Shown here: piece by piece, positions 1 to 64,000 of the stretch | Position numbering within the stretch: the stretch's first letter is position 1 | Layout: each line of letters opens with the position of its first letter | Virus record (IMG/VR): IMGVR_UViG_3300028830_000309 | Source: a virus | DNA length: 64,000 nucleotides | Reading direction: 5' to 3' (one strand) | Program-made: the position numbers and the translations under genes | The notes under the pieces: model-generated | Seen by the model: the letters and a program-made list of their open reading frames with translations, nothing else | Told to the model about the DNA's origin: nothing | The model's database searches: none

Positions 1-5
1 GCCTC

Positions 6-2963
6 TTGAGCCTGTTGCAGTGGCACGAGCGTCTTGAGCGCCATTTCCTCGCCCTGAGCGAGTCGCGACGCGGAAGCGTCTCCGCCGGCGTTGTCTTCGC
101 ACTTGAGCACGGCCTGGAAGCGGAGGAAATAAAGGCGCTCTCAAAGGCAGTTCGTGCCGATGTCGTTGGCGCACTTCCCTCCCGCGGCAACACGCTCCCG
201 TGGATTGTGTACGCCGCCGAACTTGGATACCGCTACTCGGGCGACGAGTACTGGCATACGTTCGAGGCGGAGACGCCTGGTTGGACCGTCAATGGCGACC
301 GGGATTGGATACGAAAGGGCTTCAAGTCCTTCCAGAAGAAGTTCCACGGCGCCAAGCCCACAGGTCCGTGGGCCGCTCACTTCTCCATCATCTGCTGGCC
401 GATCACGCACGCCATTCTCCCCTGCGACCTCCAGAGGCAGCTCGCCCGGCTTCTGTATGACCTCCGGCACTCGTTCCACGCGGAGCTTCTCGAGTCTCCA
501 GAGAAGCTCGGAGAATTCATAGCGTCGCAGAGTTGGAGCACCACATCTCGGTTCCAGCAGCTCGCCGAGAAGCCCCTCCTGCTGGGGCAGATCGCCACAG
601 CTCTCCTCCTCCAAGGCGAGGTCGGGACAGACACTCTCATCCATCCCGAGACCCTTCGGAGGATACGCAGCGACCTGGAGAAGGAACGGCTGTCTCGCGA
701 GTGGCTCCGCGGCGCACGCCAGCAAGCGAAGGAACGCGTTCAGATTCGCGGCCTCGGCTCTGGGCGCACAAGTTCCTCAACCCCATCGGCCCCTCACCGT
801 CGCCCTGAAGAGGCCCGAGAAGAGCTCGCCGCGCTCGGGATCGAGCCCCGCCTGGTCCTACGGCCAACAAGCACGGATGCTGCAAACTGGGATGTCCTGC
901 TCGAGATCCCCGATCTCTCGCAACTCCTCCTCAGGTTCCCTAGTACTCGCGAGACCCTCACCCGCTCACGGTGCACCGTTGCCGGCGCTGCTGGAAACGC
1001 CCTCGCGCGCGGCCGTGTTCTTTACGGGCCGCAAAGAGTCACCCTCGCGCGGTGGCCCAAGTCGGATCAACTCCTCCTGAGTTTCGATCCCTCGGATCCT
1101 CAACTCGAGTTTCTTCTTCGCACGGAGTGTCTTCTCCGGCCAGGCCCAAAATGGTTGTTCCGAATAGCTTCGGACGGCTTGGCCTACGAGGTACGAAGCC
1201 AACGGGTCCGGCCTGGCGAGCGCTATATCCTCGTCACCACTGTCGGCGCTCTCACATCTCTTCGGGGCGTCTGGCCTATCACCCTAGCCTGTGAAGGGGC
1301 GACAGGCGTCATTTTCACTCTCCCTGAGGCCCTCGGTTCCGACTGGGAGAACACCCTTCGGCACTATGGCCTCAGCCAGGCTAGAGCTATAGAGGTGTGG
1401 CCGGCGGGGCTTGCCCCACTCGCCTGGGATGGAGAGGGGTACGGCGAATGGCTCGCCTCAGAGAGGCCGTGCCTCGCCATTCGTGCCGACCACGCCATAG
1501 ATGCGCTCGTCGTCTCCCTGGGGAACCCTCCGGGGGACTCTATTGAGATCGCTCCGATGACCGAGGGGCAGACAGCCTTCGTCGAGCTTCCGCCACTCCC
1601 CGTCGGACTTCATACCGTCCGTCTTCGCACCCGCGGAGGGAAGCTCGCGGAAGACTCCGTCCTCGGCGCGCTCAATGTCTTCATGCGTATCCGGCAGGCT
1701 CGGACGTCCGGTACCGGGGCTAATCGGCCCCTCGTCGTACAACTCGAGCCGCCGGTACCGACGCTCGAACAGCTGTGGGACGGCAACGCCGAGATCACCG
1801 TCTTCGGACCGACAGCCTACGAGCTCACGTGTCGCGCCTCCCTCTTCAGCGCCAATGATGGAACGACCGCAGTAAAGAAGACGCTTCCGCCCATCCCGCT
1901 CCCGATTACTCCTCACGCCTGGCGCGACCACTTCGAGAAGCACTTTCGTAGACTGAAGGACGTCCAGGAGGCGTATGACGACGCCGGCGCCTGCGAACTG
2001 GTCCTCACAGCGGACGAACTCGGGGCCGCCACAGCTCGGTTTGAGCGCACCCTCAGACCCGTTCGCTGGGCCCTGCGCAAACGCCACCATGCATACGCCT
2101 TACACCTTCTGGATGACACGGGGAGCGGAGCTCAACCAGAGGTCAAGCGTTTCGCTTTTGAGACCCCCAGCAACAAGGTGCCTCTTCCCGTCTTGCCCGA
2201 GTACGACGTGGAGCCCCTCGGTGGTCTATACGTCGCGAGGGCCGGTAGCTATGCCGCGACGATCGTCGTCCCTCCAACGATACGCGGGAAGGGCTTCGCC
2301 GACTTGCGATGCGCGCCAGTAGTCGCGAAGCTAGAACGAAACGAAGACTCCTTTGTCAGCCTGGTGGAACTCTGCGGCCTATGGGGCCGCGCACGCCTAC
2401 CAGGTGACCCTCTCGCGGGGATCCGCCAAAGCGAAGTCATGCGCGCTCTAACGCACGCGCTCTTCAGTCTCATCGGTGGCGAGAAATGGGCTGCCGCCGA
2501 GGAGTACGCCGTACGCGATGCCCCAAACGGCTTCATGTCCCTGAAGCACGCGGTGACCTTCAAGGCCGAGGCAGTTCTCCTGGCGGAACACCTGGCTACC
2601 GAGTGTGCCGCCCTGGCGTCAGCTCCTCTCTCGGTTCGAGTCCAGCGGATTGCTGCGCTTGCGGAGAAGCATGCCTCTTACGCGACAGCTACCCTGTTGA
2701 AGACCCTTGCTCGCATGAGAGTCCTGAAACAAGAGGATGCCGACCGGATCGCGCATCTCACGTGGTTCTCGGAGTTCGCCCTTCGGCTCGCAAGCGACCC
2801 CGCTGGGGTCGAATCGTGGGCCGGAAAGCACCTACGCTTCGGCGCGAAGCACCTCCCTCCGACGCTCGCACGCGCAGCACGCTTCTTCGTGCTCTCCATC
2901 GACCGTCACCTTCAATCTCGGGTCTCGGAACATGCCCTCTACGCCGGCTGGGTATGGGAATGA
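6..2963 (+). CDS. Large hypothetical defence protein, probably Druantia type II DruF-like
   Basis: 985-aa ORF with TTG start; the frame is open to the window edge, so the start is uncertain. First of a 985/363/1851-aa trio ending in a DUF1998 helicase, the size and order pattern of druF-druG-druE. No catalytic motif recognised. Confidence 0.55.
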   Translation: MSLLQWHERLERHFLALSESRRGSVSAGVVFALEHGLEAEEIKALSKAVRADVVGALPSRGNTLPWIVYAAELGYRYSGDEYWHTFEAETPGWTVNGDRDWIRKGFKSFQKKFHGAKPTGPWAAHFSIICWPITHAILPCDLQRQLARLLYDLRHSFHAELLESPEKLGEFIASQSWSTTSRFQQLAEKPLLLGQIATALLLQGEVGTDTLIHPETLRRIRSDLEKERLSREWLRGARQQAKERVQIRGLGSGRTSSSTPSAPHRRPEEAREELAALGIEPRLVLRPTSTDAANWDVLLEIPDLSQLLLRFPSTRETLTRSRCTVAGAAGNALARGRVLYGPQRVTLARWPKSDQLLLSFDPSDPQLEFLLRTECLLRPGPKWLFRIASDGLAYEVRSQRVRPGERYILVTTVGALTSLRGVWPITLACEGATGVIFTLPEALGSDWENTLRHYGLSQARAIEVWPAGLAPLAWDGEGYGEWLASERPCLAIRADHAIDALVVSLGNPPGDSIEIAPMTEGQTAFVELPPLPVGLHTVRLRTRGGKLAEDSVLGALNVFMRIRQARTSGTGANRPLVVQLEPPVPTLEQLWDGNAEITVFGPTAYELTCRASLFSANDGTTAVKKTLPPIPLPITPHAWRDHFEKHFRRLKDVQEAYDDAGACELVLTADELGAATARFERTLRPVRWALRKRHHAYALHLLDDTGSGAQPEVKRFAFETPSNKVPLPVLPEYDVEPLGGLYVARAGSYAATIVVPPTIRGKGFADLRCAPVVAKLERNEDSFVSLVELCGLWGRARLPGDPLAGIRQSEVMRALTHALFSLIGGEKWAAAEEYAVRDAPNGFMSLKHAVTFKAEAVLLAEHLATECAALASAPLSVRVQRIAALAEKHASYATATLLKTLARMRVLKQEDADRIAHLTWFSEFALRLASDPAGVESWAGKHLRFGAKHLPPTLARAARFFVLSIDRHLQSRVSEHALYAGWVWE

Positions 2964-4051
2964 AACGACTCTTAGTGGCCGAGGTCCACGCGCGGAAGGT
3001 GGCGGAGTTAGGCCTCGATGCGACGGCCCTGGATCTGACCTCCCTCGAGGCCCTCGCCTGCATGCTCCGTCGCAGTGCCAGTCACCTCTGCCCGTGCTCG
3101 GCTGCGACCCTGATTCGCGACGTCATGCGTCCGCTGCGCGGCCTTGTGCCAGACGTCACAAAGGTCAGGGAACCACTTGAAGACACCCTCGAAGCACTGG
3201 TCGCTCACGGCGACCTACTCGAATATGCCGGAAGCGGCCAAGATGGCGCCAGGCCCTCCGGCCCGCAACTCTACGCTGCCCCTCCAAGTTTCCTGTCGCG
3301 TGATACCGGGGCGGTGATCTTGCTCGGTGTCGGCGCGGACCGCCCCTCAGGGCTACCCGACGATCTGGAGGCCAGGCTCGAGAACGTCTCGTACATTCGA
3401 CGGCTCACCCCGAACCCCGGAGAGTCCCTTCGAAGCGAGTTGCTTCAACTCGGCCTACTCGAGGTTCCTTCAACTGCCTGGCTGAAAACCCCGAAGCTCG
3501 AGAAGCCCGCCGACCATGTCGCACGGTTGAACGTCCTCCTTGACGCTGCGCCACCCTCGCGCGATGTCTCCGGTCTCCGTGTCTTGGACTCAGCGCTCCC
3601 GGTTCGCTACTACCCAGGACGGTGGGTTGCACCGAAGGCGAAGACAGGTCGCTTCGTCGGACGTAGGAGTCAGGCGTACGGCGCCGACCTCTGGTCCTAC
3701 GTCGAACTTCAGGACGGTCGCCCAGAGCGCCTCATCGACTTGCCGACTCCCATGAGCCGCTGGCGTGGTTGCGACGAGGCATGGCGCCTTCAACTCGCCA
3801 TCGACGCGCTGCGGGGCGAGCCACAGCGTTTCCGGTCTCTGGTGGAGGGTCGGATGACCTGCGTTCTTGAACTCTTCTCACCCCTGCCCGCTTGGGCCAG
3901 GCGCCGTTGGGATGCTGTCGGAGAACCCGTGCCACGCTCCGGATGCCTGTTCGCATACCGGTTTCCCATCAACGAGGTCGCCGAGGAACTGCGGTTCGCT
4001 CGCGACGTCCTTTGGATCACGGAGGCGGGCCCAGCCAAGGAGCCTGCGTGA
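2960..4051 (+). CDS. Hypothetical protein, probably DruG-like
   Basis: ATG at 2960 overlaps the upstream stop (ATGA), giving 363 aa (MKRLLVAE...). The longer track ORF from 2486 overlaps the upstream gene and is unlikely. Call rests on position between the DruF-like and DruE genes. Confidence 0.5.
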   Translation: MKRLLVAEVHARKVAELGLDATALDLTSLEALACMLRRSASHLCPCSAATLIRDVMRPLRGLVPDVTKVREPLEDTLEALVAHGDLLEYAGSGQDGARPSGPQLYAAPPSFLSRDTGAVILLGVGADRPSGLPDDLEARLENVSYIRRLTPNPGESLRSELLQLGLLEVPSTAWLKTPKLEKPADHVARLNVLLDAAPPSRDVSGLRVLDSALPVRYYPGRWVAPKAKTGRFVGRRSQAYGADLWSYVELQDGRPERLIDLPTPMSRWRGCDEAWRLQLAIDALRGEPQRFRSLVEGRMTCVLELFSPLPAWARRRWDAVGEPVPRSGCLFAYRFPINEVAEELRFARDVLWITEAGPAKEPA

Positions 4052-4064
4052 AGAGGTCTAGAAC

Positions 4065-7000
4065 ATGGCCCTAACGATCGGCGAGACGATTCAGGAACTG
4101 CAGCGGGCGTTGAGGGATTACGTGGAGGCGACGTACCACGTCAGCCACCCATTGCTCGTAGCACAGCGACGGGCGCTCCTTGAGCAGCCGGGCGTCATCC
4201 ACCAGCGCCCGTACCTCGAGAGCACGCCTCGATACCAGACCGGCATCCGCTTCAGGGACCTGCACCTCGATTCCGCCGCCGAGGCTGTCTTCTCAGCGGT
4301 CTCGAAGCCCGCAGGAGAACTCGGCATCCTCATTCACGACCCTCCCTACCAGCACCAGGCGAGCGCTACGAAGCTTTCGCTCGTCGACGGTAGGAGCTTA
4401 ATCGTCATGACTGGGACGGGCTCGGGCAAGACGGAGTGCTTCCTCCTGCCGATCCTCGGAAAGCTCGCCCGAGAGGCGAAGGCGAAGGGCCCGGCCTTCG
4501 CGTCCACGCACGCCGTTCGAGCCATGGTTCTCTATCCGATGAACGCTCTGGTCAACGACCAACTCGGACGACTCCGGTTGCTCTTCGGCGACCCGCGCAT
4601 CGTCAAGCAATTCACCCAGTGGTGTGGACGCCCCGCCCGATTCGCTCGGTATACGAGCCGTACCCTCTATCCCGGGGTTCGCAGTGACGAGAAGGACAAG
4701 GACAAGCTCGCCCCGATCGGGAAGTACTACGTGCAGAACCTTGAGACTGCTACCGGACCATCATCGCCGCGGCAGCTTGCGGCCCAACGTCTCGTCGGCG
4801 AACTCAAGAAGCGCGGCAAATGGCCGGCGAAGCCGGACCTCATCGGTTGGTACGGGAAGAAGGGCATGCGTTGGAAGGACGCCAAGACTGGCGTGTTCAA
4901 GAGGTGCGTCACCCTCCCCCACGATCCCGAGCTTCTCACGAGGCACGAGGTCCACGCTGCCCCACCTGACGTCCTCGTCACGAACTACTCAATGCTCGAG
5001 TACATGCTCATGCGCCCCCTCGAGCGCCCGATCTTCGACCACACCCGAGACTGGCTCCAGGCGAACCCTGACGAGCGCTTCCTGCTCGTCATCGATGAGG
5101 CACACCTCTACCGAGGAGCAGCAGGAGCGGAGGTCGCCCTGCTCATTCGCCGGCTGCGTACCAGGCTGGGGATTGGGCCCGAGCGCCTTCAGGTGATATG
5201 CACGAGTGCGAGTTTCAAAGACCCGCAGTACGCCGTCGAGTTCGGGTCGCAGCTCTCCGGAAAGGACCCGAGCCATTTCTCCTCGGTGCAGGGTGATCTT
5301 CTCTTCCGGTCTGGGCCGGCCAGTGGCACGAGGGCGGACGCAGAAGCCCTCGACGCTATCGACCTTCAGAGTTTCTACGAAGCTGCCACCGATGCGGAAC
5401 GCGTCGGACACGTAGCGTCATTCCTCAAGCACCGTGCCGTTGCACCTCCCTGGCAGCTCCAGCCAGCACTCTACACGGCGCTCGAGTCATTCGGCCCGAT
5501 GGCGCGCCTTATCAACGTCACCATGAAGGAAGCGCAGCCCGTCGAGGCTCTCGGTGAAGCTCTCTTCGAAGGCGTCCCCCGTGGTCTCGCAGACCGTGCC
5601 GTGACGAACTTGATCGCCCTTGGGAGTGTCGCGCGACGCGAGCCAACGGAACCTGGTCTTCTTCCGTGCCGCATCCACTCCTTCTACAGGGGTCTTGCTG
5701 GACTTTGGGTCTGCATGGACCAGCAATGCCCTTCCCTCCCGCCGGAGCAGCGCGGAGGCCCCGCGGGTCGTCTCTTCAGTCAGCCACGCGACGCCTGCGA
5801 CTGTGGCGCTCGAGTGCTCGAGCTGTTCACCTGTCGGAACTGCGGCACCGCCTACGGAAGGGCCTACACGAATAACGTCCAGGATCCTAGCTTCCTGTGG
5901 GGGGAGCCAGGCGGAGCGTTCCGTACCCTCGCGGGACAGGTTGACGAACTCGAACCGATCGATCTCCTCCTCGAGCACCCGGTGATATCGACCGAGATTG
6001 AGCCGGCCGAGTACGACCTCGTTACCGGTAGGCTTAATCCGCCTCAGTGTGGCCCGCGCAATCGGCAGCTATTCCTCCGGGGAGGTAGGGCGGCAGCCCA
6101 CCCAGGCGAGGACGAGCCACGGAATACGAGGCCGGGCGAGTTCCGCCCTTGCGCCGTCTGCGGAGAGAAGGCCGCATACGGTAGATCCTCCGTTCAGGAT
6201 CACCAGACGAAGGGCGACCAGCCGTTCCAGGCGTTGATTGCGAAGCAGATCCAGGTACAGCCTCCAAGCCCCGTCGCAGCCACGAGGCTCGCTCCGCTGA
6301 GGGGACGCAAGGTCCTTATCTTCTCCGACTCCCGCCAGACCGCTGCACGGCTCGCACCGAACCTCCAGAAGTATTCGACACAGGACACCCTGCGCCCGCT
6401 CATCGTCTTCGGGTACGGGCGCCTCAGCCAGGCGCCGCCCATGGCGGGCCTTTTATCGCTGGACGACCTCTACCTGGCGGTCCTCATCGCCGCGAAGGAG
6501 CTTGGCGTCCGCCTCCGTCCTGAGTTGAAGGCCGGGGAGAGCTTCGACGATGAGAACGTCGTCGCTGAGGCGGTGAAGAACGGGGCCCTGTCGAGCCCTC
6601 CTGGGCTCCTGTCTCTCTGGGGGCGAATGCGCGCTTCTCGACCCCCCGAGTCGCTTCTCGGAGCGATCGCGAAGGCCGTCACAGACGGGTACTACGGCTT
6701 AGAGTCGCTCGCGATCGCTTCGCTCGTGGAACGCTCGGAGCGGACGCCGAAAATCCACGCCCTACCGGACATTCCAGGTCTAGCAGTCGCCCCCGACCAG
6801 AAGCTGGCCCTCGCTCGAGCATGGATCCGCTGCTGGGGGCGCGCAGGCCTGTGGCTCACCCACATGCCCCCCGCATTGTGGAACACGAAGCGTGAGTTCC
6901 AGCCACGTTCCGGCAAGTTCACGGAGATGAATTCACTACTGAAAGGGAAGCAGGTACGATCCACCTTCGAGAAAGAGTGGCTCCCGCAACTCCTGGCTGA

Positions 7001-9620
7001 CTTCACAGAGCAGTTGTTTCCCGGCAAGCACCGGATGAAAGGCGGGGAACTAGCGCTCTCGATCGGGGGGTCGTGGGCGTACTGCCAGTCCTGTCGGACC
7101 ACGCAGCGCGTGTTCCCGGGTCGGACCACGTGTATCACCTGCGGCGCAGACACCGCGACGCCGATCGACCCTGACACCGATCCCGTCTTCTCGGCGCGCA
7201 AAAGCTACTACCGCGCTAGTACCGTCGATGCTCTCCGCACTCCTCCTGTCCCTCCGATGGCTCTGATCGCCGCCGAGCACACCGCGCAGCTCAACACTGC
7301 GCAGGCGGAAGACGTTTTCTCTAAGGCGGAGGAACACGAACTGCTCTTCCAGGACGTCGACCTCGGCCCGGACGAGACCGGACGTGAGCGCTCGGCGATC
7401 GACGTCCTCTCCTGCACGACGACGATGGAGGTCGGTATCGACATCGGTACCCTCTCCGGCGTCTCGCTCCGGAACATGCCGCCCGCGCGCTCGAACTACC
7501 AGCAGCGTTCCGGACGGGCAGGACGCCGGGGAAATGCTGTTGCAACGGTGACCGCCTTCGGAAGTGCCGACAGCCACGACGAGCATTACTTCACGCACCC
7601 CGATCTCATGATCCGGGGAGCAGTCGATGATCCGACCCTGACGCTGGACAACTACGACATCGCACGGCGGCACGTCACGGCCTACCTGCTCCAGCGCTAC
7701 CACCAAGCGAGACTTCCCTCGATCAGACCCGAAGCCCAGCCCCACCTGTTCGCCGTTCTCGGACGCGTCGTGGAGTTCAAGGACTCGAAGTCACTCCTGA
7801 GCCGGTCCGACTTCGGGCAGTGGCTCCTCTCGAACCAGACCGCCCTTAAAGCCGACGTGGCCGCCTGGCTCCCCTCCGAACTCTCGGCCGCACGGCGGCA
7901 GCGCCTTCTCGACGGTCTCGTCGACGAGACGCTTCGCCCGATCGACGACGCGATCGAATACGACCCAAATGCCGCGGCCGTGAAGAGCGCCCAGGCACCA
8001 GCGGCACCGGCAGATTCTGATGCAGCAGCTGACGAGAAGATCGAGACCACTGATGAGGTCGGCGAGGAGGCTCCCGGACGGGATGCGGCCTCCGAGAACC
8101 TTCTGGACCGACTACTGTACAAGGGTGTGCTTCCAAGGTACGCGTTTCCAACCGACGTTGCAGCGTTCCACGTATTTGATGCTGATCGCTCGACGTTCTA
8201 CCGCCCCGTCTTCCGATTCACACCTTCGCAGGGACTCCCAGTCGCGCTCTCGCAGTATGCGCCCGGGAAGGAGGTCTGGATCGCGAACAAGCTCTGGACC
8301 TCCAATGCGCTCTATTCTCCGATGCGCAACGATCGCTACAAGGCGTGGGAGATCCGGAGGCTGTATTACGAGTGCAGTTACTGCCATTACGCCAACACGG
8401 TGAAACTCACGGATGGAACGAGAGGAGAGTCGAAGGACTGCGAGGCGTGCGGGGGCACGGGCACGTTCGGGCCAGCGACATACTGGTTGCGGCCGCCGGG
8501 GTTCGCTCATCCTGTTAGCAAGGAGGAGGGAACATCTCCAGATGATCAACCCGCGAAGAGCTACGCGACTCGAGCGAAGCTGACAGCTCCAACACCCGCC
8601 GACGCCTCACTGTGGACGCAGGTCAACGAGCATATTCGCGTCCACTACACCAGGCAGCACCTCCTCGTGACGAACAGAGGACCGCGAGACGAGGGGTACA
8701 CCTACTGCACGAAGTGCGGCCTCATCGAGCCTACCGCGCTCCCGAAGGGGGTCGTCGGCGCCTCGCACAGAAAGCCCTACGTCGACGTCCGTGACCCGAA
8801 CTGCCAGGGAGGCGGGGCAACGAAAGGTCTCGTACTGGGCACTGACTTTATTACCGACGTTCTCCTCGTCTCGATGAGCGTGCAACCACCACTCACCCTG
8901 CTACCCAGTCTTCTCGCCACAGACGTCGCACTCCGGACCATGAGTGAGGCGCTGACGAAGGCCGCGTGTGCCCGCCTCGAGTTGGAGGCGAACGAGCTGC
9001 AAGCCGAATACCGGTCAGCGCTCACCCCCGCCGGGCGAGACGGACTCGAAGCTGAAATCTACTTCTACGACACGCTTCCGGGCGGAGCGGGATTCGCGCA
9101 GCGCGTCGGCGACCTCGGCCTGGTCGTGTTCGAAGATGCGCTACGTGTCCTCGAGTCGTGCCCCGAAGACTGCGACCGCTCGTGCTATCGCTGCCTCCGC
9201 AGCTACAAGAACAAATTCGAGCATGACCTACTCGATCGTCACGTTGGCGCCAGCCTCCTTCGGTTCTTGCTCACGGGCGCTCCACCGACTCTTGGCGCTC
9301 GGCGTCTCGCGCAGTCGACGAACCTTCTCTTTAACGACCTCGAGCGACAGGGCGTTACAGGCCTGCGCCTCGAACGAAACACGTCTCTGGCCGTGCCAGG
9401 TATGGCTCCCGTCACCGCGCCAATCCTCGCCACGAACAGTCGGGGGGAGCAGTCAATCATCGATCTGCACGGACCACTGACGCCGGACGATCCGTCGGAC
9501 GCCACGCTCCGAGACGTCCGGGATCGCTCCGCCGCACCGAAGGTCGTCATCGTCGACGAGATGGTCGTGCGCCGGAACCTCCCGACCGCGACCGCCGACC
9601 TCCTTACCAGGATCGGCTGA
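4065..9620 (+). CDS. druE: DEAH-box SF2 helicase with C-terminal DUF1998 Zn module (Druantia DruE-like)
   Basis: 1851 aa. Walker A TGTGSGKTECF, YPMNALVNDQ, Walker B IDEAH, TTTMEVGIDIG, motif VI QRSGRAGRR, several CxxC pairs, and C-terminal CPEDCDRSCYRCL. Confidence 0.8.
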   Translation: MALTIGETIQELQRALRDYVEATYHVSHPLLVAQRRALLEQPGVIHQRPYLESTPRYQTGIRFRDLHLDSAAEAVFSAVSKPAGELGILIHDPPYQHQASATKLSLVDGRSLIVMTGTGSGKTECFLLPILGKLAREAKAKGPAFASTHAVRAMVLYPMNALVNDQLGRLRLLFGDPRIVKQFTQWCGRPARFARYTSRTLYPGVRSDEKDKDKLAPIGKYYVQNLETATGPSSPRQLAAQRLVGELKKRGKWPAKPDLIGWYGKKGMRWKDAKTGVFKRCVTLPHDPELLTRHEVHAAPPDVLVTNYSMLEYMLMRPLERPIFDHTRDWLQANPDERFLLVIDEAHLYRGAAGAEVALLIRRLRTRLGIGPERLQVICTSASFKDPQYAVEFGSQLSGKDPSHFSSVQGDLLFRSGPASGTRADAEALDAIDLQSFYEAATDAERVGHVASFLKHRAVAPPWQLQPALYTALESFGPMARLINVTMKEAQPVEALGEALFEGVPRGLADRAVTNLIALGSVARREPTEPGLLPCRIHSFYRGLAGLWVCMDQQCPSLPPEQRGGPAGRLFSQPRDACDCGARVLELFTCRNCGTAYGRAYTNNVQDPSFLWGEPGGAFRTLAGQVDELEPIDLLLEHPVISTEIEPAEYDLVTGRLNPPQCGPRNRQLFLRGGRAAAHPGEDEPRNTRPGEFRPCAVCGEKAAYGRSSVQDHQTKGDQPFQALIAKQIQVQPPSPVAATRLAPLRGRKVLIFSDSRQTAARLAPNLQKYSTQDTLRPLIVFGYGRLSQAPPMAGLLSLDDLYLAVLIAAKELGVRLRPELKAGESFDDENVVAEAVKNGALSSPPGLLSLWGRMRASRPPESLLGAIAKAVTDGYYGLESLAIASLVERSERTPKIHALPDIPGLAVAPDQKLALARAWIRCWGRAGLWLTHMPPALWNTKREFQPRSGKFTEMNSLLKGKQVRSTFEKEWLPQLLADFTEQLFPGKHRMKGGELALSIGGSWAYCQSCRTTQRVFPGRTTCITCGADTATPIDPDTDPVFSARKSYYRASTVDALRTPPVPPMALIAAEHTAQLNTAQAEDVFSKAEEHELLFQDVDLGPDETGRERSAIDVLSCTTTMEVGIDIGTLSGVSLRNMPPARSNYQQRSGRAGRRGNAVATVTAFGSADSHDEHYFTHPDLMIRGAVDDPTLTLDNYDIARRHVTAYLLQRYHQARLPSIRPEAQPHLFAVLGRVVEFKDSKSLLSRSDFGQWLLSNQTALKADVAAWLPSELSAARRQRLLDGLVDETLRPIDDAIEYDPNAAAVKSAQAPAAPADSDAAADEKIETTDEVGEEAPGRDAASENLLDRLLYKGVLPRYAFPTDVAAFHVFDADRSTFYRPVFRFTPSQGLPVALSQYAPGKEVWIANKLWTSNALYSPMRNDRYKAWEIRRLYYECSYCHYANTVKLTDGTRGESKDCEACGGTGTFGPATYWLRPPGFAHPVSKEEGTSPDDQPAKSYATRAKLTAPTPADASLWTQVNEHIRVHYTRQHLLVTNRGPRDEGYTYCTKCGLIEPTALPKGVVGASHRKPYVDVRDPNCQGGGATKGLVLGTDFITDVLLVSMSVQPPLTLLPSLLATDVALRTMSEALTKAACARLELEANELQAEYRSALTPAGRDGLEAEIYFYDTLPGGAGFAQRVGDLGLVVFEDALRVLESCPEDCDRSCYRCLRSYKNKFEHDLLDRHVGASLLRFLLTGAPPTLGARRLAQSTNLLFNDLERQGVTGLRLERNTSLAVPGMAPVTAPILATNSRGEQSIIDLHGPLTPDDPSDATLRDVRDRSAAPKVVIVDEMVVRRNLPTATADLLTRIG

Positions 9621-9638
9621 GCGAAGGAGGGCGCGGAT

Positions 9639-10865
9639 ATGACGTCTCCAGAGTCGGCGTCCCCCTGGACGACAGACATCCCCGCTGCGTGGCCCAGTGC
9701 CCCGGCGGACATGACAGTAACGACCTTGGTAGACATGGAGGGGTGCCCCCGTCGGTGGGCAATGAGTGCAGCTGAGTACCCAGCGCTCTGGCAGGGTCGC
9801 GGATATCCGCCTCCCCTCAACTCTCAGGCACTCGCGGGCACCGTCGTTCACATGGCCCTCGAGACCGTATCTCGGGCGCTTGTTCAGGCTGGGTGCCAGT
9901 CAGTGCAGGATCCGTGCGCCCCGCAGGTAATGGGAACACTCGGTGGCTACACGAAGGTGGTCTCCGACTGCATCGAACTCGTGCTCAGCCGTCTTGCCAC
10001 CAATCCCAGGGCCGCACCCCTCCTGGAGGGCGCGGGCAGGGCGCTACGGACTCGCGTGCCCGACTTTCGGATGCGCCTCCAGACGATTCTCTGCCGCACG
10101 AGACTCCCCAATCGGGCTACCTCTTCAGGGCCCACGTACGAGGCGAGGACCCGCAGGCCGCTTCCTTTCGGGTCCTTCTCTGAGATCGAGTTCCGCGCTC
10201 CCGCACTGGGGTGGAAGGGCAAGGCGGATCTCCTTCTTCTCACGGAAGCCGCCTGCGAAATCATCGACTTCAAGACGGGAGCGCACGACGAGAAGCATCG
10301 GTTTCAACTCGAGGTCTATGCGCTCCTCTGGAGCCGGGACAGAGACCTCAACCCTACTGGTCGACTCGCCAACCGGCTCGTGCTGCGATACGAAGCGGGC
10401 GACCTCGAAGTGCCCGCTCCGACCGCTACGTACCTCGACGAGTTGGAACGCACGGTTGTCGCTCGACGCGCTGCGGCACATCTCGCCGTATCCTCACGCC
10501 CTCCCGAGGCACGCCCCCACCCTGATACCTGTCGGTACTGCGGCGTGCGGCAACTCTGCGACCGGTACTGGGTGCCGAAGACACTTGAGGATGTCGCAGG
10601 GAGTTCCGCGAATCGCGATTTCGGAGACTTGGAGGTGCTCGTCAGTGGGAGGCACGGCCCATCGAGCTGGGACGCCGTCTTCACGTTAGGCGCTGGGTTC
10701 CATCCCGGAAAGCATGCTCTCGTTCGTACCAGGGGAAATCATGTCTTTCGGTCGGGATATCGCCTCCGGATCCTGAACGCATCTATCGCCATGGACATCG
10801 ATGACGACGCCAGTCCCGTCGCAGTAACACTCTCCTCACAGAGCGAGGTGTTCGTCGTCGGGTAG
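9639..10865 (+). CDS. RecB/AddB/Cas4-like PD-(D/E)XK nuclease with probable 4Fe-4S staple
   Basis: SD GAAGGAGGG upstream. Motifs CPRRW, GTVVH, GKADLL, IIDFKTG, QLEVYA and C-terminal CRYCGVRQLC. Confidence 0.85.
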   Translation: MTSPESASPWTTDIPAAWPSAPADMTVTTLVDMEGCPRRWAMSAAEYPALWQGRGYPPPLNSQALAGTVVHMALETVSRALVQAGCQSVQDPCAPQVMGTLGGYTKVVSDCIELVLSRLATNPRAAPLLEGAGRALRTRVPDFRMRLQTILCRTRLPNRATSSGPTYEARTRRPLPFGSFSEIEFRAPALGWKGKADLLLLTEAACEIIDFKTGAHDEKHRFQLEVYALLWSRDRDLNPTGRLANRLVLRYEAGDLEVPAPTATYLDELERTVVARRAAAHLAVSSRPPEARPHPDTCRYCGVRQLCDRYWVPKTLEDVAGSSANRDFGDLEVLVSGRHGPSSWDAVFTLGAGFHPGKHALVRTRGNHVFRSGYRLRILNASIAMDIDDDASPVAVTLSSQSEVFVVG

Positions 10866-11244
10866 ACCTGGCTACCGAGTGCATCGAGACGCTGAACGGG
10901 CTCCCGTTGACTTTTTGCGCCAGACGCTGCATGCTGTCAGACGCCGCGACGCCACATTCGCGGCAACCGAATCCACGGGGCTCCAAGAGCGGGCCTCAAA
11001 AGCGAGGAGGATAGCGTGGCCAAACATTCTGTTGAGTATTTGCCCTGCGTAGGACGCTTCAGCGTCCAGTGCGGGGTGTTTGCGTTTTCGCGCCCTCCAC
11101 CAGCCCGATCCCCCCACGGGCTCGTCCACATCCCGACGTCGACTTTCACCCGTCAGCCGCCCCCGAAGGCGGAGACCCACGCCAACCGAACGGACCCTGT
11201 ACGGGAGTGCCAATAGCGCGCTCCCCAATAGAAGGCAACAAAAC

Positions 11245-13008
11245 ATGAACGCTAAGACATACAAGAGTGACCTCGATAAGCAGACCGAATACGCCGAGAA
11301 GACGGACGCCGACAAGCTGGTGCTGATCGCCCCGAAGTCCTTTGTCCAGGGCATGCGCGATAGCGGCTACAAGTCGACCGCGACCGCGCTGGACGAGTTC
11401 ATCGACAACGCGATCCAGGCCGAAGCCACGCGCGTCGACATCCTCATCGGCTACACGGCGAAGAACACGACGATGAAGAAGCTGGACCGCGAGGCCGGTG
11501 GACTCGTCGCCATCGTCGACGACGGCCACGGCATGACGCAGAAGATGATCCGCGCTGCCGTCCGCTGGGGCGGTACCCACCGCTGGAACGAGCGGGACGG
11601 CATGGGTCGCTTCGGCTTCGGCCTCCCGAGCGCGGCCGTCAGCATCTCCCCGAGCTACGAGGTCTACTCGAAGGTCGCTGGCGGCGAATGGTGGATGGTC
11701 CGCGTCGACCTGGAGTCGATCGGATCCGACGACGCGAGCCACGGCCAGGTGTTCGTCCCCGAGGCGGTGAGCGTGCCGCCCCCCGCCTGGATCCGCGAGG
11801 CGGTCGGGGATCTATCCCACGGAACCGTGATCCTGCTGGATCAGCCGGACCGGCTGACCTCGGGCTTCGTGAACGTCGGAACCTTCAAGGAGAAGATCCT
11901 CCACCACGTCGGCCTCATCTACCGGAACTTCTTCCGCGAGGTGACGATGCGGCTCATCGACACGGGCCGGAAGAACGTCATCACCGAGGTCGAACCGATC
12001 GACCCACTCTTCCTGACGCCCGGCGCGCGCGGATACAACGAGCTCCCGGTGCCGGCCATTGGGCTGCCCGAGGCCACGTTCACGGTGAAGACCAAGGACG
12101 GGCTCTCGACGGGGAGCGTCCGCATTCGCTACGCGCACTTCTCGAAGGAGTTCATGGGCGGCAGGGATACGGCCCGGATGAAGGTCCGCATCGAGAACAT
12201 GGGATTCATCATGGTTCGGAACGGGCGGCAGATCGAAGCCGTCAGGCAGAACCCCTGGTCGGTCCTCATGAACAACGACAAGTTTTGGGGCTGCGAGATC
12301 AACTTCGACGCCGCCCTGGATGAGGACTTCGGCGTCACGACCAACAAGCAGCAGATCAACCCGACGGATCGGATGTGGGACATCCTCGGCAAGAACGGCC
12401 TGGAGAACCAGATCCCCGCGCTGCGGAAGCACTACAAGGACCAGCACGCGAAGGACGCGGCCAGGAAGGACGCCGAGGCGCCGAAACCGTCGGAGCAGAT
12501 CGCCAAGAAGACCGAGAAGTTCCGGAAGAAGCGGACGGTGAAACCCACCCCGGAGAAGCAGCGCGAGAGCGAAGTCCGGATGAAGGAGGAGATCACCAAG
12601 GTCCAGCATGAGACCGGCAAGCCGGCCGACGAGATCGCCGCCGCCATCGAGAACTCGCCCTACAAGGTCGACTTCGAGAACCTGCCGGGCGCTCCGTTCT
12701 TCCGCCTGCTCCTTTTCGGGTCGCAGAAGCGGGTCCTCATCAACTCGGCACACAGGTTCTACACCGACCTCTACTCGGCTCCGGAGACCGACCAGCGCAC
12801 GAAGACCGCCCTCGAGCTCCTGCTCTTCGTCCTGGGGGAGTGCGAACTCGAGACGACGCCGGACAAGGAGCGCTTCTACGTGGGTGAGCGCAACGAGTGG
12901 TCGCTGCGCCTGAACATTATGCTCGAGGAGCTCGACCACTCGGACCCCGTGGACGACATCCGCGAAGAGCTGGAGGCGGAGGTCACGCCGTCCCAGCCGG
13001 CCATGTAG
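11245..13008 (+). CDS. MORC-type GHKL (HATPase_c) ATPase, copy 1
   Basis: Start moved to ATG 11245 (MNAKTY). N-box ALDEFIDNAIQA, G1 IVDDGHGM, G2 GRFGFGLPSA, S5-like domain RNGRQI...DFGVTTNKQ, and a charged coiled-coil. Confidence 0.85.
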   Translation: MNAKTYKSDLDKQTEYAEKTDADKLVLIAPKSFVQGMRDSGYKSTATALDEFIDNAIQAEATRVDILIGYTAKNTTMKKLDREAGGLVAIVDDGHGMTQKMIRAAVRWGGTHRWNERDGMGRFGFGLPSAAVSISPSYEVYSKVAGGEWWMVRVDLESIGSDDASHGQVFVPEAVSVPPPAWIREAVGDLSHGTVILLDQPDRLTSGFVNVGTFKEKILHHVGLIYRNFFREVTMRLIDTGRKNVITEVEPIDPLFLTPGARGYNELPVPAIGLPEATFTVKTKDGLSTGSVRIRYAHFSKEFMGGRDTARMKVRIENMGFIMVRNGRQIEAVRQNPWSVLMNNDKFWGCEINFDAALDEDFGVTTNKQQINPTDRMWDILGKNGLENQIPALRKHYKDQHAKDAARKDAEAPKPSEQIAKKTEKFRKKRTVKPTPEKQRESEVRMKEEITKVQHETGKPADEIAAAIENSPYKVDFENLPGAPFFRLLLFGSQKRVLINSAHRFYTDLYSAPETDQRTKTALELLLFVLGECELETTPDKERFYVGERNEWSLRLNIMLEELDHSDPVDDIREELEAEVTPSQPAM

Positions 13009-13029
13009 GATCCACCATCGAGTCAACTC

Positions 13030-13061
13030 GGGGGGCGGCTCACACCGCCCCCTCTTTTTTT
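13030..13061 (+). terminator. Intrinsic terminator between the two GHKL ATPase genes
   Basis: GGGGGCGG-CTCACA-CCGCCCCC followed by TCTTTTTTT. Confidence 0.8.
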
Positions 13062-13075
13062 ATACGGGAGGGTAT

Positions 13076-14509
13076 CTGGGACGGAGTCGCGAGTCAGAGC
13101 TTGTCCTGGTAGCCCCGTTCCTGGAGGCGTTCCGCGACGCCGGCTATAAGGGGCTGCCCGGCGCGCTCGCGGAGCTGATCGACAACGCCCTGGACGCCGC
13201 CGCGACGCAGGTCGAGGTCACGATCGAGGACGACGGGTCGACCGTCCAGCGCGTGACCGTTCTCGACAACGGCACCGGCATGCCGCCGGATGTCCTGCAA
13301 CTCGCCCTCCAGTTCGGCGGCACCACCCGCGATCGCGACCAGGGGTCGCTCGGTCGCTACGGTATCGGCCTCCCCGGGTCCTCCATGAGCCAGGCCCGAC
13401 GCCTGGACGTCTACACCTGGACGTCGCCCGGGCCATCCTTCCACGCCGCGCTCTCGCTCGACGACGTGCGCGCTGGGAAGCAGCGCGGCATCCCCGTCCC
13501 GAAGCGCGTCCCGTCGCCGGTCACGATCCCCGACTGGGCCCCCACGGGGACGCTCGTCGTCTGGACGTCGTGCGACCGCGTCATCCGCCCCTGGGGCCAG
13601 GGAATCTCCAGGCTCCGCCGCGTCCTCGGACGGACCTTCCGCGAGTCGATCTGGGCTGGCGCTACCATCCGTCTCAACGGCCACGCTCTGGCCGCTGTCG
13701 ACCCCCTCCACCTCCACGAGGAGGACGCAGCCCCGTACGGCCCGCCCCTCACGTTCGACCTCCGCATCGGACGCCGACCATCCCGCGTTACCGTCCGCTT
13801 CTCGGAACTCCCCATCGAGGACTGGCATGGCTACACCCCCGTCGAGAAGCGGCGCCTCGGCGTGACGAAGGGGGCCGGGGTCTCGGTCCTCCGATCGCAG
13901 CGGGAGATCGACGCCGGCTGGTTCTTCATGGGGACGAAGCGCCGGGAGAATTACGACGACTGGTGGCGCTGTGAGGTCGCCTTCCTCCCCGACTTGGACG
14001 AGCTGTTCGGCGTCACCCACACGAAGCAGGGGATCCACCCGACGGAATCGCTGGACGCCGTTCTGACCCCCGACGTGGAGCGGATCGCCCACGCGCTCAA
14101 CCGACGCGTCCGAGACCGCTTCGCGAAGCTGAAGAAGCGGGACGAGGGCCACGCCGTCCGCCGCGCCGAAGCCCACGACCACCTCCTGGAACCCCCTGCA
14201 GGGGGAGGGGATACGAAGCGCTCCACGGGGCCGCTCCGTGGTCTACGCTACCGCGTCGTGCGCGCGCCCATCTCCGACGAACGCTTCTACTCGATCTCTC
14301 GCTCGGGCGACGAGCTGACCCTCACGTTCAACGCCTCGCACCCCTTCGCCGCGGCGCTCGACGGCTCGATCTCGCCCCAGTCTCTCGTGGAACTCCTCCT
14401 CCTCGCGTCGGCCCGCGCCGAGCTCGCCCTGACGACCCGCGGCTCGCAGCGCGCCCTCTCAACCTTCCGAACGGCCTGGAGCAACGCCCTGGCGGCATTC
14501 CTGGGATGA
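13076..14509 (+). CDS. MORC-type GHKL ATPase, copy 2 (start probably non-canonical)
   Basis: The N-box ALAELIDNALDA lies upstream of the track start (13253) in the same open frame. G1 VLDNGTGM, G2 GRYGIGLPGS, RSQREID...ELFGVTHTKQ. Proposed CTG start at 13076 after GGAGG. Confidence 0.8.
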   Translation: MGRSRESELVLVAPFLEAFRDAGYKGLPGALAELIDNALDAAATQVEVTIEDDGSTVQRVTVLDNGTGMPPDVLQLALQFGGTTRDRDQGSLGRYGIGLPGSSMSQARRLDVYTWTSPGPSFHAALSLDDVRAGKQRGIPVPKRVPSPVTIPDWAPTGTLVVWTSCDRVIRPWGQGISRLRRVLGRTFRESIWAGATIRLNGHALAAVDPLHLHEEDAAPYGPPLTFDLRIGRRPSRVTVRFSELPIEDWHGYTPVEKRRLGVTKGAGVSVLRSQREIDAGWFFMGTKRRENYDDWWRCEVAFLPDLDELFGVTHTKQGIHPTESLDAVLTPDVERIAHALNRRVRDRFAKLKKRDEGHAVRRAEAHDHLLEPPAGGGDTKRSTGPLRGLRYRVVRAPISDERFYSISRSGDELTLTFNASHPFAAALDGSISPQSLVELLLLASARAELALTTRGSQRALSTFRTAWSNALAAFLG

Positions 14510-16470
14510 CCTCGGCGCTCGTCCCCTTCACGCCCGCGGTCGGTGACGCCGCCAGCGACCTCTGCGCCTTCGCCTCGCGGATCGCCGCGGGGGACCTCAC
14601 CGGCGCCCGCCGGGACCTCTACGCCCGCTCCTCCGGCACGGCCACGACGCCCGTCCTCCGCCTGCTCGTCGCCCAGAGCCTCCTCGCGGACCTAGCCGAG
14701 CAGGGCTGGGGGATCGAGAGCACCTGCCCGACGATCGCGCTCGTCGCCCCGACCGGGAACGGCAACGCCGCCGACGCCAAGGAGCGGATCCGAAACGCCC
14801 ACTTGGTGGAGCGGAACACTCACCTCCGGCAGCGCCCGGTCCACGAGTTCGTCGCCAGCCTGGAGCAGCGCCGCCTCACCGGTACGGGCTGGCACAGCGT
14901 CTACTCGCTGATGCGCGACGGCAGCAAGCTCGCGGCCTCCCTGCAGGCGGCCGCCCAGTCCACAGATCCTGATCCGCTCCGCGCCGCGATCGACCCGTAT
15001 GTCGTGGCCGTCACGCCGGACGGCATCTGCCCGCACACCGGCCTCTCGCTCGCCGACGTCTGGCGCTACTTCCGCCTGACCTGGGTCAACGCGCCGAAGT
15101 CCGTCCCGGGCCGCTCCATGCCGATCCTGATCCGCGACCGCGCCGCGCCGAACCACCCGGTGATCGGGATCGCGTCGCTCGGCTCGTCCGTCGTCCAGCA
15201 GGGCCTCCGCGACACGTGGATCGGCTGGGACTCAACGACGGTCATCGCCCAGATCGTCGACCGCCCGACCACGACGTGGGCCCGGTGGATCCTCGCGCGT
15301 CTCGACGCCCTCCTGGCCGGGATCGCGACCGCGGACCTCGTCTCGGACGGCACGATCACCCGGCGGGAGATCCGCACGCCGACCGCCGATACCGTCGAGC
15401 GCCTCCGGGCCGCCGGCGTCGAAGCCCGCCGCCTCCACGAGCTCTACCCTGACGCCACGGGCCACAAGCGTGGGCACGAGGACTGGAAGGCCGCCTCACG
15501 CACCCCCCTCTTCACGGCGAAGCGCTGCGAGACCCTGGCGCGGCTCCTCGGCATCCGCCTGGCCGTCGTCGGCGCCGGGCTCACGACCGGCACCCGCGCC
15601 GAGTTGCAGTCCGCCCTCGCGTCCAGCGCGTTCCGCTTCGCGGTCGGCCAGCTCGCCCGGCTCACGAAGGCCGAGCACGTCGGCATCGACATGATGGACA
15701 TCACCGTGTGCGGCGCGATCGCCCCGTACGGGCACCTGCTGGGTGGGAAGCTGGTCTGCGCCCTCCTCACGAGTCCAGAGGTGGTGATCGAGTACCGCCG
15801 CCGCTACGGGGACCAGGAGAGCATCATCGCGTCGTCCGTGGCCGGCACGGCCGTCCGGCGCGCGCCGAACCTCGTCCTCCTCGGGACGACGAGCCTCTAC
15901 GGCTCCGGGTCCAGCCAGTACAACCGGATCAGGATCCCGCTCGCTGAACTCGGCGCGAAGGGCGACGGAGATCTCCGCTACGAGGAACTGGGACTCTCGA
16001 AGGGCTACGGCTCCTTCCACGTCAGCGGCACGACCGTCCGGCTGATCAGTACGCTCCTCTCACGCCGGAAGGGCGGGCGCAAGGTGAACAGCATCTTCGG
16101 CGAGGGCGTGAACCCGCTCATGCGGAAGATCCGCGAGGCGCTGGAACTCCTCGATCTCCCGAGCGACACGCTCCTGCTCCACGGGGCCCAGCGCGTCGTC
16201 TACGGCGTCCCACTCGCCCGGAACTTCCGCGACGTCCTCCTGGGAATCTCCGAGCGCCCGTCGTACTTCCTGCCGCTCGCCCAGGCCGAGCGCGCCACGG
16301 ACGCCCTTGCCGCGTGGTGGCGCCGCCGGTGGCTCGCCGGCCGGATCACGCGCCCGGGCATCCTCGACGCCGTCGCCTCGCACACGCTGTCGTACCCCGT
16401 CCGCCATGGCGCGCGCGTCCCCGACGTCCGGGACGAGGAGCAGGAGACACTCTTCGACGACGAGACCTAA
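14506..16470 (+). CDS. druA: DUF4338 / Druantia DruA-like protein
   Basis: 654 aa, ATGA-coupled to ATPase 2. Motifs DITVCGAIAPYGHLLGGKLV, LGTTSLYGSGSSQYNRI and GxSxGYGSFH match my recollection of DruA/DUF4338. Confidence 0.75.
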   Translation: MTSALVPFTPAVGDAASDLCAFASRIAAGDLTGARRDLYARSSGTATTPVLRLLVAQSLLADLAEQGWGIESTCPTIALVAPTGNGNAADAKERIRNAHLVERNTHLRQRPVHEFVASLEQRRLTGTGWHSVYSLMRDGSKLAASLQAAAQSTDPDPLRAAIDPYVVAVTPDGICPHTGLSLADVWRYFRLTWVNAPKSVPGRSMPILIRDRAAPNHPVIGIASLGSSVVQQGLRDTWIGWDSTTVIAQIVDRPTTTWARWILARLDALLAGIATADLVSDGTITRREIRTPTADTVERLRAAGVEARRLHELYPDATGHKRGHEDWKAASRTPLFTAKRCETLARLLGIRLAVVGAGLTTGTRAELQSALASSAFRFAVGQLARLTKAEHVGIDMMDITVCGAIAPYGHLLGGKLVCALLTSPEVVIEYRRRYGDQESIIASSVAGTAVRRAPNLVLLGTTSLYGSGSSQYNRIRIPLAELGAKGDGDLRYEELGLSKGYGSFHVSGTTVRLISTLLSRRKGGRKVNSIFGEGVNPLMRKIREALELLDLPSDTLLLHGAQRVVYGVPLARNFRDVLLGISERPSYFLPLAQAERATDALAAWWRRRWLAGRITRPGILDAVASHTLSYPVRHGARVPDVRDEEQETLFDDET

Positions 16471-16483
16471 GGAGGGACGCGCT

Positions 16484-17680
16484 GTGGCGACCGTGACGCG
16501 CACGACGAACCCGATCCACTTCGAGGATCTCGAGCCGCACCGCTTCGAAGACCTCGTCCGCCAGCTCATCTACGACCTGAAGGACTGGTCGAGGATCGAG
16601 GGAACCGGACGCGCCGGATCTGACGACGGGTTCGACATCCGCGCCTGGGAGCGCCTGCCCGGCACTACGCCGAAGGGCGAAGGTGCGAGCGAGGACGACG
16701 GAGAGGGCGACGGAGAACTAGCGCCACAAGAGCGCCTCTGGATGATCCAGTGCAAGCGCGAGAAGACGATCAACCCGGCGAAGGTGAAGAAGATCGTCCG
16801 TGAGACATTCGACGCTCCGGAGGAGAAGCCGAAAGCCTACGCGCTGATCGCCGCCTGCGACTTCTCCAAGGCGGCCCGTGACGCCCTCCGGACCGAGATG
16901 GTCGAGCGGAAAGTGGAGGAGCACTTCATCTGGGGACGGAGTGAACTCGAGGACCTGCTCTTCCTTCCGAAGAATGACCACCTCCTCTTCGCCTACTTCG
17001 GCATCTCGCTTCAGGTTCGGCGGCGCTCCCTCCGCGCGGACACCTCGCGCGTTCTCACTCTCAAGCGAAAGCTCGTGAAGGTCCTCGGCGATATCCGTGG
17101 GACGCACCACATGGATGTCCTGATCCGCGACCCGAAGGACACGACCTACCCGGAGATCGACGATCTAGCCGCCTTCAAGAAGAAGCCGAGATGGAAGTAC
17201 CTCCCCTTCGTCGGACACACACCGCCGGGACACGTCGCCTTCATCTGCCGGCAGCGCTTCGCATGGATCAAGCGCGAGTCGAAGGAGTGGGACGTTGTCT
17301 CTGGCCTCGATGCTGGCGGCCACAGCCACGAGATCTACGGACTCAAGGAGCCCTACGAGCGCGACGAGCGCTACCTGAAGGTCTACGCCTTCTGGAACTC
17401 CGTCATTCCCCGCCACGAACGGGCGTGGATGAAGGAACTCTGCTTCATCCCCTACGAGCGGATCTACGCGCTGGACGAGATCGGCGACGCGTACCACCCG
17501 GGCCCGCACCTGCTCGTTGACTTCCTGCCGGACGGCCAGCCGTTCGAACCGTTCGCCTGGTACACGCTCGACCCGGACGATCGGTACTCCGAGCACATCG
17601 GGGCCAATAAGGAACTGCGGCGACATCTATTCCCAGATCCCATTCCAGACCCGCCTGCCGAGGAGAAGCCGACTGCCTAA
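16484..17680 (+). CDS. Mrr-like restriction endonuclease (N-terminal PD-(D/E)XK) with uncharacterised C-terminal domain
   Basis: GTG start after AAGGAGG. Motifs FEDLVRQL, GRAGSDDGFDI, IQCKR and LIAACDFS. Confidence 0.75.
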   Translation: MATVTRTTNPIHFEDLEPHRFEDLVRQLIYDLKDWSRIEGTGRAGSDDGFDIRAWERLPGTTPKGEGASEDDGEGDGELAPQERLWMIQCKREKTINPAKVKKIVRETFDAPEEKPKAYALIAACDFSKAARDALRTEMVERKVEEHFIWGRSELEDLLFLPKNDHLLFAYFGISLQVRRRSLRADTSRVLTLKRKLVKVLGDIRGTHHMDVLIRDPKDTTYPEIDDLAAFKKKPRWKYLPFVGHTPPGHVAFICRQRFAWIKRESKEWDVVSGLDAGGHSHEIYGLKEPYERDERYLKVYAFWNSVIPRHERAWMKELCFIPYERIYALDEIGDAYHPGPHLLVDFLPDGQPFEPFAWYTLDPDDRYSEHIGANKELRRHLFPDPIPDPPAEEKPTA

Positions 17681-17782
17681 ACGGCGCCCCAACGTTCGCC
17701 GCGGATTGCAAGGCGAACTGCGCTCGTCTCCTTGCGCCACCGATCGCCACGACGTTCACTGGGGTAGGTAACACCCCTCCAC

Positions 17783-18238
17783 CTGGCCACCGTCATCTCC
17801 GAGTCCGAGTTCGCCGCAAGGCTCCGCCGTCTCCTCCCACCGATCGGATCGAGGTACTACCGATCGGTAACTGGCCCCGGGAGGAGCGGCGCGATCGCCT
17901 CCGCGTACGCGAGCCACATCCTCGGCATCCCGTGGATCCCCGCCGGAGCGAAGGTGCCCGCGAAGCTCTTGCCCGTCCTCGTCATCGACACGGCGGCCGA
18001 GACCGGACAGACCCTCCGGAAGGCCGCCCGTCGCACTGGTGCCCCGGACCAGGCCGTGTCGACGCTCGCGGTCTACGTGGAACCCCCACGCGTGCGCTTC
18101 TGGTACGAGGAGCCGTTCGTGCGCCCGTACCTGGCCATCAAGCGCGAGACGGTCGCCCGAACCGCCAAGATGCCGGCGAATGATCCTTCGCTCCTCGACC
18201 ATGACTCGCAGGACGAGATCAACCCGGAGCTGTGTTGA
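17783..18238 (+). CDS. Type I phosphoribosyltransferase-like protein
   Basis: Frame open from a TAG at 17765; proposed CTG start. VTGPGRSGAIASAYASHILGIP and a PRPP-loop-like VLVIDTAAETGQTL. Confidence 0.55.
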   Translation: MATVISESEFAARLRRLLPPIGSRYYRSVTGPGRSGAIASAYASHILGIPWIPAGAKVPAKLLPVLVIDTAAETGQTLRKAARRTGAPDQAVSTLAVYVEPPRVRFWYEEPFVRPYLAIKRETVARTAKMPANDPSLLDHDSQDEINPELC

Positions 18239-18390
18239 TGCGGTCACCAGCGATCCGGACACTTGAGGATCGATGACGACCCGCAGTATGGAGACACGGA
18301 CGTTTGCAGTGACGACTGCAGCTGCCTCCGCTTCCGTCCTTGCCCAACGCGCTCCCTACTGCGGCGCCTCGCAGACCTCATCCGCCACTC

Positions 18391-18756
18391 ATGACCACCA
18401 CCCTCGGCCAGACCATCCGGAAGCACCGCGAAGCCCTCGGCCTCTCGCTCCGCGTCTTCGGCCAGAAGGCCGGCGTCCACGCGCCCTACATGAGCAACAT
18501 CGAGCGCGGCACGAAGACCCCGCACGATGCCCTGCTCCTCCGCATCGCTGCAGCCCTCGGTGTGAAGGGAGATGAGCTGCTTCACCTCAGCCCCTACGTG
18601 CCCGTCCCAGCCCTCCGCGCGCGCTGCAAGGAGGATCCAGAGCTGGCCTACGCAATACGCGTCATCCTGCGCTGGAAGATCAGCGGGGAGGACCTTCTGG
18701 CCCTCCCCAAGATCCACGGTCACCTGACGCGAAAGGTCACCGCGGCAGGATCCTAG
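18391..18756 (+). CDS. XRE-family helix-turn-helix regulator
   Basis: LGQTIRKHREALGLSLRVFGQKAGVHAPYMSNIERG. Confidence 0.85.
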   Translation: MTTTLGQTIRKHREALGLSLRVFGQKAGVHAPYMSNIERGTKTPHDALLLRIAAALGVKGDELLHLSPYVPVPALRARCKEDPELAYAIRVILRWKISGEDLLALPKIHGHLTRKVTAAGS

Positions 18757-18810
18757 TTACGCACCTGACACGGTGCAAAACTTGTTCATAAGCTGCCAGG
18801 AGGTTCGGAT

Positions 18811-20961
18811 TCAACGGACGGCCACCGTCACATGGAAGGTGCCCGTCATATCGGCGTCTCGACTACCCACGAAGCTCTCCACGAACAGGACGAGTCGTCC
18901 GGATGAAGGAGACTTGCCGCGGAAGTTTGATCCAACGCGGAAGCTCTGAATGAGGTTTTTCATCCCTCCCGGAGGCTGAATGACCGCTCGGACCGCGCCC
19001 ATGGCGGTGTTGAACCGCTTCGTACCATCTGGCGGGTAGCACGGGCCCTTGTCAGACGCCTTGCGCTTCACGTAGCAGACCTCCCCCGTTGCCGTGATGT
19101 GCAGCGTGGCTCCGGCGGGCACGTCGATGCCGGTGTCTAGCTCACGGGTCGGGCGGACCTTGAATGCCTTCGCCCCCGGCTCCATCGTCGGAGTAGGGAT
19201 CGCGGCCTGGACGGTGGGTACGGCGGTCGCTGGAACAGCCGTTGGGACCACCGGCGCCACTTCGGTCGGGACGGGAATCGCGACGGTAGGAAGCGGATCG
19301 ACCACCGCAGCGTCAGTCACTGGCGCCGCTGCCGTGGGCTCCGCGGCAGGTGTCGACGGCGTCGGTGCGAGGTCAGCGAGGTTGGCGACCGGCTTCACCT
19401 CGATCTTCGACGGGGTCCACCCGGGTCGCCCCTTCTCCTCGTAGTGGATCAGCCCGCCCGCGATCGGGAGGAACCAGATGTAGTCGCGCCGTCCGGGCTC
19501 AATCAGCCTGAGGTTCGTTGCGTCCGCGCCGGCCTCCAAGAAAGGCCGATCGCCGTTCGTGCCGTGGAGCACCCAGCCGTCCGCCTGATGCTCGAAAGTC
19601 CCGAGCGACGATGTGAACGCAGCAGGCAGCGGGACGGGCGTGGCCACCGGCGCGGCGGGTGCTGGCTTCTGGGCGACGGGCGCCGCTGGTGCAGGAGGTG
19701 CCGGCTGGCGGGAGCGGTAGAACCCGTACACAACAACGGCCACGGCGATCAGGACGAGCGCGTAGAACGGGTTGACCTGCATCGAGGCCGTCTTCTCGGC
19801 GACGGTCGTCGGCGCGCCGGTCCCCTTCGGCGTGCGGTCCCGCGCGATCTGGTCACCGAGCGTGCGCCACCTGACGATGGCGCTCTCCTTTGCGTCAGAT
19901 GTGAATCCGCAGTGGTCGAGGATTGCCCGCTCCAGGCCATCGAGTTCCCGGAGCCACGCGTCCAGCTGACGGGACGCCTGGGGCGTTCCAGACGGGCGCA
20001 GCCTCGATTCGGCTCTCCGTCTGATCTCGTCCTGCCGCGCCCTCAGCCGTTCGATCTCGGCATCGTTCGCGCCGCTGGTCTGGATGAGCCGCATCGTCGT
20101 GATTTCCGCCTCGATCCGCTCGACCTCGTCCTGGGTGTCCTTGTAGCCCGGCTCACTCCCGCGGATCACCTCCTTGCGGCGTCCCGCCGCTGAGATGGCG
20201 GCGTAGTAGAGAGGCATCACGGCCTCGGCGAACTCCTCGTACCCGTCTCTCGCCCCATAGTCGACTGCCTCGGCGGCGGACGACGTCTGATGCCGGAGGA
20301 GGCTGAGTGCCACCTCGTCCTGTTCGGCGAGCAGCTTCGCTCCCGGATCGGGGTTCGCGCGATTCACCGAGATCTTCTTTTGGAGTGCGATCTGCTGCTG
20401 GACGACGCTCCCAAGCTCCGTGCGAAGTCGCTGTGCGATCTCTTGCTGGATCCTGTCACGGGCCTCCCCGAAGGCGAGGACCTGCTCCCTCACGATGTTC
20501 GTGAGGTCCGTTCCCGACGAGAGCGCATCGAACACGCCGCTCTTCTTGAGGAGGAGCGCGATCGCGAGAATCACGCCGCCGACGAGGAACCAGCCGAGGA
20601 GTTGGAGGTCCCTCCCCATGATCAGCTGCACGCCCCAGGCGGCGATGATGATCAGGAAGAAGGCGGCGCAACCGATCTGCAGGATGCCGCCGGTGACGTT
20701 CGCGGCGACGTCGACAGCCTTCCCGACCTCCTCCTTCGTCGTGACGTTCCGCCGCCTGGCCTGCGCCGCCTTCTCCAGGCTTTTCGCCCGGAGGGCAGAC
20801 GAGATCGCGTCAAGGCTGCTCGGCCGCTCCAGGCCCGCCGCGAGCCGGAAGAGCTTCTCAGCGTCGACGCAGGGTTTCCCGTTGAGGAGGAGGTGCTTCG
20901 TCGCGACGCTCCGCCCAAGCCCGTAGACAGGGTTCGCCTTGTTGGCTTCCGCAGTGGCCAT
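18811..20961 (-). CDS. Three-TM membrane protein with coiled coil, Pro/Ala/Thr linkers and C-terminal LecA/PA-IL-like beta-sandwich
   Basis: ATG 20961 with SD GAAGGAG. Two TM helices, a coiled coil, a third TM helix, PAT-rich linkers, then DTGIDVPAGATLHITATG...FRVG...GRLVLFV...GTFHVTV. Confidence 0.6.
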   Translation of the reverse strand: MATAEANKANPVYGLGRSVATKHLLLNGKPCVDAEKLFRLAAGLERPSSLDAISSALRAKSLEKAAQARRRNVTTKEEVGKAVDVAANVTGGILQIGCAAFFLIIIAAWGVQLIMGRDLQLLGWFLVGGVILAIALLLKKSGVFDALSSGTDLTNIVREQVLAFGEARDRIQQEIAQRLRTELGSVVQQQIALQKKISVNRANPDPGAKLLAEQDEVALSLLRHQTSSAAEAVDYGARDGYEEFAEAVMPLYYAAISAAGRRKEVIRGSEPGYKDTQDEVERIEAEITTMRLIQTSGANDAEIERLRARQDEIRRRAESRLRPSGTPQASRQLDAWLRELDGLERAILDHCGFTSDAKESAIVRWRTLGDQIARDRTPKGTGAPTTVAEKTASMQVNPFYALVLIAVAVVVYGFYRSRQPAPPAPAAPVAQKPAPAAPVATPVPLPAAFTSSLGTFEHQADGWVLHGTNGDRPFLEAGADATNLRLIEPGRRDYIWFLPIAGGLIHYEEKGRPGWTPSKIEVKPVANLADLAPTPSTPAAEPTAAAPVTDAAVVDPLPTVAIPVPTEVAPVVPTAVPATAVPTVQAAIPTPTMEPGAKAFKVRPTRELDTGIDVPAGATLHITATGEVCYVKRKASDKGPCYPPDGTKRFNTAMGAVRAVIQPPGGMKNLIQSFRVGSNFRGKSPSSGRLVLFVESFVGSRDADMTGTFHVTVAVR

Positions 20962-21120
20962 GTTCGCTCCTTCGGACGCCCGGCGCGGGAGCCACACGCT
21001 CCGCTACACGGTGGAGCACCAGCAGGGATCCGATGCTCGTTCGTGCCGGGGTTCCCCGGAGTGTAGCGCCTCGACGGTCTCGCGCGTCTCCCTGAAGCTG
21101 AGGGCGAACCCCATGTCCTG

Positions 21121-22743
21121 ATGCCGACCCGCCCCTCCCCGACGCTGACCGTCGGCGACGCCTCGTCCTACACCCGCGACCTCGGCCTGAAGTCGCTCTC
21201 GTTCTTCTCGAGCTACCACATGGAGCCTGTGGTCCCCGGGCCCGTGCCCGAGTTCCACCTGGGGATGGACGGGGTGTTCGAGGGGACCGGCTACGTCCTC
21301 GTCTACTGGCCACGCGGGGACAGCAAGTCGTCCAAGGCCACCACCATTTTCCCGACCTGGCGGAAGCTGAACGGCGAGCCCTTCATCGTCATCACCGGCG
21401 AGACCGACACGCAGGTCAAGAAGCTCTTCGAGGACACGAAGCGCCCGATCCTGAACGAGACCGGGGAGTACGCGAACCTCCACGAGGACTTCGGCCACGA
21501 GCTGCGCGTCGCGAGCCACAACGACCACGAGATCGTGTTCGTGGACGGGTCGGCCATCCGCGCGCTCTCCGCCGGCGCCTCGACCCGCGGCCTGAAGCAC
21601 AACAACCAGCGCCCGACGCTGTTCGTGATCGACGACCTGGAGGAGCGGAAGGCCGTCCAGTCGAAGACGCAGCGCGACCACACGTGGGACTGGTTCACGC
21701 GCGACCTGCTCCCGATGAAGAACCCGAAGCGGCACCGCTTCGTCTGGGTCGGCACCCTCCTCCACGAGGACGCCTCGATGCAGCGGGCCGCGAAGCTCGG
21801 CTCGTTCCACGTCATCAAGCGCAAGGCGATCATCCGGGAGCAGCCCGAGCACCCGGAGCTCTGGGCGAAGTTCCACGCCATCTGGGACGAGGCGCTCCGC
21901 GGCGGCCTGAACGGCGAGGAGCAGGCCCTCGAGTTCTACGAGAAGAACCGCGCCGCGATGGACGCGGGCACCGAGGTCCTGTGGCCCGACCGCTACCCCT
22001 ACGGGCACCTCGTCGCGGAGCGCCGGAAGATGGGGCCGACCGCCTTCGGCATGGAGTTCCAGCAGGAGGCCGTCTCGGCCGGAAACCGCATCGTCGACCC
22101 GGAGAGCATCATCGACTTCCGGATCGAGGAGACGCGGGACGGCGTCGTGCTCGTGGACCGGCTGGCGGACGGAGATGGGCTGCGGGTTCCCCTCTCCGAG
22201 TGCGTGCTCTGGATCGCGGTCGACCCCGCCATCTCGCAGAAGGACTCCGCCGACTACTTCGTCTGCCTCGCCCTGGCCGCCCACCCATCCGGCGCGCGCT
22301 TCGTCCTGGAGGTGGTGCGCGACCGGCTCACGATCCGATCGCAGGTGGAGACGATCCTGCAGGTCTACCAGGGATGGAAGGCGCGAGCCAACGCGGACAG
22401 CGTGATGGGAATCGGCATCGAGGACGTCGCGTACCAGGCGGCGCTGAAGCAGGTCCTCGACGACGCCGGCACGGCACAGGGGCTGACGCTCCCGACCGTC
22501 CCGCTCCACCCAGTGAAGGACAAGGTCCTCCGCCTGCAGCGCTGGGCGCCGGCCTTCGAGCGGAAGGAGGTCCGGATCCAGACGCACCTCCACCACGCCC
22601 TGGTCGAGGAGCTGACCGGCTTCTCCCGCGACGGGCTCACGCGCCCCGCCCACGACGACACCGTTGACGGCTTCACGTACGCGATGGAGCTGGCGGAGAC
22701 CCCAGGCTCGAGCCCCATGCACTACGAGGGAATCCGCATCTGA
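21121..22743 (+). CDS. terL: Terminase large subunit
   Basis: WPRGDSKS (Walker A variant), LFVIDDLEE (Walker B), WVGT coupling motif, nuclease VDPAISQKDSADY and HDDTVDG. Confidence 0.9.
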   Translation: MPTRPSPTLTVGDASSYTRDLGLKSLSFFSSYHMEPVVPGPVPEFHLGMDGVFEGTGYVLVYWPRGDSKSSKATTIFPTWRKLNGEPFIVITGETDTQVKKLFEDTKRPILNETGEYANLHEDFGHELRVASHNDHEIVFVDGSAIRALSAGASTRGLKHNNQRPTLFVIDDLEERKAVQSKTQRDHTWDWFTRDLLPMKNPKRHRFVWVGTLLHEDASMQRAAKLGSFHVIKRKAIIREQPEHPELWAKFHAIWDEALRGGLNGEEQALEFYEKNRAAMDAGTEVLWPDRYPYGHLVAERRKMGPTAFGMEFQQEAVSAGNRIVDPESIIDFRIEETRDGVVLVDRLADGDGLRVPLSECVLWIAVDPAISQKDSADYFVCLALAAHPSGARFVLEVVRDRLTIRSQVETILQVYQGWKARANADSVMGIGIEDVAYQAALKQVLDDAGTAQGLTLPTVPLHPVKDKVLRLQRWAPAFERKEVRIQTHLHHALVEELTGFSRDGLTRPAHDDTVDGFTYAMELAETPGSSPMHYEGIRI

Positions 22744-22796
22744 AGCGTTGACCGCTGGGCCTCCAGACGTGACGCTCGGAGAGAACCACCATCCCC

Positions 22797-24266
22797 ATGG
22801 CCGCAGACCCCACGCTGAAGCAGGTCCTCGCACAGCGCCACCCGCTCTACGACGAGTTCTCCGCTGACTGGCAGTTCTTCCTGGACTCCTACCTCGGCGG
22901 AACGAACTACACACGCGGCGGCAGCTACCTGTTCAGCCACGACCGAGAGGATCCGAAGCGCTTCGCCGCCCGCCTGAACAGGGCCGTCTTCAACAACTAC
23001 ACGCGGAAGGTCGTCGACATCTACAAGTCGTTCATCTATCGGCAGCCGATCCTGCGGACGAGCGACGACGAGAAGATCAACCTGTTCCTCTCCGACGCTG
23101 ACCGCCAGGGGCACAGCTTCGACCGCGTCATGTCGGAGTCAGTCGCGAAGCTCGCCTTCACGATGGGCCACGTCGTGGTGCTCGTGGACCTGAACAAGCG
23201 CACGGAGGGTGACGCGCTCAGCCGCGCCGACGAGCAGGACAAGCAAATCAGCCCGTACATCTCGGTCTACGCGCCGACGAACGTTATGGACTGGTCGCTC
23301 AACGCCGACGGCTCCTACCGCTGGATTCGCCTGCAGGAGCCCGCCCCCGACACGTCGAACCCCTACACCGTCCGCGGCAAGGCCGGGCCGCGCTACCGCA
23401 TCTGGACGGAGAGCGACTGGCGGCTCTACGACGAGGATGGCGTGCAGGTCGACGGCGGCCCGAACACCATCGGCCGCGTCCCTGCGGAGCGCATCGCCCC
23501 GCTCGACCATCCGGTGAAGAGCGAGCTGGGCCTGTCCATCGTCTCGGACATCGCACCGCTCAACCGCTCGATCTACAACTACCGGTCGCTGCTCGACGAG
23601 TTCCTGTACCTGCAGTGCTTCAACGTCATGGCGATCCCCATCCCCGGCGATCCGAAGGCCGTGGACACGGTGAAGAAGCTCGTCTCCACGCTCGGTACGA
23701 GCACCGGCGTCTTCTTCGACCCGACGAAGGGCGGCGCGCCGTCGTACCTCAGCCCGCCCATGCCGCCGGCGGACTTCCTGCTGCGCATGATCGAGTCGTC
23801 TGCGAAGGAGATCATCGACCTGGCGAAGCTGCAGGATCGCTCGGCGTCTGCGAAGGGCGAGAGCGGCATGGCCCGCGCCTACGAGTTCATCGAGGCCGAG
23901 GCCGTCTTCTCCTCCATCGCCCGCAACCTGGAGGACGGCGAGCGCCGCATCCTGAATCTGGTGAACCTCTGGGGTGATGACTCGTCCACGATCGACACGG
24001 TCCCCGTCACGACCGAGTACCCGGACAGCTTCAGCGTGACCGACTTCAACCAGGAGATCGAGAACACCCTGAGTCTGCTCACGATGGACATCTCGGACAC
24101 GTTCAACCAGAAGCTGAAGGAGCAGATCGTGAAGCAGGCCCTCCCGTCCCTGGAGGACGCGGATGAGGAGACGATCTTCGCGGAGATCGCGGCGAAGGTC
24201 GGCCAGGGCGGCCTCCTCGTGAAGGAGATCCAGACCCACCTCAAGGACGCCGAGGCGACACGGTGA
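22797..24266 (+). CDS. Portal protein
   Basis: 489 aa directly after TerL. N-terminal HPLY...RLNRAVFNNYTRKVVD and a portal-typical ESGMARAYEF. Confidence 0.85.
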   Translation: MAADPTLKQVLAQRHPLYDEFSADWQFFLDSYLGGTNYTRGGSYLFSHDREDPKRFAARLNRAVFNNYTRKVVDIYKSFIYRQPILRTSDDEKINLFLSDADRQGHSFDRVMSESVAKLAFTMGHVVVLVDLNKRTEGDALSRADEQDKQISPYISVYAPTNVMDWSLNADGSYRWIRLQEPAPDTSNPYTVRGKAGPRYRIWTESDWRLYDEDGVQVDGGPNTIGRVPAERIAPLDHPVKSELGLSIVSDIAPLNRSIYNYRSLLDEFLYLQCFNVMAIPIPGDPKAVDTVKKLVSTLGTSTGVFFDPTKGGAPSYLSPPMPPADFLLRMIESSAKEIIDLAKLQDRSASAKGESGMARAYEFIEAEAVFSSIARNLEDGERRILNLVNLWGDDSSTIDTVPVTTEYPDSFSVTDFNQEIENTLSLLTMDISDTFNQKLKEQIVKQALPSLEDADEETIFAEIAAKVGQGGLLVKEIQTHLKDAEATR

Positions 24267-24314
24267 ACGTGAACGCGACACCGCCCGCCGCGGCCCCCAT
24301 GACCACCCCTCCGA

Positions 24315-24584
24315 ATGCCGCTCCGACCCCGCAGCCGTGACTACCGGCTCCGCACGCTCGCGACCTACGTCGAGCAGGAAGCCGCTGCGGATGACGCCGT
24401 GCGCGCGACGCAGGACGGGCTGATCGCCGAGCTGACCACCAAGCCCATCACGACCCGTTCACTCGCGGGCTTGCTCGAGAAGTTGGACGCGCTGCTCGAC
24501 CAGCAGGAGGCCGAGATCCTGGCCGCGGTCGAGACCGCCCTGACCCGGAGCGCGAAGGCCACGGCTGACCATGCCACGCCGTGA
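24315..24584 (+). CDS. Hypothetical helical protein (possible N-terminal part of the minor head protein)
   Basis: 89 aa; GTGA overlap with the next gene. Confidence 0.55.
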   Translation: MPLRPRSRDYRLRTLATYVEQEAAADDAVRATQDGLIAELTTKPITTRSLAGLLEKLDALLDQQEAEILAAVETALTRSAKATADHATP

Positions 24585-25306
24585 GGACGAGCCGCGTCAT
24601 CGCGGACCTCGTCGGGAAGGCCATGCGCACCCGGTACGCCGGTGCGACGATCGCCGAGCGCGTGAAGCTCATCACCGGCCGGCAGAAGGAGCAGATGCGG
24701 GCCATCCTCGTGCGCGGCCTCCGGAAGGGCGCGGACCAAGAGGCGATGGTTCGCCAGGTCCTGCGCTTCTACAAAGGCGTGGACGGCTACGGTGGACCGG
24801 CCGCGATGGCTCGCCGCCTGGTGGTGTCCGAGACGACGCGCTTCAACGGCCGCGTCGCAGAGGAGATCGGCGCGCAGGTGTACGAGGACACCGGACGCAT
24901 CCCGATCTACACGTACCAGACGCAGCAAGACGAGCTCGTGCGGGATGAGCACGCCGCGGCTCAAGACGAGGAGTTCACGGACGACGACCTGGCCGAGGAG
25001 CTGGAGATGCGGCCCGTCTCGGAGGCGCAGGACCTCCTCTCCGAAGTGAACTGCCGGTGCTGGCTCGACATCTCGTACCTGTCACCAAGCGAGGAGATGG
25101 CGGCACGGAACGGAGACAGCGCGCCGAAGGGTGAGAAGGTCGAGCGCGCTGCCAGCCCTCGGGAGAGCACGGCGAGGGCTGCGGACTTCGACAACGCCAC
25201 CGACCGCAAGGCAGCCCTCGCCGGGATCATCGAGAAGGCGCTGAACGGCGGCGCTGGTGGGCAGGACATTGCCGCCCTGGCCACGAAGTTCTACGGCCCG
25301 CAGTGA
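24581..25306 (+). CDS. Minor head protein, MuF/SPP1 gp7-like
   Basis: RRLVVSETTRF, DELVRDEH, NCRCWL; located after the portal gene. Confidence 0.75.
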   Translation: MRTSRVIADLVGKAMRTRYAGATIAERVKLITGRQKEQMRAILVRGLRKGADQEAMVRQVLRFYKGVDGYGGPAAMARRLVVSETTRFNGRVAEEIGAQVYEDTGRIPIYTYQTQQDELVRDEHAAAQDEEFTDDDLAEELEMRPVSEAQDLLSEVNCRCWLDISYLSPSEEMAARNGDSAPKGEKVERAASPRESTARAADFDNATDRKAALAGIIEKALNGGAGGQDIAALATKFYGPQ

Positions 25307-25359
25307 CCGCTTGATCCGCGCGCCCCGACTCGCCACGATCCCATCACACCCCCCATCCA

Positions 25360-25638
25360 ATGTCCGACCCCACTAAGATCACAGCCCTTGTCTCCCTCGG
25401 TGACACCCTCTCCCAGGTCGAGGCGATCGCCGTTCGACAGGTCTCCCGGCAGCAACGGTCGGCCCTGAAGCAGCAGGAGGTCCTTCGGAGCTTCATTCGC
25501 TCGATGTTCCAGGACGTTTACCAGCGCACCGCCGCCAAGCTGGGAGGGAGCCGCGGTGGCACCCAGGAGCTACTCCTGGCCGTCCAAGACGCGGTCGCGG
25601 CGCGCGGCCCGAAGGAGATCGTCGCCGCGAAGGGATGA
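25360..25638 (+). CDS. Hypothetical protein
   Basis: 92 aa, phage-type leader, ATGA-coupled to the next gene. Confidence 0.55.
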   Translation: MSDPTKITALVSLGDTLSQVEAIAVRQVSRQQRSALKQQEVLRSFIRSMFQDVYQRTAAKLGGSRGGTQELLLAVQDAVAARGPKEIVAAKG

Positions 25639-26105
25639 CGAAGCTCGTCGCCCTGCGCCTCATCGAGCACTTGCGCTGGGCGCTCCTTCTGAGCACGGCA
25701 CACATCGACGTCTACTTCCTCGACTGCGCCGACGACGACAGCCACGCGATGATGGCGGTCATCGGTGCGAACGAGTGGATGTCCCGCTCCTCCTTCGAGC
25801 TGATGATCTACAAGCGCGCGATGGCGCTCAGCGACCACGACTTCTACCGGAGCCTCCTGCATGAGTTCGCCCACATCCTCACGATGCCGGACTTCAAGAC
25901 GATCCCCCCCGCGATGGAGGCGCACCTGCGACCGACCGAACGCGACGCGCTCGACAATTCGCTGAAGCACGCGAGCGAGGTCGTGGCCGAGACGCTCGCC
26001 GCGGTCTTCGCGGCCCTGCACCCGCTCCCGCGGGAGCTGTTGACGGAAAAGCAGCCACGTTTGAAGGTACGCACGACGACAGGTCGGCGACGTCGGGACC
26101 GTTGA
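25635..26105 (+). CDS. HEXXH-motif protein (putative zinc metallopeptidase-like)
   Basis: SLLHEFAHIL with downstream acidic helix EVVAETLA. Confidence 0.5.
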   Translation: MTKLVALRLIEHLRWALLLSTAHIDVYFLDCADDDSHAMMAVIGANEWMSRSSFELMIYKRAMALSDHDFYRSLLHEFAHILTMPDFKTIPPAMEAHLRPTERDALDNSLKHASEVVAETLAAVFAALHPLPRELLTEKQPRLKVRTTTGRRRRDR

Positions 26106-26225
26106 CACACCGGACGGCTGGGAAGACCAGCCGAGTACACCGACACCGACACACAACTGACTCGCAGCGGCAGGTACCTCGCTGCGCGCCGACGGGCGTA
26201 AAACGGCCACTCACACACCCCAACT

Positions 26226-27011
26226 ATGACGACCCCCAACACGGAGAACCACTCCGGCGCGGCTCCCCAGACGGACCCGCAGACACCCCCTGTGGTGGAA
26301 GACAAGGACAAGCAGGCTCCCGACGGGGAGAAAAAGACGGAAGCGGAGATCGCGGCTGATGCTGAACAGAAGCGGATTGATGCCATCGTGCAGGAGCGCG
26401 TCGCCCGCGAACAGAAGAAGCAGGCCGAACTCCAGAAGCAGAACGACGAGCTGGCCGCCTTCAAGCGACAGGCGGAAGAGGAGAAGGCCAAGCTCCAGGC
26501 CGAGAAAGAGGAACGCGAGAAGGCTCGACTCCTCGAGAAGGGCGAGTTCGAGAAGGTGATCGACATCGAGCGGAAGCAGCACATCGACACTGTGCAGAAG
26601 CTCAAGGACGAGATCGCCGCCGAGAAGCGCAAGAACGAGGAGTTCCAGCTCAAGGATCGCTCACGCACCATCGACGAGAAGCTCCGCGAAGCCTCGATCG
26701 ACGCGAAGAACGCCCAGCACCTGGCCCTGCTCCTCAAGGCCGACCACACGTTCACCGTCGACGACAACGGTCACCTCGTCATCGACGGAGACCCCACCCG
26801 CAGCCTGAAGGACCTCGTGTCGTCCTTCCTGGCGAACAACCCAGAGCTCGCGAAGGGCAAGTACGAGGGCAAGACGGGCTCCGGCTCGCAGACCCCACCC
26901 CCCGCAGGCTCCCAGACCTTCACCGCAGCCCAGATCAAGGACCCGGCCTTCTACAAGGCCAATCAGGCCGCGATCGACCTCGCCGCGAAGGAGGGACGCA
27001 TTACGCAGTAA
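26226..27011 (+). CDS. Capsid scaffolding protein
   Basis: Highly charged coiled coil, G/S/P-rich linker, C-terminal DLAAKEGRI; directly before the capsid gene. Confidence 0.8.
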   Translation: MTTPNTENHSGAAPQTDPQTPPVVEDKDKQAPDGEKKTEAEIAADAEQKRIDAIVQERVAREQKKQAELQKQNDELAAFKRQAEEEKAKLQAEKEEREKARLLEKGEFEKVIDIERKQHIDTVQKLKDEIAAEKRKNEEFQLKDRSRTIDEKLREASIDAKNAQHLALLLKADHTFTVDDNGHLVIDGDPTRSLKDLVSSFLANNPELAKGKYEGKTGSGSQTPPPAGSQTFTAAQIKDPAFYKANQAAIDLAAKEGRITQ

Positions 27012-27067
27012 CCGAGCGCTGAACGAGAGCGGGTGACCCCAATACCGACACACACCCCCAACCTACC

Positions 27068-27973
27068 GTGGCCAACACCACTTCCCTGACGACCGTTGCC
27101 AACTGGGTCGCGCAGACCTGGACCCAGAAGGCCCTGATCGCGCTCCAGAACAACCTCGTCCTCCCCGCCCTCGTGAACCGTGGCTGGGACCCCGTGCCCC
27201 GCAACAAGGGCGACACCATCAACATCCTCTCGCCGCTCTCAGTGACGGCGAACGCGAAGGCCGTGCAGACGGAGATCACCCTCCAGACGCCCACCTTCTC
27301 GAAGGTCCAGCTGGTGCTGAACAAGCACTACGAATCCTCCATCGCCGTGGAGGACGCCGCGAAGAGCCTGATGAACGACCCGACGATGCAGTCGTTCACC
27401 GACGCTGCGGTGAAGTCGATCGCCACGCAGATCGACGCTGACCTGATCGCCGAGGCGGCCAACTTCACCGGCACGGTGGAGGGCACGCAGGGCGTCGCCA
27501 TCACCCCGGCGAACCTGCGCGCAGCCGACAAGAAGCTGAACGACGCCAAGGCTCCCCTGCAGAACCGCGCCCTCGTGGTCGGCTCGCAGTCGAAGAGCGA
27601 CCTCCTGGGCCAGGCCATGTTCGTCCAGGCGGCCTCGATCGGGAACGGCAACGCCATCCAGACCGCGAAGCTCACCAGCCTGTTCGGCTTCGACGTCTAC
27701 CTGGACCAGGGCATCAGCCGCTCGGGCGGTGGCGACAAGAACATCGCCTTCGTCGGCGACGCGCTGGCCATCGGCATGGCCGAGATGTACAGCCCGTCCT
27801 CGGAGTTCAGCGGCGTGATCAGTGCCGTGGCCTCCGACGCCCAGACGGGCCTCGGCATCCGCTTCACCTCGAGCTGGAGCCAGAAGGACCTCGCCACGCT
27901 CATGACCTACGACGCGCTCTACGGCGTGAAGGTCGTCCGCGCGACGCTGGGCCTGTACGTGTACGGCGCCTGA
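27068..27973 (+). CDS. Major capsid protein (HK97 fold, P22-coat-like)
   Basis: 301 aa. LPALVNRGWD...KGDTINI, FGFDVYLD, YDALYGVKVVR; follows the scaffold gene. Confidence 0.9.
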   Translation: MANTTSLTTVANWVAQTWTQKALIALQNNLVLPALVNRGWDPVPRNKGDTINILSPLSVTANAKAVQTEITLQTPTFSKVQLVLNKHYESSIAVEDAAKSLMNDPTMQSFTDAAVKSIATQIDADLIAEAANFTGTVEGTQGVAITPANLRAADKKLNDAKAPLQNRALVVGSQSKSDLLGQAMFVQAASIGNGNAIQTAKLTSLFGFDVYLDQGISRSGGGDKNIAFVGDALAIGMAEMYSPSSEFSGVISAVASDAQTGLGIRFTSSWSQKDLATLMTYDALYGVKVVRATLGLYVYGA

Positions 27974-27990
27974 GTTCCTGGGATGGATCC

Positions 27991-28014
27991 GGGCGGGGAG
28001 GAGACTCCCCGCTC
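27991..28014 (+). terminator. GC-rich stem-loop after the capsid gene (no U-tract; terminator-like or stabilising)
   Basis: GGGCGGGGAG-GAGA-CTCCCCGCTC with a GNRA loop. Confidence 0.45.
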
Positions 28015-28048
28015 GTCCCGTCCCCGTCACTTCACCCACACCACCCAT

Positions 28049-28333
28049 ATGGAGACCGAGCAACAGCCCACGAAGATGCTGCGCCTGCGCAACGGCGGAG
28101 GCATCGAGTCGTGGCACACCGAGGCCGAGGCCGAGCACTACAAGGTCGTGAGCGAGAGCGGCACCAAGGACTGGGCCGCCGGCTGGACGTACCTAGGCTT
28201 CGTCGAGGTCACGGACGTGCGCAACGACAACTGCGACGCCCTCTGGGCGGAGAAGCAGAAGGAGACCGGGAAGAGCGCCGGGAGCGTCGGCGGCAACGAG
28301 ACGCCCGCGGAGAAGAAGGGGAAGGGCAAGTAG
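28049..28333 (+). CDS. Hypothetical protein
   Basis: ATG 28049 after a CACCACCCAT leader; Lys-rich tail typical of small post-capsid proteins. Confidence 0.6.
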   Translation: METEQQPTKMLRLRNGGGIESWHTEAEAEHYKVVSESGTKDWAAGWTYLGFVEVTDVRNDNCDALWAEKQKETGKSAGSVGGNETPAEKKGKGK

Positions 28334-28356
28334 CCCTTCCATCCCTTCCATGTGCC

Positions 28357-28680
28357 ATGCAGATCACTGAACGCTACGCGCGCGCCCTGCGCGCCATCCA
28401 CCCTCGCCTCGGCGTCCTCGTCCGGGCGCACTCGACGGACCCTCGCCGGCCCGTCGTTTGGGCGTGCTACCGCCTCGCTGAAGGCATGGACCTGAAGCTG
28501 ATCGCCCTGAGCGAGTTCAGCGAGTTCCCCGCGGGTCCCGACGGCTGGCTCCGGGGCGCGCTCGCGCGTTTCGGGTGGGAGGAGCAGGTCGCGAGCGCGA
28601 AGGCCGCCTACGGCGCCTCGACCCACCCCGCCGTCCGCCTCGGCCTCGACACCGCCACACACCTGACCCCACGAGCATGA
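28357..28680 (+). CDS. Hypothetical protein
   Basis: MQITERYARAL...; ATGA-coupled to the next gene. Confidence 0.5.
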   Translation: MQITERYARALRAIHPRLGVLVRAHSTDPRRPVVWACYRLAEGMDLKLIALSEFSEFPAGPDGWLRGALARFGWEEQVASAKAAYGASTHPAVRLGLDTATHLTPRA

Positions 28681-28913
28681 CCACCCCCGAGACGCCCGAC
28701 TCGAACCTCGCTGCCTACCTGATCTTCAAGGGGGTGTTCTTCACGTACCGCGTCGCGGATGAGCTCGGCCGTAAGCGCATCTTCTTCGGCTTTCCGAAGA
28801 TCACGTCCGAGAAGTTCCACGAGATCGAGCAGGAGTACCTCAACTCCGAGATGCAGGACTACGTCGACGCCCAGCGCAAGGTGAAGAACGTCGTCAGGAA
28901 CCTGGCGACCTAA
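28677..28913 (+). CDS. Small phage protein, DUF5659-like
   Basis: DSNLAAYLIFKG...FFGF...YVDAQRKVK resembles the DUF5659 pattern as recalled, not searched. Confidence 0.5.
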   Translation: MTTPETPDSNLAAYLIFKGVFFTYRVADELGRKRIFFGFPKITSEKFHEIEQEYLNSEMQDYVDAQRKVKNVVRNLAT

Positions 28914-28989
28914 GCCACTTATTTTCAATCGCTTGCGGAGACGTACGCCTCCACCACCGCGAGCGGATGATCCCCCGTGTGGATTCTCC

Positions 28990-29017
28990 TTGACGGATAC
29001 CGTACTGATGGTATCCT
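28990..29017 (+). promoter_or_regulatory. Sigma70-like promoter overlapped by a palindromic operator
   Basis: TTGACG-N16-TATCCT with TGn extension; GGATACC-N8-GGTATCC spans 28995-29016. Confidence 0.55.
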
Positions 29018-29311
29018 CATCATCGATGGATGGGATGTGGCACCAGCAGCATGCGACCTGGGGGAGACAGGACGTCCTCCTCATCGGGCGCAGCTCAGCC
29101 ACCCATCTGGAGGCGAAAGATGAAGGGAACACCACTGATCCGAGGACCGACTCGATTCGGCAGCTCATGGCCGTGATGGATTCCCGGTACCTCAAGGAGG
29201 AGAAGCGAAGTGAAACACGATGTGAACCAGAAGGCGCGCGCACCGCCCCATGCAACACCGCCGGCACGCCTCGACAGGCACCGCCAAGCTACAGAAATAA
29301 GGAAGACTTCA

Positions 29312-29563
29312 ATGACGAAAAAGTTTCAGTTTGTCGTGAACGAGCGGCTATCCGACACGCTCGAGACCCTGAAGACCAAGACCGGTCGGGACACGTACGC
29401 CGAGGTTCTGAGAGACGCCCTTCGCACCTACCTCTGGGTGGTCCAGGAGTACGAGAAGGGGAACGAGATCATCGCCAAGAACAGAGACCCGCAGACCTTC
29501 AACCCTTTCGCCGCCAACGTTGCGGTGCCTATCCGAACACCAGCCGTAACCACGCGCTCGTAG
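29312..29563 (+). CDS. Ribbon-helix-helix (CopG/Arc-like) DNA-binding protein
   Basis: MTKKFQFVVNERLSDTLETLKTKTGRDTYAEVLRDALRTY; purine-rich AAGGAAG upstream. Confidence 0.75.
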   Translation: MTKKFQFVVNERLSDTLETLKTKTGRDTYAEVLRDALRTYLWVVQEYEKGNEIIAKNRDPQTFNPFAANVAVPIRTPAVTTRS

Positions 29564-29618
29564 GGTCGACCACCGACCCTGCGGGCGCGAGCTCTCAGAG
29601 CACGAGGAGAACGCGCCC

Positions 29619-30149
29619 ATGCCCAACCAACAACCGGACTCGCCCCTAAGACGACTCCTAGACGACATCAAGACCTACACCCCCGACGCTGACCAACCGG
29701 AGCTCACCGACCTCCAGGAGGTCGTCCCACCGCTCGTCGATGCGGCGATCAGGCTCGACGACCAGGAGCGGCGCCGCGAGATGGTCGAAACCATCTTCCG
29801 GTGCGTCGCCGCGCTGACCGTGGCGGCGATGACCCTGCTCGCCTTCGTCCTGGTCGCTCCGGTGATCTGGAAAGGCTACGTCGTCCCGCCCTGGGTCCCC
29901 CAACTACTCGGGATGAGCGGCCTGCTCGGCATGATCGGCCTCGTCGTCCGGTTCCTCACCGGCCCGAAGGCGGCCGAGTGGATGTTCCCGTCCACGACGA
30001 CACCGAACCAGCACAACGGGAAGTCCGCTCGAGGACCTGCCATACCGTCCCGGAAGGTCAAGAGGAAGACCGGCGAGGTATCCCAACAGCTCCTGGAGGC
30101 AAAGACCTCGGGGAGTCCGCCGGGCTCGGCCATCAACAACGTCCCGTAA
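29619..30149 (+). CDS. Two-TM membrane protein (moron)
   Basis: SD GAGGAG; hydrophobic segments IFRCVAALTVAAMTLLAFVLVAPVIW and LLGMSGLLGMIGLVVRFL. Confidence 0.65.
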   Translation: MPNQQPDSPLRRLLDDIKTYTPDADQPELTDLQEVVPPLVDAAIRLDDQERRREMVETIFRCVAALTVAAMTLLAFVLVAPVIWKGYVVPPWVPQLLGMSGLLGMIGLVVRFLTGPKAAEWMFPSTTTPNQHNGKSARGPAIPSRKVKRKTGEVSQQLLEAKTSGSPPGSAINNVP

Positions 30150-30181
30150 GAAGGGTCGCCGATCCGCTACGAAACACCAGT

Positions 30182-30227
30182 CCGGACCGAGCCCGTCCGA
30201 CGCCCCTACTCGGAACGGGCGGTCCGG
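30182..30227. repeat. Long imperfect inverted repeat at the end of the moron
   Basis: CCGGACCG/CGGTCCGG, CCCGT/ACGGG and CCGA/TCGG nested stems. Confidence 0.6.
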
Positions 30228-30302
30228 GGTTTAGGAGGCCGTTGACCGTTCTTGCCACGCGCCTCACCCTCAGACCGAACCCCCACACCAACCCCTCCCC
30301 GC

Positions 30303-30734
30303 ATGGCTAACACCACCCAGGTCGAGAACCAGAAGGACGGGCAGCGCGTCTCGCCTGTCTGGCTGCCGTTCACCGTCACGTACGCCCAGCTCGCGACTGC
30401 TGGCCTCACGAACAACATCACGCTCTTCAACCTCGGCGCGAACGAGGTCATCCACGCCGTGAAGATCGAGCCCGTCGCCTCCTTTGCGGGTGGCGCAATC
30501 GCCACGTACACGCTCTCGGTCGGCATCACCGGCACGCTGGCGAAGTACGCCGCGGCCTACGACGTGCTCCAGGCGCCAGGCGCGACCGTCTTCCAGCTCT
30601 CGACGACCGTCGGCATGGAGAGCCTGACCGCTGCGACCGCCATCAAGGTAGCTGCCGTCTCGACGGTGGCGAACCTGAGCGCTGCCACGGCCGGCATCGC
30701 CACGATCTCGGTGCTCGTCTCCCAGGCCTTCTAG
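30303..30734 (+). CDS. Probable head decoration/spike-base protein
   Basis: ATG 30303; Ala/Thr/Val-rich beta-strand protein in the head module. Confidence 0.55.
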   Translation: MANTTQVENQKDGQRVSPVWLPFTVTYAQLATAGLTNNITLFNLGANEVIHAVKIEPVASFAGGAIATYTLSVGITGTLAKYAAAYDVLQAPGATVFQLSTTVGMESLTAATAIKVAAVSTVANLSAATAGIATISVLVSQAF

Positions 30735-30800
30735 GTCCGATCCGCTCACGGGGGGTGACGTCGCGTCGCCCCTCGGCCTGCGTACCGAACCACCCTCCCC

Positions 30801-31199
30801 ATGGCCGACATCGAATCCAGCGTCCTCCGGGCCTCGACGACCCTGACGAACTCCTACGTCTCGAGTAGCACCGCGCAGACTGGGAACACCGGGCGCATGG
30901 ACATCGCGCTCCAGTTCACGCTCGCGTCCCTGACCTCGCTCCAGGTCAAGGTGCTGTTCTCCGAGGACGGCACCACCTTCGAGTACCTGCAGAAGGAGGA
31001 GTCGACGTCCGGCAGCGGCGTCATTACCGCCTACCCAGCCATCTTCACGTACCTGCCTGCCGACTGGGGCACGGCAGCCATCGGCGCGCGCATCCGTCTG
31101 CCCCACACAGCCAAGCTCGTGAAGATCCAGGCCGTGGGCAACGGCACGCTCACGAGTTCCCTCCTCGCAGCAACCCTCGTTGAGGGCGACGACGACTGA
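30801..31199 (+). CDS. Probable virion structural (head spike-base-like) protein
   Basis: 132 aa with a beta-strand pattern (LQVKVLFSEDGTTF); part of a decoration cluster. Confidence 0.5.
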   Translation: MADIESSVLRASTTLTNSYVSSSTAQTGNTGRMDIALQFTLASLTSLQVKVLFSEDGTTFEYLQKEESTSGSGVITAYPAIFTYLPADWGTAAIGARIRLPHTAKLVKIQAVGNGTLTSSLLAATLVEGDDD

Positions 31200-31201
31200 C
31201 C

Positions 31202-32386
31202 ATGGAATACGGCTACGGAAATCCCCAACACTACGGCGGAGGCGGTGCGGCGGGCTTCACGCCCGACCAGGTCGTGGTCGTTTCCGGATCGACGTGGAAC
31301 TCGTACAGCACGATCGCCGCGGCAAAGGGGGTCGCGATCTCCTACGACACTATCCTCGTCGGTCCTGGCACGTACGACGAGAACAACCTGCTGAAGAACA
31401 ACGTCAACTACTACTTCTACCCGGGGGCGAAGGTCAGCTACACCGGCGCTGCCGGCAACGTCAACTGCGGCATCTTCGACAACGGTGCGCAGGGAGCGAA
31501 CACCGCGGTCGCCTGCACGATCGGCGGCTACGGAGAGTTCACGTACGCCGGGGGAGGCACACCGACGTGCGGCATCCTCAACATCGGAAAGGCTGCTCAG
31601 ATCAGCGTGGAGGGCTGCTTGTTCTCGTCAACCCGCGGCTGCGTGAAGGTCATCGACACTGCCTGGACGTCCGTCGTCCACGTCAACGTCAAGAAGATCT
31701 CCACCACAGCCGGTAGCGTCGCAGGCGTCATGCTCACCGAGGGTGACTCCCTCTACGTCGAAGCGGACCTGATCGAGAACACCGCCGGCACGACCATCGA
31801 CATCTCCTCGGACGACCCGAACTCGGGGAACGTCTACATCCACGCGAAGCAGATCGCCTCCACGCTCGGTTACGCGGCGATCCAGACCGACAATTACGGC
31901 AAGCTCTGGGTGGAGGTGGACGGCCCGATCGTGGCCACCGAGTGCCCGGCCATCTACTTCAACTCTGGTCCGATCCGCTCGCACATTAAGGCGCAGAGCA
32001 TCCAGACCAAGGGCTTCTTCACCACCCCGGCGATCAGGTGCGTGGCCAACGCCGACTCGACGGTGGATTGTCCCTACATCACGTCGAACTACACCGGCGA
32101 GGTCGTCCGCTTCGACTCGGCCGGCACGCTGCGCCTCATCGATAGCCGGGTCGTGAGCACCGGCACGAACGGCAAGGCAGCGTACCTCGTGAGCGGTGGT
32201 CGCTTCGAGACGCACGGGGACTGCGCCTTCGTCTCGGACAGCGGTGCGACCGACTCCATCACCGGCGCCTCGGGCGTGAACATCTACAACTACGGATCGA
32301 TCCGCGGCAACAAGGCCCTCGGCCTCACGGGTGGCGGCAAGGTGCTGGGCGGTTCCTACGTCTTCGACGACTCTAACGTCGCCTGA
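31202..32386 (+). CDS. Pectin-lyase-like beta-helix protein (probable head fibre)
   Basis: YSTIAAAK...DTILVGPGTYDE is the classic beta-helix cap, followed by Gly/Asn/Ile/Thr-rich rungs. Confidence 0.7.
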   Translation: MEYGYGNPQHYGGGGAAGFTPDQVVVVSGSTWNSYSTIAAAKGVAISYDTILVGPGTYDENNLLKNNVNYYFYPGAKVSYTGAAGNVNCGIFDNGAQGANTAVACTIGGYGEFTYAGGGTPTCGILNIGKAAQISVEGCLFSSTRGCVKVIDTAWTSVVHVNVKKISTTAGSVAGVMLTEGDSLYVEADLIENTAGTTIDISSDDPNSGNVYIHAKQIASTLGYAAIQTDNYGKLWVEVDGPIVATECPAIYFNSGPIRSHIKAQSIQTKGFFTTPAIRCVANADSTVDCPYITSNYTGEVVRFDSAGTLRLIDSRVVSTGTNGKAAYLVSGGRFETHGDCAFVSDSGATDSITGASGVNIYNYGSIRGNKALGLTGGGKVLGGSYVFDDSNVA

Positions 32387-32389
32387 TCC

Positions 32390-32848
32390 ATGCCTACTCA
32401 GAAGTTCGCCTATCCCATCCAGGCACCAGACAGCTCGAGCATCGCCACCGACAACGGAGCAGTCGCCGGCATCTTCTCGATCTCGGAGGAGATCACCCTG
32501 GACACCGGCGCCGCGTTCACCGACTCCACGGCTGACCTCCTCCCAGGAGCCAGCCTCATCCTCGCGGTCACCGGCTACATCACGGTCGCGATCACGGGCG
32601 GGGGCGTCACGCAGTGGGAACTTGGAGATCCGACCACGCAGGGACGCTTCCACGACATCCTCGCTACGCTCACGATCGGCGCGTCCTACGTCGGCCTGAA
32701 GCACCTGCGCGGGTCGATCACGACGGACGCAGCCGGGCCGACGCAGGCGACCGCGGACAAGGTCAGGATCACCCTCGACGGCACGCCGTCCGGCGGCAAG
32801 GTTCGGGTGACCACCTTCTACATCCCGTTCACCTCGGCCACGAGCTGA
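32390..32848 (+). CDS. Probable virion structural protein
   Basis: 152 aa, Thr/Gly/Ala-rich, similar composition to 30303-30734. Confidence 0.5.
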   Translation: MPTQKFAYPIQAPDSSSIATDNGAVAGIFSISEEITLDTGAAFTDSTADLLPGASLILAVTGYITVAITGGGVTQWELGDPTTQGRFHDILATLTIGASYVGLKHLRGSITTDAAGPTQATADKVRITLDGTPSGGKVRVTTFYIPFTSATS

Positions 32849-32905
32849 TCCACGGCTCGACGGATCGACGGTCCCTCCCCACGATGGGGCTGAACCCCCA
32901 CCGAC

Positions 32906-33571
32906 ATGGCCGTCATCACCGAAACCGCGTTCCGCGCTCGGCAGCGCGCTGAAGCACTGGACGCGGGCACCGACTACACCGACGCCGACTACAACGAGCT
33001 GCGCGACGACGCCCTGTCGGAGCTGGCGCGAGACGTTCCCGCCGACGCGTCCTCGAACATCTCCATCGTCTCGGGGACGAAGAGCTACCCGCTCCCCGCG
33101 GGCTTCATCACCATGGCGACATCGCGCACCATCCCGGGCTCGAGCTACTTCCCTGACGATGCGTCAGGGACGGTGCCCGTCTACCGCCTGGAGACCGACA
33201 CCCAGGGCGTACTCCTCCCCGATCGGGACTTCAGCTTCTTCGGCCTGAACCTGATCCTCGTCTCCGCCCCGACCGCGAACGCCACCTGGATCCTCTACTA
33301 CGGCGGCACGTACACGATCGCGACGCTCCCCGACACCTACGTGGGCCCGCTCCTCGAGCTGGCCACCGCCAAGCTCTTCGGACGCAAGCTCACCGACGCC
33401 GCGCAGAAGGGGTGGAGCTACCGCGCTGCATCGATCGGGGTCGACAAGACGAAGCTCGTGGACTCCTGGGAGACGGCGAAGAAGGCACGCCAGGCCGAGT
33501 ACGAGCGGCAGATCGGACCCTTCAAGACGAACGAGAACACCTTCGGCACCTTCGACTGGAACCGCCGCTAA
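32906..33571 (+). CDS. Head-tail adaptor protein
   Basis: Position before the closure and terminator genes; helical N- and C-termini flank a beta-rich insert (ISIVSGTKSYPLP). Confidence 0.6.
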   Translation: MAVITETAFRARQRAEALDAGTDYTDADYNELRDDALSELARDVPADASSNISIVSGTKSYPLPAGFITMATSRTIPGSSYFPDDASGTVPVYRLETDTQGVLLPDRDFSFFGLNLILVSAPTANATWILYYGGTYTIATLPDTYVGPLLELATAKLFGRKLTDAAQKGWSYRAASIGVDKTKLVDSWETAKKARQAEYERQIGPFKTNENTFGTFDWNRR

Positions 33572-33574
33572 CCC

Positions 33575-33955
33575 ATGGCAGGACTCATCACGAGCGCGGA
33601 TCGAACGGCCATGGACGCGAACCTGGCCTCCATCGTGGAGGACTGGGGCGTCACGGTTTCCATCAAGCGGCTCGTGGTCGACGGGAACAACCAGACGGCC
33701 CCGGAGGCGACCGCGCACCTCACGAGCGTGAAGATGTACATCGAGGGGGCCGACGCCTCGATCGCCATGGCGATGGGTATCCCCGTCGGCGAGGTCTTCA
33801 AGGGCATCACGAAGCACTACACCGTCCCCACCCAGATCCAGATGACCGACCTCGTGATCGCCGGGTCGACCACCTACAGCGTCGCCGGCATCTCCGACTA
33901 CCCCTCGCACCTCGAACTCGTGCTCACGACGAAGGTGGCTGACCTGACCTCCTGA
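33575..33955 (+). CDS. Head-closure (stopper) protein
   Basis: 126-aa beta-rich protein; DLVIAGSTTYSVAGI...HLELVL. Confidence 0.6.
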   Translation: MAGLITSADRTAMDANLASIVEDWGVTVSIKRLVVDGNNQTAPEATAHLTSVKMYIEGADASIAMAMGIPVGEVFKGITKHYTVPTQIQMTDLVIAGSTTYSVAGISDYPSHLELVLTTKVADLTS

Positions 33956-34425
33956 TGGCCCTCAAGCTCCACCGTGACGGCCTCGTGACGATCATGAACA
34001 CCGTGACCGCGGCGGCCTCGCTGAAGTTCGCGGCCGGGTACGAGTTCCCGACCCTGATGCAGGGCGACCCGAGCATCAAGTACCCGTTCTGGTGCACCGA
34101 GACCGCGCAGCCAGGCTCGCGGCCCTTCATGGACACCGTCAGCTCCGGCGGCGGAGGCGTGAATCACCAGGTCGTCGTGACGCGGATCCTGATGGTCGAA
34201 AAGATCCCCACGACCAAGGCGCGCTACGACGCATTCCTGGACACGTACGAAGCGGCGTTGACGGCCCTGCAGAAGGACTCGAACATCAGTCTCGGACAGG
34301 CCGCGAGCGGTTGCGTGAGGAACGAGATCGTCTCGGACGTCATCCAGACCCTCCGCGAGACCACCCCGCCCCTGGTCATCGGCATCATCACCTGCAGGGC
34401 CGAATACCAGGTGACCCGCACGTAA
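33955..34425 (+). CDS. Tail terminator/completion protein
   Basis: 156 aa; ALQKDSNISLGQAASGC pattern; located before the tail tube gene. Confidence 0.55.
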   Translation: MALKLHRDGLVTIMNTVTAAASLKFAAGYEFPTLMQGDPSIKYPFWCTETAQPGSRPFMDTVSSGGGGVNHQVVVTRILMVEKIPTTKARYDAFLDTYEAALTALQKDSNISLGQAASGCVRNEIVSDVIQTLRETTPPLVIGIITCRAEYQVTRT

Positions 34426-34438
34426 CACCCACCGCAAC

Positions 34439-34666
34439 ATGGCGCTCCCCACCGACAAGGCGTACATCAAGAACCCGAACCCCGATGGTCGCTCCGCTGA
34501 CGGCATCGGCATCGTCCCCAAGGGCGAGACCGTCGAGGTCACCGAGGCCCAGGCTGTCCTCCTCGCGGACGGCAACAACTTCGTGCGCGTTGACGGTCCT
34601 GCCGTCGCGTCGGAGAGTCAGGAGGACAAGCAGCCGACCAAGCGGCCCAAGACCCCCACCACCTGA
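34439..34666 (+). CDS. Small hypothetical protein preceding the tail tube
   Basis: 75 aa with phage-type leader. Confidence 0.55.
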   Translation: MALPTDKAYIKNPNPDGRSADGIGIVPKGETVEVTEAQAVLLADGNNFVRVDGPAVASESQEDKQPTKRPKTPTT

Positions 34667-34677
34667 CACACACCTGA

Positions 34678-35874
34678 ATGGCCTTCGGTTACAGCCAGCG
34701 CGGCTACGGCGCCATCATCAAGGAGAACACGGCCGGCACGGCCATCAAGCCGACCAACTACTTCAAGTTCGACACCGAGAGCATCGTCACCGGCTACGAG
34801 TCGGAGGTCCTCTCACCGGTGGCGAACACCCGCTCGCTCAACTACCAGATGGTGGCGGGTAAGAACGCCGCTCCGACGGGCACCATCTCCATGCCGGTGC
34901 AGATGCCGAGCATCGGGCACTTCCTCTCGGGCGCGTTCGGCAGTCCGACCACGACGGGCCCGACCGACAGCCTCTACACGCACGCCTTCGTCTCAACGGC
35001 GGCCGGCTCGATCCCGACCTACACGGTCGACATCGGCTACACCGACCAGCTCTGGGTGAACCGCTACGTGGGCGCCCGCTTCGGCGGGCTGAAGTTCACG
35101 CCGAACCAGCACAACGCCTGGTACTTCGACGCGACCCTCATGGCGCGGTACAGCTTCACCTCGGCGAAGCTCGCCGCAGGCACGACCGCTGGCGGCACCG
35201 CCCTCACGCTCGACTCCAACTACGGCCTCACCACCTCCGACAGCCTCATCCTCGGCGCCGGCACCGCGAACGAGGAGACCGTGACCATCTCGGCGGTGAA
35301 CGTGAACGGCATCGGCGTCACGTGCTCGATCACGGCGAACAACCACTCGGCGTCCGACCTGGTGCTCCTGAAGACCTCGACCCCCTCCTACTCGACGGCC
35401 ACCGACGCCTTCCAGTGGATGGGCGGCACGACCACGCAGATCGGTACGACGCTGGGCGGCGTGGCGACCGCGGCGATCTTCAAGGACTTCTCGCTCGACG
35501 TGTCCCAGGGCCTGGAGCCGATCTACGCGCCGAACGGCACGACGGACTTCTCCCGCTTCCCGATCGAGATCGTGGTCATGGGCTACGGCTCGACGGCCTC
35601 GATGCGCACGCACTTCACGAGCCGCCAGTACGACCAGTACATCAAGGACCGCCAGGACATCGCCGTGGACATCAGCTCGACCGGCAGCCTCGTGGGCGTC
35701 ACCTCGGTGGACACGTTCCAGCTGCAGATCCCGAAGCTCCGCATCGACCCGAGTGGCGTGAACCTCGGCGGCAACAAGACCCTGGAGCAGACCCTGGCGG
35801 GCAAGTGCGCCAACTCCGTGAGCGATGGCTTCGACATCAAGGCCATCATCAAGAACGCCACGGCCAGCTACTAA
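34678..35874 (+). CDS. Major tail (tube) protein with an internal inserted domain
   Basis: 398 aa; TYTVDIGY...NRYVGARFGGLKF tube pattern; followed by the chaperone and TMP genes. Confidence 0.8.
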   Translation: MAFGYSQRGYGAIIKENTAGTAIKPTNYFKFDTESIVTGYESEVLSPVANTRSLNYQMVAGKNAAPTGTISMPVQMPSIGHFLSGAFGSPTTTGPTDSLYTHAFVSTAAGSIPTYTVDIGYTDQLWVNRYVGARFGGLKFTPNQHNAWYFDATLMARYSFTSAKLAAGTTAGGTALTLDSNYGLTTSDSLILGAGTANEETVTISAVNVNGIGVTCSITANNHSASDLVLLKTSTPSYSTATDAFQWMGGTTTQIGTTLGGVATAAIFKDFSLDVSQGLEPIYAPNGTTDFSRFPIEIVVMGYGSTASMRTHFTSRQYDQYIKDRQDIAVDISSTGSLVGVTSVDTFQLQIPKLRIDPSGVNLGGNKTLEQTLAGKCANSVSDGFDIKAIIKNATASY

Positions 35875-35898
35875 GGAACACCCACACCAAGACCAACC

Positions 35899-35930
35899 GG
35901 GAGGGCCGCGCGGCCCTCCCTTTCGTGCTT
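35899..35930 (+). terminator. Intrinsic terminator-like hairpin after the tail tube gene
   Basis: GGGAGGGCC-GCGC-GGCCCTCCC-TTTCGTGCTT. Confidence 0.6.
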
Positions 35931-35982
35931 GCATCCAGCGCGCCGAATCAGGTAGCCATGGGGTGCCCCCAACCACACTGCC

Positions 35983-36345
35983 ATGCCAAGCACCCGCTCC
36001 ATCCACCTCGACGACGCGAACGCCGACGTCACCCTCGTCCTCGAGTACGGGGACATCCTCGCGATCGAACAGGCCGGGAACGAGACGATCCAGATCGACG
36101 CCGCGACCGGGGAGCGCAAGTTCAACGGGACGTTCATCACGGCGCGCAAGCAGGCGCTCCTCTCGATCGCGCGCGAGATCAAGTACCAGGGGCAGTCGGC
36201 CGTGCCGATCACAATGGACATCATCCGCAAGCTCTCGGTGAAGGACGGCAAGAAGCTGGAGGGATCGATCGCCGACCTCTACAACGAGGCGAACGCGGTG
36301 AACGACGAGGCGGACCCAAAAGGCTCGACCTCGAAGAAGCCGTAA
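35983..36345 (+). CDS. Tail assembly chaperone (gpG-like)
   Basis: 120 aa between the tube and TMP genes; slippery site near its 3' end. Confidence 0.75.
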   Translation: MPSTRSIHLDDANADVTLVLEYGDILAIEQAGNETIQIDAATGERKFNGTFITARKQALLSIAREIKYQGQSAVPITMDIIRKLSVKDGKKLEGSIADLYNEANAVNDEADPKGSTSKKP

Positions 36346-36557
36346 AGCGCGACGACGCCCACCCGGTTATCGACGAGATGCGCATGGTGGAGAAGTTCGG
36401 CGTGGGCATCCTCAAACTCCCCGCCGAGAAGGTCCTCGCGTGGCGACGGGTCCTGATTGCCGAACACGAGAATACGAAGCACGCTAAGGTCACCGCTTCC
36501 AAAGAAGGTGCGATCGCGGCCCTGATGAAGAGCCAGCAGGCGGTGCACCGAACCTGA
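36315..36557 (+). other. -1 programmed frameshift site (C CCA AAA, 36315-36321) and gpT-like extension to 36557
   Basis: XXXYYYZ heptamer in the correct phase; the -1 frame (PKRLDLEEAVKR...) stays open to TGA at 36555-36557. Confidence 0.75.
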
Positions 36558-36566
36558 CACCCACCC

Positions 36567-37067
36567 ATGGACGGTCTCCTGACCGCGGACATCGCCGGAC
36601 TCGAGAAGGCCACGTACTCCCTGGGTTCCCTCGCCGCGGGCCTCGGATCCATCGAGACGGGCGGCGCGCTCCACGGCGCCCTGGTGGACTCCATCATCGA
36701 GCTCAGCCAGGACGCGACGCTCGCCGTGAAGGCCGCCGCTCCCTACGCGAGCGGGCGGCTCCAGCAGTCGGTGAAGGCGTCGCTGTTCCCGAACCGCAGG
36801 CTCGCGTTCCTCCTCAAGGCCGGGGCCAAGAACAAGCAGGGCTACAACTACGGCTGGTTCACCGAGCTGGGCACGGATGAGGCGGCGAACCACGCCGTCG
36901 ACGCCATCGGCTACTCGCACGAGTCCGGCCGCAGCGCGCCGGAGCACTGGACCGGCATCGCGGCGCAGCACTGGTTCTCCGGCCCCGTGAAGCTCGTCCT
37001 GTCGGACGCGAACCGCGTCGTCGCACGGAACCTCGCGGACGCCCTCGACTCCCTCCTCTCACGCTGA
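36567..37067 (+). CDS. HK97 gp10-like tail component
   Basis: SGRLQQSV...YNYGWFTELGT...AAQHWFSGP. Confidence 0.7.
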   Translation: MDGLLTADIAGLEKATYSLGSLAAGLGSIETGGALHGALVDSIIELSQDATLAVKAAAPYASGRLQQSVKASLFPNRRLAFLLKAGAKNKQGYNYGWFTELGTDEAANHAVDAIGYSHESGRSAPEHWTGIAAQHWFSGPVKLVLSDANRVVARNLADALDSLLSR

Positions 37068-37068
37068 C

Positions 37069-40000
37069 ATGGCTGGTATCGACGACACGATCAATTCGGG
37101 CGTGAACATCAACGTCAACGCGAGCGGGGGCCAGAGCGTCCAGCAGCTCGCGGCGCAGCTCGCGAACCTGAACGAGCAGATCGGCGGGGTCACCAAGAAG
37201 CTCAAGGACCAGGGCGCCCCCGCCGGTGATGTCCTGACGAAGACGGCCGCCCTGAAGAACGAGTCGGCGCTGGCTGGGGCCGCCCTCGGGCGCATGCAGG
37301 AGGCGGTTCAGCTTGGAATCAAGAACGAGAAGCTGTTCGCCAGCCAGACGGCGGAGGTCACGCAGCACTTGAAGGCAGCGAAGGCGGCGATCGATGCCGT
37401 CACGACGGCAGAGCGTGAGGAGAATGCTGCCGCGACGCAGGCTGCGGCCAACAAGAAGGCTGCGATCAACGACTGGAACGTTTACGTGGCCACGATGAAG
37501 CAGACGGCGGCCGCGGTGAAGAATCAAATCGACGCCGAGCGAGCGTGGGTCAACTCGCAGAAGAAGGCGGGAGACGGAACGAAGGCCCTCGCGAACGAGC
37601 TCAAGGGTCTCGTGCTGCAGTACATCGGCATCGCAGCCGCCATCAACTTCGTGAAGACCTCGTTCGAGTCGGCCATGCACTTCGACGAGCAGCTCGACAA
37701 GATCGCCGTCAGCTCGTCCCGCATGGGCGTCTCCTTCAAGGACGCCGGGGAGAAGCTACACGCCCTCGCGCTGAACACCTCGAAGACTGCCGGCTACGAC
37801 ATCAACGGTGTGGGCGGGAACCAGAGCATCTTCGACGAGTCGCAGATCCTGACCGGCCTCGAGAAGTTCCGCGACCGCGGCTTCGACGTCTTCCACATGA
37901 CGCAGGAGCAGCTGAAGCCCGTCCTCGACGCGGCGGTGGCGACGGTGCAGGACCTCGGCCAGGTCTCCGATGCGACGGCCATCGCCCTGCAGCAGTTCGG
38001 CATGTCGATCGAGGAGACCGGCACCGTGGCCGACGTCATGGTGAGCGCCTTCAAGGAGTCGGGCCTCACCGCGGAGGAGTTCGCGACGAGCGTCTCCGCC
38101 GCCGGCGCCGCGGCTCGCGCCTCCGGGACGGACCTCGCGGAGTACACGGCCGTCCTCGTCCGGCTGAAGCAGCTGGGCATCGAGAACGGTGCGCAGTTCC
38201 AGAAGCTGTTCTTCGCCGCGATCAACGCGCCTTCGGCGCAGCAGCTGAAGGCGTTCTCGGACGCTGGGGTGAGCCCCTACGTCTCGTCCAGCTCCTACGG
38301 GAAGGCGAGCGACCTGGCCGCCACCTCGGACATCGGCAACGCGGCGAAGATGGCCGAGAACCTGGGCTTCGATCGGATCGCGGACAGCCTCCAGAAGGCC
38401 CGCCTGGGCGCCGCCCAGTTCTTCGAGCAGTTCAACCGACCCGCGGCCGAGATGGCCGCCAACGTGGAGCGGGCGGTGCAGGAACTCGTCGACCTCCAGG
38501 CGGCCTTGGAGAAGGTCGACGGGCAGACGACGGTCTACACCACCCTCGTCACCTCTCTGAAGGGGGAGATCGACGGCCTGAAGGTCTCGCAGGCGGAGTG
38601 GAAGACGAAGCTGGACGAGACGACCAAGTCGCTCACCGACGTCACGAAGCAGATCGATGGGCTCACGAGCATTGCCCTCCCCGGCATGCACGAGATGGAC
38701 GTGGCGATCGAGCAGTCGGACCTCCGCGCCAAGGCGTTCCAGCTCCAGATGCTCCAGAACGCGGAGTCCACCCGCGCCTTCGAGCGCTCGATCCGCGACC
38801 TGAACGACCAGGTCCACGACCAGGAGCGCGCCACAGAGAGGATGCGCCGGAGCTACGAGGACGTGGGCGCCGCGCTGGAGAAGGCGAAGGGCAAGGCGTC
38901 CGGCCTCGAAGCGGCCCTGCAGAAGCTCCGGAACCCCGAGTTGGCCGGCGAGAGCGCTTTCGATGACAAGGCGTTCGGCATCAAGCAGCAGATCGACGCG
39001 CTGAACCTCCGGAAGTCGAAGCTGTCACCGATCGACCTCTTCGGCGCCAACCAGATCGACGCCCAGGTCGCGGCCCTCCAGAAGCAGCTGGAGCAGACCA
39101 ACCTTGAGAGGTCCCTGCAGTTCGACCCGCAGAAGCGTGCCATCGAGCAGGCGGCCCACGCGTCCGACATCCGGACCGGGAAGGCGACGGGCCCCACCAC
39201 GGAGGCGGACGCCATCTCGAGGATCGACCGCCTGACGGACCAGTACCTGAAGCAGGAGAAGCGGGTGAAGAGCCTGACGCGCGAGCACGACCTTGAGGCG
39301 CGGGCGATCCGGGACGCGGGGGACGCAACCCAGGCTCTGAAGGACAGGGTCGACGAGGTGACCGACGCCATGGATCGCGCGAAGCGGGCCACCCAGGATC
39401 AGACCGACGCCCTGAAGGACCTGCAGGACGCCACCACGAAGCTCAAGCTTGAGGAGGCGGTGAAGTACGGCCCCGACCAGCTCCGCATCAAGGAGGCCCA
39501 GTACCGCGCGAAGCAGGCGGTCGGGCTCACCCCTCAGGAGCAGTCCGCGGACTCGATCATCGGCAGCATCCCGGCGCTGGTGCAGCAGTACAAGGACCTC
39601 GCGAAGGAGCGCGACTTCGACCGTGCCCAGGTCATGAAGTACGACGACCAGATCCGGTCCAGCGAGGCCGTGCTGAAGATCTACCAGTCACGCCTCGACG
39701 ACTCGAAGGTGCACCACGAGCAGCTCACCGACGAGATCAAGCGTCAGGAGGAGCAGTTCGCCCGGATGCCGAAGGCGTACAAGAGCGAGATCGACATCCT
39801 GGACGAGCTGTCCGGCCACGTCCTGAACGCCGGTCTCGCCTACGACATGCTCGGGAAGCGCGGCGGCGGCGCCCTGGTCGCCCTCATCGGGCAGAACGGG
39901 GAGAACGCTGGGAAGCTCCAGGAGCTGGCGGACGTCATGGGCTCGCAGGGTGGCGCGGCGTCCTCGGCGAGCGAGGCGAGCAGCAGCCTGTTCGACGAAG

Positions 40001-40515
40001 CCCAGGCGGTGCGCGCGGCCTTCCACAACCTGCAGATCGAAGTGGGAACGGGCCTGGCCGACTCCATGGCGGGCCTGACCGGCGCCATCATCACCCTCAC
40101 CAACGCCATCCTCGGCAGCAAGGACATCCCGAAGAACATCACCGAGCACACGCCGATCGGCGGCCTGGCGTCCGGGGCCGGCAAGGCGTCGGTCGGCGAC
40201 TGGGGAGGCGCGGGGAAGGACTTCGGCCTCGTCCTCCTCGATCCGTTCAACCTCCGTTCCGTCTTCGGCCTCGCCTCCGGAGGCATCGTCCCGGGCCGAG
40301 GCTCCCGCGACACCGTGCCGGCGATGCTCACGCCTGGGGAGGAGGTGCTTCGTCGCGACGACCCGCGCCACCGCGCCAACGGCGGCGGCGTGACCGTCAT
40401 CCTGAACGGTGACGTCCACGTCAACCGCGAGCAGGATATGGACAGGCTCGTCGACAAGATCGACCGCAAGCTCGCGGAGCGCTTCACGAACCGACGCTAC
40501 GGCATGGCCGCCTGA
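37069..40515 (+). CDS. Tape measure protein
   Basis: 1148 aa, Ala/Gln/Lys-rich helical, TP901-like core; C-terminal GLASGGIVPG...DTVPAMLTPGEEVL. Confidence 0.9.
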   Translation: MAGIDDTINSGVNINVNASGGQSVQQLAAQLANLNEQIGGVTKKLKDQGAPAGDVLTKTAALKNESALAGAALGRMQEAVQLGIKNEKLFASQTAEVTQHLKAAKAAIDAVTTAEREENAAATQAAANKKAAINDWNVYVATMKQTAAAVKNQIDAERAWVNSQKKAGDGTKALANELKGLVLQYIGIAAAINFVKTSFESAMHFDEQLDKIAVSSSRMGVSFKDAGEKLHALALNTSKTAGYDINGVGGNQSIFDESQILTGLEKFRDRGFDVFHMTQEQLKPVLDAAVATVQDLGQVSDATAIALQQFGMSIEETGTVADVMVSAFKESGLTAEEFATSVSAAGAAARASGTDLAEYTAVLVRLKQLGIENGAQFQKLFFAAINAPSAQQLKAFSDAGVSPYVSSSSYGKASDLAATSDIGNAAKMAENLGFDRIADSLQKARLGAAQFFEQFNRPAAEMAANVERAVQELVDLQAALEKVDGQTTVYTTLVTSLKGEIDGLKVSQAEWKTKLDETTKSLTDVTKQIDGLTSIALPGMHEMDVAIEQSDLRAKAFQLQMLQNAESTRAFERSIRDLNDQVHDQERATERMRRSYEDVGAALEKAKGKASGLEAALQKLRNPELAGESAFDDKAFGIKQQIDALNLRKSKLSPIDLFGANQIDAQVAALQKQLEQTNLERSLQFDPQKRAIEQAAHASDIRTGKATGPTTEADAISRIDRLTDQYLKQEKRVKSLTREHDLEARAIRDAGDATQALKDRVDEVTDAMDRAKRATQDQTDALKDLQDATTKLKLEEAVKYGPDQLRIKEAQYRAKQAVGLTPQEQSADSIIGSIPALVQQYKDLAKERDFDRAQVMKYDDQIRSSEAVLKIYQSRLDDSKVHHEQLTDEIKRQEEQFARMPKAYKSEIDILDELSGHVLNAGLAYDMLGKRGGGALVALIGQNGENAGKLQELADVMGSQGGAASSASEASSSLFDEAQAVRAAFHNLQIEVGTGLADSMAGLTGAIITLTNAILGSKDIPKNITEHTPIGGLASGAGKASVGDWGGAGKDFGLVLLDPFNLRSVFGLASGGIVPGRGSRDTVPAMLTPGEEVLRRDDPRHRANGGGVTVILNGDVHVNREQDMDRLVDKIDRKLAERFTNRRYGMAA

Positions 40516-40524
40516 CACCCACCT

Positions 40525-43389
40525 ATGGCCCAGAGCTACACCTACAACGGCACCCAGATCAACGACTGGGACGGGACGAAGGGCGTCATCGTCTCGACGT
40601 TCCAGCACGACTCGTCGCCCGAGGTCTCCATCATCCAGGAGGCCGTCGCGCGCGCGAACGGGACGGCGCTGCGTGACGCACGGGCCCGGGCGAAGACCAT
40701 CAGCGTCTCCGGCTCCATCGTCGGGAGCTCGCAGGCCGACTTCGAGCAGCGGGTGGACAGCCTCAAGGCCCTCTTCGCGACTCCCCAGGGCACGCTCACG
40801 CTCTCCGGCGGCTACGGCACGGTCGACTACCGGATCGCGGTCTTCGAGGAGGGGGAGAGCTGGACGCGCTCCTACATCAACGACGCCTCGGTCGCTGACT
40901 CTGCCCTCTGGGACTTCACCCACTACAAGATCGGCCGCCGCGGCCTGATGCTCGAAGCGGCCACGGGCACCCCGAAGGACGCGATCTGGAACAGCCTGAC
41001 GCTCGACCTCTCCGCGTTCGCGAGCACGGACACCCTGAAGCTCTGGGCGTACATCCCCGACACCACGAAGCTGACCTCGATCCGCCTGCAGCTCGCCACG
41101 GACGGGTCGAACCTCTACTCCACGACCTGGAACTCGGGGTTCTCGAACGGCTGGAACGAGCTGACCGTGCTCCGCTCCGCCCTCACGACGACAGGCTCCC
41201 CCTCGTGGGCCTCCATCGGCTTCATCAAGCTCACCGTCACCGGGTCGAACGCGAGCCCGGCCACGGTCACCTTCGACGACCTCCGCATCTCCTCCACCAC
41301 GGAGAGCCGGTCCTGGCAGGCGACGGTCTCCGGGCCGATCGAGGTCCGCCGCGAGCCGTTTCACGTGAATTGGTGCCCGTTCACGCTCGCATTCACGTGT
41401 TCGGACGGGAGCGCCACGTCGAGCCTCGCGGCATCGGTGAAGGTCACGACGACCACGAAGCCGCAGCGGTTCCTCACGCGCTACCTGTCCGGCTCGGGGC
41501 CGCAGCACCTGGCGCTGACCTCGATCGTCGGGTCCTCGATCCCCTCCGAGATCCAGGTCACCGACCACTTCGCCGACGAGTTCGCTGTCTACGAGGACAC
41601 AGGCGCCTCCAGCGAGCACGGCTACTGGATGCCCGTCTCCACCTTCGAGACGACCGAGACCTGGAGCGCCGGATCAGCAGACGCTACGAACAAGCGGGTC
41701 GGTGCGCAGGGCCGGAAGTTGAGTCCGACCGCGAGCACGACCGTCACGGCGAACCGCACGATCACGGCGGCCAACTACTCCAGCCTGCCGAACACCGAGA
41801 AGGCGAAGCTCTGGGTCTACGTGGACAACGGGACGAACTTCGCCTCGGTCGACGTCGAGTACCACACCACCGCGGGCGTCGACTACTACACGAAGAACGT
41901 CACGGGCCTGGTCACCGGCTGGAACCTCCTCTCGATCGCGAAGAAGGACTTCTCCGTTACGGGGTCGCCGAACTGGAACTCCATCGTCCAGCTCACGGTG
42001 AAGGCGACCGCGAACGGCTCGGGCACCTGCAACGTCACCTTCGACGACTGGCGCTGGGAGGACGCGCTGAACTGCACGGGCGGGAACTACACGACGGCCG
42101 ACGCTGCGAACACCACCTGGGAGATCGGGCCCTTCGGCGCCTACCGCTCGGCGCTCGCCTACTTCTCGGACTCGGTGACGCCGGCGGCCGCGATGCTCAC
42201 GAACAAGCCCGTGCAGGACGGGGAGCTGATCGCGCTCGTCCGCGTGCCGAGCACGGGCGCTGTCGGCATCATCGCCCGCTCGTCGTCAGCAACGCCGCTC
42301 TCCGGAGCGCAGACCTACGTGCTCGGGCGGCTGTCGCCATCCAGCGCCACCGAATCCAGCGTCTACCTCGCGGACACGAGCAACCTCAACGTCCAGACCG
42401 CCCAGGGCAACCACGCCATCCCGTCGCAGGATTGGGTCTGGATCCGGCTCGTGTGCCGCGGGTCGCTCGCCCAGCTCTGGACGCGCGACGTCGGGCGGGA
42501 CGCGTGGGTGAAGGCCGCAGAGGTGCCCGTGAGCGTCATCGGCTCCGGCCTCTGGGGTATCTACGGCCTCACGGGCGCGCAGATCGCCCACGTCGAGTTG
42601 ATCGACTACGCCACGCCGCAGGTGAACACCCTGCGGCTCCTCGGCGGGCCGTTCTCGACGGCCTCGGGAGAGGGGATGCTGCTCGTCGACACGAAGACGC
42701 TCACCGCGCGCGAGGGGCCGTGGCGCCCCGGGAACGTGGCTGGTTCCTTCCCGGCGCTCCGCTCTGGATTCAACGAGGGCGCCGTGCTGCACCCCGCCGG
42801 CATCATCGGCACGCCTCGGTTCCGCTACGTGGCGGAGGACATGTACGGCTGGCACATCCTCGGGGCCGGTGGGGACAAGTTCGCCATCAAGGTCTCGTCT
42901 GGGAGTCAGACGTACGTCCGCCGGCGCGGGTCCTTCCTCTACCTCGCGGAGCGGGTCGGCACCCCGCCGGCCTATCCCCTCACCGTCCGAATCGAGACCG
43001 ACACCGCGGGGAACCCCAGCGGGACGCTCGTCGATGCGAACGCCACGCTCACGATCCCGCCGGGCGCCATCGCGGCGCAGTACGCGAACACCACGGATCC
43101 CTGGAACGCCTCGCTCGTCCCGGTCGAGCTGATCTGGCCGGCGGACATCCCCATCGGCGCCTCCACGGACTACTGGGTCGTCCTCGTGCCGCACGCGTCG
43201 GAGGTCGACGGCAGCTCGTGGGCGACACCGTACCTCACCACCGGAGGGCTCCCGCTCCACGTCTACTCGCCCAGCGCGTGGGTCGACCCGTCGCTCGGCG
43301 GCTACGTCATCCTCGCGACGAACTACCCGAATGCCACGGTCTCCACGCCCTGGTACGACGCGCAGGCGTACACGCCCACCTACCGCTGA
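40525..43389 (+). CDS. Distal tail protein (evolved Dit) with inserted carbohydrate-binding-like modules
   Basis: Directly after TMP; Dit-like N-terminus (RARAKTISVSGSI) and two homologous W-rich beta-sandwich repeats. Confidence 0.7.
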   Translation: MAQSYTYNGTQINDWDGTKGVIVSTFQHDSSPEVSIIQEAVARANGTALRDARARAKTISVSGSIVGSSQADFEQRVDSLKALFATPQGTLTLSGGYGTVDYRIAVFEEGESWTRSYINDASVADSALWDFTHYKIGRRGLMLEAATGTPKDAIWNSLTLDLSAFASTDTLKLWAYIPDTTKLTSIRLQLATDGSNLYSTTWNSGFSNGWNELTVLRSALTTTGSPSWASIGFIKLTVTGSNASPATVTFDDLRISSTTESRSWQATVSGPIEVRREPFHVNWCPFTLAFTCSDGSATSSLAASVKVTTTTKPQRFLTRYLSGSGPQHLALTSIVGSSIPSEIQVTDHFADEFAVYEDTGASSEHGYWMPVSTFETTETWSAGSADATNKRVGAQGRKLSPTASTTVTANRTITAANYSSLPNTEKAKLWVYVDNGTNFASVDVEYHTTAGVDYYTKNVTGLVTGWNLLSIAKKDFSVTGSPNWNSIVQLTVKATANGSGTCNVTFDDWRWEDALNCTGGNYTTADAANTTWEIGPFGAYRSALAYFSDSVTPAAAMLTNKPVQDGELIALVRVPSTGAVGIIARSSSATPLSGAQTYVLGRLSPSSATESSVYLADTSNLNVQTAQGNHAIPSQDWVWIRLVCRGSLAQLWTRDVGRDAWVKAAEVPVSVIGSGLWGIYGLTGAQIAHVELIDYATPQVNTLRLLGGPFSTASGEGMLLVDTKTLTAREGPWRPGNVAGSFPALRSGFNEGAVLHPAGIIGTPRFRYVAEDMYGWHILGAGGDKFAIKVSSGSQTYVRRRGSFLYLAERVGTPPAYPLTVRIETDTAGNPSGTLVDANATLTIPPGAIAAQYANTTDPWNASLVPVELIWPADIPIGASTDYWVVLVPHASEVDGSSWATPYLTTGGLPLHVYSPSAWVDPSLGGYVILATNYPNATVSTPWYDAQAYTPTYR

Positions 43390-43395
43390 CCGTGC

Positions 43396-44571
43396 ATGAA
43401 GTCGTACCTCTACCGCGTCTACAACGGCGGGAGCCTCGCGCAGACCTGGGGCGGGGACTCGATGTCCCAGGTGCCCGTCACGTCTGACCCGTCCTTCTCC
43501 GCCGAGGTCGACGGGGGCCTGTCTCCGCTCACCATCTCCCTCGCTCTCCCCTTCGACTACACGGGGACCGACCTCACGCTCGGGAACACCGTCGAGACCT
43601 GGTGCACGCGGGACGACGGCACGACGGCCATGCTCCACGCCGGGTTCCTCGAGACCATCGAGGACGACGTGTCCGACGGCGCCCAGGCCACGACGGTGAC
43701 CGTCACGCCCTACCTGAAGCAGCTGGGGAGCGACTACTTCCGCGACGACGACACAGGCACGACGATTGCCCACACGTGGACCTCGACCGACGTCTCCACG
43801 ATCCTCTCCACCATCATCTCGAAGTCCATCGTCCGGGCCGGGACCTTCTCGCGCGTCCATACGACCGCCTCGTCGATCCAGACCTCGGGGAAGACGATCA
43901 GCATCCAGGTCGGCTCCGAGACGTACCTCGACGCCATTCGACGCGTGAAGGGGATGGGACCCGGCGACTGGTACTGGTACGTCGATGCCGCAGGGGTCTT
44001 CTGGTACCGCAACTTCGACTCGGGCACGAAGCACGTCCTGACCCTTGGGAGGGAGATCAAGAGGCTGAGTCGGACGCAGGACATCCAGGAGCTGAAGAAC
44101 ACCGTCGACTTCTGGAACTCGGCGGACGCCCTCGACTCCGTCCTCGCCCTGGAGCGGCCAGCCGCGCTCTCCGCCTCGCAGACCGCCTACGGGCGCCGGG
44201 TCGAGCAGATCACCGACTCCCGCATCGACGACGCGGATACCGCCAAGAGCCTGGCGGACCGCTTCATCCGCGAGCGCGAGCAGCCGCTGGTCACCATCTC
44301 GGTGGATGTCCTCTCGGACGCGAACGACCCGCGGGGCTACGACATCGAGTCCATCAAGCCCGGTGATACGTGCGAGGTGCGGAACCTCCCATCGCTCGCC
44401 GGTCAGGCCCTCTCCATCACCCGCGTCGACTACCGCCCCGATGGAGTGAGCCTCACGCTCGCGAACGGCCCCGTGCACCGCTCCTGGTCGCTGGGAAAGC
44501 AACTCGAGGAGATGTACATCTACGTGAAGACCTTCCAGGACGGGTCGATCCCGACCGACACCAACGCCTAG
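43396..44571 (+). CDS. Baseplate hub / Tal-like protein
   Basis: 391 aa after Dit; DWYWYVDAAGVFWY, YGRRVEQITD, SIKPGDTCEV. Confidence 0.7.
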   Translation: MKSYLYRVYNGGSLAQTWGGDSMSQVPVTSDPSFSAEVDGGLSPLTISLALPFDYTGTDLTLGNTVETWCTRDDGTTAMLHAGFLETIEDDVSDGAQATTVTVTPYLKQLGSDYFRDDDTGTTIAHTWTSTDVSTILSTIISKSIVRAGTFSRVHTTASSIQTSGKTISIQVGSETYLDAIRRVKGMGPGDWYWYVDAAGVFWYRNFDSGTKHVLTLGREIKRLSRTQDIQELKNTVDFWNSADALDSVLALERPAALSASQTAYGRRVEQITDSRIDDADTAKSLADRFIREREQPLVTISVDVLSDANDPRGYDIESIKPGDTCEVRNLPSLAGQALSITRVDYRPDGVSLTLANGPVHRSWSLGKQLEEMYIYVKTFQDGSIPTDTNA

Positions 44572-44574
44572 CGA

Positions 44575-46479
44575 ATGCCAACCTCGAACGCAGTACGGTG
44601 GAACGGCCTCACGCCGTCGAACGCGGCCACGGCGCTGACCACGGCGAACATGGTTCCTCTCTCGAACGGAGACGGGACCGTGACGTGGACGGACGCCGCC
44701 TCGATCGGGGGTGGGGTGTCCACGGCCGTCATTCTCGCGCCCGCGACGTCCGCGCGGAACGTGGTCACCTCGACCTCGAACACCGCGGTGGAACTGACGC
44801 TGACGGCGAAGTCCGGGCAGACGGCGAACCTGTTCGAGGCGTACACGTCGGCGGCGGTGCAGCTGGTCACGCTGAACCGTATCGCGAGCGGGTACACGCT
44901 CACCGTGAATGCATTCAGCGGCGGCGTCGCGATCCTCGGCCAGCACATCGTCGGGACTGGGACCGGGGTGAACGGCGCCGTGGACGACGGGACGGGTGTG
45001 CTCGGCACCGTCGCGAACGTCGCCGCCTCCTCGTCCAGCGTCGCCGTGAAGGCGACCGCGAACGGTTCCGCCACCGGCTCCTACGCGGAGAGCTCCGGTG
45101 GCATCTCCGGGAAGTTCCGCAGCTCGGACGCCGGGAACACCGCGGCGACCGTCGTCATCCAGCAGAAGGGATCCTCCACGGCGCACCTCGCGAGCTTCCT
45201 CAGCAACGCCGGCGCCGAGATGTCCTACGTCGATTCTGTCGGAACCTACGTCGGCCCGGTGACCGCCCTCAAGAGCGCCACGACGAGCGTGAGCGTCTCG
45301 GCCGCCACCGCCCCGAGCATCGGCCAGGTGCTGACCGCTACGTCATCCACGACGGCCACCTGGCAGAACTCTGCAGCGTTCAGCCCGAACTACGCGAGCG
45401 TCTGGCACAACGGCGGCGTGACGTTCTACGGCACGCTCGGCGGCGCGAAGGCGGTCGCAGTGAGCGGGGATGAGATCGAAGTCCACCCGGGGACGTTCAA
45501 CGAGAACAACCTCCTCGTGAACGGGGTCAACTGGTACTTCCACCCGGGCGCCAAGGTCACCTACACCGGCGGCGGTACCGCGACCTGCGCAATCTTCGAC
45601 GACGGGACGAACGGCGCGAACACGGCCGTCACCTGCGTCATCGGAGGCGAGGGCCAGTTCACGAACACCTCGGGCGACATCCCGTGCGTCCTCCACGTGG
45701 AGAACGGGTCCCAGATCTCCCTCAACGCCGACCTGTGCGCCGGCACGAACCGCACGATCGACATCACGAACTCGGGGAACACCGCCGTCGTGTACGTGAA
45801 GAGCGCGAAGATCACCGAGACCTCCGGCAGCTACTCGGCCATCTACTACTCGGGTGGGAAGGTGCTCGACATCACCGCCGAACTAATCGCGAGCACAACC
45901 AACTACGGCACCGGGATCCTGGTGGCCGCAAACTCGCCCTCGAAGCTCGACGTGCGAGCCAACCGCATCTCGGCGCGCGGCATCTGCGTCTACCAGACGG
46001 GTACCGCCACAACGGGCATCCTCGTTTCAGGCGAGATCATCTCCGAGGATCGGGCCGTGATGCTCTCGGATGGATCCGTCACCATCCGCGCCTCGGCGAT
46101 CCTCTGCACCACCGACGACGAACACGCTCTGTACGTGAACGGGGGTGACCACACGGTAGACGTCCCGCTCATCTCGACGGTGGGGGCGACACACAACGGG
46201 ATGTACATTTCGGGCGGAACGCTCCGCCTCGCGAATGCCCGCGTGAAGAACACCGGTGCGAGCGGCGTGGCGGGTCAGGTTGCCGGCGGCACCTTCATCA
46301 CGATGGGAACGAACGCGTTCATCTCCGACTCCGGCGCCACCGACTCGCTCCTCTGCGCGTCTGCCGTCAACATCACGAACCTCGGCACGCTCTGCGGCAA
46401 CAAGGCGCTCAATCAGAGCGGAGGCGGCGCCGTCCTCGTGAACGCGACGACATTCTTCAGTGATGCGAACGTTGTGTAG
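44575..46479 (+). CDS. Tail fibre / receptor-binding protein with C-terminal beta-helix
   Basis: 634 aa, T/S/A/G-rich; C-terminal half homologous to 31202-32386. Confidence 0.75.
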   Translation: MPTSNAVRWNGLTPSNAATALTTANMVPLSNGDGTVTWTDAASIGGGVSTAVILAPATSARNVVTSTSNTAVELTLTAKSGQTANLFEAYTSAAVQLVTLNRIASGYTLTVNAFSGGVAILGQHIVGTGTGVNGAVDDGTGVLGTVANVAASSSSVAVKATANGSATGSYAESSGGISGKFRSSDAGNTAATVVIQQKGSSTAHLASFLSNAGAEMSYVDSVGTYVGPVTALKSATTSVSVSAATAPSIGQVLTATSSTTATWQNSAAFSPNYASVWHNGGVTFYGTLGGAKAVAVSGDEIEVHPGTFNENNLLVNGVNWYFHPGAKVTYTGGGTATCAIFDDGTNGANTAVTCVIGGEGQFTNTSGDIPCVLHVENGSQISLNADLCAGTNRTIDITNSGNTAVVYVKSAKITETSGSYSAIYYSGGKVLDITAELIASTTNYGTGILVAANSPSKLDVRANRISARGICVYQTGTATTGILVSGEIISEDRAVMLSDGSVTIRASAILCTTDDEHALYVNGGDHTVDVPLISTVGATHNGMYISGGTLRLANARVKNTGASGVAGQVAGGTFITMGTNAFISDSGATDSLLCASAVNITNLGTLCGNKALNQSGGGAVLVNATTFFSDANVV

Positions 46480-46484
46480 AGAGC

Positions 46485-46513
46485 TTGCACCGCCGCCCGC
46501 GCATCGCTACGTT
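46485..46513 (+). promoter_or_regulatory. Sigma70-like promoter upstream of the lysis cassette
   Basis: TTGCAC-N17-TACGTT, intergenic. Confidence 0.5.
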
Positions 46514-46536
46514 CCAGGTACCACCCCTCCACCGCC

Positions 46537-46836
46537 ATGCAGTACACCCAGCTCTCGACCGAGGAGCAGATCACCTACATCAAGAGCCGCATCAAGACGC
46601 TCGAGATGGACCACCTGGCCCACTCGATGCTCCTGGAGACGAACCGCAAGGGGCTCGAAGCCGAGACGGGGGACACGCCCGCCGCCGAGGAGGCGCGCCG
46701 CGGCTACCAGGTGAACATCGAGACCTGCGAGCGCACCCTCCGCGACTGCGAGGTTGGGATCACCCTGCTCAATGCCCGCCTCGCGGAGACCGAGCCGAAG
46801 GAGGCGCCCGCCCCGCCGTCGAAGCGCGGACGTTGA
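46537..46836 (+). CDS. Hypothetical coiled-coil protein
   Basis: 99 aa, typical small gene after tail fibres. Confidence 0.6.
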   Translation: MQYTQLSTEEQITYIKSRIKTLEMDHLAHSMLLETNRKGLEAETGDTPAAEEARRGYQVNIETCERTLRDCEVGITLLNARLAETEPKEAPAPPSKRGR

Positions 46837-46890
46837 CGGGTCCGGCAAGGGCCGTGAACCTGTGGGCGACACCTATCCCCGCTGTTGCCG

Positions 46891-47235
46891 ATGCCATCCC
46901 AGGCTCCCCAGGAGTTTTCCGACCGGCCTGAACCCTCGACGGTGAGACTGAGCGTCCGCACCTTCGTCGACTGGCTGAAGGCCGGCCAGGCGTTCTTCGC
47001 GATCATCGGCGTCCTCTCGTTCCTCATCGTCGCCCTGCTCGCCACGAGGTTCCAGACGATCGACGCGTCGAGCGCGCAGGCCGCGCAGACCTCCGCGGAG
47101 ATCCAGGATCTGCGCGCTCTGATCACGAGCAAGGCCGACGAGACCAACGCAAGCATCGCGACCCTGACCACCATCGTCCGAGCGCTCGGTGAACGCGTCG
47201 CCGCGATCGAGGGGTACCTGAAGCCACGTCCATGA
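46891..47235 (+). CDS. Single-TM plus coiled-coil protein (holin/antiholin-like)
   Basis: FFAIIGVLSFLIVALLA followed by a coiled coil; ATGA-coupled to the endolysin. Confidence 0.55.
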   Translation: MPSQAPQEFSDRPEPSTVRLSVRTFVDWLKAGQAFFAIIGVLSFLIVALLATRFQTIDASSAQAAQTSAEIQDLRALITSKADETNASIATLTTIVRALGERVAAIEGYLKPRP

Positions 47236-47975
47236 CGATCTACATCGGGAGCGGACACGGCCAGGACAACGCCTCCGCGGGAGTCTTCGACTCGGGCGCA
47301 GTCGGGAACGGCATCACCGAGGCCGCATTCGTCCGGGAGCTGACGCCGAAGGTGATCGCCATTCTCACGGCGGCAGGCCAGAAGGTCGTCGAGATCCCGG
47401 GGACAGGGAACCTCGGGACGCGCATCGACTGGCTCATCGCCCGGGCGAAGCCCGAGGACTGGGCGTTCCACGTTCACATGAACTCCAACAGCCCCTCCTC
47501 AACGGGTACGGAGGTGGTCTACGACGACCAGCGCCCAGACCTCGCCGACGAAGCGACCGCTCTCGCCACCGGGATCGCGACCGCGGCGGGTCTGAAGAAC
47601 CGCGGTATCCGGAAGGACACCCAGACGCCGAGGAAGTACCTCGGGTTCGTGAGCCGCCCCGCGTGCAAGGCGTTCATCCTTGAGAACGGGTTCATCGGCA
47701 ACCCGTCTGACGTCGCAATCCTCAAGGCGAAGGGGCCAGCCGCCATCGCGTCAGCCATCCTGTCCGCGATCGGCGCCCACCCGAACCCTGCGCCGCCGCC
47801 GTGGCAGCCGTCCGCTGAGCAGGTCGCAGCCTTCGCCCTGATGACGAGCCTCGGCGTCTACCTCGCCGCCACGCCGGACGATCCGGGCACGCCGAAGAAC
47901 CAACCCCGTTACGAGCAGGCTGTCCTGTTCTCGCGCCTCGTAGGTGCGCTGGACATTCGCTACGTCCGCTCTTGA
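47232..47975 (+). CDS. Endolysin, N-acetylmuramoyl-L-alanine amidase (Amidase_3)
   Basis: IGSGHG, GAVGNGITEA, HVHMNS, TGTEV, ILENGFI zinc-amidase motifs. Confidence 0.9.
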   Translation: MTIYIGSGHGQDNASAGVFDSGAVGNGITEAAFVRELTPKVIAILTAAGQKVVEIPGTGNLGTRIDWLIARAKPEDWAFHVHMNSNSPSSTGTEVVYDDQRPDLADEATALATGIATAAGLKNRGIRKDTQTPRKYLGFVSRPACKAFILENGFIGNPSDVAILKAKGPAAIASAILSAIGAHPNPAPPPWQPSAEQVAAFALMTSLGVYLAATPDDPGTPKNQPRYEQAVLFSRLVGALDIRYVRS

Positions 47976-48006
47976 GCCGGCGGTACCGCAGGGGTACGTT
48001 GTCGGC

Positions 48007-48366
48007 ATGGAGGAAGCAACGTCACCAGATCCAATCTTCACGCCGAAGCAGCTCGAGATCGTGAAGGACCTCGTCGAGACCCGGGCGCGCCAGTTGCTCA
48101 AGGAGGGCGGCAGCGAGGCGGCTCGTTTGCCGGCACCGGTGACCGTTCCTCAGGCCCAGGCCGCGCCGACGACCGAGCAGATCATCGCGGCCATCTCCGA
48201 GACGCAGTACAACGTGAAGGCGGTGGCCAACTTCGTCGCCATGCTCATCGAGCAGATGAACGGCGTCGTTCGCGGTCTCGGCCGAGCGGACTTGGAGCTG
48301 AAGATCGAACGGCGCCCGGACGGCGGCCTTCTGATCGGGAAGCAAGGACCACCGGCCTCTCCCTGA
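48007..48366 (+). CDS. Hypothetical protein in the lysis cassette
   Basis: 119 aa from ATG 48007; phage-like codon usage. Confidence 0.55.
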   Translation: MEEATSPDPIFTPKQLEIVKDLVETRARQLLKEGGSEAARLPAPVTVPQAQAAPTTEQIIAAISETQYNVKAVANFVAMLIEQMNGVVRGLGRADLELKIERRPDGGLLIGKQGPPASP

Positions 48367-48386
48367 TCGTCGCCTAGATTCGGGTC

Positions 48387-48608
48387 CTACCCCCGTCGAC
48401 TCCGGATGTCCCGCGCCTCCTCCAGCGTCTTCGGGCGTCCTTGGACGAGCCAGTCGAACTCGTACATCAGGATGCGGATGGCGTGACGAACGGTGCACGG
48501 GTGATGGTGGACCAGCGTGCGGAAGCCGTACGGCAGCCTCGTCATGCCACCGCAGCTGCAGGAGGCCGGGTGCAACTCGATCACGGGCTCGACGGTCTCC
48601 GGCTCCAC
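48387..48608 (-). CDS. Small antisense hypothetical protein, Cys/His-rich
   Basis: Fills the gap between + genes; phage-like codon usage; HPASCSC and HHHPC. Start is GTG 48608 or ATG 48545. Confidence 0.35.
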   Translation of the reverse strand: MEPETVEPVIELHPASCSCGGMTRLPYGFRTLVHHHPCTVRHAIRILMYEFDWLVQGRPKTLEEARDIRSRRG

Positions 48609-48680
48609 GCGTGGATTCTCGCGCGTTGACCACCAGGCTGCCACGCGCGACCCTCGGTACGACATCTACCCCTCCGCACG

Positions 48681-48992
48681 ATGGCCTCCGTCCTGCCCTA
48701 CCTCACGCACCCGCTCTTCCTCTCGACCGTCGCTGGTCTGGTCGCGCCGTTCGTCCACTGGTTCTTCCGGAGCCTGGGCGTCGACTTCACTCCCAAGCTG
48801 AACTTCCTCCTCAACGTGGCGCTCTCGGGCCTCGCCTTCCTCTCCCTCCTGCAGTTCGTCGGGAACCCCACGGATGCGGAGACCTTCTGGCTGGCGTTCG
48901 GCACGGCAGCAGCGGTCAGCAAGGCAACGTATACGCTGCTCGTGAAGGGCATGGAGGGGCCAGCAATCGCTGGCAGCGACGCGTCCCAGTAA
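48681..48992 (+). CDS. Holin (about three TM helices)
   Basis: 103 aa, strongly hydrophobic, downstream of the endolysin. Confidence 0.7.
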   Translation: MASVLPYLTHPLFLSTVAGLVAPFVHWFFRSLGVDFTPKLNFLLNVALSGLAFLSLLQFVGNPTDAETFWLAFGTAAAVSKATYTLLVKGMEGPAIAGSDASQ

Positions 48993-49040
48993 GCCGCCAG
49001 GCTGCGTACGCGCCACGGAGACGCGCGGCGCGCAGAAAGA

Positions 49041-49071
49041 GGCCCGGTCGTCCGAAGGTGGACGCCGGGCC
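49041..49071. terminator. Terminator hairpin at the late/early convergence
   Basis: GGCCCGG-T-CGTCC-GAAGGT-GGACG-CCGGGCC; on the - strand it is followed by TCTTTCT. Confidence 0.55.
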
Positions 49072-49124
49072 GTTGTGAAGCCCGAATGGGGCCTCGTCAG
49101 GTGGTCGGTTCGATGCCGAGCGGC

Positions 49125-49991
49125 CTACGCGGCCTTCCGCAGTGCTCCCTGCTGCGCCTCCTCCATGGCACCGATGACGGCCTTCACACGCTCTGTCGTC
49201 ATACCACCGCTATGAACAATCTCGTCCTTAGCCACCTGCGGGCGCTTCGGATCATTCTGCTCATTCACTCCGGCACCAAGAACGTACTCGAGGTTGTAGT
49301 ACGTCGCCCCTCGCTGGTAATCAGATCGCTTCTTGTGGCAGTTCGCGCAGCGCACCAGGCACTTGGCGATTTCAGCCTCAACGCGTGGCCAGCTCGTTCT
49401 ATACATGTGCGCGACCGCCTTCTCTTTCGTGGCGGGCCTTATGTGGTCGAATTGCAGCACGCGGATATCGCGCTCTCCGCAGTCGACGCATGGATGAAGC
49501 TGAAGGAATTGCAGCACGCGACGCCGCATGAGGTTCCTGCGAGTGGCGGATCGCTCGTTCATCTCAGCACGCAGGCGCTTCCACACTTCTCTCCTGCGCC
49601 ACGTCTTGCATAGTTCACATTCACGAATGTATATGAGCCTTCCCATGTGGCTGCACATGAACTGCTTCAGCCGTAGTTTCCTGATCTCGATGCCACGCCG
49701 TTTCAGAAGGTCCGTTATCGTCGCTCGGTCGCAGCCATACAGTGTCGCAAGTTCGTAACTACTCATCTTCCGAAGGTACAGATCCACGAGTTCATTTACG
49801 CCGTCTCGTCCAAGTCTGCGCTCGAATCGACGTAGGCGCTTGTCATCCGGTCTAGTTGCTGGCGGCACTGCGTAGTTGGCTAGAGAGTGAACATCATTAC
49901 ATCTACCAGAGCTGTCGCGTTGTATCAAGTCCAGTCTGCGCCAGCGTGTTGAATAGAAATATGGGGGCTGCCCGAGTCGGGCAGCCCCCAT
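49125..49991 (-). CDS. HNH endonuclease with N-terminal HTH (free-standing, homing-like); true start probably downstream of 49991
   Basis: HPCVDCGE...LQFDHI...KCLVRCANCHKKR and an HTH-like SSYELATLYGCDRATITDLLKRRG; visibly lower GC. Confidence 0.8.
   Translation of the reverse strand: MGAARLGQPPYFYSTRWRRLDLIQRDSSGRCNDVHSLANYAVPPATRPDDKRLRRFERRLGRDGVNELVDLYLRKMSSYELATLYGCDRATITDLLKRRGIEIRKLRLKQFMCSHMGRLIYIRECELCKTWRRREVWKRLRAEMNERSATRRNLMRRRVLQFLQLHPCVDCGERDIRVLQFDHIRPATKEKAVAHMYRTSWPRVEAEIAKCLVRCANCHKKRSDYQRGATYYNLEYVLGAGVNEQNDPKRPQVAKDEIVHSGGMTTERVKAVIGAMEEAQQGALRKAA
49950..49991 (-). terminator. Intrinsic terminator ending the early operon
   Basis: Perfect 15-bp inverted repeat ATGGGGGCTGCCCGA/TCGGGCAGCCCCCAT (49961-49991), followed on - by ATTTCTATTC. 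Confidence 0.7.
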
Positions 49992-49998
49992 GGAAGAC

Positions 49999-50352
49999 CT
50001 AGGCGAGGATGCCCTCGCCGAACTGTCGTGCCAGCGCGTGGACCCAGCGACGGGCGTACCCCTCGGGGTCCGTGGATGCCTTCACCAGGTAGTCCTTGGG
50101 GTGGTCGGACCCGAAGACCATGTGGAGCGCGGCGTGCCAGCGCGCGTCGATGGTGATCACGTTCTCGGGCGTCGATGGACCGTTGAGGAACCGCGGGATG
50201 ACGTGGTGCCGGTTCGTGCGCTGATTCTTGAAGCGGCGCGCGCCGCTGTGCCGCGGAATGCCGTCTCGGATCGGACGGTAGGCGTCCCGCATCGCCCGAT
50301 TCCGACGACGAACCTCTCTGCGACGCTTTCGATACAGTGCTTTTCTCTTCAT
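49999..50352 (-). CDS. Small HNH-like protein with basic N-terminus
   Basis: RHHVIPRFLNGPSTPENVITIDARWHAALH; SD GAAGGAGG. Confidence 0.7.
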   Translation of the reverse strand: MKRKALYRKRRREVRRRNRAMRDAYRPIRDGIPRHSGARRFKNQRTNRHHVIPRFLNGPSTPENVITIDARWHAALHMVFGSDHPKDYLVKASTDPEGYARRWVHALARQFGEGILA

Positions 50353-50432
50353 GGTGCCCCTCCTTCTGCGACGTTCCCCACGCGCAGCACCAGGCGCGAT
50401 GCCCTGGTGTCCGCGTGGTGGTGAATCCGTGG

Positions 50433-50720
50433 TCAGACCGCTACGAGGCGAGCGCGCGTGCGCTCCTCGTGCAGTTCCTTGATGCGTGGCAGGTAGTAGG
50501 CGAGGCAGCGGACGCGCCGCTCCCCATCCGCGAGGATCATGCGAATGGCGACCTCGGTGATCGCCCGCAGGACGATCTCGACCGGGAAGCCCAGGTCGTA
50601 CCAGCGCTCCGCGACCTCGATGTCCATCAGGGTGACCGTGTGAGGCGTGAATGGCGCCTCGCGGTAGCAGTCGAGCACCCGACGGAGGTACCGAACCGCG
50701 TCAGGTCCGAAGTCGCACAT
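50433..50720 (-). CDS. Hypothetical helical protein (DnaD-like C-terminal domain possible)
   Basis: Strong SD GAAAGGAGG; AERWYDLGFPVEIVLRAI...LAYYLPRI. Confidence 0.5.
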   Translation of the reverse strand: MCDFGPDAVRYLRRVLDCYREAPFTPHTVTLMDIEVAERWYDLGFPVEIVLRAITEVAIRMILADGERRVRCLAYYLPRIKELHEERTRARLVAV

Positions 50721-50783
50721 CCGGGGTTCCTCCTTTCAAGGGGCGACGATTGCCCTCAAGGAACACCAAGAAGCGAGCGCCGT

Positions 50784-51176
50784 CTAATCCGCGGGCACGT
50801 CCTCGTCGAGCGGCGCCGCTGCCGCCTCCGGCTTCTCCACCTTCAGCTTCGTCGTGAAGGTGATGGCGACCGGGCGGTCGTGGTCGAGCAGCGCGAACTC
50901 CTCGCCGCGCGTGTACGCGTTCAGGGCGACCTCGTCGAGCAGCTCCTTCGCTTCCTTCACCGCGGCCTTCGCCTCGTCGAGCTTCCTCAGGAGCGGCTCG
51001 TTCTCTGCCTTCCACTGATCGAGCTCGGACTTGCGCGCGTCGCGAGCCGTCTCGTACTCCTCCTGCGCGGCGGCGAGCGGCTTGCACGACTCCTGGGAGT
51101 CCTTGATGGTGTCGCGGATGGTGGCCTGGATGTCCTTGGCTTTCTGGAGTCCGTCGTACGCGTCTTGGGGCGTCAT
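50784..51176 (-). CDS. Coiled-coil hypothetical protein
   Basis: ATG 51176 after a CCCCCACCACACG leader; 130 aa, charged. Confidence 0.6.
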   Translation of the reverse strand: MTPQDAYDGLQKAKDIQATIRDTIKDSQESCKPLAAAQEEYETARDARKSELDQWKAENEPLLRKLDEAKAAVKEAKELLDEVALNAYTRGEEFALLDHDRPVAITFTTKLKVEKPEAAAAPLDEDVPAD

Positions 51177-51457
51177 CGTGTGGTGGGGGAACGGGCGGGG
51201 AGTCGGTGGCTGCGGCCGATGAGGCGCCAGTGGTTGAGGACCTTCTTCGGGGGCCGGATGCCGGCAGCCTTCGCCGTCCGCTGGATGGTCTGGCACCCCG
51301 CCTCGACGTAGTACCGGCGGAGTTGCTTCCCGATCCGCAGCTCCCGCTCCAGGTCCTCGATCTTCCCGGTGGGGTTCTGGAGCATGAACCGTGCGGAGGA
51401 GTCGCTCGCCGTGCTCGGGATCAGGCTGAGGAGGCGCTCGCTGTCGCGTGGGGGCAC
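51173..51457 (-). CDS. Hypothetical protein
   Basis: GTG after a CCATCCCACCCCGCCC leader; ATGA-coupled to the next gene. Confidence 0.45.
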   Translation of the reverse strand: MPPRDSERLLSLIPSTASDSSARFMLQNPTGKIEDLERELRIGKQLRRYYVEAGCQTIQRTAKAAGIRPPKKVLNHWRLIGRSHRLPARSPTTR

Positions 51458-51509
51458 GGGCGGGGTGGGATGGACTGCTCATATTCTGCGACGGCCACGG
51501 GGGAGAGAT

Positions 51510-52196
51510 TCAAGCGCGTGAGCCGTTCAGCACTGGACGCGCACGCTGTTCCATGACCTTGCGAGGGATGGAGGAGTAGCTCATCGGCGCGGCCGCGCGG
51601 GGATTCGAACGCACCGGCTTCTCGGGCTTCGATCGCGCAGCTTTCCGCGGGTGCTTCGCGAGCCACCGCTTCTTTCCCTCACGAATCGCTCGACGTCCGG
51701 CCTTGCGCCTCGCCTTCCGGGCGGGAGCGCCAACCTCACGATCGGCCTTCGCCGCCACGAGGTACTCGGGCGGCTCCATGCCTTCGTACGCCTTGGCTTC
51801 GGCGCGCCCGATGTCGGCCATGCTCATGCCGCCTTCGAGCTGGCGGAGACGGTGTCCGAGCACGACCCGCACACCAGGATCCTTCTCCTTCGCGAGCAGG
51901 CGCTTCACGAACAGGATCTGCGCGTCGCGCCCGGTGTTGTCCTTTGCGAAATGCTCGTCCTCGAGGAGCGGCTGGAGCTGGTGGAATGCCTCGTCGCGCT
52001 TCCGGAACAGGTGATCTGCGGTCAGGAGGTTTCCGAAGACCGGCGGGCCGATCCCATCCTCTGCGAGCTTCCGCGCAGCCTTCACCTCCGCCTCGAAGAC
52101 GAAGTAGTCGCCGCTCGAGTTGTCGAATGCACGACCTGAGAAGGCGGATCTGAACCGGTGGAACGTGAGGAAGATGCGACGTTGAGCGGAGTTCAC
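51510..52196 (-). CDS. Hypothetical protein with basic C-terminus
   Basis: 228 aa, GTGA-type coupling with the upstream gene. Confidence 0.55.
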   Translation of the reverse strand: MNSAQRRIFLTFHRFRSAFSGRAFDNSSGDYFVFEAEVKAARKLAEDGIGPPVFGNLLTADHLFRKRDEAFHQLQPLLEDEHFAKDNTGRDAQILFVKRLLAKEKDPGVRVVLGHRLRQLEGGMSMADIGRAEAKAYEGMEPPEYLVAAKADREVGAPARKARRKAGRRAIREGKKRWLAKHPRKAARSKPEKPVRSNPRAAAPMSYSSIPRKVMEQRARPVLNGSRA

Positions 52197-52630
52197 TTGG
52201 GCAGGGTTAGGAGCTTCTTCATCGCCTGGGCGGTCATGTCTCCGGCGATCCAGGCCAATCGCTCTTCTGACTTCGGGTAGCCCTTGCCGACCCGTCCGTC
52301 ACCCCTGCCGAATAGGTAGCCGAGCGCGGCGTGGATCATTTCGTGCGGTATCACCGACAGGTTACTTCTCACCACAGAGCGCGCGAGGTGTATGCGACCC
52401 CAGCAGCCGTCTTCCCTTCGGGAGCGCCGCCACTGGGTCAGCGCGATGTAGCCACTTGCAACGCGAGAGCGGCGTCGCTCTGGGATGCCTTCAAGTGTGG
52501 CAGCGCGAACCGTGCCGACCGCCTTCCGCATTGCCGAGGGCGTCTCGTACACGAACACCTCGAAGTGATCCCGCACCTTGCGCGGCCGCGTGCGCCACTC
52601 GTTGATCGTGACGATGAACGTCGGCTTCAC
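52193..52630 (-). CDS. HEXXH-motif protein (SprT/ImmA-like metallopeptidase possible)
   Basis: GRIHL...VIPHEMIHAAL...EERLAW. Confidence 0.55.
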   Translation of the reverse strand: MKPTFIVTINEWRTRPRKVRDHFEVFVYETPSAMRKAVGTVRAATLEGIPERRRSRVASGYIALTQWRRSRREDGCWGRIHLARSVVRSNLSVIPHEMIHAALGYLFGRGDGRVGKGYPKSEERLAWIAGDMTAQAMKKLLTLPK

Positions 52631-53037
52631 GCGTCGGTGGGTTCAGGAGCGGTAACGCGGCGACGCCAGCGCGCGCACGATCGGAGGACTCCGGCTGCAG
52701 CGTAGGGGTCGAACAGGACTTCCGGAGGTAGGGAGAGGAACGCTCCGGCATCCTCCAACTCGCGGTTCTGGTCGACCGATGGACCGATGGCAACGACAGG
52801 GACGTGCGGCTGCTGTTCGAGGAGGTCATGCACGACCTGCGCTCCTGCGAAGGCAGAGGGCGCCCCATCGTCAGCGAGAAGGTCGTACCCGACCAGCGCC
52901 GCGTCGAAGAGGTAGCCGACCTGCGCCAGCGCCTCGCTCAACTTCCGCGACCACATGGGGATGCAGCCGGCTTGCTGCAGCGCGAGCGCAATTCGGAAGC
53001 CACGCTCGCCGTCGCCCTCGGCCAGGAGGACGGTCAT
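52627..53037 (-). CDS. Stand-alone pseudo-receiver (REC-like) domain protein
   Basis: MTVLLAEGD, FDAALVGYDL, GAQVVHDL, PHVPVVAIG, ELEDAGA reproduce the receiver fold pattern. Confidence 0.6.
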   Translation of the reverse strand: MTVLLAEGDGERGFRIALALQQAGCIPMWSRKLSEALAQVGYLFDAALVGYDLLADDGAPSAFAGAQVVHDLLEQQPHVPVVAIGPSVDQNRELEDAGAFLSLPPEVLFDPYAAAGVLRSCARWRRRVTAPEPTDA

Positions 53038-53204
53038 TTGCCCCGAGGCTTGTCCCACGCGATGAGGAGGGTGATCAGAACGACGAACCAGATCCAGAAA
53101 CTGACATCCCCGGCGGCGTCCTCTTTCCCTGCCGCCTTGAGAATCGCCCAGCAGATGAGTAGGAGGTAGAGCAGCCCGTCTTCGATCTGAATCTTGGTCG
53201 TCAC
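53034..53204 (-). CDS. Small two-TM peptide (56 aa; not in ORF track)
   Basis: VTTKIQIEDGLLYLLLICWAILKAAG...FWIWFVVLITLLIAWDKPRGK; overlaps both neighbours by 4 nt. Confidence 0.6.
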   Translation of the reverse strand: MTTKIQIEDGLLYLLLICWAILKAAGKEDAAGDVSFWIWFVVLITLLIAWDKPRGK

Positions 53205-53728
53205 GGTCGGTAGCCGCGCATGATCGCGGTCTGTTCAATGGCGATGGCGTCGGTGACGTTCTCCAGCAGCTTGTTGAATTGCTTCGTCGCTTTCGTCATG
53301 GCCTTCAGTGCCTTCACCGTCTCCTTGGTGACGTGGGGAATGACCGTTCGGCGCACGTCCTCCTTCGGCGCCCAGCCGTTCCCGGTGACGGCCTTCTTGA
53401 TGGTCGAGTTCGCGTAGCTCAGCGGCGTCACGTCGTGCGCCTTGCACCAGGACTCGATCTGGTCGGTGGAGACGTTGAGGAGCGCCGCGGCGTTCCCGCC
53501 GATGCGTGTGTCGATGAACATCCGCTCGTGCGCGAGGACGGTGATCGGCTCCCCGGTGCTCCCTACCGCAAGCGCCTGACGGAGATCCAGGAACTCCATC
53601 AGCAGTGTGAGGTACTCCAGCGGGCTCTCCCACGTCGGGGTCCAGAGCCCGTCAGCGACGTGCTGGCCGTCCCGAGACAGCGACCACCCGAGGTGGCCCG
53701 TTCCCGGATCGACGGCCAGGCACGTCAC
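53201..53728 (-). CDS. ruvC: RuvC-like Holliday junction resolvase
   Basis: LAVDPGTGHLGW, AHERMF, IKKAVTGNGWAPKEDV, DAIAI. Confidence 0.85.
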   Translation of the reverse strand: MTCLAVDPGTGHLGWSLSRDGQHVADGLWTPTWESPLEYLTLLMEFLDLRQALAVGSTGEPITVLAHERMFIDTRIGGNAAALLNVSTDQIESWCKAHDVTPLSYANSTIKKAVTGNGWAPKEDVRRTVIPHVTKETVKALKAMTKATKQFNKLLENVTDAIAIEQTAIMRGYRP

Positions 53729-53733
53729 GGCGG

Positions 53734-55341
53734 TCAGGCGGTGCGCGGGTGCCCGTCGTCCTTCTTGTCCTCGGGGTGGTCGAAGACCGCGGCCTCCATC
53801 GTGAGGAAGGTTGCCGCGACTGAAGCGGCGTTCTCCAGAGCGGAGCGCGTGACCTTCACCGGATCGATGATGCCGGCCTCCACCATGTCGACGTACTTGC
53901 CGGTCGCGGCGTTATACCCGGTGCCGACGGGACTCTTGAAGCACTTCTCTTCCACGACGTCTGGGCTGGCTCCGGCGTTCTCGGCGATCTGACGGAGCGG
54001 CGCCTTCAACGCTGCTTGGACGATCCTGATGCCCGTCTGAACATCCGGGTCCTCGTCCTCGATGTTGAGACCCACCCAGCATGCGAGGAGCGCCATCCCG
54101 CCGCCCGGCACGATCCCCTCCTCCATCGCCGCGCGGGTCGCGTTGATCGCGTCCTCGATGCGCAGCTTCTTCTCGCGGAGTTCGGTCTCGCTGGCCGCGC
54201 CGACCTTGAGGACGGCGACGCCACCCGTGAGCTTCGCGATGCGGCCCGCCAGGGTCTCCTTCTCGTAGTCTTCCTTCGCCTCGTCCTTCTGCTTCGTCAG
54301 CTCGGCCACGCGCTCGGCGATGGCGTCCTTCTGCTCGGGCGCGCCGACGACCGTCGTGTGGTCCTTCGTGGAGATGACGCGCGCCGCCTTGCCCAGCCAC
54401 TCCATTTCGAACTTCTCCAGGTCGTGACCGGTCTCGCGGGAGACGACCGTGGCTCCGGTGAGCACGGCGATGTCCTGCAGGTTGGCCTTGCGGCGGTCGC
54501 CGTAGCCCGGAGCCTTGATGGCGAGCGAGCGGAACGAGCCTTTGAGCTTGTTCACGATCAGGGTCGGCAGGGCGTCACCCTCGATGTCTTCGGCGATGAT
54601 CACGAGGTCGAGGACCTGCTTCCCCGCAAGGGCGTTCAGCACGGGCAGCAGGTGCGCGACGTTCGAGATTCGGCCGTCGTAGATCAGGACGTCGACGTTC
54701 TGGTAGACCGCCTCCTGGCGCTCGCCGTCGGTGATGAAGTGCGGTGCCAGGTACCCCTGGTCGAACTGCATCCCCTCCTTGATTTCCTGGGTGATGCCGA
54801 CCTTCGAAGAGGCCTCGACGGTGATCGGGCCGTCCTTGATGACGTCGATGGCCTCCGCGATCAGCTTGCCGACTTCGGCGTCCTGCGAGGAGATGGTCGC
54901 CACCTGCTCGATCGTGGCCTTGTTCCCCGCGACCTTGATCGCCATCTCCTTGAGGCGGTCGGTCACGATCTGGACGGCCTTCTGGATGCCCGTGCGGATG
55001 CCGATGGGGTTCGCCCCGGCCGCCAGGTTCTTCAGGCCCTCCTTCACGAGGGCGTCCGTGAGGAGCGTGGCGGTCGTCGTTCCGTCACCGGCGGCCGTGT
55101 TCGTCTTGGACGCGACCTCCTTCACGAGTTCCGCGCCCATGCTCTCGAGCGGGTCGGAGAGGACGATCTCGCGGGCGATGGTCACGCCGTCGTTCACGAT
55201 GCTGGGTGCGCCGTACGGCTTCTGCAGGGCGACGTTGCGACCTTTCGGGCCGAGCGTGATCTTCACGGCCGCCGCGAGCTTCGAGACGCCGTCAGCCATC
55301 TTCTGGCGGGCGACGTCTCCGGAGGTGATGTCCTTGGACAT
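53734..55341 (-). CDS. groEL: Chaperonin GroEL (535 aa)
   Basis: Start ATG 55341 (MSKDIT). TLGPKGRN, GDGTTTAT, KAPGYGDRRK, GGVAVLKVGA, EDAINATRAAMEEGIVPGGG. No GGM tail. Confidence 0.95.
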   Translation of the reverse strand: MSKDITSGDVARQKMADGVSKLAAAVKITLGPKGRNVALQKPYGAPSIVNDGVTIAREIVLSDPLESMGAELVKEVASKTNTAAGDGTTTATLLTDALVKEGLKNLAAGANPIGIRTGIQKAVQIVTDRLKEMAIKVAGNKATIEQVATISSQDAEVGKLIAEAIDVIKDGPITVEASSKVGITQEIKEGMQFDQGYLAPHFITDGERQEAVYQNVDVLIYDGRISNVAHLLPVLNALAGKQVLDLVIIAEDIEGDALPTLIVNKLKGSFRSLAIKAPGYGDRRKANLQDIAVLTGATVVSRETGHDLEKFEMEWLGKAARVISTKDHTTVVGAPEQKDAIAERVAELTKQKDEAKEDYEKETLAGRIAKLTGGVAVLKVGAASETELREKKLRIEDAINATRAAMEEGIVPGGGMALLACWVGLNIEDEDPDVQTGIRIVQAALKAPLRQIAENAGASPDVVEEKCFKSPVGTGYNAATGKYVDMVEAGIIDPVKVTRSALENAASVAATFLTMEAAVFDHPEDKKDDGHPRTA

Positions 55342-55358
55342 GGTGGTGAGGTAGGTAG

Positions 55359-55817
55359 TTACTTCGTGGGTTCGGTGGCGTTCTGCGGTCTGCCGTGCGA
55401 GCACTTCGTGACGCTGACGCCGCTCATCGGCGGGAAGAGCGCGGCAAAGACTTCTCCGGCCGGAACGCGATGCGGCCACTCGACGAGTTCACGTACGGCC
55501 TGGGCGGCTTGCTCTTCCAAGCTCGATGTCTTCCCACCCTCCAGTTCCTTCAGGATGCTGCCGAGGAGGGACATCGCGACTCGGATGTCCGTCGCGTCGG
55601 CCCGGTTGAAGTCCAGTTCCACGCCCGAGATCACGGCGCCGGCCTTCACGAGCCCGAGTTCCACCGGCTGGTCGATGCGCACCTTCCCCTCGTGGATCGT
55701 GATGGTGCGATGGAGCGACGCGTCCTTCCCACTCTTCCGGCGCAGCGTGAGTTCGTAGCGCTTCCCCTGGATGGGCGTCAGCTGGACGGACGTGGAGTGC
55801 GACATGGGGGTGAGCAT
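55359..55817 (-). CDS. Hypothetical protein between groES and groEL
   Basis: 152 aa; overlaps the upstream small ORF by 1 nt (TAATG). Confidence 0.6.
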   Translation of the reverse strand: MLTPMSHSTSVQLTPIQGKRYELTLRRKSGKDASLHRTITIHEGKVRIDQPVELGLVKAGAVISGVELDFNRADATDIRVAMSLLGSILKELEGGKTSSLEEQAAQAVRELVEWPHRVPAGEVFAALFPPMSGVSVTKCSHGRPQNATEPTK

Positions 55818-55912
55818 TAGATGAGCGGGAGCGCGACGGCCGAGAGATAGATGCCGATGGCGACGCCGAGCAGGATCAGGACGCCGCGCTGCAGCCAGTC
55901 GGTGGCGTTCAC
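55817..55912 (-). CDS. 31-aa single-TM peptide (not in ORF track)
   Basis: VNATDWLQRGVLILLGVAIGIYLSAVALPLI; coupled to the groES stop and the next start. Confidence 0.55.
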   Translation of the reverse strand: MNATDWLQRGVLILLGVAIGIYLSAVALPLI

Positions 55913-56205
55913 GCCGTCGTGATGACGGCCTTCACGTCGGCCTCGGAGATGACCATCAGGGTCTCCCCGTCGACCTCGATCTCGTCCGCGGCGAACTTCG
56001 CGAAGAGCACGCGGTCGCCGACCTGCACGACCATCGGGACCACGGCACCGTCCTCGAACTTCCCGGGTCCGGTGGCGATCACGTCGCCGCGGTCGGTCTT
56101 CCCGCGCTCGACGGTATCGGGCAACTCGATGCCGGCTGCGGTCTTCGTCTCGCGTACGGGGCGGACGACGACGCTGTCTCGGAGGGGGTGCAGGGTGGTG
56201 GACAT
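55909..56205 (-). CDS. groES: Co-chaperonin GroES (98 aa)
   Basis: LHPLRDSVVV, KTAAGIELPD, GDVIATGPG, VQVGDRVLFAKF, VISEADV. Confidence 0.95.
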   Translation of the reverse strand: MSTTLHPLRDSVVVRPVRETKTAAGIELPDTVERGKTDRGDVIATGPGKFEDGAVVPMVVQVGDRVLFAKFAADEIEVDGETLMVISEADVKAVITTA

Positions 56206-56230
56206 GGCGAATGTGGAATGGATCGGAGTC

Positions 56231-63815: not shown

Positions 63816-63844
63816 GAGGTACACAGCCACGTTCTGCGTTGCAA
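63816..63844 (-). promoter_or_regulatory. Possible promoter heading the early arm
   Basis: TTGCAA-N17-TACCTC, resembling the groES promoter; the final T of the -10 element is missing. Confidence 0.35.
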
Positions 63845-64000
63845 GCGCACCGACCGCAATCACTCGCGATCGTCAGTCGAGCTCGGTGCAGATCAGGCGC
63901 CGTTTCCCCCAGGCTTTCATCGCCGCGCGCCCCTCGGCTCCGGAGCCGACCCAAACGTCCAGGCGGCCAGGTCCTTTGATCGCGCCACCGACGTCGACGG

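Follow-up and report, generated by a model that had tools for sequence, protein, structure and literature searches.

The region at positions 6-17680 of the window, by which we mean the whole 64,000-nucleotide stretch of viral DNA that was analysed, is probably a single locus for anti-phage defence from the type I Druantia lineage, a widespread variant built of two modules and carried as cargo by a tailed phage. The locus is a rearranged copy of a type I Druantia variant that is missing from the catalogues we searched, and this variant is far more widespread than the catalogued five-gene form. The explanation draws on gene identities, conserved linkage, catalytic residues, predicted folds and a predicted DruE-nuclease interface, and the family matches at the locus are DruD1, DruE1, DruA1, PDDEXK_1/DruK and HATPase_c_3 (PADLOC and Pfam). 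Type I Druantia is among the broadest-acting defence systems tried in E. coli, and our literature search returned no phage challenge for any member of the variant. The locus forms about 17.7 kb of cargo within the tailed-phage genome, and the carrier has no close relative in the phage collection, its terminase being at most 26% identical. This cargo position suggests a role in phage-against-phage competition and prompts one to ask how the carrier avoids an attack on its own DNA.

Gene order, linkage and base composition

All the genes described in an earlier reading of the stretch, made from sequence only, were found again by the ORF list, gene calls and profile scans, and all lie on the + strand (Table 1). 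Module 1 would be a tightly coupled operon of ORF1, DruD, the DruE helicase and a Cas4/AddB-like Fe-S nuclease, and module 2 a cassette of two MORC-like ATPases, A and B, and a long GNAT-fold DruA, to which the gene for an Mrr-like endonuclease appears to have been appended.

Table 1. Genes and candidate terminators of the locus, with positions in the window.
Feature	Position	Strand	Description
ORF1 ('DruX'), 985 aa	6..2963	+	TTG start; occupies the place of DruB and DruC in canonical type I
DruD	2954..4051	+	365 aa if started at ATG 2954 and 363 aa if started at ATG 2960, whose ATGA overlaps the ORF1 stop
DruE, 1851 aa	4065..9620	+	type I-class YprA/MrfA-like SF2 helicase with MZB (DUF1998) domain
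Cas4/AddB-like Fe-S PD-(D/E)xK nuclease, 408 aa	9639..10865	+	distantly DruK-like; 18 nt after druE
Weak terminator-like hairpin	10895..10917	+	after the nuclease gene; from a pattern scan only
GHKL/MORC-type ATPase A, 587 aa	11245..13008	+	HATPase_c_3, 59.8 bits
Strong intrinsic terminator	13030..13062	+	9-bp stem with 8 G-C pairs, T run; between the genes of ATPases A and B; top-ranked site
GHKL/MORC-type ATPase B, ~477 aa from CTG 13076	13076..14509	+	gene callers start at GTG 13253
Long-form DruA, 654 aa	14506..16470	+	GNAT-fold DUF4338 domain
Mrr_cat-domain endonuclease-like protein, 398 aa	16484..17680	+	13 nt after druA

Related loci were collected from 80 genomes of many phyla, with DruE homologues 57-80% identical, and 62 of these loci have complete cores; a DruE-based scan of species-representative genomes matched 331 stretches, likewise from many phyla. 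Co-occurrence counts, which the sequence-only reading had proposed as a check on its view that DruA belongs with the core, bear that view out. DruA adjoins the ORF1-DruD-DruE core in 55 of the 62 complete loci and lies just past the locus end, behind a divergent ATPase B, in four more (confirmed in the three checked), the nuclease gene follows druE in 53 of 76 related loci, and ATPase B immediately precedes a long DruA in 57 of 62 metagenome loci. L051, one of four loci showing no DruA, was confirmed to have it adjacent, and cores without an adjacent DruA number at most 3/62. A short DruA stands upstream of the core in 31 of the 62 and downstream in one, a long DruA upstream on the same strand in 16 and on the opposite strand in one, and a long DruA downstream on the opposite strand in five.

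Here module 2 lies downstream of the core and not upstream, as it does in three other loci; druA begins 4.9 kb past druE on the same strand and does not head the operon. The same-strand downstream order recurs in the incomplete cores L022 and L063, and the metagenome locus L111 has exactly the order seen here (DruE, nuclease, ATPase A, ATPase B, DruA). In L051/L108 the same three-gene cassette adjoins the same core with identities of 44%, 44% and 54%; in comparison with this Lentisphaeraceae cassette (L108), ATPase A is 44% identical and ATPase B is 44% identical from residue 9. In the trees, the nearest DruE neighbours of the locus are L008 and L022, and both fall within its strongly supported DruA clade.

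These shared neighbours and the recurrent pairing make it unlikely that we are looking at two independent defence systems that were acquired separately, adjoin each other in a phage 'defence island' and do not cooperate, one a DruA-less helicase-nuclease core (ORF1-DruD-DruE-nuclease) and the other a self-sufficient, helicase-free MORC ATPase A/B-DruA(-Mrr) cassette. Base composition speaks for such a pair: GC3 is 0.71-0.76 for ORF1, DruD, DruE and the nuclease vs 0.89-0.95 for the cassette (ATPase A 0.92, ATPase B 0.89, DruA 0.945), a gap of about 0.2 that confirms the codon-usage difference noticed earlier between the two halves. The structural genes of the carrier phage (0.87-0.97) share the range of the cassette and leave the core an outlier, and the gap is unusual, in that 20+ other loci do not show it; GC3 of the Mrr-like gene is 0.84. 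The 380-nt gap between the modules and the strong intrinsic terminator at 13030..13062 also count against a single system. Furthermore, the long-DruA cassette adjoins other helicase types as well (33-36% identity), and it stands without such a core in 11 of the 28 metagenome loci with enough flank to judge, so that it can probably function by itself or together with different partners. On the other hand, cores that lack an adjacent DruA are rare, neither the window nor the 6 kb ahead of it contains a second DruA, and core and cassette pair in several orientations, with an identical order in L111. Direct or inverted repeats marking an insertion boundary were found around neither module. A single locus of two modules is the preferred reading.

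ATPases, DruA and the Mrr-like gene

Both ATPases match HATPase_c_3 (59.8 and 42.9 bits, cut-off 25), which places them among MORC/GHKL proteins, and both carry an N-box (FIDNAIQA in ATPase A, ELIDNALDA in ATPase B), the two being 28% identical to each other. Their scores against MzaB, 55 and 44 bits, fall below the equivalog cut-off of 850, so they are not MzaB. Of 48 metagenome loci, 11 have an ATPase A-like gene upstream of ATPase B. An ATPase B orthologue stands immediately before the long DruA in 5/5 genomes, and in the present locus the ATPase B stop overlaps the druA start (ATGA).

The start of ATPase B could be taken as a sign of decay, since its conserved in-frame N-terminus (59 codons) holds no ATG, GTG or TTG and gene callers begin only at 13253; the locus would then be a decaying or partly inactive passenger in which the loss of this start has left the DruA module, and the system, non-functional. 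We regard this as very improbable, since those 59 N-terminal codons are conserved in frame with a GGGAGGG Shine-Dalgarno 4 nt ahead of CTG 13076, all eight genes from ORF1 through the mrr-like gene have intact reading frames, the catalytic residues of the nuclease are intact, and identical copies occur in two other samples. Judging by the sequence, a start at GTG 13253 would cost ATPase B its conserved ATP-binding N-box ELIDNALDA.

DruA matches the PADLOC model DruA1 (PDLC00001) at 1e-162 and the Pfam family DruA (PF14236) at 106.8 bits (1.5e-30). The core of its AF2 model (pLDDT 81.7) has a GNAT fold, the top 50 VIA-align matches all being GNAT-fold proteins (Z 7.5-9.5), and DUF4338 is named a GNAT domain in the literature (PMC10853773). 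Phage Mu Mom is the best structural match, with 176 residues aligned at Z 9.5 and ordinary GNATs within 1 Z unit; a PDB sequence-profile search gave chance matches only and no sequence match to Mom, and Foldseek returned no significant match for DruA. DruA differs from Mom and the GNAT acyltransferases in being extended at its N-terminus and in containing a large helical insertion. It is conceivable, if distinctly unlikely, that DruA would be a Mom-like GNAT enzyme that, aided by the MORC-type ATPase(s), adds an N6-adenine adduct to the carrier DNA (phage genome and host), with ORF1-DruD-DruE-nuclease unwinding and degrading DNA that is unmarked. If this were true, type I Druantia would be restriction-modification-like with a non-methyl epigenetic mark, which would explain the Druantia I-dependent 'm6A' signal reported for this system without a methyltransferase (bioRxiv 10.1101/2024.04.14.589459).

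The Mrr-like protein has an Mrr_cat domain (PF04471, 25.9-26.4 bits, cut-off 21). A tblastn search of 160 related loci gave no match to it and, because none of these loci holds a counterpart, the gene is probably an add-on.

Core gene families and the nuclease

ORF2 matches PADLOC DruD1 (PDLC00010) at 1e-111 over profile positions 1-354 of 359, and is thus DruD. The helicase matches DruE1 (PDLC00013) over its full length at 1941 bits, as against 613-640 bits, in pieces, for the DruE2 models of type II, which places it in the DruE1 class; its Pfam domains are DEAD, Helicase_C and MZB (PF09369, 49.5 bits). The sequence-only reading had seen a type II-like DruF/DruG/DruE trio at the head of a type II/type I hybrid, and had suggested Druantia profile scans and a search upstream for a DruM methylase. 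The sizes of the trio (985, 365 and 1851 aa) do fit, but the families do not: the PADLOC scan of the eight proteins gave no DruM, DruF or DruG match, neither for ORF1 nor for ORF2, an outcome that the sequence-only reading had itself named as refuting its view, and the 6 kb upstream hold small phage-like genes only, with DruA, DruB, DruM and any methylase all absent. Given DruD1, a DruE1 score above that of DruE2 and no DruM upstream, the locus is therefore type I-related throughout (DruD1, DruE1, DruA1). The fusion of a type I DruA with a DruF/DruG/DruE trio of type II-like origin, for which the gene sizes and a DruE-class helicase are the sole support, is hardly credible against these assignments and against the dozens of genomes in which DruA precedes the same ORF1-DruD-DruE trio.

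ORF1 has no match in PADLOC, Pfam or NCBIfam even at E<=10, and taken whole or in halves none in PADLOC at that threshold with the DruB, DruC, DruF and DruG models included. Its family model is absent from PADLOC and NCBIfam, and the homologue on pNWAT01 is annotated by NCBI as a hypothetical protein. The family comprises >1100 full-length homologues, 1376 clusters at E<=1e-10 and >1300 clusters at 50% identity, and directly precedes DruD-DruE in complete related loci. When its profile was searched against 1.84 billion representatives, the 150 matches listed were full-length family members only, and such matches could not expose split or distant DruB/DruC-like relatives. A canonical DruB was sought in 401 genomes of one class with no match, and the reference locus was therefore taken from the Pseudomonas putida plasmid pKF715A, whose DruA, DruB, DruC, DruD and DruE all match PADLOC models; hhalign gave ORF1 a probability of 0.2% against the pKF715A DruB and of 0.2% against its DruC. 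Neither the DruB1 nor the DruC1 model had a match in five genomes with the variant. A Sinorhizobium plasmid locus (L087) was rejected as canonical reference, being an IS-disrupted relative whose upstream protein matches no DruB or DruC model. The AF2 model of ORF1 (pLDDT 90.7) predicts helical N- and C-domains on either side of a series of Ig/macroglobulin-like beta-sandwiches, and the whole model found (Foldseek, VIA-align) generic Ig/FN3/macroglobulin beta-sandwich matches only, at residues ~460-760, with the helical N- and C-domains scarcely covered. The predicted fold is that of a large scaffold-like protein standing in place of DruB and DruC.

As had been read earlier, a nuclease gene led by the Shine-Dalgarno sequence GAAGGAGG starts 18 nt past the druE stop (Table 1). 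Its product scores 66.3 bits against PF12705 (cut-off 22) and 5e-14 against PADLOC DruK, with Cas4 models weaker; at 31.1 bits against Cas4 TIGR00372, below the equivalog cut-off of 65, it is not Cas4 proper. Literature searches on DruK returned only unrelated papers, and the supplements of the PADLOC paper carry no mention of it. The PD-(D/E)xK residues D197, D/E210 and K212, the QhxxY residues Q223 and Y227, H71 and the four cysteines C36, C298, C301 and C307 do not vary among 51 orthologues, a pattern of conservation that supports the putative Fe-S PD-(D/E)XK nuclease of the first description. The nuclease is an accessory and not a core part, because it is absent from 23 of the 76 loci and, in five of the genomes concerned, a search with this query turned up no copy at another site.

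When DruE 1270-1851 and nuclease 20-408 were predicted as a complex, the best control scored 0.00 and the pair itself 0.71, a mark that 58 of 80 solved complexes reached, as did 2 of 110 mismatched pairs. Contacts agreed between runs to at least 91%, with a partner pLDDT of 82 or more. Moreover, several predicted DruE interface residues (R1453, D1458, G1779 and E/D1820) show stronger conservation in loci that have the nuclease. The prediction supports docking of the nuclease on the DruE C-terminus and, together with the recurrence of its gene after druE, favours the suggestion that the helicase may have a dedicated AddAB-like nuclease.

Proposed mechanism and comparison with known systems

Type III DruE binds ssDNA and 3' overhangs and unwinds 3'-to-5' (10.64898/2026.05.12.722862; 10.64898/2026.05.13.724758), and by analogy we hypothesise that the DruE studied here would engage exposed ssDNA or 3' overhangs of invading DNA and unwind it in the same direction. 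Type I DruE has a C-terminal Vsr-like domain for which inactivity is predicted (Bell et al. 2025), and the task of degrading the unwound strand, as in AddAB, may therefore fall to the separate nuclease, docked on the C-terminal region of DruE. ORF1 and DruD could build or regulate the complex, and the ATPase-DruA module might supply recognition or self-marking, in which DNA or a protein may be the target of the GNAT enzyme DruA and the ATPases, by dimerising, may serve as a clamp on DNA or as a switch; we infer all of these biochemical steps. The variant offers several mechanistic handles, namely a nuclease that is a protein of its own, predicted to be active and to dock on the inactive-nuclease tail of DruE, a GNAT-fold DruA with a fixed MORC-ATPase partner, and a modular arrangement with frequent swapping of the DruA module.

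The nuclease resembles AddAB/RecBCD and Cas4 in its RecB-family PD-(D/E)xK motifs, QhxxY and C...CxxCx5C iron-sulfur 'staple', and resembles AddAB/RecBCD in being predicted to bind its own helicase; it differs from them in being small and separate, in its additional C-terminal domain (~100 aa) and in its partner, which is an SF2 YprA-like helicase and not an SF1 enzyme. With MzaB of the MZA system, the top defence-library match, the ATPases share the HATPase_c_3 Bergerat fold and the N-box, whereas their fixed partner is DruA and not MzaA, MzaC, MzaD or MzaE. Type II (DruM-DruF-DruG-DruE) and PADLOC type IV (DruE-DruF-DruL; PMC8565338) likewise have two genes without annotated function ahead of a DruE-family helicase, but the helicase here belongs to the DruE1 class and no DruM, DruF, DruG or DruL match occurs. 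Mechanistic work exists on only one Druantia type, type III (DruH-DruE; 2026 preprints), whose homologous helicase serves as the model for the DruE step; DruH and the PLD-like domains on DruE belong to type III, which in turn is without DruA, DruD, ORF1, a separate nuclease and the ATPases. Type I itself (DruA-DruB-DruC-DruD-DruE; Doron et al. 2018), as represented by pKF715A, shares with the present locus a DruE1-class helicase, DruD and DruA (DUF4338/GNAT), as well as co-directional overlapping genes on mobile elements. Compared with it, the variant has an unrelated-looking 985-aa protein where DruB and DruC are missing, adds a Cas4-like nuclease after DruE, and carries DruA in a long form, accompanied by one or two MORC-like ATPases and, in this locus, downstream and not as first gene.

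A Druantia locus carried as phage cargo

Eight closely spaced genes occupy positions 1-17680 of the window on the + strand (see table), and the positional details of the sequence-only reading all agree with our gene calls on this strand. The 380-nt gap that separates the nuclease gene from ATPase A contains a small ORF, perhaps spurious, perhaps a leader. ATPase B likely starts at CTG 13076, as its frame is open and conserved from this codon, 4 nt after GGGAGGG; no ATG, GTG or TTG precedes the conserved N-terminus in the 13040-13253 region, and GTG 13253, the start chosen by the gene callers, would cut off the ATP-binding N-box. Terminase, portal, head, tail and lysis genes identify the window as a tailed-phage or prophage genome, in which the Druantia locus is a cargo of ~17.7 kb between the early genes and the packaging module. 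The phage collection contained no close relative of this carrier (best terminase match 26% identity), and related DruE genes were found on seven IMG/VR viral contigs. The 728-aa gene between the defence locus and the terminase, beside the Xre-type HTH gene, has a native-like GC3 (0.83) and no Pfam or PADLOC match.

Features of the defence locus and of the phage that carries it
Feature	Position	Strand	Details
ORF1	6-2963	+	985 aa
DruD gene	2954/2960-4051	+	365 aa; start overlaps ORF1 stop
DruE helicase	4065-9620	+	1851 aa
Nuclease	9639-10865	+	408 aa; 18 nt after druE; Shine-Dalgarno GAAGGAGG
Small ORF	11016-11215		GTG start; ~66 aa, proline-rich; Shine-Dalgarno-led
GHKL ATPase A	11245-13008	+
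Strong terminator	13030-13062		between ATPase A and ATPase B
GHKL ATPase B	13076/13253-14509	+
DruA gene	14506-16470	+	654 aa; overlaps ATPase B stop
Mrr_cat protein	16484-17680	+	398 aa
Xre-type HTH	18391-18756
728-aa gene	18811-20997	-
Terminase large subunit	21121-22743
Portal	22797-24266
Protease			
Scaffold	26226-27011
Major head protein	27068-27973
Minor tail protein	34678-35874
Tape measure	37069-40515
Tail proteins	40525-43389
Amidase endolysin	47232-47975
GroEL-like chaperonin	53734-55479	-
tRNA-Met	58717-58791
Rad52-like protein	59646-60350	-

The core operon and the DruA module

Scanning species-representative genomes with the DruE C-terminus (331 stretches matched, 80 loci kept, many phyla), followed by tblastn with the window's proteins, yielded 62 complete cores of ORF1, DruD and DruE. 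A short DruA (~395 aa) lay directly upstream in 31 of the 62 and a long DruA upstream on the same strand in 16; the others had a long DruA upstream and divergent (1/62) or downstream on the opposite strand (5/62), a short DruA downstream (1/62), or a divergent ATPase B with DruA just past the locus end (4/62; DruA confirmed in the three loci checked). The remaining four had no DruA within reach, and one of them, L051, carries an ATPase A-ATPase B-DruA cassette just beyond the locus. The window's same-strand downstream order recurs in two loci, L022 and L063, for which the fetched stretch shows an incomplete core. A neighbouring DruA is therefore almost never missing from the core, and its position is flexible. 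Short- and long-DruA loci interleave in the DruE tree, with at least 8 switches forced by well-supported branches, so exchange of the DruA module is frequent.

ATPase B stands directly upstream of the long DruA in 5 of 5 genomes where this DruA heads the operon, and adjoins it in 57 of the 62 loci with enough upstream sequence from a metagenome scan with the long DruA (80 loci kept). An ATPase A-like gene (at least 38% identity) precedes ATPase B in 11 of 48 metagenome loci, mainly in those whose DruA is closest to that of the window, and L111 shows the exact window order of DruE, nuclease, ATPase A, ATPase B and DruA. Where both flanks were long enough, the ORF1/DruE core lay beside the long DruA in 17 of 28 metagenome loci and was absent from 11; being found with and without the core, the ATPase-DruA cassette is probably a semi-autonomous module. 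The ATPase B-long DruA pair also neighbours more distant DruE-like helicases, with 33-36% identity to the window's DruE (L112, L115, L137, L161, L171, L188), which suggests that it serves several helicase cassettes. The two ATPases share 28% identity and are old paralogues. A Lentisphaeraceae cassette has, ahead of ATPase A, a 211-aa gene (L108:544-1179) with weak MzaA-like and PDC-M03A matches, which has no counterpart at the same position in the window.

The compositional split between the two sides of the locus, already pointed out from the sequence, is borne out by GC3: the core has 0.71-0.76, ATPase A 0.92, ATPase B 0.89, DruA 0.945 and the Mrr gene 0.84. Since the phage structural genes have values of 0.87-0.97, the core is the compositional outlier. 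The two modules match in GC3 in more than 20 other loci, so the gap points to different recent histories of the halves in this phage, and it favours regarding core and cassette as two independent neighbours. We consider such independence unlikely, because this DruA is the only one that accompanies the window's core, cores rarely lack a DruA, and L008 and L022, closest to the window in DruE, share a strongly supported DruA clade with it as well. The earlier suggestion that DruA belongs with the core is thus sustained, and core and ATPase-DruA module probably form one cooperating system. No repeats marking an insertion boundary were found. In two related loci the GC3 of DruE lies far above that of the adjoining ORF1 (0.87 vs 0.67 in L017; 0.74 vs 0.56 in L007), mosaics that hint at recombination within the core operon.

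Predicted nuclease docking and a possible mechanism

Residues C36, H71, D197, D/E210, K212, Q223, Y227, C298, C301 and C307 of the nuclease are invariant in 51 orthologues; this set is the RecB/Cas4/AddB pattern, with its iron-sulfur staple of four cysteines. Of 76 loci whose downstream sequence was long enough, 53 have the gene after DruE, and a search of five genomes lacking it there did not find it at any other place, which makes the nuclease a frequent accessory rather than part of the core. The proposal of a dedicated nuclease partner for the helicase also gains from complex prediction, in which DruE 1270-1851 and nuclease 20-408 (44-row alignment each) scored 0.71 (median of three runs) against 0.00 for the best of three controls; 58/80 solved complexes and 2/110 mismatched pairs reach this score, counts that apply only approximately here, since the prediction used our own alignments. 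The runs had at least 91% of contacts in common, with partner pLDDT of at least 82, and placed the interface at DruE 1451-1471, 1777-1780 and 1819-1829, which supports binding of the nuclease to the DruE C-terminal region. When loci with and without the nuclease were compared, without phylogeny correction, several of the interface residues proved better conserved in those with it: 0.96 vs 0.45 at R1453, 1.00 vs 0.64 at G1779 and 0.90 vs 0.45 at E/D1820. For type I DruE, Bell et al. 2025 (PMC12458937) predict a C-terminal Vsr-type nuclease domain that is inactivated, in keeping with a helicase that needs an active nuclease of separate origin.

Type III DruE binds ssDNA or 3' overhangs and unwinds 3'-to-5' (10.64898/2026.05.12.722862, 10.64898/2026.05.13.724758). 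By analogy, DruE could load on invader DNA and expose an unwound strand to degradation by the docked Fe-S nuclease, with ORF1 and DruD assembling or gating the complex and the MORC ATPase(s) and GNAT DruA potentially acting in sensing or self-marking. The DruA model (pLDDT 81.7) had GNAT folds as its top structural matches in 50/50, the best being phage Mu Mom, with 176 residues aligned at Z 9.5 and rmsd 4.1, a tie within one Z unit with ordinary acetyltransferases; the sequence searches turned up nothing. DUF4338 has already been called a GNAT domain (PMC10853773), and a preprint describes a Druantia I-dependent adenine 'm6A' signal in a system without a methyltransferase (10.1101/2024.04.14.589459). 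Such a signal and the Mom-like fold make a DNA-adduct role for DruA testable, as a long shot.

ORF1 and the relation to canonical type I Druantia

Against PADLOC profiles the 365-aa protein matched DruD1 (1e-111), the 654-aa protein DruA1 (1e-162) and the helicase DruE1 end to end (1941 bits, vs 640 bits in pieces for DruE2); the nuclease gave a modest DruK/Cas4-like match and both ATPases MzaB-like matches far under the NCBI cut-off (PADLOC, NCBIfam), with concordant Pfam domains (DEAD, Helicase_C, MZB, PDDEXK_1, HATPase_c_3, DruA, Mrr_cat). An identical metagenome contig (L001) reaches 6 kb upstream of the window, where all genes are small and phage-like (RNase_T exonuclease, Metallophos, YunG), with no methylase, DruA or DruB among them. 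As no protein of the locus matched DruF, DruG or DruM in PADLOC and the DruM methylase sought upstream is missing from these 6 kb, the 'type II-like FGE' label of the sequence-only reading fails on the criterion which that reading had set itself, its second ORF being DruD1, and with these matches a type II/type I hybrid is rejected; the locus is of type I lineage throughout.

ORF1 and its halves had no PADLOC match even at E<=10 and none in Pfam or NCBIfam. Its full-length homologues, 930-1020 aa long, number more than 1100, and a profile search gave 1376 clusters at 50% identity (E<=1e-10); the order DruA, ORF1-like, DruD, DruE occurs in Desulfobacteraceae and Hyd24-12 contigs, an ENA assembly and Nitrosococcus plasmid pNWAT01. 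ORF1 thus represents a large unnamed family occupying the DruB/DruC position, for which PADLOC and NCBIfam have no model and whose pNWAT01 member is a 'hypothetical protein' in the NCBI annotation. In its confident AF2 model (pLDDT 90.7, pTM 0.86), helical domains at the N-terminus (1-246) and the C-terminus (780-970) flank a run of beta-sandwiches (~280-760). Fold searches, which barely covered the helical ends, matched no enzyme fold, only generic Ig/FN3/macroglobulin-like ones; our reading of ORF1 is a scaffold or adaptor. A related Druantia locus lies on Sinorhizobium medicae plasmid pMl4 (L087, NZ_CP140892.1). An IS3 element splits its DruE, the protein upstream is a different one of 764 aa, likewise without DruB or DruC model match, and the DUF1998 fragment is followed by an AAA ATPase.

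Several features are new to the window: DruA lies downstream, a cassette with two ATPases adjoins the core, an Mrr-like gene is appended, the carrier is a phage, the halves differ in composition, and an interface between DruE and the nuclease is predicted. In the canonical type I reference, the P. putida plasmid pKF715A locus, DruA, DruB (762 bits), DruC (902 bits), DruD and DruE1 each match their own model. The DruB1 and DruC1 models found no match in five genomes carrying the variant, and the ORF1 family, compared profile to profile with DruB and DruC of pKF715A, gave a probability of 0.2% with each. Canonical type I Druantia has DruB and DruC; the variant carries the ORF1 family in their place.

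Follow-up and report, generated by a model that had tools for sequence, protein, structure and literature searches.

The window, i.e., the whole stretch of 64,000 nucleotides analysed here, carries between phage early genes and the genes for terminase, portal, capsid and tape-measure protein a locus with the gene order X985-DruD-DruE-Cas4-like nuclease-A1-A2-DruA, followed by an Mrr-type gene (Table 1). The original prediction had singled out 11245-17680 as a module of two paralogous ATPases, a DruA-like protein and a nuclease, and all four genes are real, with co-directional open reading frames of coding-type GC3 (0.84-0.95). The locus sequence is identical in four DNA runs, all from one bioreactor metagenome study; no other run, and no RNA run, was found to contain it. 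The A2-DruA pair is present on four IMG/VR contigs. An Rfam search over 10700-18900 gave zero matches at E up to 1. GC3 changes sharply from 0.71-0.76 in X985-DruD-DruE-nuclease to 0.89-0.95 in A1-A2-DruA, the latter being the GC3 of the phage. Because of this break and the terminator-like hairpins after the Cas4-like gene and after A1, the helicase half and the A1-A2-DruA half may have separate histories and act separately.

Table 1. Features of the locus, with positions counted along the window.
Feature	Position	Strand	Length	Evidence and remarks
X985, distant DruB-like	6..2963	+	985 aa	first helicase-cassette gene; GC3 0.71
DruD (type I)	2960..4051	+	363 aa	PADLOC DruD1 E 1e-111; ATGA overlap with X985
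DruE, type I YprA-family helicase	4065..9620	+		PADLOC DruE1 and Pfam DEAD, Helicase_C, MZB
PD-(D/E)XK Cas4-like nuclease, DruK-like	9639..10865	+		PDDEXK_1 E 5e-18; PADLOC DruK 5e-14 and Cas4
Spacer	10866..11244		379 nt	weak terminator-like hairpin 10895-10908; sigma gene absent
A1, accessory GHKL+S5 ATPase	11245..13008	+	587 aa	HATPase_c_3 E 3e-16; basic linker; GC3 0.92
Terminator-like GC hairpin and T run	13030..13062	+		between A1 and A2; stem 13030-13053
A2, core GHKL+S5 ATPase	13076..14509	+	477 aa	HATPase_c_3 E 8e-23; predicted CTG start; GC3 0.89
Long DruA	14506..16470	+	654 aa	PADLOC DruA1 E 1e-162; Pfam DruA E 1.5e-30
Mrr_cat-type restriction-like nuclease	16484..17680	+	398 aa	Mrr_cat E 1.2e-5; neighbour, not conserved component

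The genes directly upstream of A1 change the picture of an isolated module. DruA had been described as standing without DruB, DruC and DruD, with upstream genes labelled druFGE; both proved wrong, as these genes are X985, DruD1, DruE1 and the Cas4-like nuclease. X985 is a putative, distant DruB-like protein, and DruC is missing (no PADLOC match and no candidate ORF in 1-17680 or 7 kb upstream). DruE scores 1941 bits against DruE1 over its full length vs. 640 bits against DruE2 in PADLOC, and the DruD gene call is backed by an exact-match look-up; a type II Druantia (DruF/G) identity was dropped on the DruD1 and DruE1 matches. X985 gave no match in Pfam, PADLOC or PHROG, nor to the PADLOC DruB model even at E 10. 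Its central part (residues 384-686) aligns with the DruB-like alignment at an hhalign probability of 90.9 (E 1e-6), while the DruC-like alignment gives a probability of 0.5, i.e., is unrelated. X985 lies upstream of DruD-DruE in about 30 loci, and a Cas4-like nuclease gene comes after DruE in at least eight related loci. Where X985-DruD-DruE cassettes are found with a short DruA, the GHKL gene is absent.

Both ATPases have the intact N, G1 and G2 boxes that were predicted for them (EFIDNAIQA, DDGHGM and GRFGFGLPS in A1; ELIDNALDA, DNGTGM and GRYGIGLPG in A2). These motifs are invariant in both family alignments, as are K368-Q369 of A1 and K317-Q318 of A2 in their respective families, which supply the conserved Lys expected of an S5/transducer domain behind the GHKL domain. 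The matching S5-like (DFGVTTNKQ in A1, LFGVTHTKQ in A2) and C-terminal (INSAHRF..ELLL and FNASHPF..ELLL) motifs are likewise present; the proteins share 28% identity, and their families align over 479 profile columns that include the C-terminal domain (hhalign probability 100, E 4e-71). The assignment to MORC-type ATPases agrees with the fold, which is MORC/Hsp90/MutL-like: the A2 model matches MORC3/4/2, ParE, Hsp90 and MutL at E ~1e-12, with Hsp90, ParE and MutL tied with the MORCs in this search, and it aligns with the ATPase modules of MORC3/4/2 over about 400 columns at a target-normalised TM of ~0.5. The hairpin between A1 and A2 is strong (nine pairs, eight of them G-C, followed by CTTTTTTTAT), and in other phyla most A1-A2 loci have a similar hairpin between the two genes. 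In helicase-less modules elsewhere, an ECF-like sigma gene is usually found upstream of A1; no such ORF was found in 10866-11244.

The predicted overlap of A2 with DruA is borne out by the sequence ATGA at 14506-14509, in which the A2 stop overlaps the DruA start, but the other end of A2 is unusual. Upstream of GTG 13253 its frame has no ATG, GTG or TTG, so that full-length A2 needs CTG 13076; gene callers picked GTG 13253, which falls after the N-box and cuts it off. The CTG is preceded at 3-4 nt by the Shine-Dalgarno sequence GGGAGGG, the closest relative has TTG at exactly this position, and A2 homologues reach 98-100% query coverage counted from it. An assembly error was ruled out by an independent, identical Logan assembly. 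With a CTG start, A2 may be expressed weakly or not at all.

DruA is the signature protein of type I Druantia. The long form encoded here (106.8 bits to Pfam DruA vs. the 27-bit cut-off) consists of a long-form N-domain (1-168), a helical insert (253-393) and a GNAT-fold core. In its AF2 model (pLDDT 89.6) the core (~158-590) superposes on GNAT folds with Z 8-9.3 in an exhaustive structural aligner; fourteen chains reach Z of at least 8, the top matches are all GNATs, and 131-177 residues are aligned among the matches listed. Mom of phage Mu is the top match (Z 9.3, 173 residues), within 1 Z unit of ordinary GNATs. Foldseek of DruA against the PDB returned nothing significant, only weak matches to malonyl-CoA decarboxylase and HAT1. 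Residues P407, Y408, G413, G414, K415 and L416 are invariant, and a strand-loop-helix with G413-G414-K415-L416 is located at the position where GNATs bind the CoA pyrophosphate. DruA is predicted from its model to be a GNAT-fold acyltransferase, and the fold agrees with Krishnan et al. 2024 (PMC10853773). Of four papers found to mention DUF4338, one describes it as a GNAT.

The genomes searched numbered 401. Across 80 genomes from many phyla, A2 is followed by DruA in all 78 readable cases, and the distances of the two proteins correlate with r 0.93. A model of the A2-DruA complex reached an ipSAE, the model's own confidence, of 0.66 vs. 0.13 for the best control, with 100% contact agreement among three runs and partner pLDDT of at least 79; 58 of 80 solved complexes come up to this mark, as do 2 of 110 mismatched pairs, counts that apply here approximately because we used our own alignments. 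On DruA, the predicted docking site (117-129 and 627-631) is not part of the regions alignable with the canonical, ATPase-less short DruA; on A2, the predicted interface comprises 221-235 and 325-340. The genes around this pair vary. Both flanks are readable in 45 loci; of these, 27 carry a helicase cassette alone, 16 a second GHKL ATPase alone, one both and one neither (Fisher 4e-10 for the exclusion), and in about six of nine phylogenetically independent pairs the two traits run in opposite directions (p ~0.03). The locus in the window belongs to the few compounds that hold both. The closest A2 relatives (55% identity) belong to the loci A2-DruA-X985-DruD-DruE and A2-DruA-589aa-679aa-339aa-DruE, in the latter of which the 589-, 679- and 339-aa proteins occupy the canonical DruB-C-D positions with matching sizes.

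The synteny proposed for the two ATPases and DruA recurs: long DruA was recovered behind an A1-type and an A2-type ATPase in L018, L026, L036, L071, L083 and other loci, and at least twelve other genomes carry A1-A2-DruA with no DruE within the ~8 kb or more that is readable on each side. The original prediction also had the ATPases form a heterodimer; an obligate A1-A2 heterodimer is nevertheless unlikely. A1 orthologues occur in 20 of the 80 loci, and most loci have A2 alone; A1-A2 co-variation is weak (r 0.30), in contrast to that of A2-DruA, and some loci have A1 downstream of DruA, in either orientation. The nuclease fared differently in its two aspects. It is Mrr-like and led by a Shine-Dalgarno sequence, as described: the GTG at 16484 stands 7 nt downstream of AAGGAGG, Mrr_cat scores 25.9 bits vs. 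the 21-bit Pfam cut-off, and a D...QxK motif (DDGFDI ... IQCK) is legible in the translation. Its role as a conserved fourth component had to be abandoned, as a tblastn search of the 80 related loci gave no hit and its family of about 1950 proteins is stand-alone, with unrelated neighbours.

The window probably carries a variant Druantia locus and not a free-standing four-gene system. We consider that 6-17680 probably forms a single compound anti-phage locus of type I Druantia character, borne by a prophage, with A2 and long DruA as its conserved core. For the pairing of DruA with GHKL ATPases, the expectation of something undescribed was partly justified. The unit is recurrent, PADLOC, Pfam and NCBIfam have no model for it, and our literature search found no paper joining Druantia to GHKL, MORC or paraMORC; the GHKL-DruA core is apparently unpublished. 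At the same time, PADLOC does match DruA1, DruD1 and DruE1, the DruA is not orphaned, and with the helicase genes adjoining, the candidate for a new anti-phage system is more probably a variant of type I Druantia. Because PADLOC, Pfam and NCBIfam name only part of such loci, automated annotation calls them incomplete Druantia.

Beside the computed domain identities, synteny statistics, co-variation, interface and fold, we infer an order of events that would serve defence. A2 would act as a MORC-like, ATP-gated dimerising ATPase whose S5-domain hairpin and following helix dock onto the N-terminal domain specific to the long DruA. By closing on DNA itself or on a target bound to it, the ATP-controlled A2 dimer would position or license acyl transfer by DruA, a step that may sense or mark the invader, or self. 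The output would be left to exchangeable partner modules, here the helicase cassette of X985 (DruB-like), DruD, DruE and the Cas4-like nuclease, together with the paralogous ATPase A1, which elsewhere appears to stand in for the cassette, usually accompanied by an ECF-like sigma factor. A variable slot after DruA was probably taken by the Mrr-type gene, an independent restriction-like gene. In a bolder version, which we think distinctly improbable, DruA would be a Mom-like DNA acyl-modifier loaded by a MORC-like ATP-gated clamp, and GHKL-DruA modules, by extension type I Druantia, would confer acyl-mark immunity with exchangeable readers. If true, this would amount to non-methyl restriction-modification or mark-and-cut immunity, read by DruE helicase with the Cas4-like nuclease, by a second MORC-like clamp, or by modification-dependent nucleases, e.g., the Mrr-type gene.

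The GC3 break and the hairpins at 10895 and 13030 would also fit two independent neighbours, a helicase-less defence module A1-A2-DruA, with or without the Mrr-type gene, and X985-DruD-DruE-nuclease acquired separately into the same phage defence island. The twelve or more helicase-less loci are consistent with this, as is the defence-island context of some of them, which adjoin SPARTA, a ThsB-like TIR protein or a KAP NTPase; moreover, A1, A2 and DruA all have their nearest relative in the same A1-A2-DruA locus (L019). Yet all helicase cassettes in the survey adjoin a DruA and the window has one DruA, therefore an independent cassette would lack its own. The ECF-like sigma gene typical of helicase-less modules is missing before A1, and elsewhere the module comes without the Mrr gene. 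We regard two separate systems as rather unlikely, and favour one compound locus.

Loss of function deserves consideration because of the A2 start. If a change from TTG to CTG had inactivated A2, the module would be a remnant and function would be confined to the helicase cassette or to the Mrr gene; the missing canonical start upstream of the N-box and the callers' choice of a GTG that deletes this ATP-binding element point that way. However, the A2 frame is open over its full length, retains all family-invariant residues and a good Shine-Dalgarno sequence before the CTG, has a maintained, coding-type GC3, and recurs unchanged in the four DNA runs of the one study, which makes decay very unlikely. 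Even less credible is counter-defence, in which DruA would acyl-modify DNA like Mu Mom, delivered by GHKL clamps, and shield the phage genome from host restriction. It could draw on the top rank of Mom, a GNAT-fold DNA-modifying protein, and on the place of the locus in a phage genome, directly upstream of packaging genes and with phage GC3 in A1-A2-DruA. Against it, the Mom score is tied with those of ordinary GNATs, nearly all homologous loci lie on chromosomes, where Druantia helicases or other defence genes are linked to them, and DruA reportedly belongs to a defence system validated by experiment (Doron et al. 2018).

A compound defence locus around A2 and long DruA offers several leads. 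To our knowledge, the mechanism of type I Druantia is not known, and the long DruA now has an obligate and predicted physical partner, a MORC-like ATPase, together with a GNAT fold that is possibly Mom-like. The A2-DruA pair seems to combine with one of two alternative partners, a helicase cassette or a second ATPase. MORC-type ATPases act in plant and animal genome defence, and the locus would be a bacterial case of such an ATPase cooperating with an acyltransferase.

Among known systems, MZA supplies the best named HMM match of both ATPases, MzaB (PADLOC 2e-12 and 3e-14; NCBIfam 55 and 76 bits). Membership in MzaB was rejected, as the bit scores fall far short of the 850-bit NCBIfam cut-off, the matches cover a partial profile, and MzaA, C, D and E are absent. 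Prokaryotic MORC/paraMORC operons, which resemble restriction-modification operons, likewise combine GHKL+S5 ATPases with SF-II helicases and restriction-fold nucleases; the helicase in the window differs in being of the YprA/DruE type. Operons with two different GHKL families (MORC and paraMORC1) were recorded by Iyer, Abhiman and Aravind 2008 (PMC2292703), where a GNAT/DUF4338 partner and a sigma factor go unmentioned. Mom and other GNATs share the fold of the DruA core at an identity of just 6-14%, and DruA is extended by a large helical insertion as well as by additional N- and C-terminal parts. With the helicase-less sigma-GHKL-GHKL-DruA cassette, the window has A1, A2 and long DruA in common; it differs in having no sigma factor and in DruE, which ends 1.6 kb upstream of A1.

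The closest known system is type I Druantia, reportedly among the founding systems of the 2018 catalogue of defence systems, in which Doron et al. are said to have validated DruA-DruB-DruC-DruD-DruE experimentally. Compared with the canonical example from P. putida pKF715A, the window holds clear homologues of DruA, DruD and DruE and a putative, distant DruB-like protein on one strand in one cluster. It lacks DruC, has a Cas4-like nuclease after DruE and a second GHKL ATPase inserted, and places DruA last instead of in the contiguous DruA-B-C-D-E order, whereas its closest relatives start with A2-DruA. The canonical DruA has 409 aa vs. 654 aa here, where an N-domain and a helical insert are added; the canonical system comes without a GHKL ATPase, and the long DruA is always preceded by one.

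The eight closely packed plus-strand genes at positions 1-17680 most likely represent a variant of type I Druantia. The four genes of the original prediction (two ATPases, a DruA-like gene and a nuclease) are all present in the window sequence with the motifs quoted for them. The upstream genes, then labelled druFGE, are type I parts, among them DruD1 and DruE1, and not DruF and DruG; the claimed joint lack of DruB, DruC and DruD has to be given up, as DruD1 lies upstream. The 985-aa protein X985 found no match in HMM searches; over its central 300 residues it aligns with DruB-like proteins (probability 90.9), and no relation to DruC-like proteins was seen. The locus is one co-directional cluster in which DruA lies 4.9 kb beyond DruE. 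For 7 kb ahead of the window the genes are small and phage-type, and none of them is another Dru gene.

Features of the locus and its surroundings
Feature	Position	Strand	Match or description
X985	6-2963	+	no family match
DruD	2960-4051	+	PADLOC DruD1, E 1e-111
DruE	4065-9620	+	DruE1, 1941 bits over full length
Cas4-like PD-(D/E)XK nuclease	9639-10865	+	
A1 ATPase	11245-13008	+	
Hairpin	13030-13062		strong, GC-rich, terminator-like
A2 ATPase	13076-14509	+	
DruA	14506-16470	+	DruA1, E 1e-162
Mrr_cat nuclease	16484-17680	+	
728-aa protein	18811-20997	-	between defence locus and terminase gene; hydrophobic segments, Pro/Ala-rich linkers; no Pfam match
GroEL-type chaperonin, Rad52-like protein, exonuclease	53734-55479, 59646-61918	-	chaperonin: PHROG 5725, E 2e-147

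A pattern scan of one genome per species (185,579 species) yielded 298 stretches encoding relatives of the GHKL ATPase A2, of which the best 80, with 10-kb flanks, formed the survey set. DruA is the next gene after A2 in all 78 of these loci with continuing DNA, and three kinds of partner recur in the set, i.e., the helicase cassette X985-DruD-DruE, to which the Cas4-like nuclease may be added (about 32 loci), in 6 loci a divergent DruB-DruC-DruD-DruE cassette, and, where no helicase is present, a second GHKL ATPase, either of the A1 type (20 loci, usually with an ECF-like sigma gene ahead) or of a third GHKL family. This third family, 27-29% identical to A1, accompanies A2-DruA in L006, L007, L020, L021, L039, L046, L047 and L048, and in the first five it is paired with a 195-235-aa protein without Pfam or PADLOC match. 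Where about 8 kb is available on each side (45 loci), 27 carry only a helicase, 16 only a second ATPase, one both and one neither (Fisher 4e-10). The partner architectures are interleaved on the DruA tree, and the two traits are opposed in about 6 of 9 phylogenetically independent pairs (median p 0.03). Compound loci are rare, the examples being the window, L018 and L039.

The main rival explanation is that two independent systems merely adjoin each other. GC3 breaks sharply between the genes from X985 through the Cas4-like gene (6-10865; 0.71-0.76) and A1-A2-DruA (11245-16470; 0.89-0.95), the latter resembling the phage structural genes (0.94-0.97), which suggests that the helicase cassette would be the later arrival. 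In the two closest A2 relatives of the 80 loci (55% identity), the order is A2-DruA-X985-DruD-DruE in one and A2-DruA-589aa-679aa-339aa-DruE in the other, the three intermediate proteins corresponding in position and size to DruB, DruC and DruD. Among 19 loci with A1, A2 and DruA all present, pairwise distances correlate strongly for A2-DruA (r 0.93) and weakly for A1-A2 (r 0.30) and A1-DruA (r 0.27), and in some loci A1 comes after DruA, in either orientation. A2 and DruA are thus inherited together as one unit, whereas A1, just as the helicase cassette, is a partner that can be exchanged. In a search centred on X985 in 401 Acidobacteriota genomes, two loci (L099 in G400, L100 in G335) encode a short DruA with X985-DruD-DruE and no ATPase; the ATPase therefore goes with long DruA rather than with the helicase cassette, and X985 can take the place of DruB plus DruC where a type I locus is canonical in other respects.

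A less likely alternative is that A2 is decaying. Every ATG, GTG and TTG of its frame falls downstream of the N-box, and public gene calls, starting at GTG 13253, lose this ATP-binding motif. The start codon appears to be CTG 13076, behind GGGAGGG, the sole start fitting the N-termini of homologues; the closest relative has TTG exactly there, and the region is identical in an independent assembly. A1 and A2 share 28% identity across about 400 residues, and their families align end to end, through the C-terminal domain (hhalign probability 100, E 4e-71). By fold, A2 (model pLDDT 82) resembles the ATPase modules of MORC3/4/2, ParE, Hsp90 and MutL (E about 1e-12). Hairpins similar to the one separating A1 and A2 occur 15-40 nt ahead of the A2 start in most A1-A2 loci of other, unrelated phyla (L018, L026, L028, L042, L053, L066, L080, L083), and from its position the element could be an attenuator that fixes the A1:A2 ratio, or it could gate expression of A2-DruA.

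DruA was modelled confidently (pLDDT 89.6, pTM 0.89). A Foldseek search with this model gave no match, and exhaustive structure alignment identified residues 158-590 as GNAT folds, in agreement with Krishnan et al. 2024 (PMC10853773), who called DUF4338 a GNAT. A Mom-like anti-restriction role is less likely than a Druantia variant; phage Mu Mom is the top structural match (173 aligned residues, Z 9.3), with scores of Z about 8 for ordinary acetyltransferases. The A2(135-477)-DruA complex model scored 0.66 vs 0.13 for the best control, with 100% of contacts shared by three runs and partner pLDDT of at least 79, a mark that solved complexes attained in 58 of 80 cases and mismatched pairs in 2 of 110, counts that are only rough because our own alignments were used. 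The predicted contacts join A2 221-235 and 325-340 with DruA 117-129 and 627-631, and the A2 interface helix has a conserved pattern particular to its family and not common to A1.

The Mrr gene, proposed as a module member, has no counterpart in any of the 80 loci, and its family (about 1950 members) is stand-alone with unrelated neighbours. The slot after DruA elsewhere holds a ThsB-like TIR protein (L026), a KAP NTPase (L030), SPARTA-like short pAgo and TIR-APAZ genes directly 3' of helicase-less A1-A2-DruA (L050, L053, L083; about 13530-16490), or unknowns. A conserved about-350-aa protein without Pfam or PADLOC match directly follows DruA in L055, L056, L061, L063, L068 and L070, mostly Myxococcota, and precedes a DruB-like or X985 gene in L061, L068, L070 and L056.

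The window comes from a bioreactor metagenome and represents a siphovirus-like phage or prophage, with terminase, portal, capsid, tape measure, tail, amidase, Rad52-like and exonuclease genes; A2-DruA also occurs on four IMG/VR contigs. We hypothesize that the A2-DruA complex would be the sensing or marking core, A1 an additional partner module and the Mrr gene an independent neighbour, and we infer DNA-clamp action, a DruA substrate and a defence role.

As to whether an existing model covers the module, the ATPase partner has none in PADLOC, Pfam or NCBIfam, and in the literature searched no paper joins Druantia to GHKL or MORC. Canonical type I Druantia of P. putida pKF715A differs in its 409-aa DruA and absent ATPase. 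This short form aligns to long DruA at 169-252 and 394-604 only; long DruA alone therefore has the N-domain (1-168) and the helical insert (253-393), and the predicted A2-contact residues lie in the long-form-specific part, outside the aligned stretches. Iyer et al. 2008 (PMC2292703) reported on MORC-type ATPases that accompany helicases and nucleases, but a GNAT or DUF4338 partner is unmentioned in that paper.

Follow-up and report, generated by a model that had tools for sequence, protein, structure and literature searches.

The window analysed here is a 64,000-nt stretch of the IMG/VR virus record IMGVR_UViG_3300028830_000309, a high-GC phage present in four runs of a bioreactor study, and contains an island of accessory genes and a phage core (21121-64000) encoding terminase, head, tail and lysis proteins and an early arm. 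G-free, C/A-rich leaders dominate in the core. On the plus strand they precede the portal gene (22797-24266; leader 22779-22796, ending in gaaccaccatcccc), the scaffold gene (26226-27011; leader 26208-26225, with one G in 18 nt), the major capsid gene (GTG start at 27068; leader 27050-27067, no G in 20 nt), gene 28049-28333 (leader 28031-28048, no G in 18 nt), gene 30303-30734 (leader 30285-30302, one G in 18 nt), a 398-aa tail gene (34678-35874; leader 34660-34677, both G residues lying within TGA triplets) and gene 46537-46836 (leader 46519-46536). The portal gene is identified by a weak SPP1_portal Pfam match just under the curated cut-off, and by tblastn matches to the portal family. The leaders quoted in the first-pass annotation all lie directly upstream of their starts, the scaffold leader being tcacacaccccaact, one C longer than was given there.

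The early arm had been said to share this leader pattern, and it does. The minus-strand groEL gene has the leader actacctacctcaccacc (55342-55359), and its start is the ATG at 55341 rather than one of the upstream GTGs, with a 20-nt G-free tract preceding it. On the same strand lie the leaders of groES (55909-56205; leader 56206-56223, two G in 18 nt) and of the gene for a Rad52-like annealing protein (59646-60350; leader 60351-60368). A G-poor, C-rich leader (18373-18390, plus strand) is also found within the island, before a regulator-type helix-turn-helix (HTH) gene (18391-18756). The phage also encodes an initiator-like tRNA, and no Rfam family was found within the window.

Among the 34 intergenic leaders of the core (21.1-64 kb), 19 have at most two G in positions -18 to -1, a property of 3.0% of coding-strand 18-mers and of 1.2% of the 18-mers preceding internal in-frame ATGs (binomial p about 1e-20). 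Counting all called core genes, 32 of 59 have at most three G in the same interval, and a G-free run of at least 10 nt touches the start in 21 of 59 (3.3% at internal positions). The mean composition of -18 to -1 is A 0.22, C 0.46, G 0.17 and T 0.16, compared with a coding-strand G of 0.31. G falls from about 30% at -60 to -25 to 12-19% at -15 to -1; the G-free zone is -17 to -6, the expected place of a Shine-Dalgarno (SD) site, where C reaches 40-75%. Inside the G-free tracts the base make-up is C 0.58, A 0.27 and T 0.15. Tested against three internal backgrounds, the depletion persists with p about 1e-20. Start-like triplets other than the start itself are modestly rarer in leaders (0.27 versus 0.46 per 21 nt, p 0.02) and are absent from 45 of the 59 core leaders. 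Starts were called with a simple gene caller of our own, together with JGI calls for 15-30 kb; a few calls are wrong, e.g. that of groEL.

Complementarity to the anti-SD sequence is not enriched upstream of core starts over random internal sites. The mean anti-SD duplex energy is -1.6 kcal/mol at core starts, weaker than the -3.5 kcal/mol at internal sites and the -5.6 kcal/mol at island starts, and duplexes of -6 kcal/mol or stronger occur at 17% of core starts and 15% of internal sites. Predicted structure around core starts is low, with a minimum free energy of -6.6 kcal/mol for -25 to +20, as against -11.9 kcal/mol at internal sites (Mann-Whitney p 1.5e-13) and -11.2 kcal/mol at island starts.

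The same leader style occurs at orthologous genes in four related phages, L187, L189, L004 and L188 (portal identity to the window phage 68%, 46%, 43% and 41%, respectively), where the sequences differ. The capsid leaders of the L187, L189 and L004 orthologues are likewise G-free and different in sequence, and the L004 tracts are C/T-rich. In relatives, G-poor leaders also precede maintenance-type genes, namely a ParB_N-domain gene in L189 and DnaB in L206. The style is absent from a high-GC relative that uses SD sites, a phage-plasmid from Methylobacterium whose portal belongs to the same family (68% GC; leader G 0.37, G-poor leaders 1/27, SD-like 17/27). The proposed design of the core genes for SD-free initiation is thus supported by the duplex energies, by the clade-wide occurrence of the trait and by its absence from this relative.

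We consider it rather probable that the G-free, C/A-rich tracts are the translation initiation regions of the phage, SD-independent and unstructured, and read by the native ribosomes of the host. Native ribosomes are favoured as the readers because maintenance-type genes (the HTH gene at 18391 and the ParB_N gene of L189) share the G-poor leaders. At 65% GC, removal of G over about 10-20 nt is the surest way to keep RNA single-stranded, because C then lacks a partner and there is little U; competing start triplets are cleared as well, because ATG, GTG and TTG each contain G. The 30S subunit would load onto the open tract, probably via protein S1, and the initiator tRNA would then pick the first start codon, i.e. 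the first start triplet, which brings the first G. Where genes lie close together, termination-reinitiation over a spacer of 1-13 nt may contribute. The host ribosomes would on this model be efficient without SD sites, and the phage clade would be adapted to a high-GC lineage of hosts with few SD sites.

Translational coupling could in principle account for the leaders by itself, if ribosomes ending on the upstream gene simply restart, with the composition of the leaders arising as a by-product. Several G-free leaders are indeed stop-to-start spacers of 1-13 nt (before 34439, 34678, 36567, 37069 and 40525). An identical 13-mer that the first-pass annotation reported before two genes is present in exactly two copies of CCTGACACCCACC on the plus strand, but it is no free-standing motif: its TGA is the upstream stop codon, so that each copy is a stop-spacer-start junction. 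The first (36553-36565) consists of the stop codon of gene 36378-36557 and an 8-nt G-free spacer, followed by the ATG at 36567; the second (40511-40523) consists of the stop codon of the tape-measure gene and the spacer, followed by the ATG at 40525. This inclusion of the stop codon fits coupling. However, 14 of the 26 ATG genes with gaps of at least 30 nt are also G-poor, among them portal (gap 53 nt), scaffold (120 nt), capsid (56 nt), 30303 (153 nt) and groES (137 nt). Coupling moreover predicts neither the avoidance of G nor the weak structure, and as the sole explanation we regard it as unlikely.

The island genes differ sharply from the core in their leaders, as had been claimed: across 11 genes, leader G is 0.35 with a median of 7 G per 18 nt, and only one leader is G-poor. 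The further statement that island genes and morons carry GGAGG is correct in part, since clear SD sites precede five genes of the window while several island genes have none. The five are a nuclease gene adjoining the DruE helicase gene (SD gaaggaggg at 9621-9638, plus strand, before the start at 9639), an Mrr-like gene (16484-17680; SD taaggaggg at 16466-16483, plus strand, anti-SD duplex -12.5 kcal/mol), a 716-aa gene (18811-20961; SD gaaggagc at 20962-20979, minus strand), a small gene (50433-50720; SD gaaaggagga at 50721-50738, minus strand) of the class that had been termed morons, and an opposite-strand gene with a third-position GC content (GC3) of 0.70 (56343-56846; SD gcggaggag at 56325-56342, plus strand). 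Weaker SD sites precede 4065, 29312 and 29619. GC3 of the SD-like gene class is 0.82 versus 0.90 (p 0.002) and its codon fit is also poorer. Proteins 73-80% identical to the island's DruE helicase occur in metagenome-assembled genomes (MAGs) labelled Desulforudis, Spirochaetota, Pseudomonadota, Dehalococcoidia and Aridibacter. The SD-led genes of the window are best read as mostly accessory and defence cassettes, imported together with their own SD sites. The class recurs in relatives, on an Mrr_cat gene in L187, gene 7870-8079 beside methylase and DUF499 genes in L188, gene 3365 in L189, and methylase-helicase, RadC and HTH genes in L209.

Two sharply distinct leader classes within one genome, repeated in L187, L188, L189 and L209, might instead reflect a two-tier programme, in which ordinary ribosomes translate the SD-led genes in the carrier state and the G-free genes are preferred after a phage or host switch has altered the ribosome, whether the anti-SD is lost or sequestered or a bS21-like switch operates as in Flavobacteria. 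Flavobacterium ribosomes without bS21 do gain SD reading (PMC9976891), and the initiator-like tRNA of the phage would suit such a scheme. Against it, G-poor leaders also stand before the maintenance-type genes (HTH 18391, ParB in L189, DnaB in L206). The Pfam scan found no ribosomal protein, rRNA nuclease or initiation factor among the window proteins scanned, and a Pfam search for bS21 in a related 90-kb phage record found none. Plain import is suggested by the lower GC3 of SD-like genes and by the occurrence of the DruE island across phyla. We therefore give such a programme only a slim chance; equally slim is that of its stronger form, a built-in switch by which a phage-plasmid would split carrier and lytic synthesis at initiation via ribosomes that hide or expose the anti-SD, possibly with its own initiator-like tRNA.

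More doubtful still is a sequence-specific element (ACACCC or CACC) which would base-pair with a G-rich part of the host rRNA or be bound by a phage or host protein. CAC, ACC, ACAC, CACC and CCAC are modestly enriched in the leaders over base composition (z about 3), and the 13-mer recurs identically, but the enriched words have no fixed position, CCTCC shows no enrichment (8 observed versus 6.3 expected) and the 13-mer is partly stop codon. A positional consensus was sought across the core leaders and none was found. C is the top base at every leader position, and the core leaders lack the A-rich character of Bacteroidia leaders and their Kozak-like A at -3 (or at -6, -12 and -13), A amounting to 28% at -3 and 9-38% at other positions. 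Orthologous leaders are alike in composition, not in sequence, the L004 tracts being C/T-rich. The signal of the core leaders is thus base composition rather than a motif, and the suggestion of an ACACCC-type motif bound by a translation factor is not supported, the more so as the Pfam scan also found no translation factor among the window proteins scanned. An artefact of strand composition or mis-called starts is hardly credible, for although the coding strand is skewed (C>G, A>T) and the groEL start at least was misplaced by the gene caller, coding-strand G is 0.31 with depletion confined to the last 15-20 nt, the independent JGI calls concur for 15-30 kb, the pattern holds where the called start is the earliest start codon past an upstream in-frame stop, and controls run through the same caller do not have it.

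Foreign high-GC genomes were called with a GC3-trained caller. Among those sampled none reaches the roughly 55% G-free leaders of the phage, Gemmatimonadota coming closest, and this counts against SD-independent reading by native host ribosomes. The Gemmatirosa chromosome has 14% G-free leaders, with SD sites on the packed ribosomal-protein genes, and a prophage-like region in Gemmatirosa has C/T-rich G-free leaders on a gene block adjoining the tail-tube gene. Since that region carries them although its host has SD sites on ribosomal-protein genes, such leaders are no proof of an SD-less host. High-GC genomes of the phylum Cyanobacteriota have 3-7% G-free leaders and 75-79% SD, a Thermoanaerobaculia fragment has 0/17 G-free leaders, and AAGGA-type sites are used by a phage of Acidobacteriota whose portal is related. 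High-GC Actinomycetota loci (n=27), which like the Methylobacterium phage-plasmid serve as matched negative controls in favour of the reading, have a leader G of 0.34 with 3% G-poor. Low-GC Bacteroidota loci have 90-96% G-poor leaders; one Bacteroidota genome of 66% GC has 6-9% G-free leaders, and its ribosomal-protein leaders are purine-rich, not C-rich.

The proteins of the phage point to no single host lineage. The phage collection gave no nucleotide match to the window, and TerL, portal and capsid have relatives at only 25-29% identity, in phages of many phyla. Searches with a portal profile gave no relative among 185,579 species genomes, and only weak partial matches in 3 of 401 Gemmatimonadota genomes. 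GroEL, which had been put forward as a lineage marker, does not serve as one: it is 50-55% identical to the proteins of Bacillota, Actinomycetota, Bacteroidota and all other phyla sampled alike. The nearest relatives of the amidase are unnamed metagenome proteins, and the sole named one (36% identical) comes from a Thermoanaerobaculia MAG, the chromosomal leaders of which differ in style. The DnaB of a related phage (37-45% identical to Gemmatimonadota DnaB) is uninformative on the host, and DruE is too promiscuous across phyla to mark one. Tetranucleotide correlation is highest with a Gemmatirosa plasmid (0.835), a weak indication as all high-GC genomes give 0.7-0.8. L004 is labelled a provirus in IMG/VR, but its ends bear mobile-element genes only and no host flank. 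A GC content of 65% makes a CPR host unlikely; the PVC comparison comprised one Opitutaceae plasmid.

The leaders seem to be a GC-rich counterpart of the motif-independent initiation of Bacteroidetes. Initiation in Bacteroidia proceeds without SD sites and is modulated by mRNA structure and by the avoidance of AUG (PMC6847099, PMC7797042). As in Flavobacterium johnsoniae and other Bacteroidia (PMC6847099, PMC7797042, PMC9976891), the phage leaders have no SD, are depleted of G, are weakly structured and contain few extra start triplets, and a few genes keep strong SD sites; the Bacteroidia leaders, however, are rich in A and U and have a Kozak-like A at -3, whereas those of the phage are C-rich without this preference. 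A local lack of structure is enough for translation to dispense with a ribosome-binding site (Scharff et al. 2011, PMC3121790), and low structure around the start codon is likewise the main measurable feature here. That study concerned single SD-less genes of SD-using organisms and plastids, whereas in the present phages the exclusion of one base is the default of a whole clade. SSU5-like phage-plasmids (Salmonella SSU5, Klebsiella, Acinetobacter and Methylobacterium) have portals 27-29% identical over more than 90% of the length and are similar in size to the present 108-kb contig; the window itself showed no plasmid maintenance genes, and the one member that was read (Methylobacterium, 68% GC) uses SD sites, unlike the window phage.

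To our knowledge, SD-independent initiation has been studied almost solely in AT-rich lineages, where leaders are simply A/U-rich. The phage clade may represent a form of the same solution at 65% GC, in which exclusion of G yields C-rich leaders. If so, the G-exclusion rule could serve as an inexpensive indicator of host range in uncultured high-GC phages, help to correct gene callers that look for SD sites, and inform the design of expression constructs for GC-rich bacteria with few SD sites. The SD-led, imported defence genes alongside also provide a natural test of the use of SD sites by such a host. Leaderless mRNAs of Actinomycetota and Deinococcota also initiate without SD sites; unlike these, most of the phage genes are operon-internal and have leaders. 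Gene 58180 has the sole leaderless-looking start, with a TATCAT that ends 6 nt before the ATG.

The window has a GC content of 63-72% across its entire length. DNA identical to it is present on metagenome contigs from JGI and Logan, the longest of which reaches 108 kb, and in a single bioreactor-metagenome study, where four runs contain it. Its gene set is that of a tailed phage, comprising a large terminase (21121-22743, named from tblastn matches), portal (22797-24266), scaffold (26226-27011), capsid (27068-27973), tape measure (37069-40515), Amidase_3 endolysin (47232-47975), and a minus-strand early arm encoding groES, groEL, a RuvC-like gene, a Rad52-like annealing protein and a dNMP kinase. 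The portal is a member of the SSU5-like phage-plasmid family (27-29% identity), and a Druantia-like defence island (a DEAD/MZB helicase of 1851 aa and its neighbours) occupies the left 21 kb. A minus-strand ORF of 288 aa (49125-49991), probably a foreign gene overlooked by the codon model, spans a 538-bp stretch left non-coding by the caller (within 49125-49998) and overlaps a call of low GC3 (0.72; 49125-49460).

Genes were called with a codon-usage model blind to upstream sequence and compared with the JGI calls for 15-30 kb, with the groEL start set at ATG 55341. The first-pass annotation had claimed that the phage genes start from G-poor, C/A-rich leaders devoid of a Shine-Dalgarno (SD) sequence, unlike the island; the leaders it quoted are all in place, and this core observation is confirmed. 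In the phage core (21.1-64 kb), leaders (-18 to -1) contain A 0.22, C 0.46, G 0.17 and T 0.16, against a coding-strand G of 0.31. Two or fewer G are found in 19 of 34 intergenic core leaders, compared with 3.0% of coding-strand 18-mers (binomial p 1e-20) and 1.2% of those preceding internal in-frame ATGs. G-free runs of at least 10 nt abut the start in 21 of 59 core genes (3.3% of internal positions), and runs of at least 14 nt in 13 of 59 (0.8% internally). The depletion is local, with G falling from ∼30% at -60 to -25 to 12-19% at -15 to -1, and the zone from -17 to -6 (G 0-12%, C 38-75% in the position matrix) coincides exactly with the position expected of an SD. Island leaders show the reverse, with a G fraction of 0.35 and a median of 7 G per 18 nt.

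The proposal that a translation factor binds a leader motif is unsupported, as core leaders lack a positional consensus and within-leader shuffles leave only CAC, ACC, ACAC and CACC/CCAC modestly over-represented (z ∼3). The top-scoring "motifs" CTGA and TGAC are stop codons of upstream genes, the few G in short-spacer leaders are mostly part of TGA stops, and no CCTCC enrichment was found in core leaders. The identical 13-mer reported before two genes does occur twice (36553 and 40511), but consists of a stop codon and an 8-nt spacer and is not a motif.

The physical properties of the core starts support the other half of that proposal, initiation without SD pairing. The best duplex of -20 to -3 with CACCUCCUUA averages -1.6 kcal/mol, weaker than at both random internal positions (-3.5) and island starts (-5.6). 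Folding of -25 to +20 is likewise predicted to be weak, at -6.6 kcal/mol; stretches within the same genes give -11.9 (p 1.5e-13), and island starts -11.2. Start-like triplets are rarer in the leaders, and ATG, GTG and TTG are impossible within a tract because it is G-free. Unstructured start regions and AUG avoidance also characterize SD-independent initiation in Flavobacterium johnsoniae (PMC6847099), and the core properties are likewise consistent with general translation without a ribosome-binding site (PMC3121790). Upstream of gene 58180-58689, TTGACG and TATCAT hexamers lie within 58094-58179, the latter ending 6 nt before the ATG, and this transcript may be leaderless.

G-free, C-rich leaders that differ in sequence from those of the window precede the portal, scaffold, capsid and downstream genes of four relatives: L187 (portal 68% identical, 67% GC), L189 (46%, 68% GC), L188 (41%, 63% GC) and L004 (43%, 61% GC), from the 90-kb record G707, whose tracts are C/T/A-rich and extend to early genes including DnaB. 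More distant portal-family members of lower GC mostly use SD. The best matched control, a 68% GC phage-plasmid from Methylobacterium oryzae whose portal falls in this family, has a leader G of 0.37, with 1 of 27 leaders G-poor and 17 of 27 SD-like, including those of the capsid and a tail-region gene; 27 high-GC Actinomycetota loci analyzed with the same caller give G 0.34 and 3% G-poor. The enrichment therefore survives matched backgrounds, and G-poor leaders are a clade-wide property, not a general high-GC trait. G707 (90.5 kb) is labelled a provirus by IMG/VR; no host flank was found at either end, only mobile-element genes (DnaB, RVT_3, a methylase-helicase fusion, Replic_Relax, RadC and HTH).

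A minority of window genes have clear SD sites (before 9639, 16484, 20961(-), 50720(-) and 56343) or weaker ones (before 4065, 29312 and 29619). The 12 genes with 4-mer SD-like leaders, which take in a few chance core matches such as the portal gene, have a GC3 of 0.82 compared with 0.90 in the G-poor class (p 0.002) and fit core codon usage less well. The DruE-type helicase (4065-9620) recurs at 73-80% identity across MAGs labelled Desulforudis, Spirochaetota, Pseudomonadota, Dehalococcoidia and Aridibacter, and the entire island recurs with G-rich leaders in a MAG contig of 65.5% GC (L202; DNA 68-72% identical over aligned segments). The genes common to both are the 983-aa and 363-aa genes, helicase, PDDEXK nuclease, DruA and HATPase. 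In the relatives, different SD-led genes stand beside G-poor core genes (the L187 Mrr_cat gene, L188 7870-8079, L189 gene 3365, and a methylase-helicase, RadC and HTH in the G707 locus L209). The simplest reading is that SD-led genes are imported cassettes that have retained their SD. A 398-bp non-coding gap between the head and tail modules (28914-29311), followed by the SD-led small genes 29312 and 29619, appears to be a site of recurrent accessory-gene insertion, since L187 has a different gene there, Mrr_cat, on the opposite strand.

A phage-supplied initiator tRNA could, speculatively, promote SD-independent initiation. The one tRNA-Met(CAT) of the window (58717-58791, minus strand) is initiator-like yet atypical, with an A1-C72 mismatch topping the acceptor stem and just two G-C pairs adjoining the anticodon loop. 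As to which ribosomes read these leaders, native host ribosomes are by inference favoured over a phage-induced change. G-poor leaders also occur on maintenance-type genes, namely the helix-turn-helix gene 18391 and, in L189, a ParB_N gene, and Pfam detected neither ribosomal proteins nor initiation factors or rRNA nucleases among the window proteins scanned; bS21 was likewise not detected in the 90-kb relative. We lean towards a reading in which G-excluded, structure-free start regions would be read without SD pairing by ribosomes native to a high-GC, SD-poor host, and coupling would assist at short gene junctions. On this reading the leaders represent a known phenomenon in GC-rich form, not a new kind of system.

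The host was sought but not found, and the GC content makes a CPR host unlikely. Gemmatimonadota are common in bioreactors. According to a survey (PMC10783764), SD is scarce in Bacteroidota and some Verrucomicrobiota, and the high-GC classes with the smallest share of SD genes are Gemmatimonadetes (22%) and Fimbriimonadia (25%). None of the high-GC lineages sampled matches the roughly 55% G-poor frequency of the phage. Low-GC Bacteroidota loci (31-33% GC) are 90-96% G-poor, yet A/T-rich; the Bacteroidota genome G041 (66% GC) is 6-9% G-poor, with purine-rich ribosomal-protein leaders and SD on groES. Salinibacter ruber pSR35 (58% GC) has some C/A-rich G-poor leaders and no clear SD usage, and an Opitutaceae TAV5 plasmid (53% GC) is SD-less by eye, with 11 of 31 leaders G-poor. 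High-GC Cyanobacteriota-phylum genomes (60-62% GC) have 75-79% SD in ribosomal-protein operons, and a Thermoanaerobaculia fragment (65% GC) has no G-poor leader among 17. In the Gemmatimonadota genome of Gemmatirosa kalamazoonensis (70-71% GC in sampled chromosomal stretches), leaders have C 0.40 and G 0.27 and 14% are G-poor; the packed genes of the ribosomal-protein operon (70% GC) have SD, and tuf, rpsJ, secY and adk lack a clear one (1-4 G in 18 nt). A prophage-like region of the Gemmatirosa megaplasmid (Phage_tube_2) carries a block of C/T-rich G-free leaders. Gemmatimonadota thus offer the nearest tested pattern. Since the block lies in an SD-using host, such leaders do not prove an SD-less one.

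Judging from identical gene leaders rather than alignment, a stretch including this block, near the Phage_tube_2 tail-tube gene, appears to be present in two copies ∼53 kb apart on plasmid NZ_CP007129 (L186 1-26155, record ∼1-26 kb; L196 16997-43215, record ∼53-79 kb). Within the repeated block the gene leaders are C/T-rich and G-free, while SD sites precede the head-completion genes nearby. In G041, small genes just upstream of two groEL copies (L175 13590-13877 and L176 9469-9774), presumably groES, have strong SD (gaggagg and caggagg), reminiscent of the SD retained on Flavobacteria rpsU, and the adjoining groEL genes have SD-less A/C-rich leaders.
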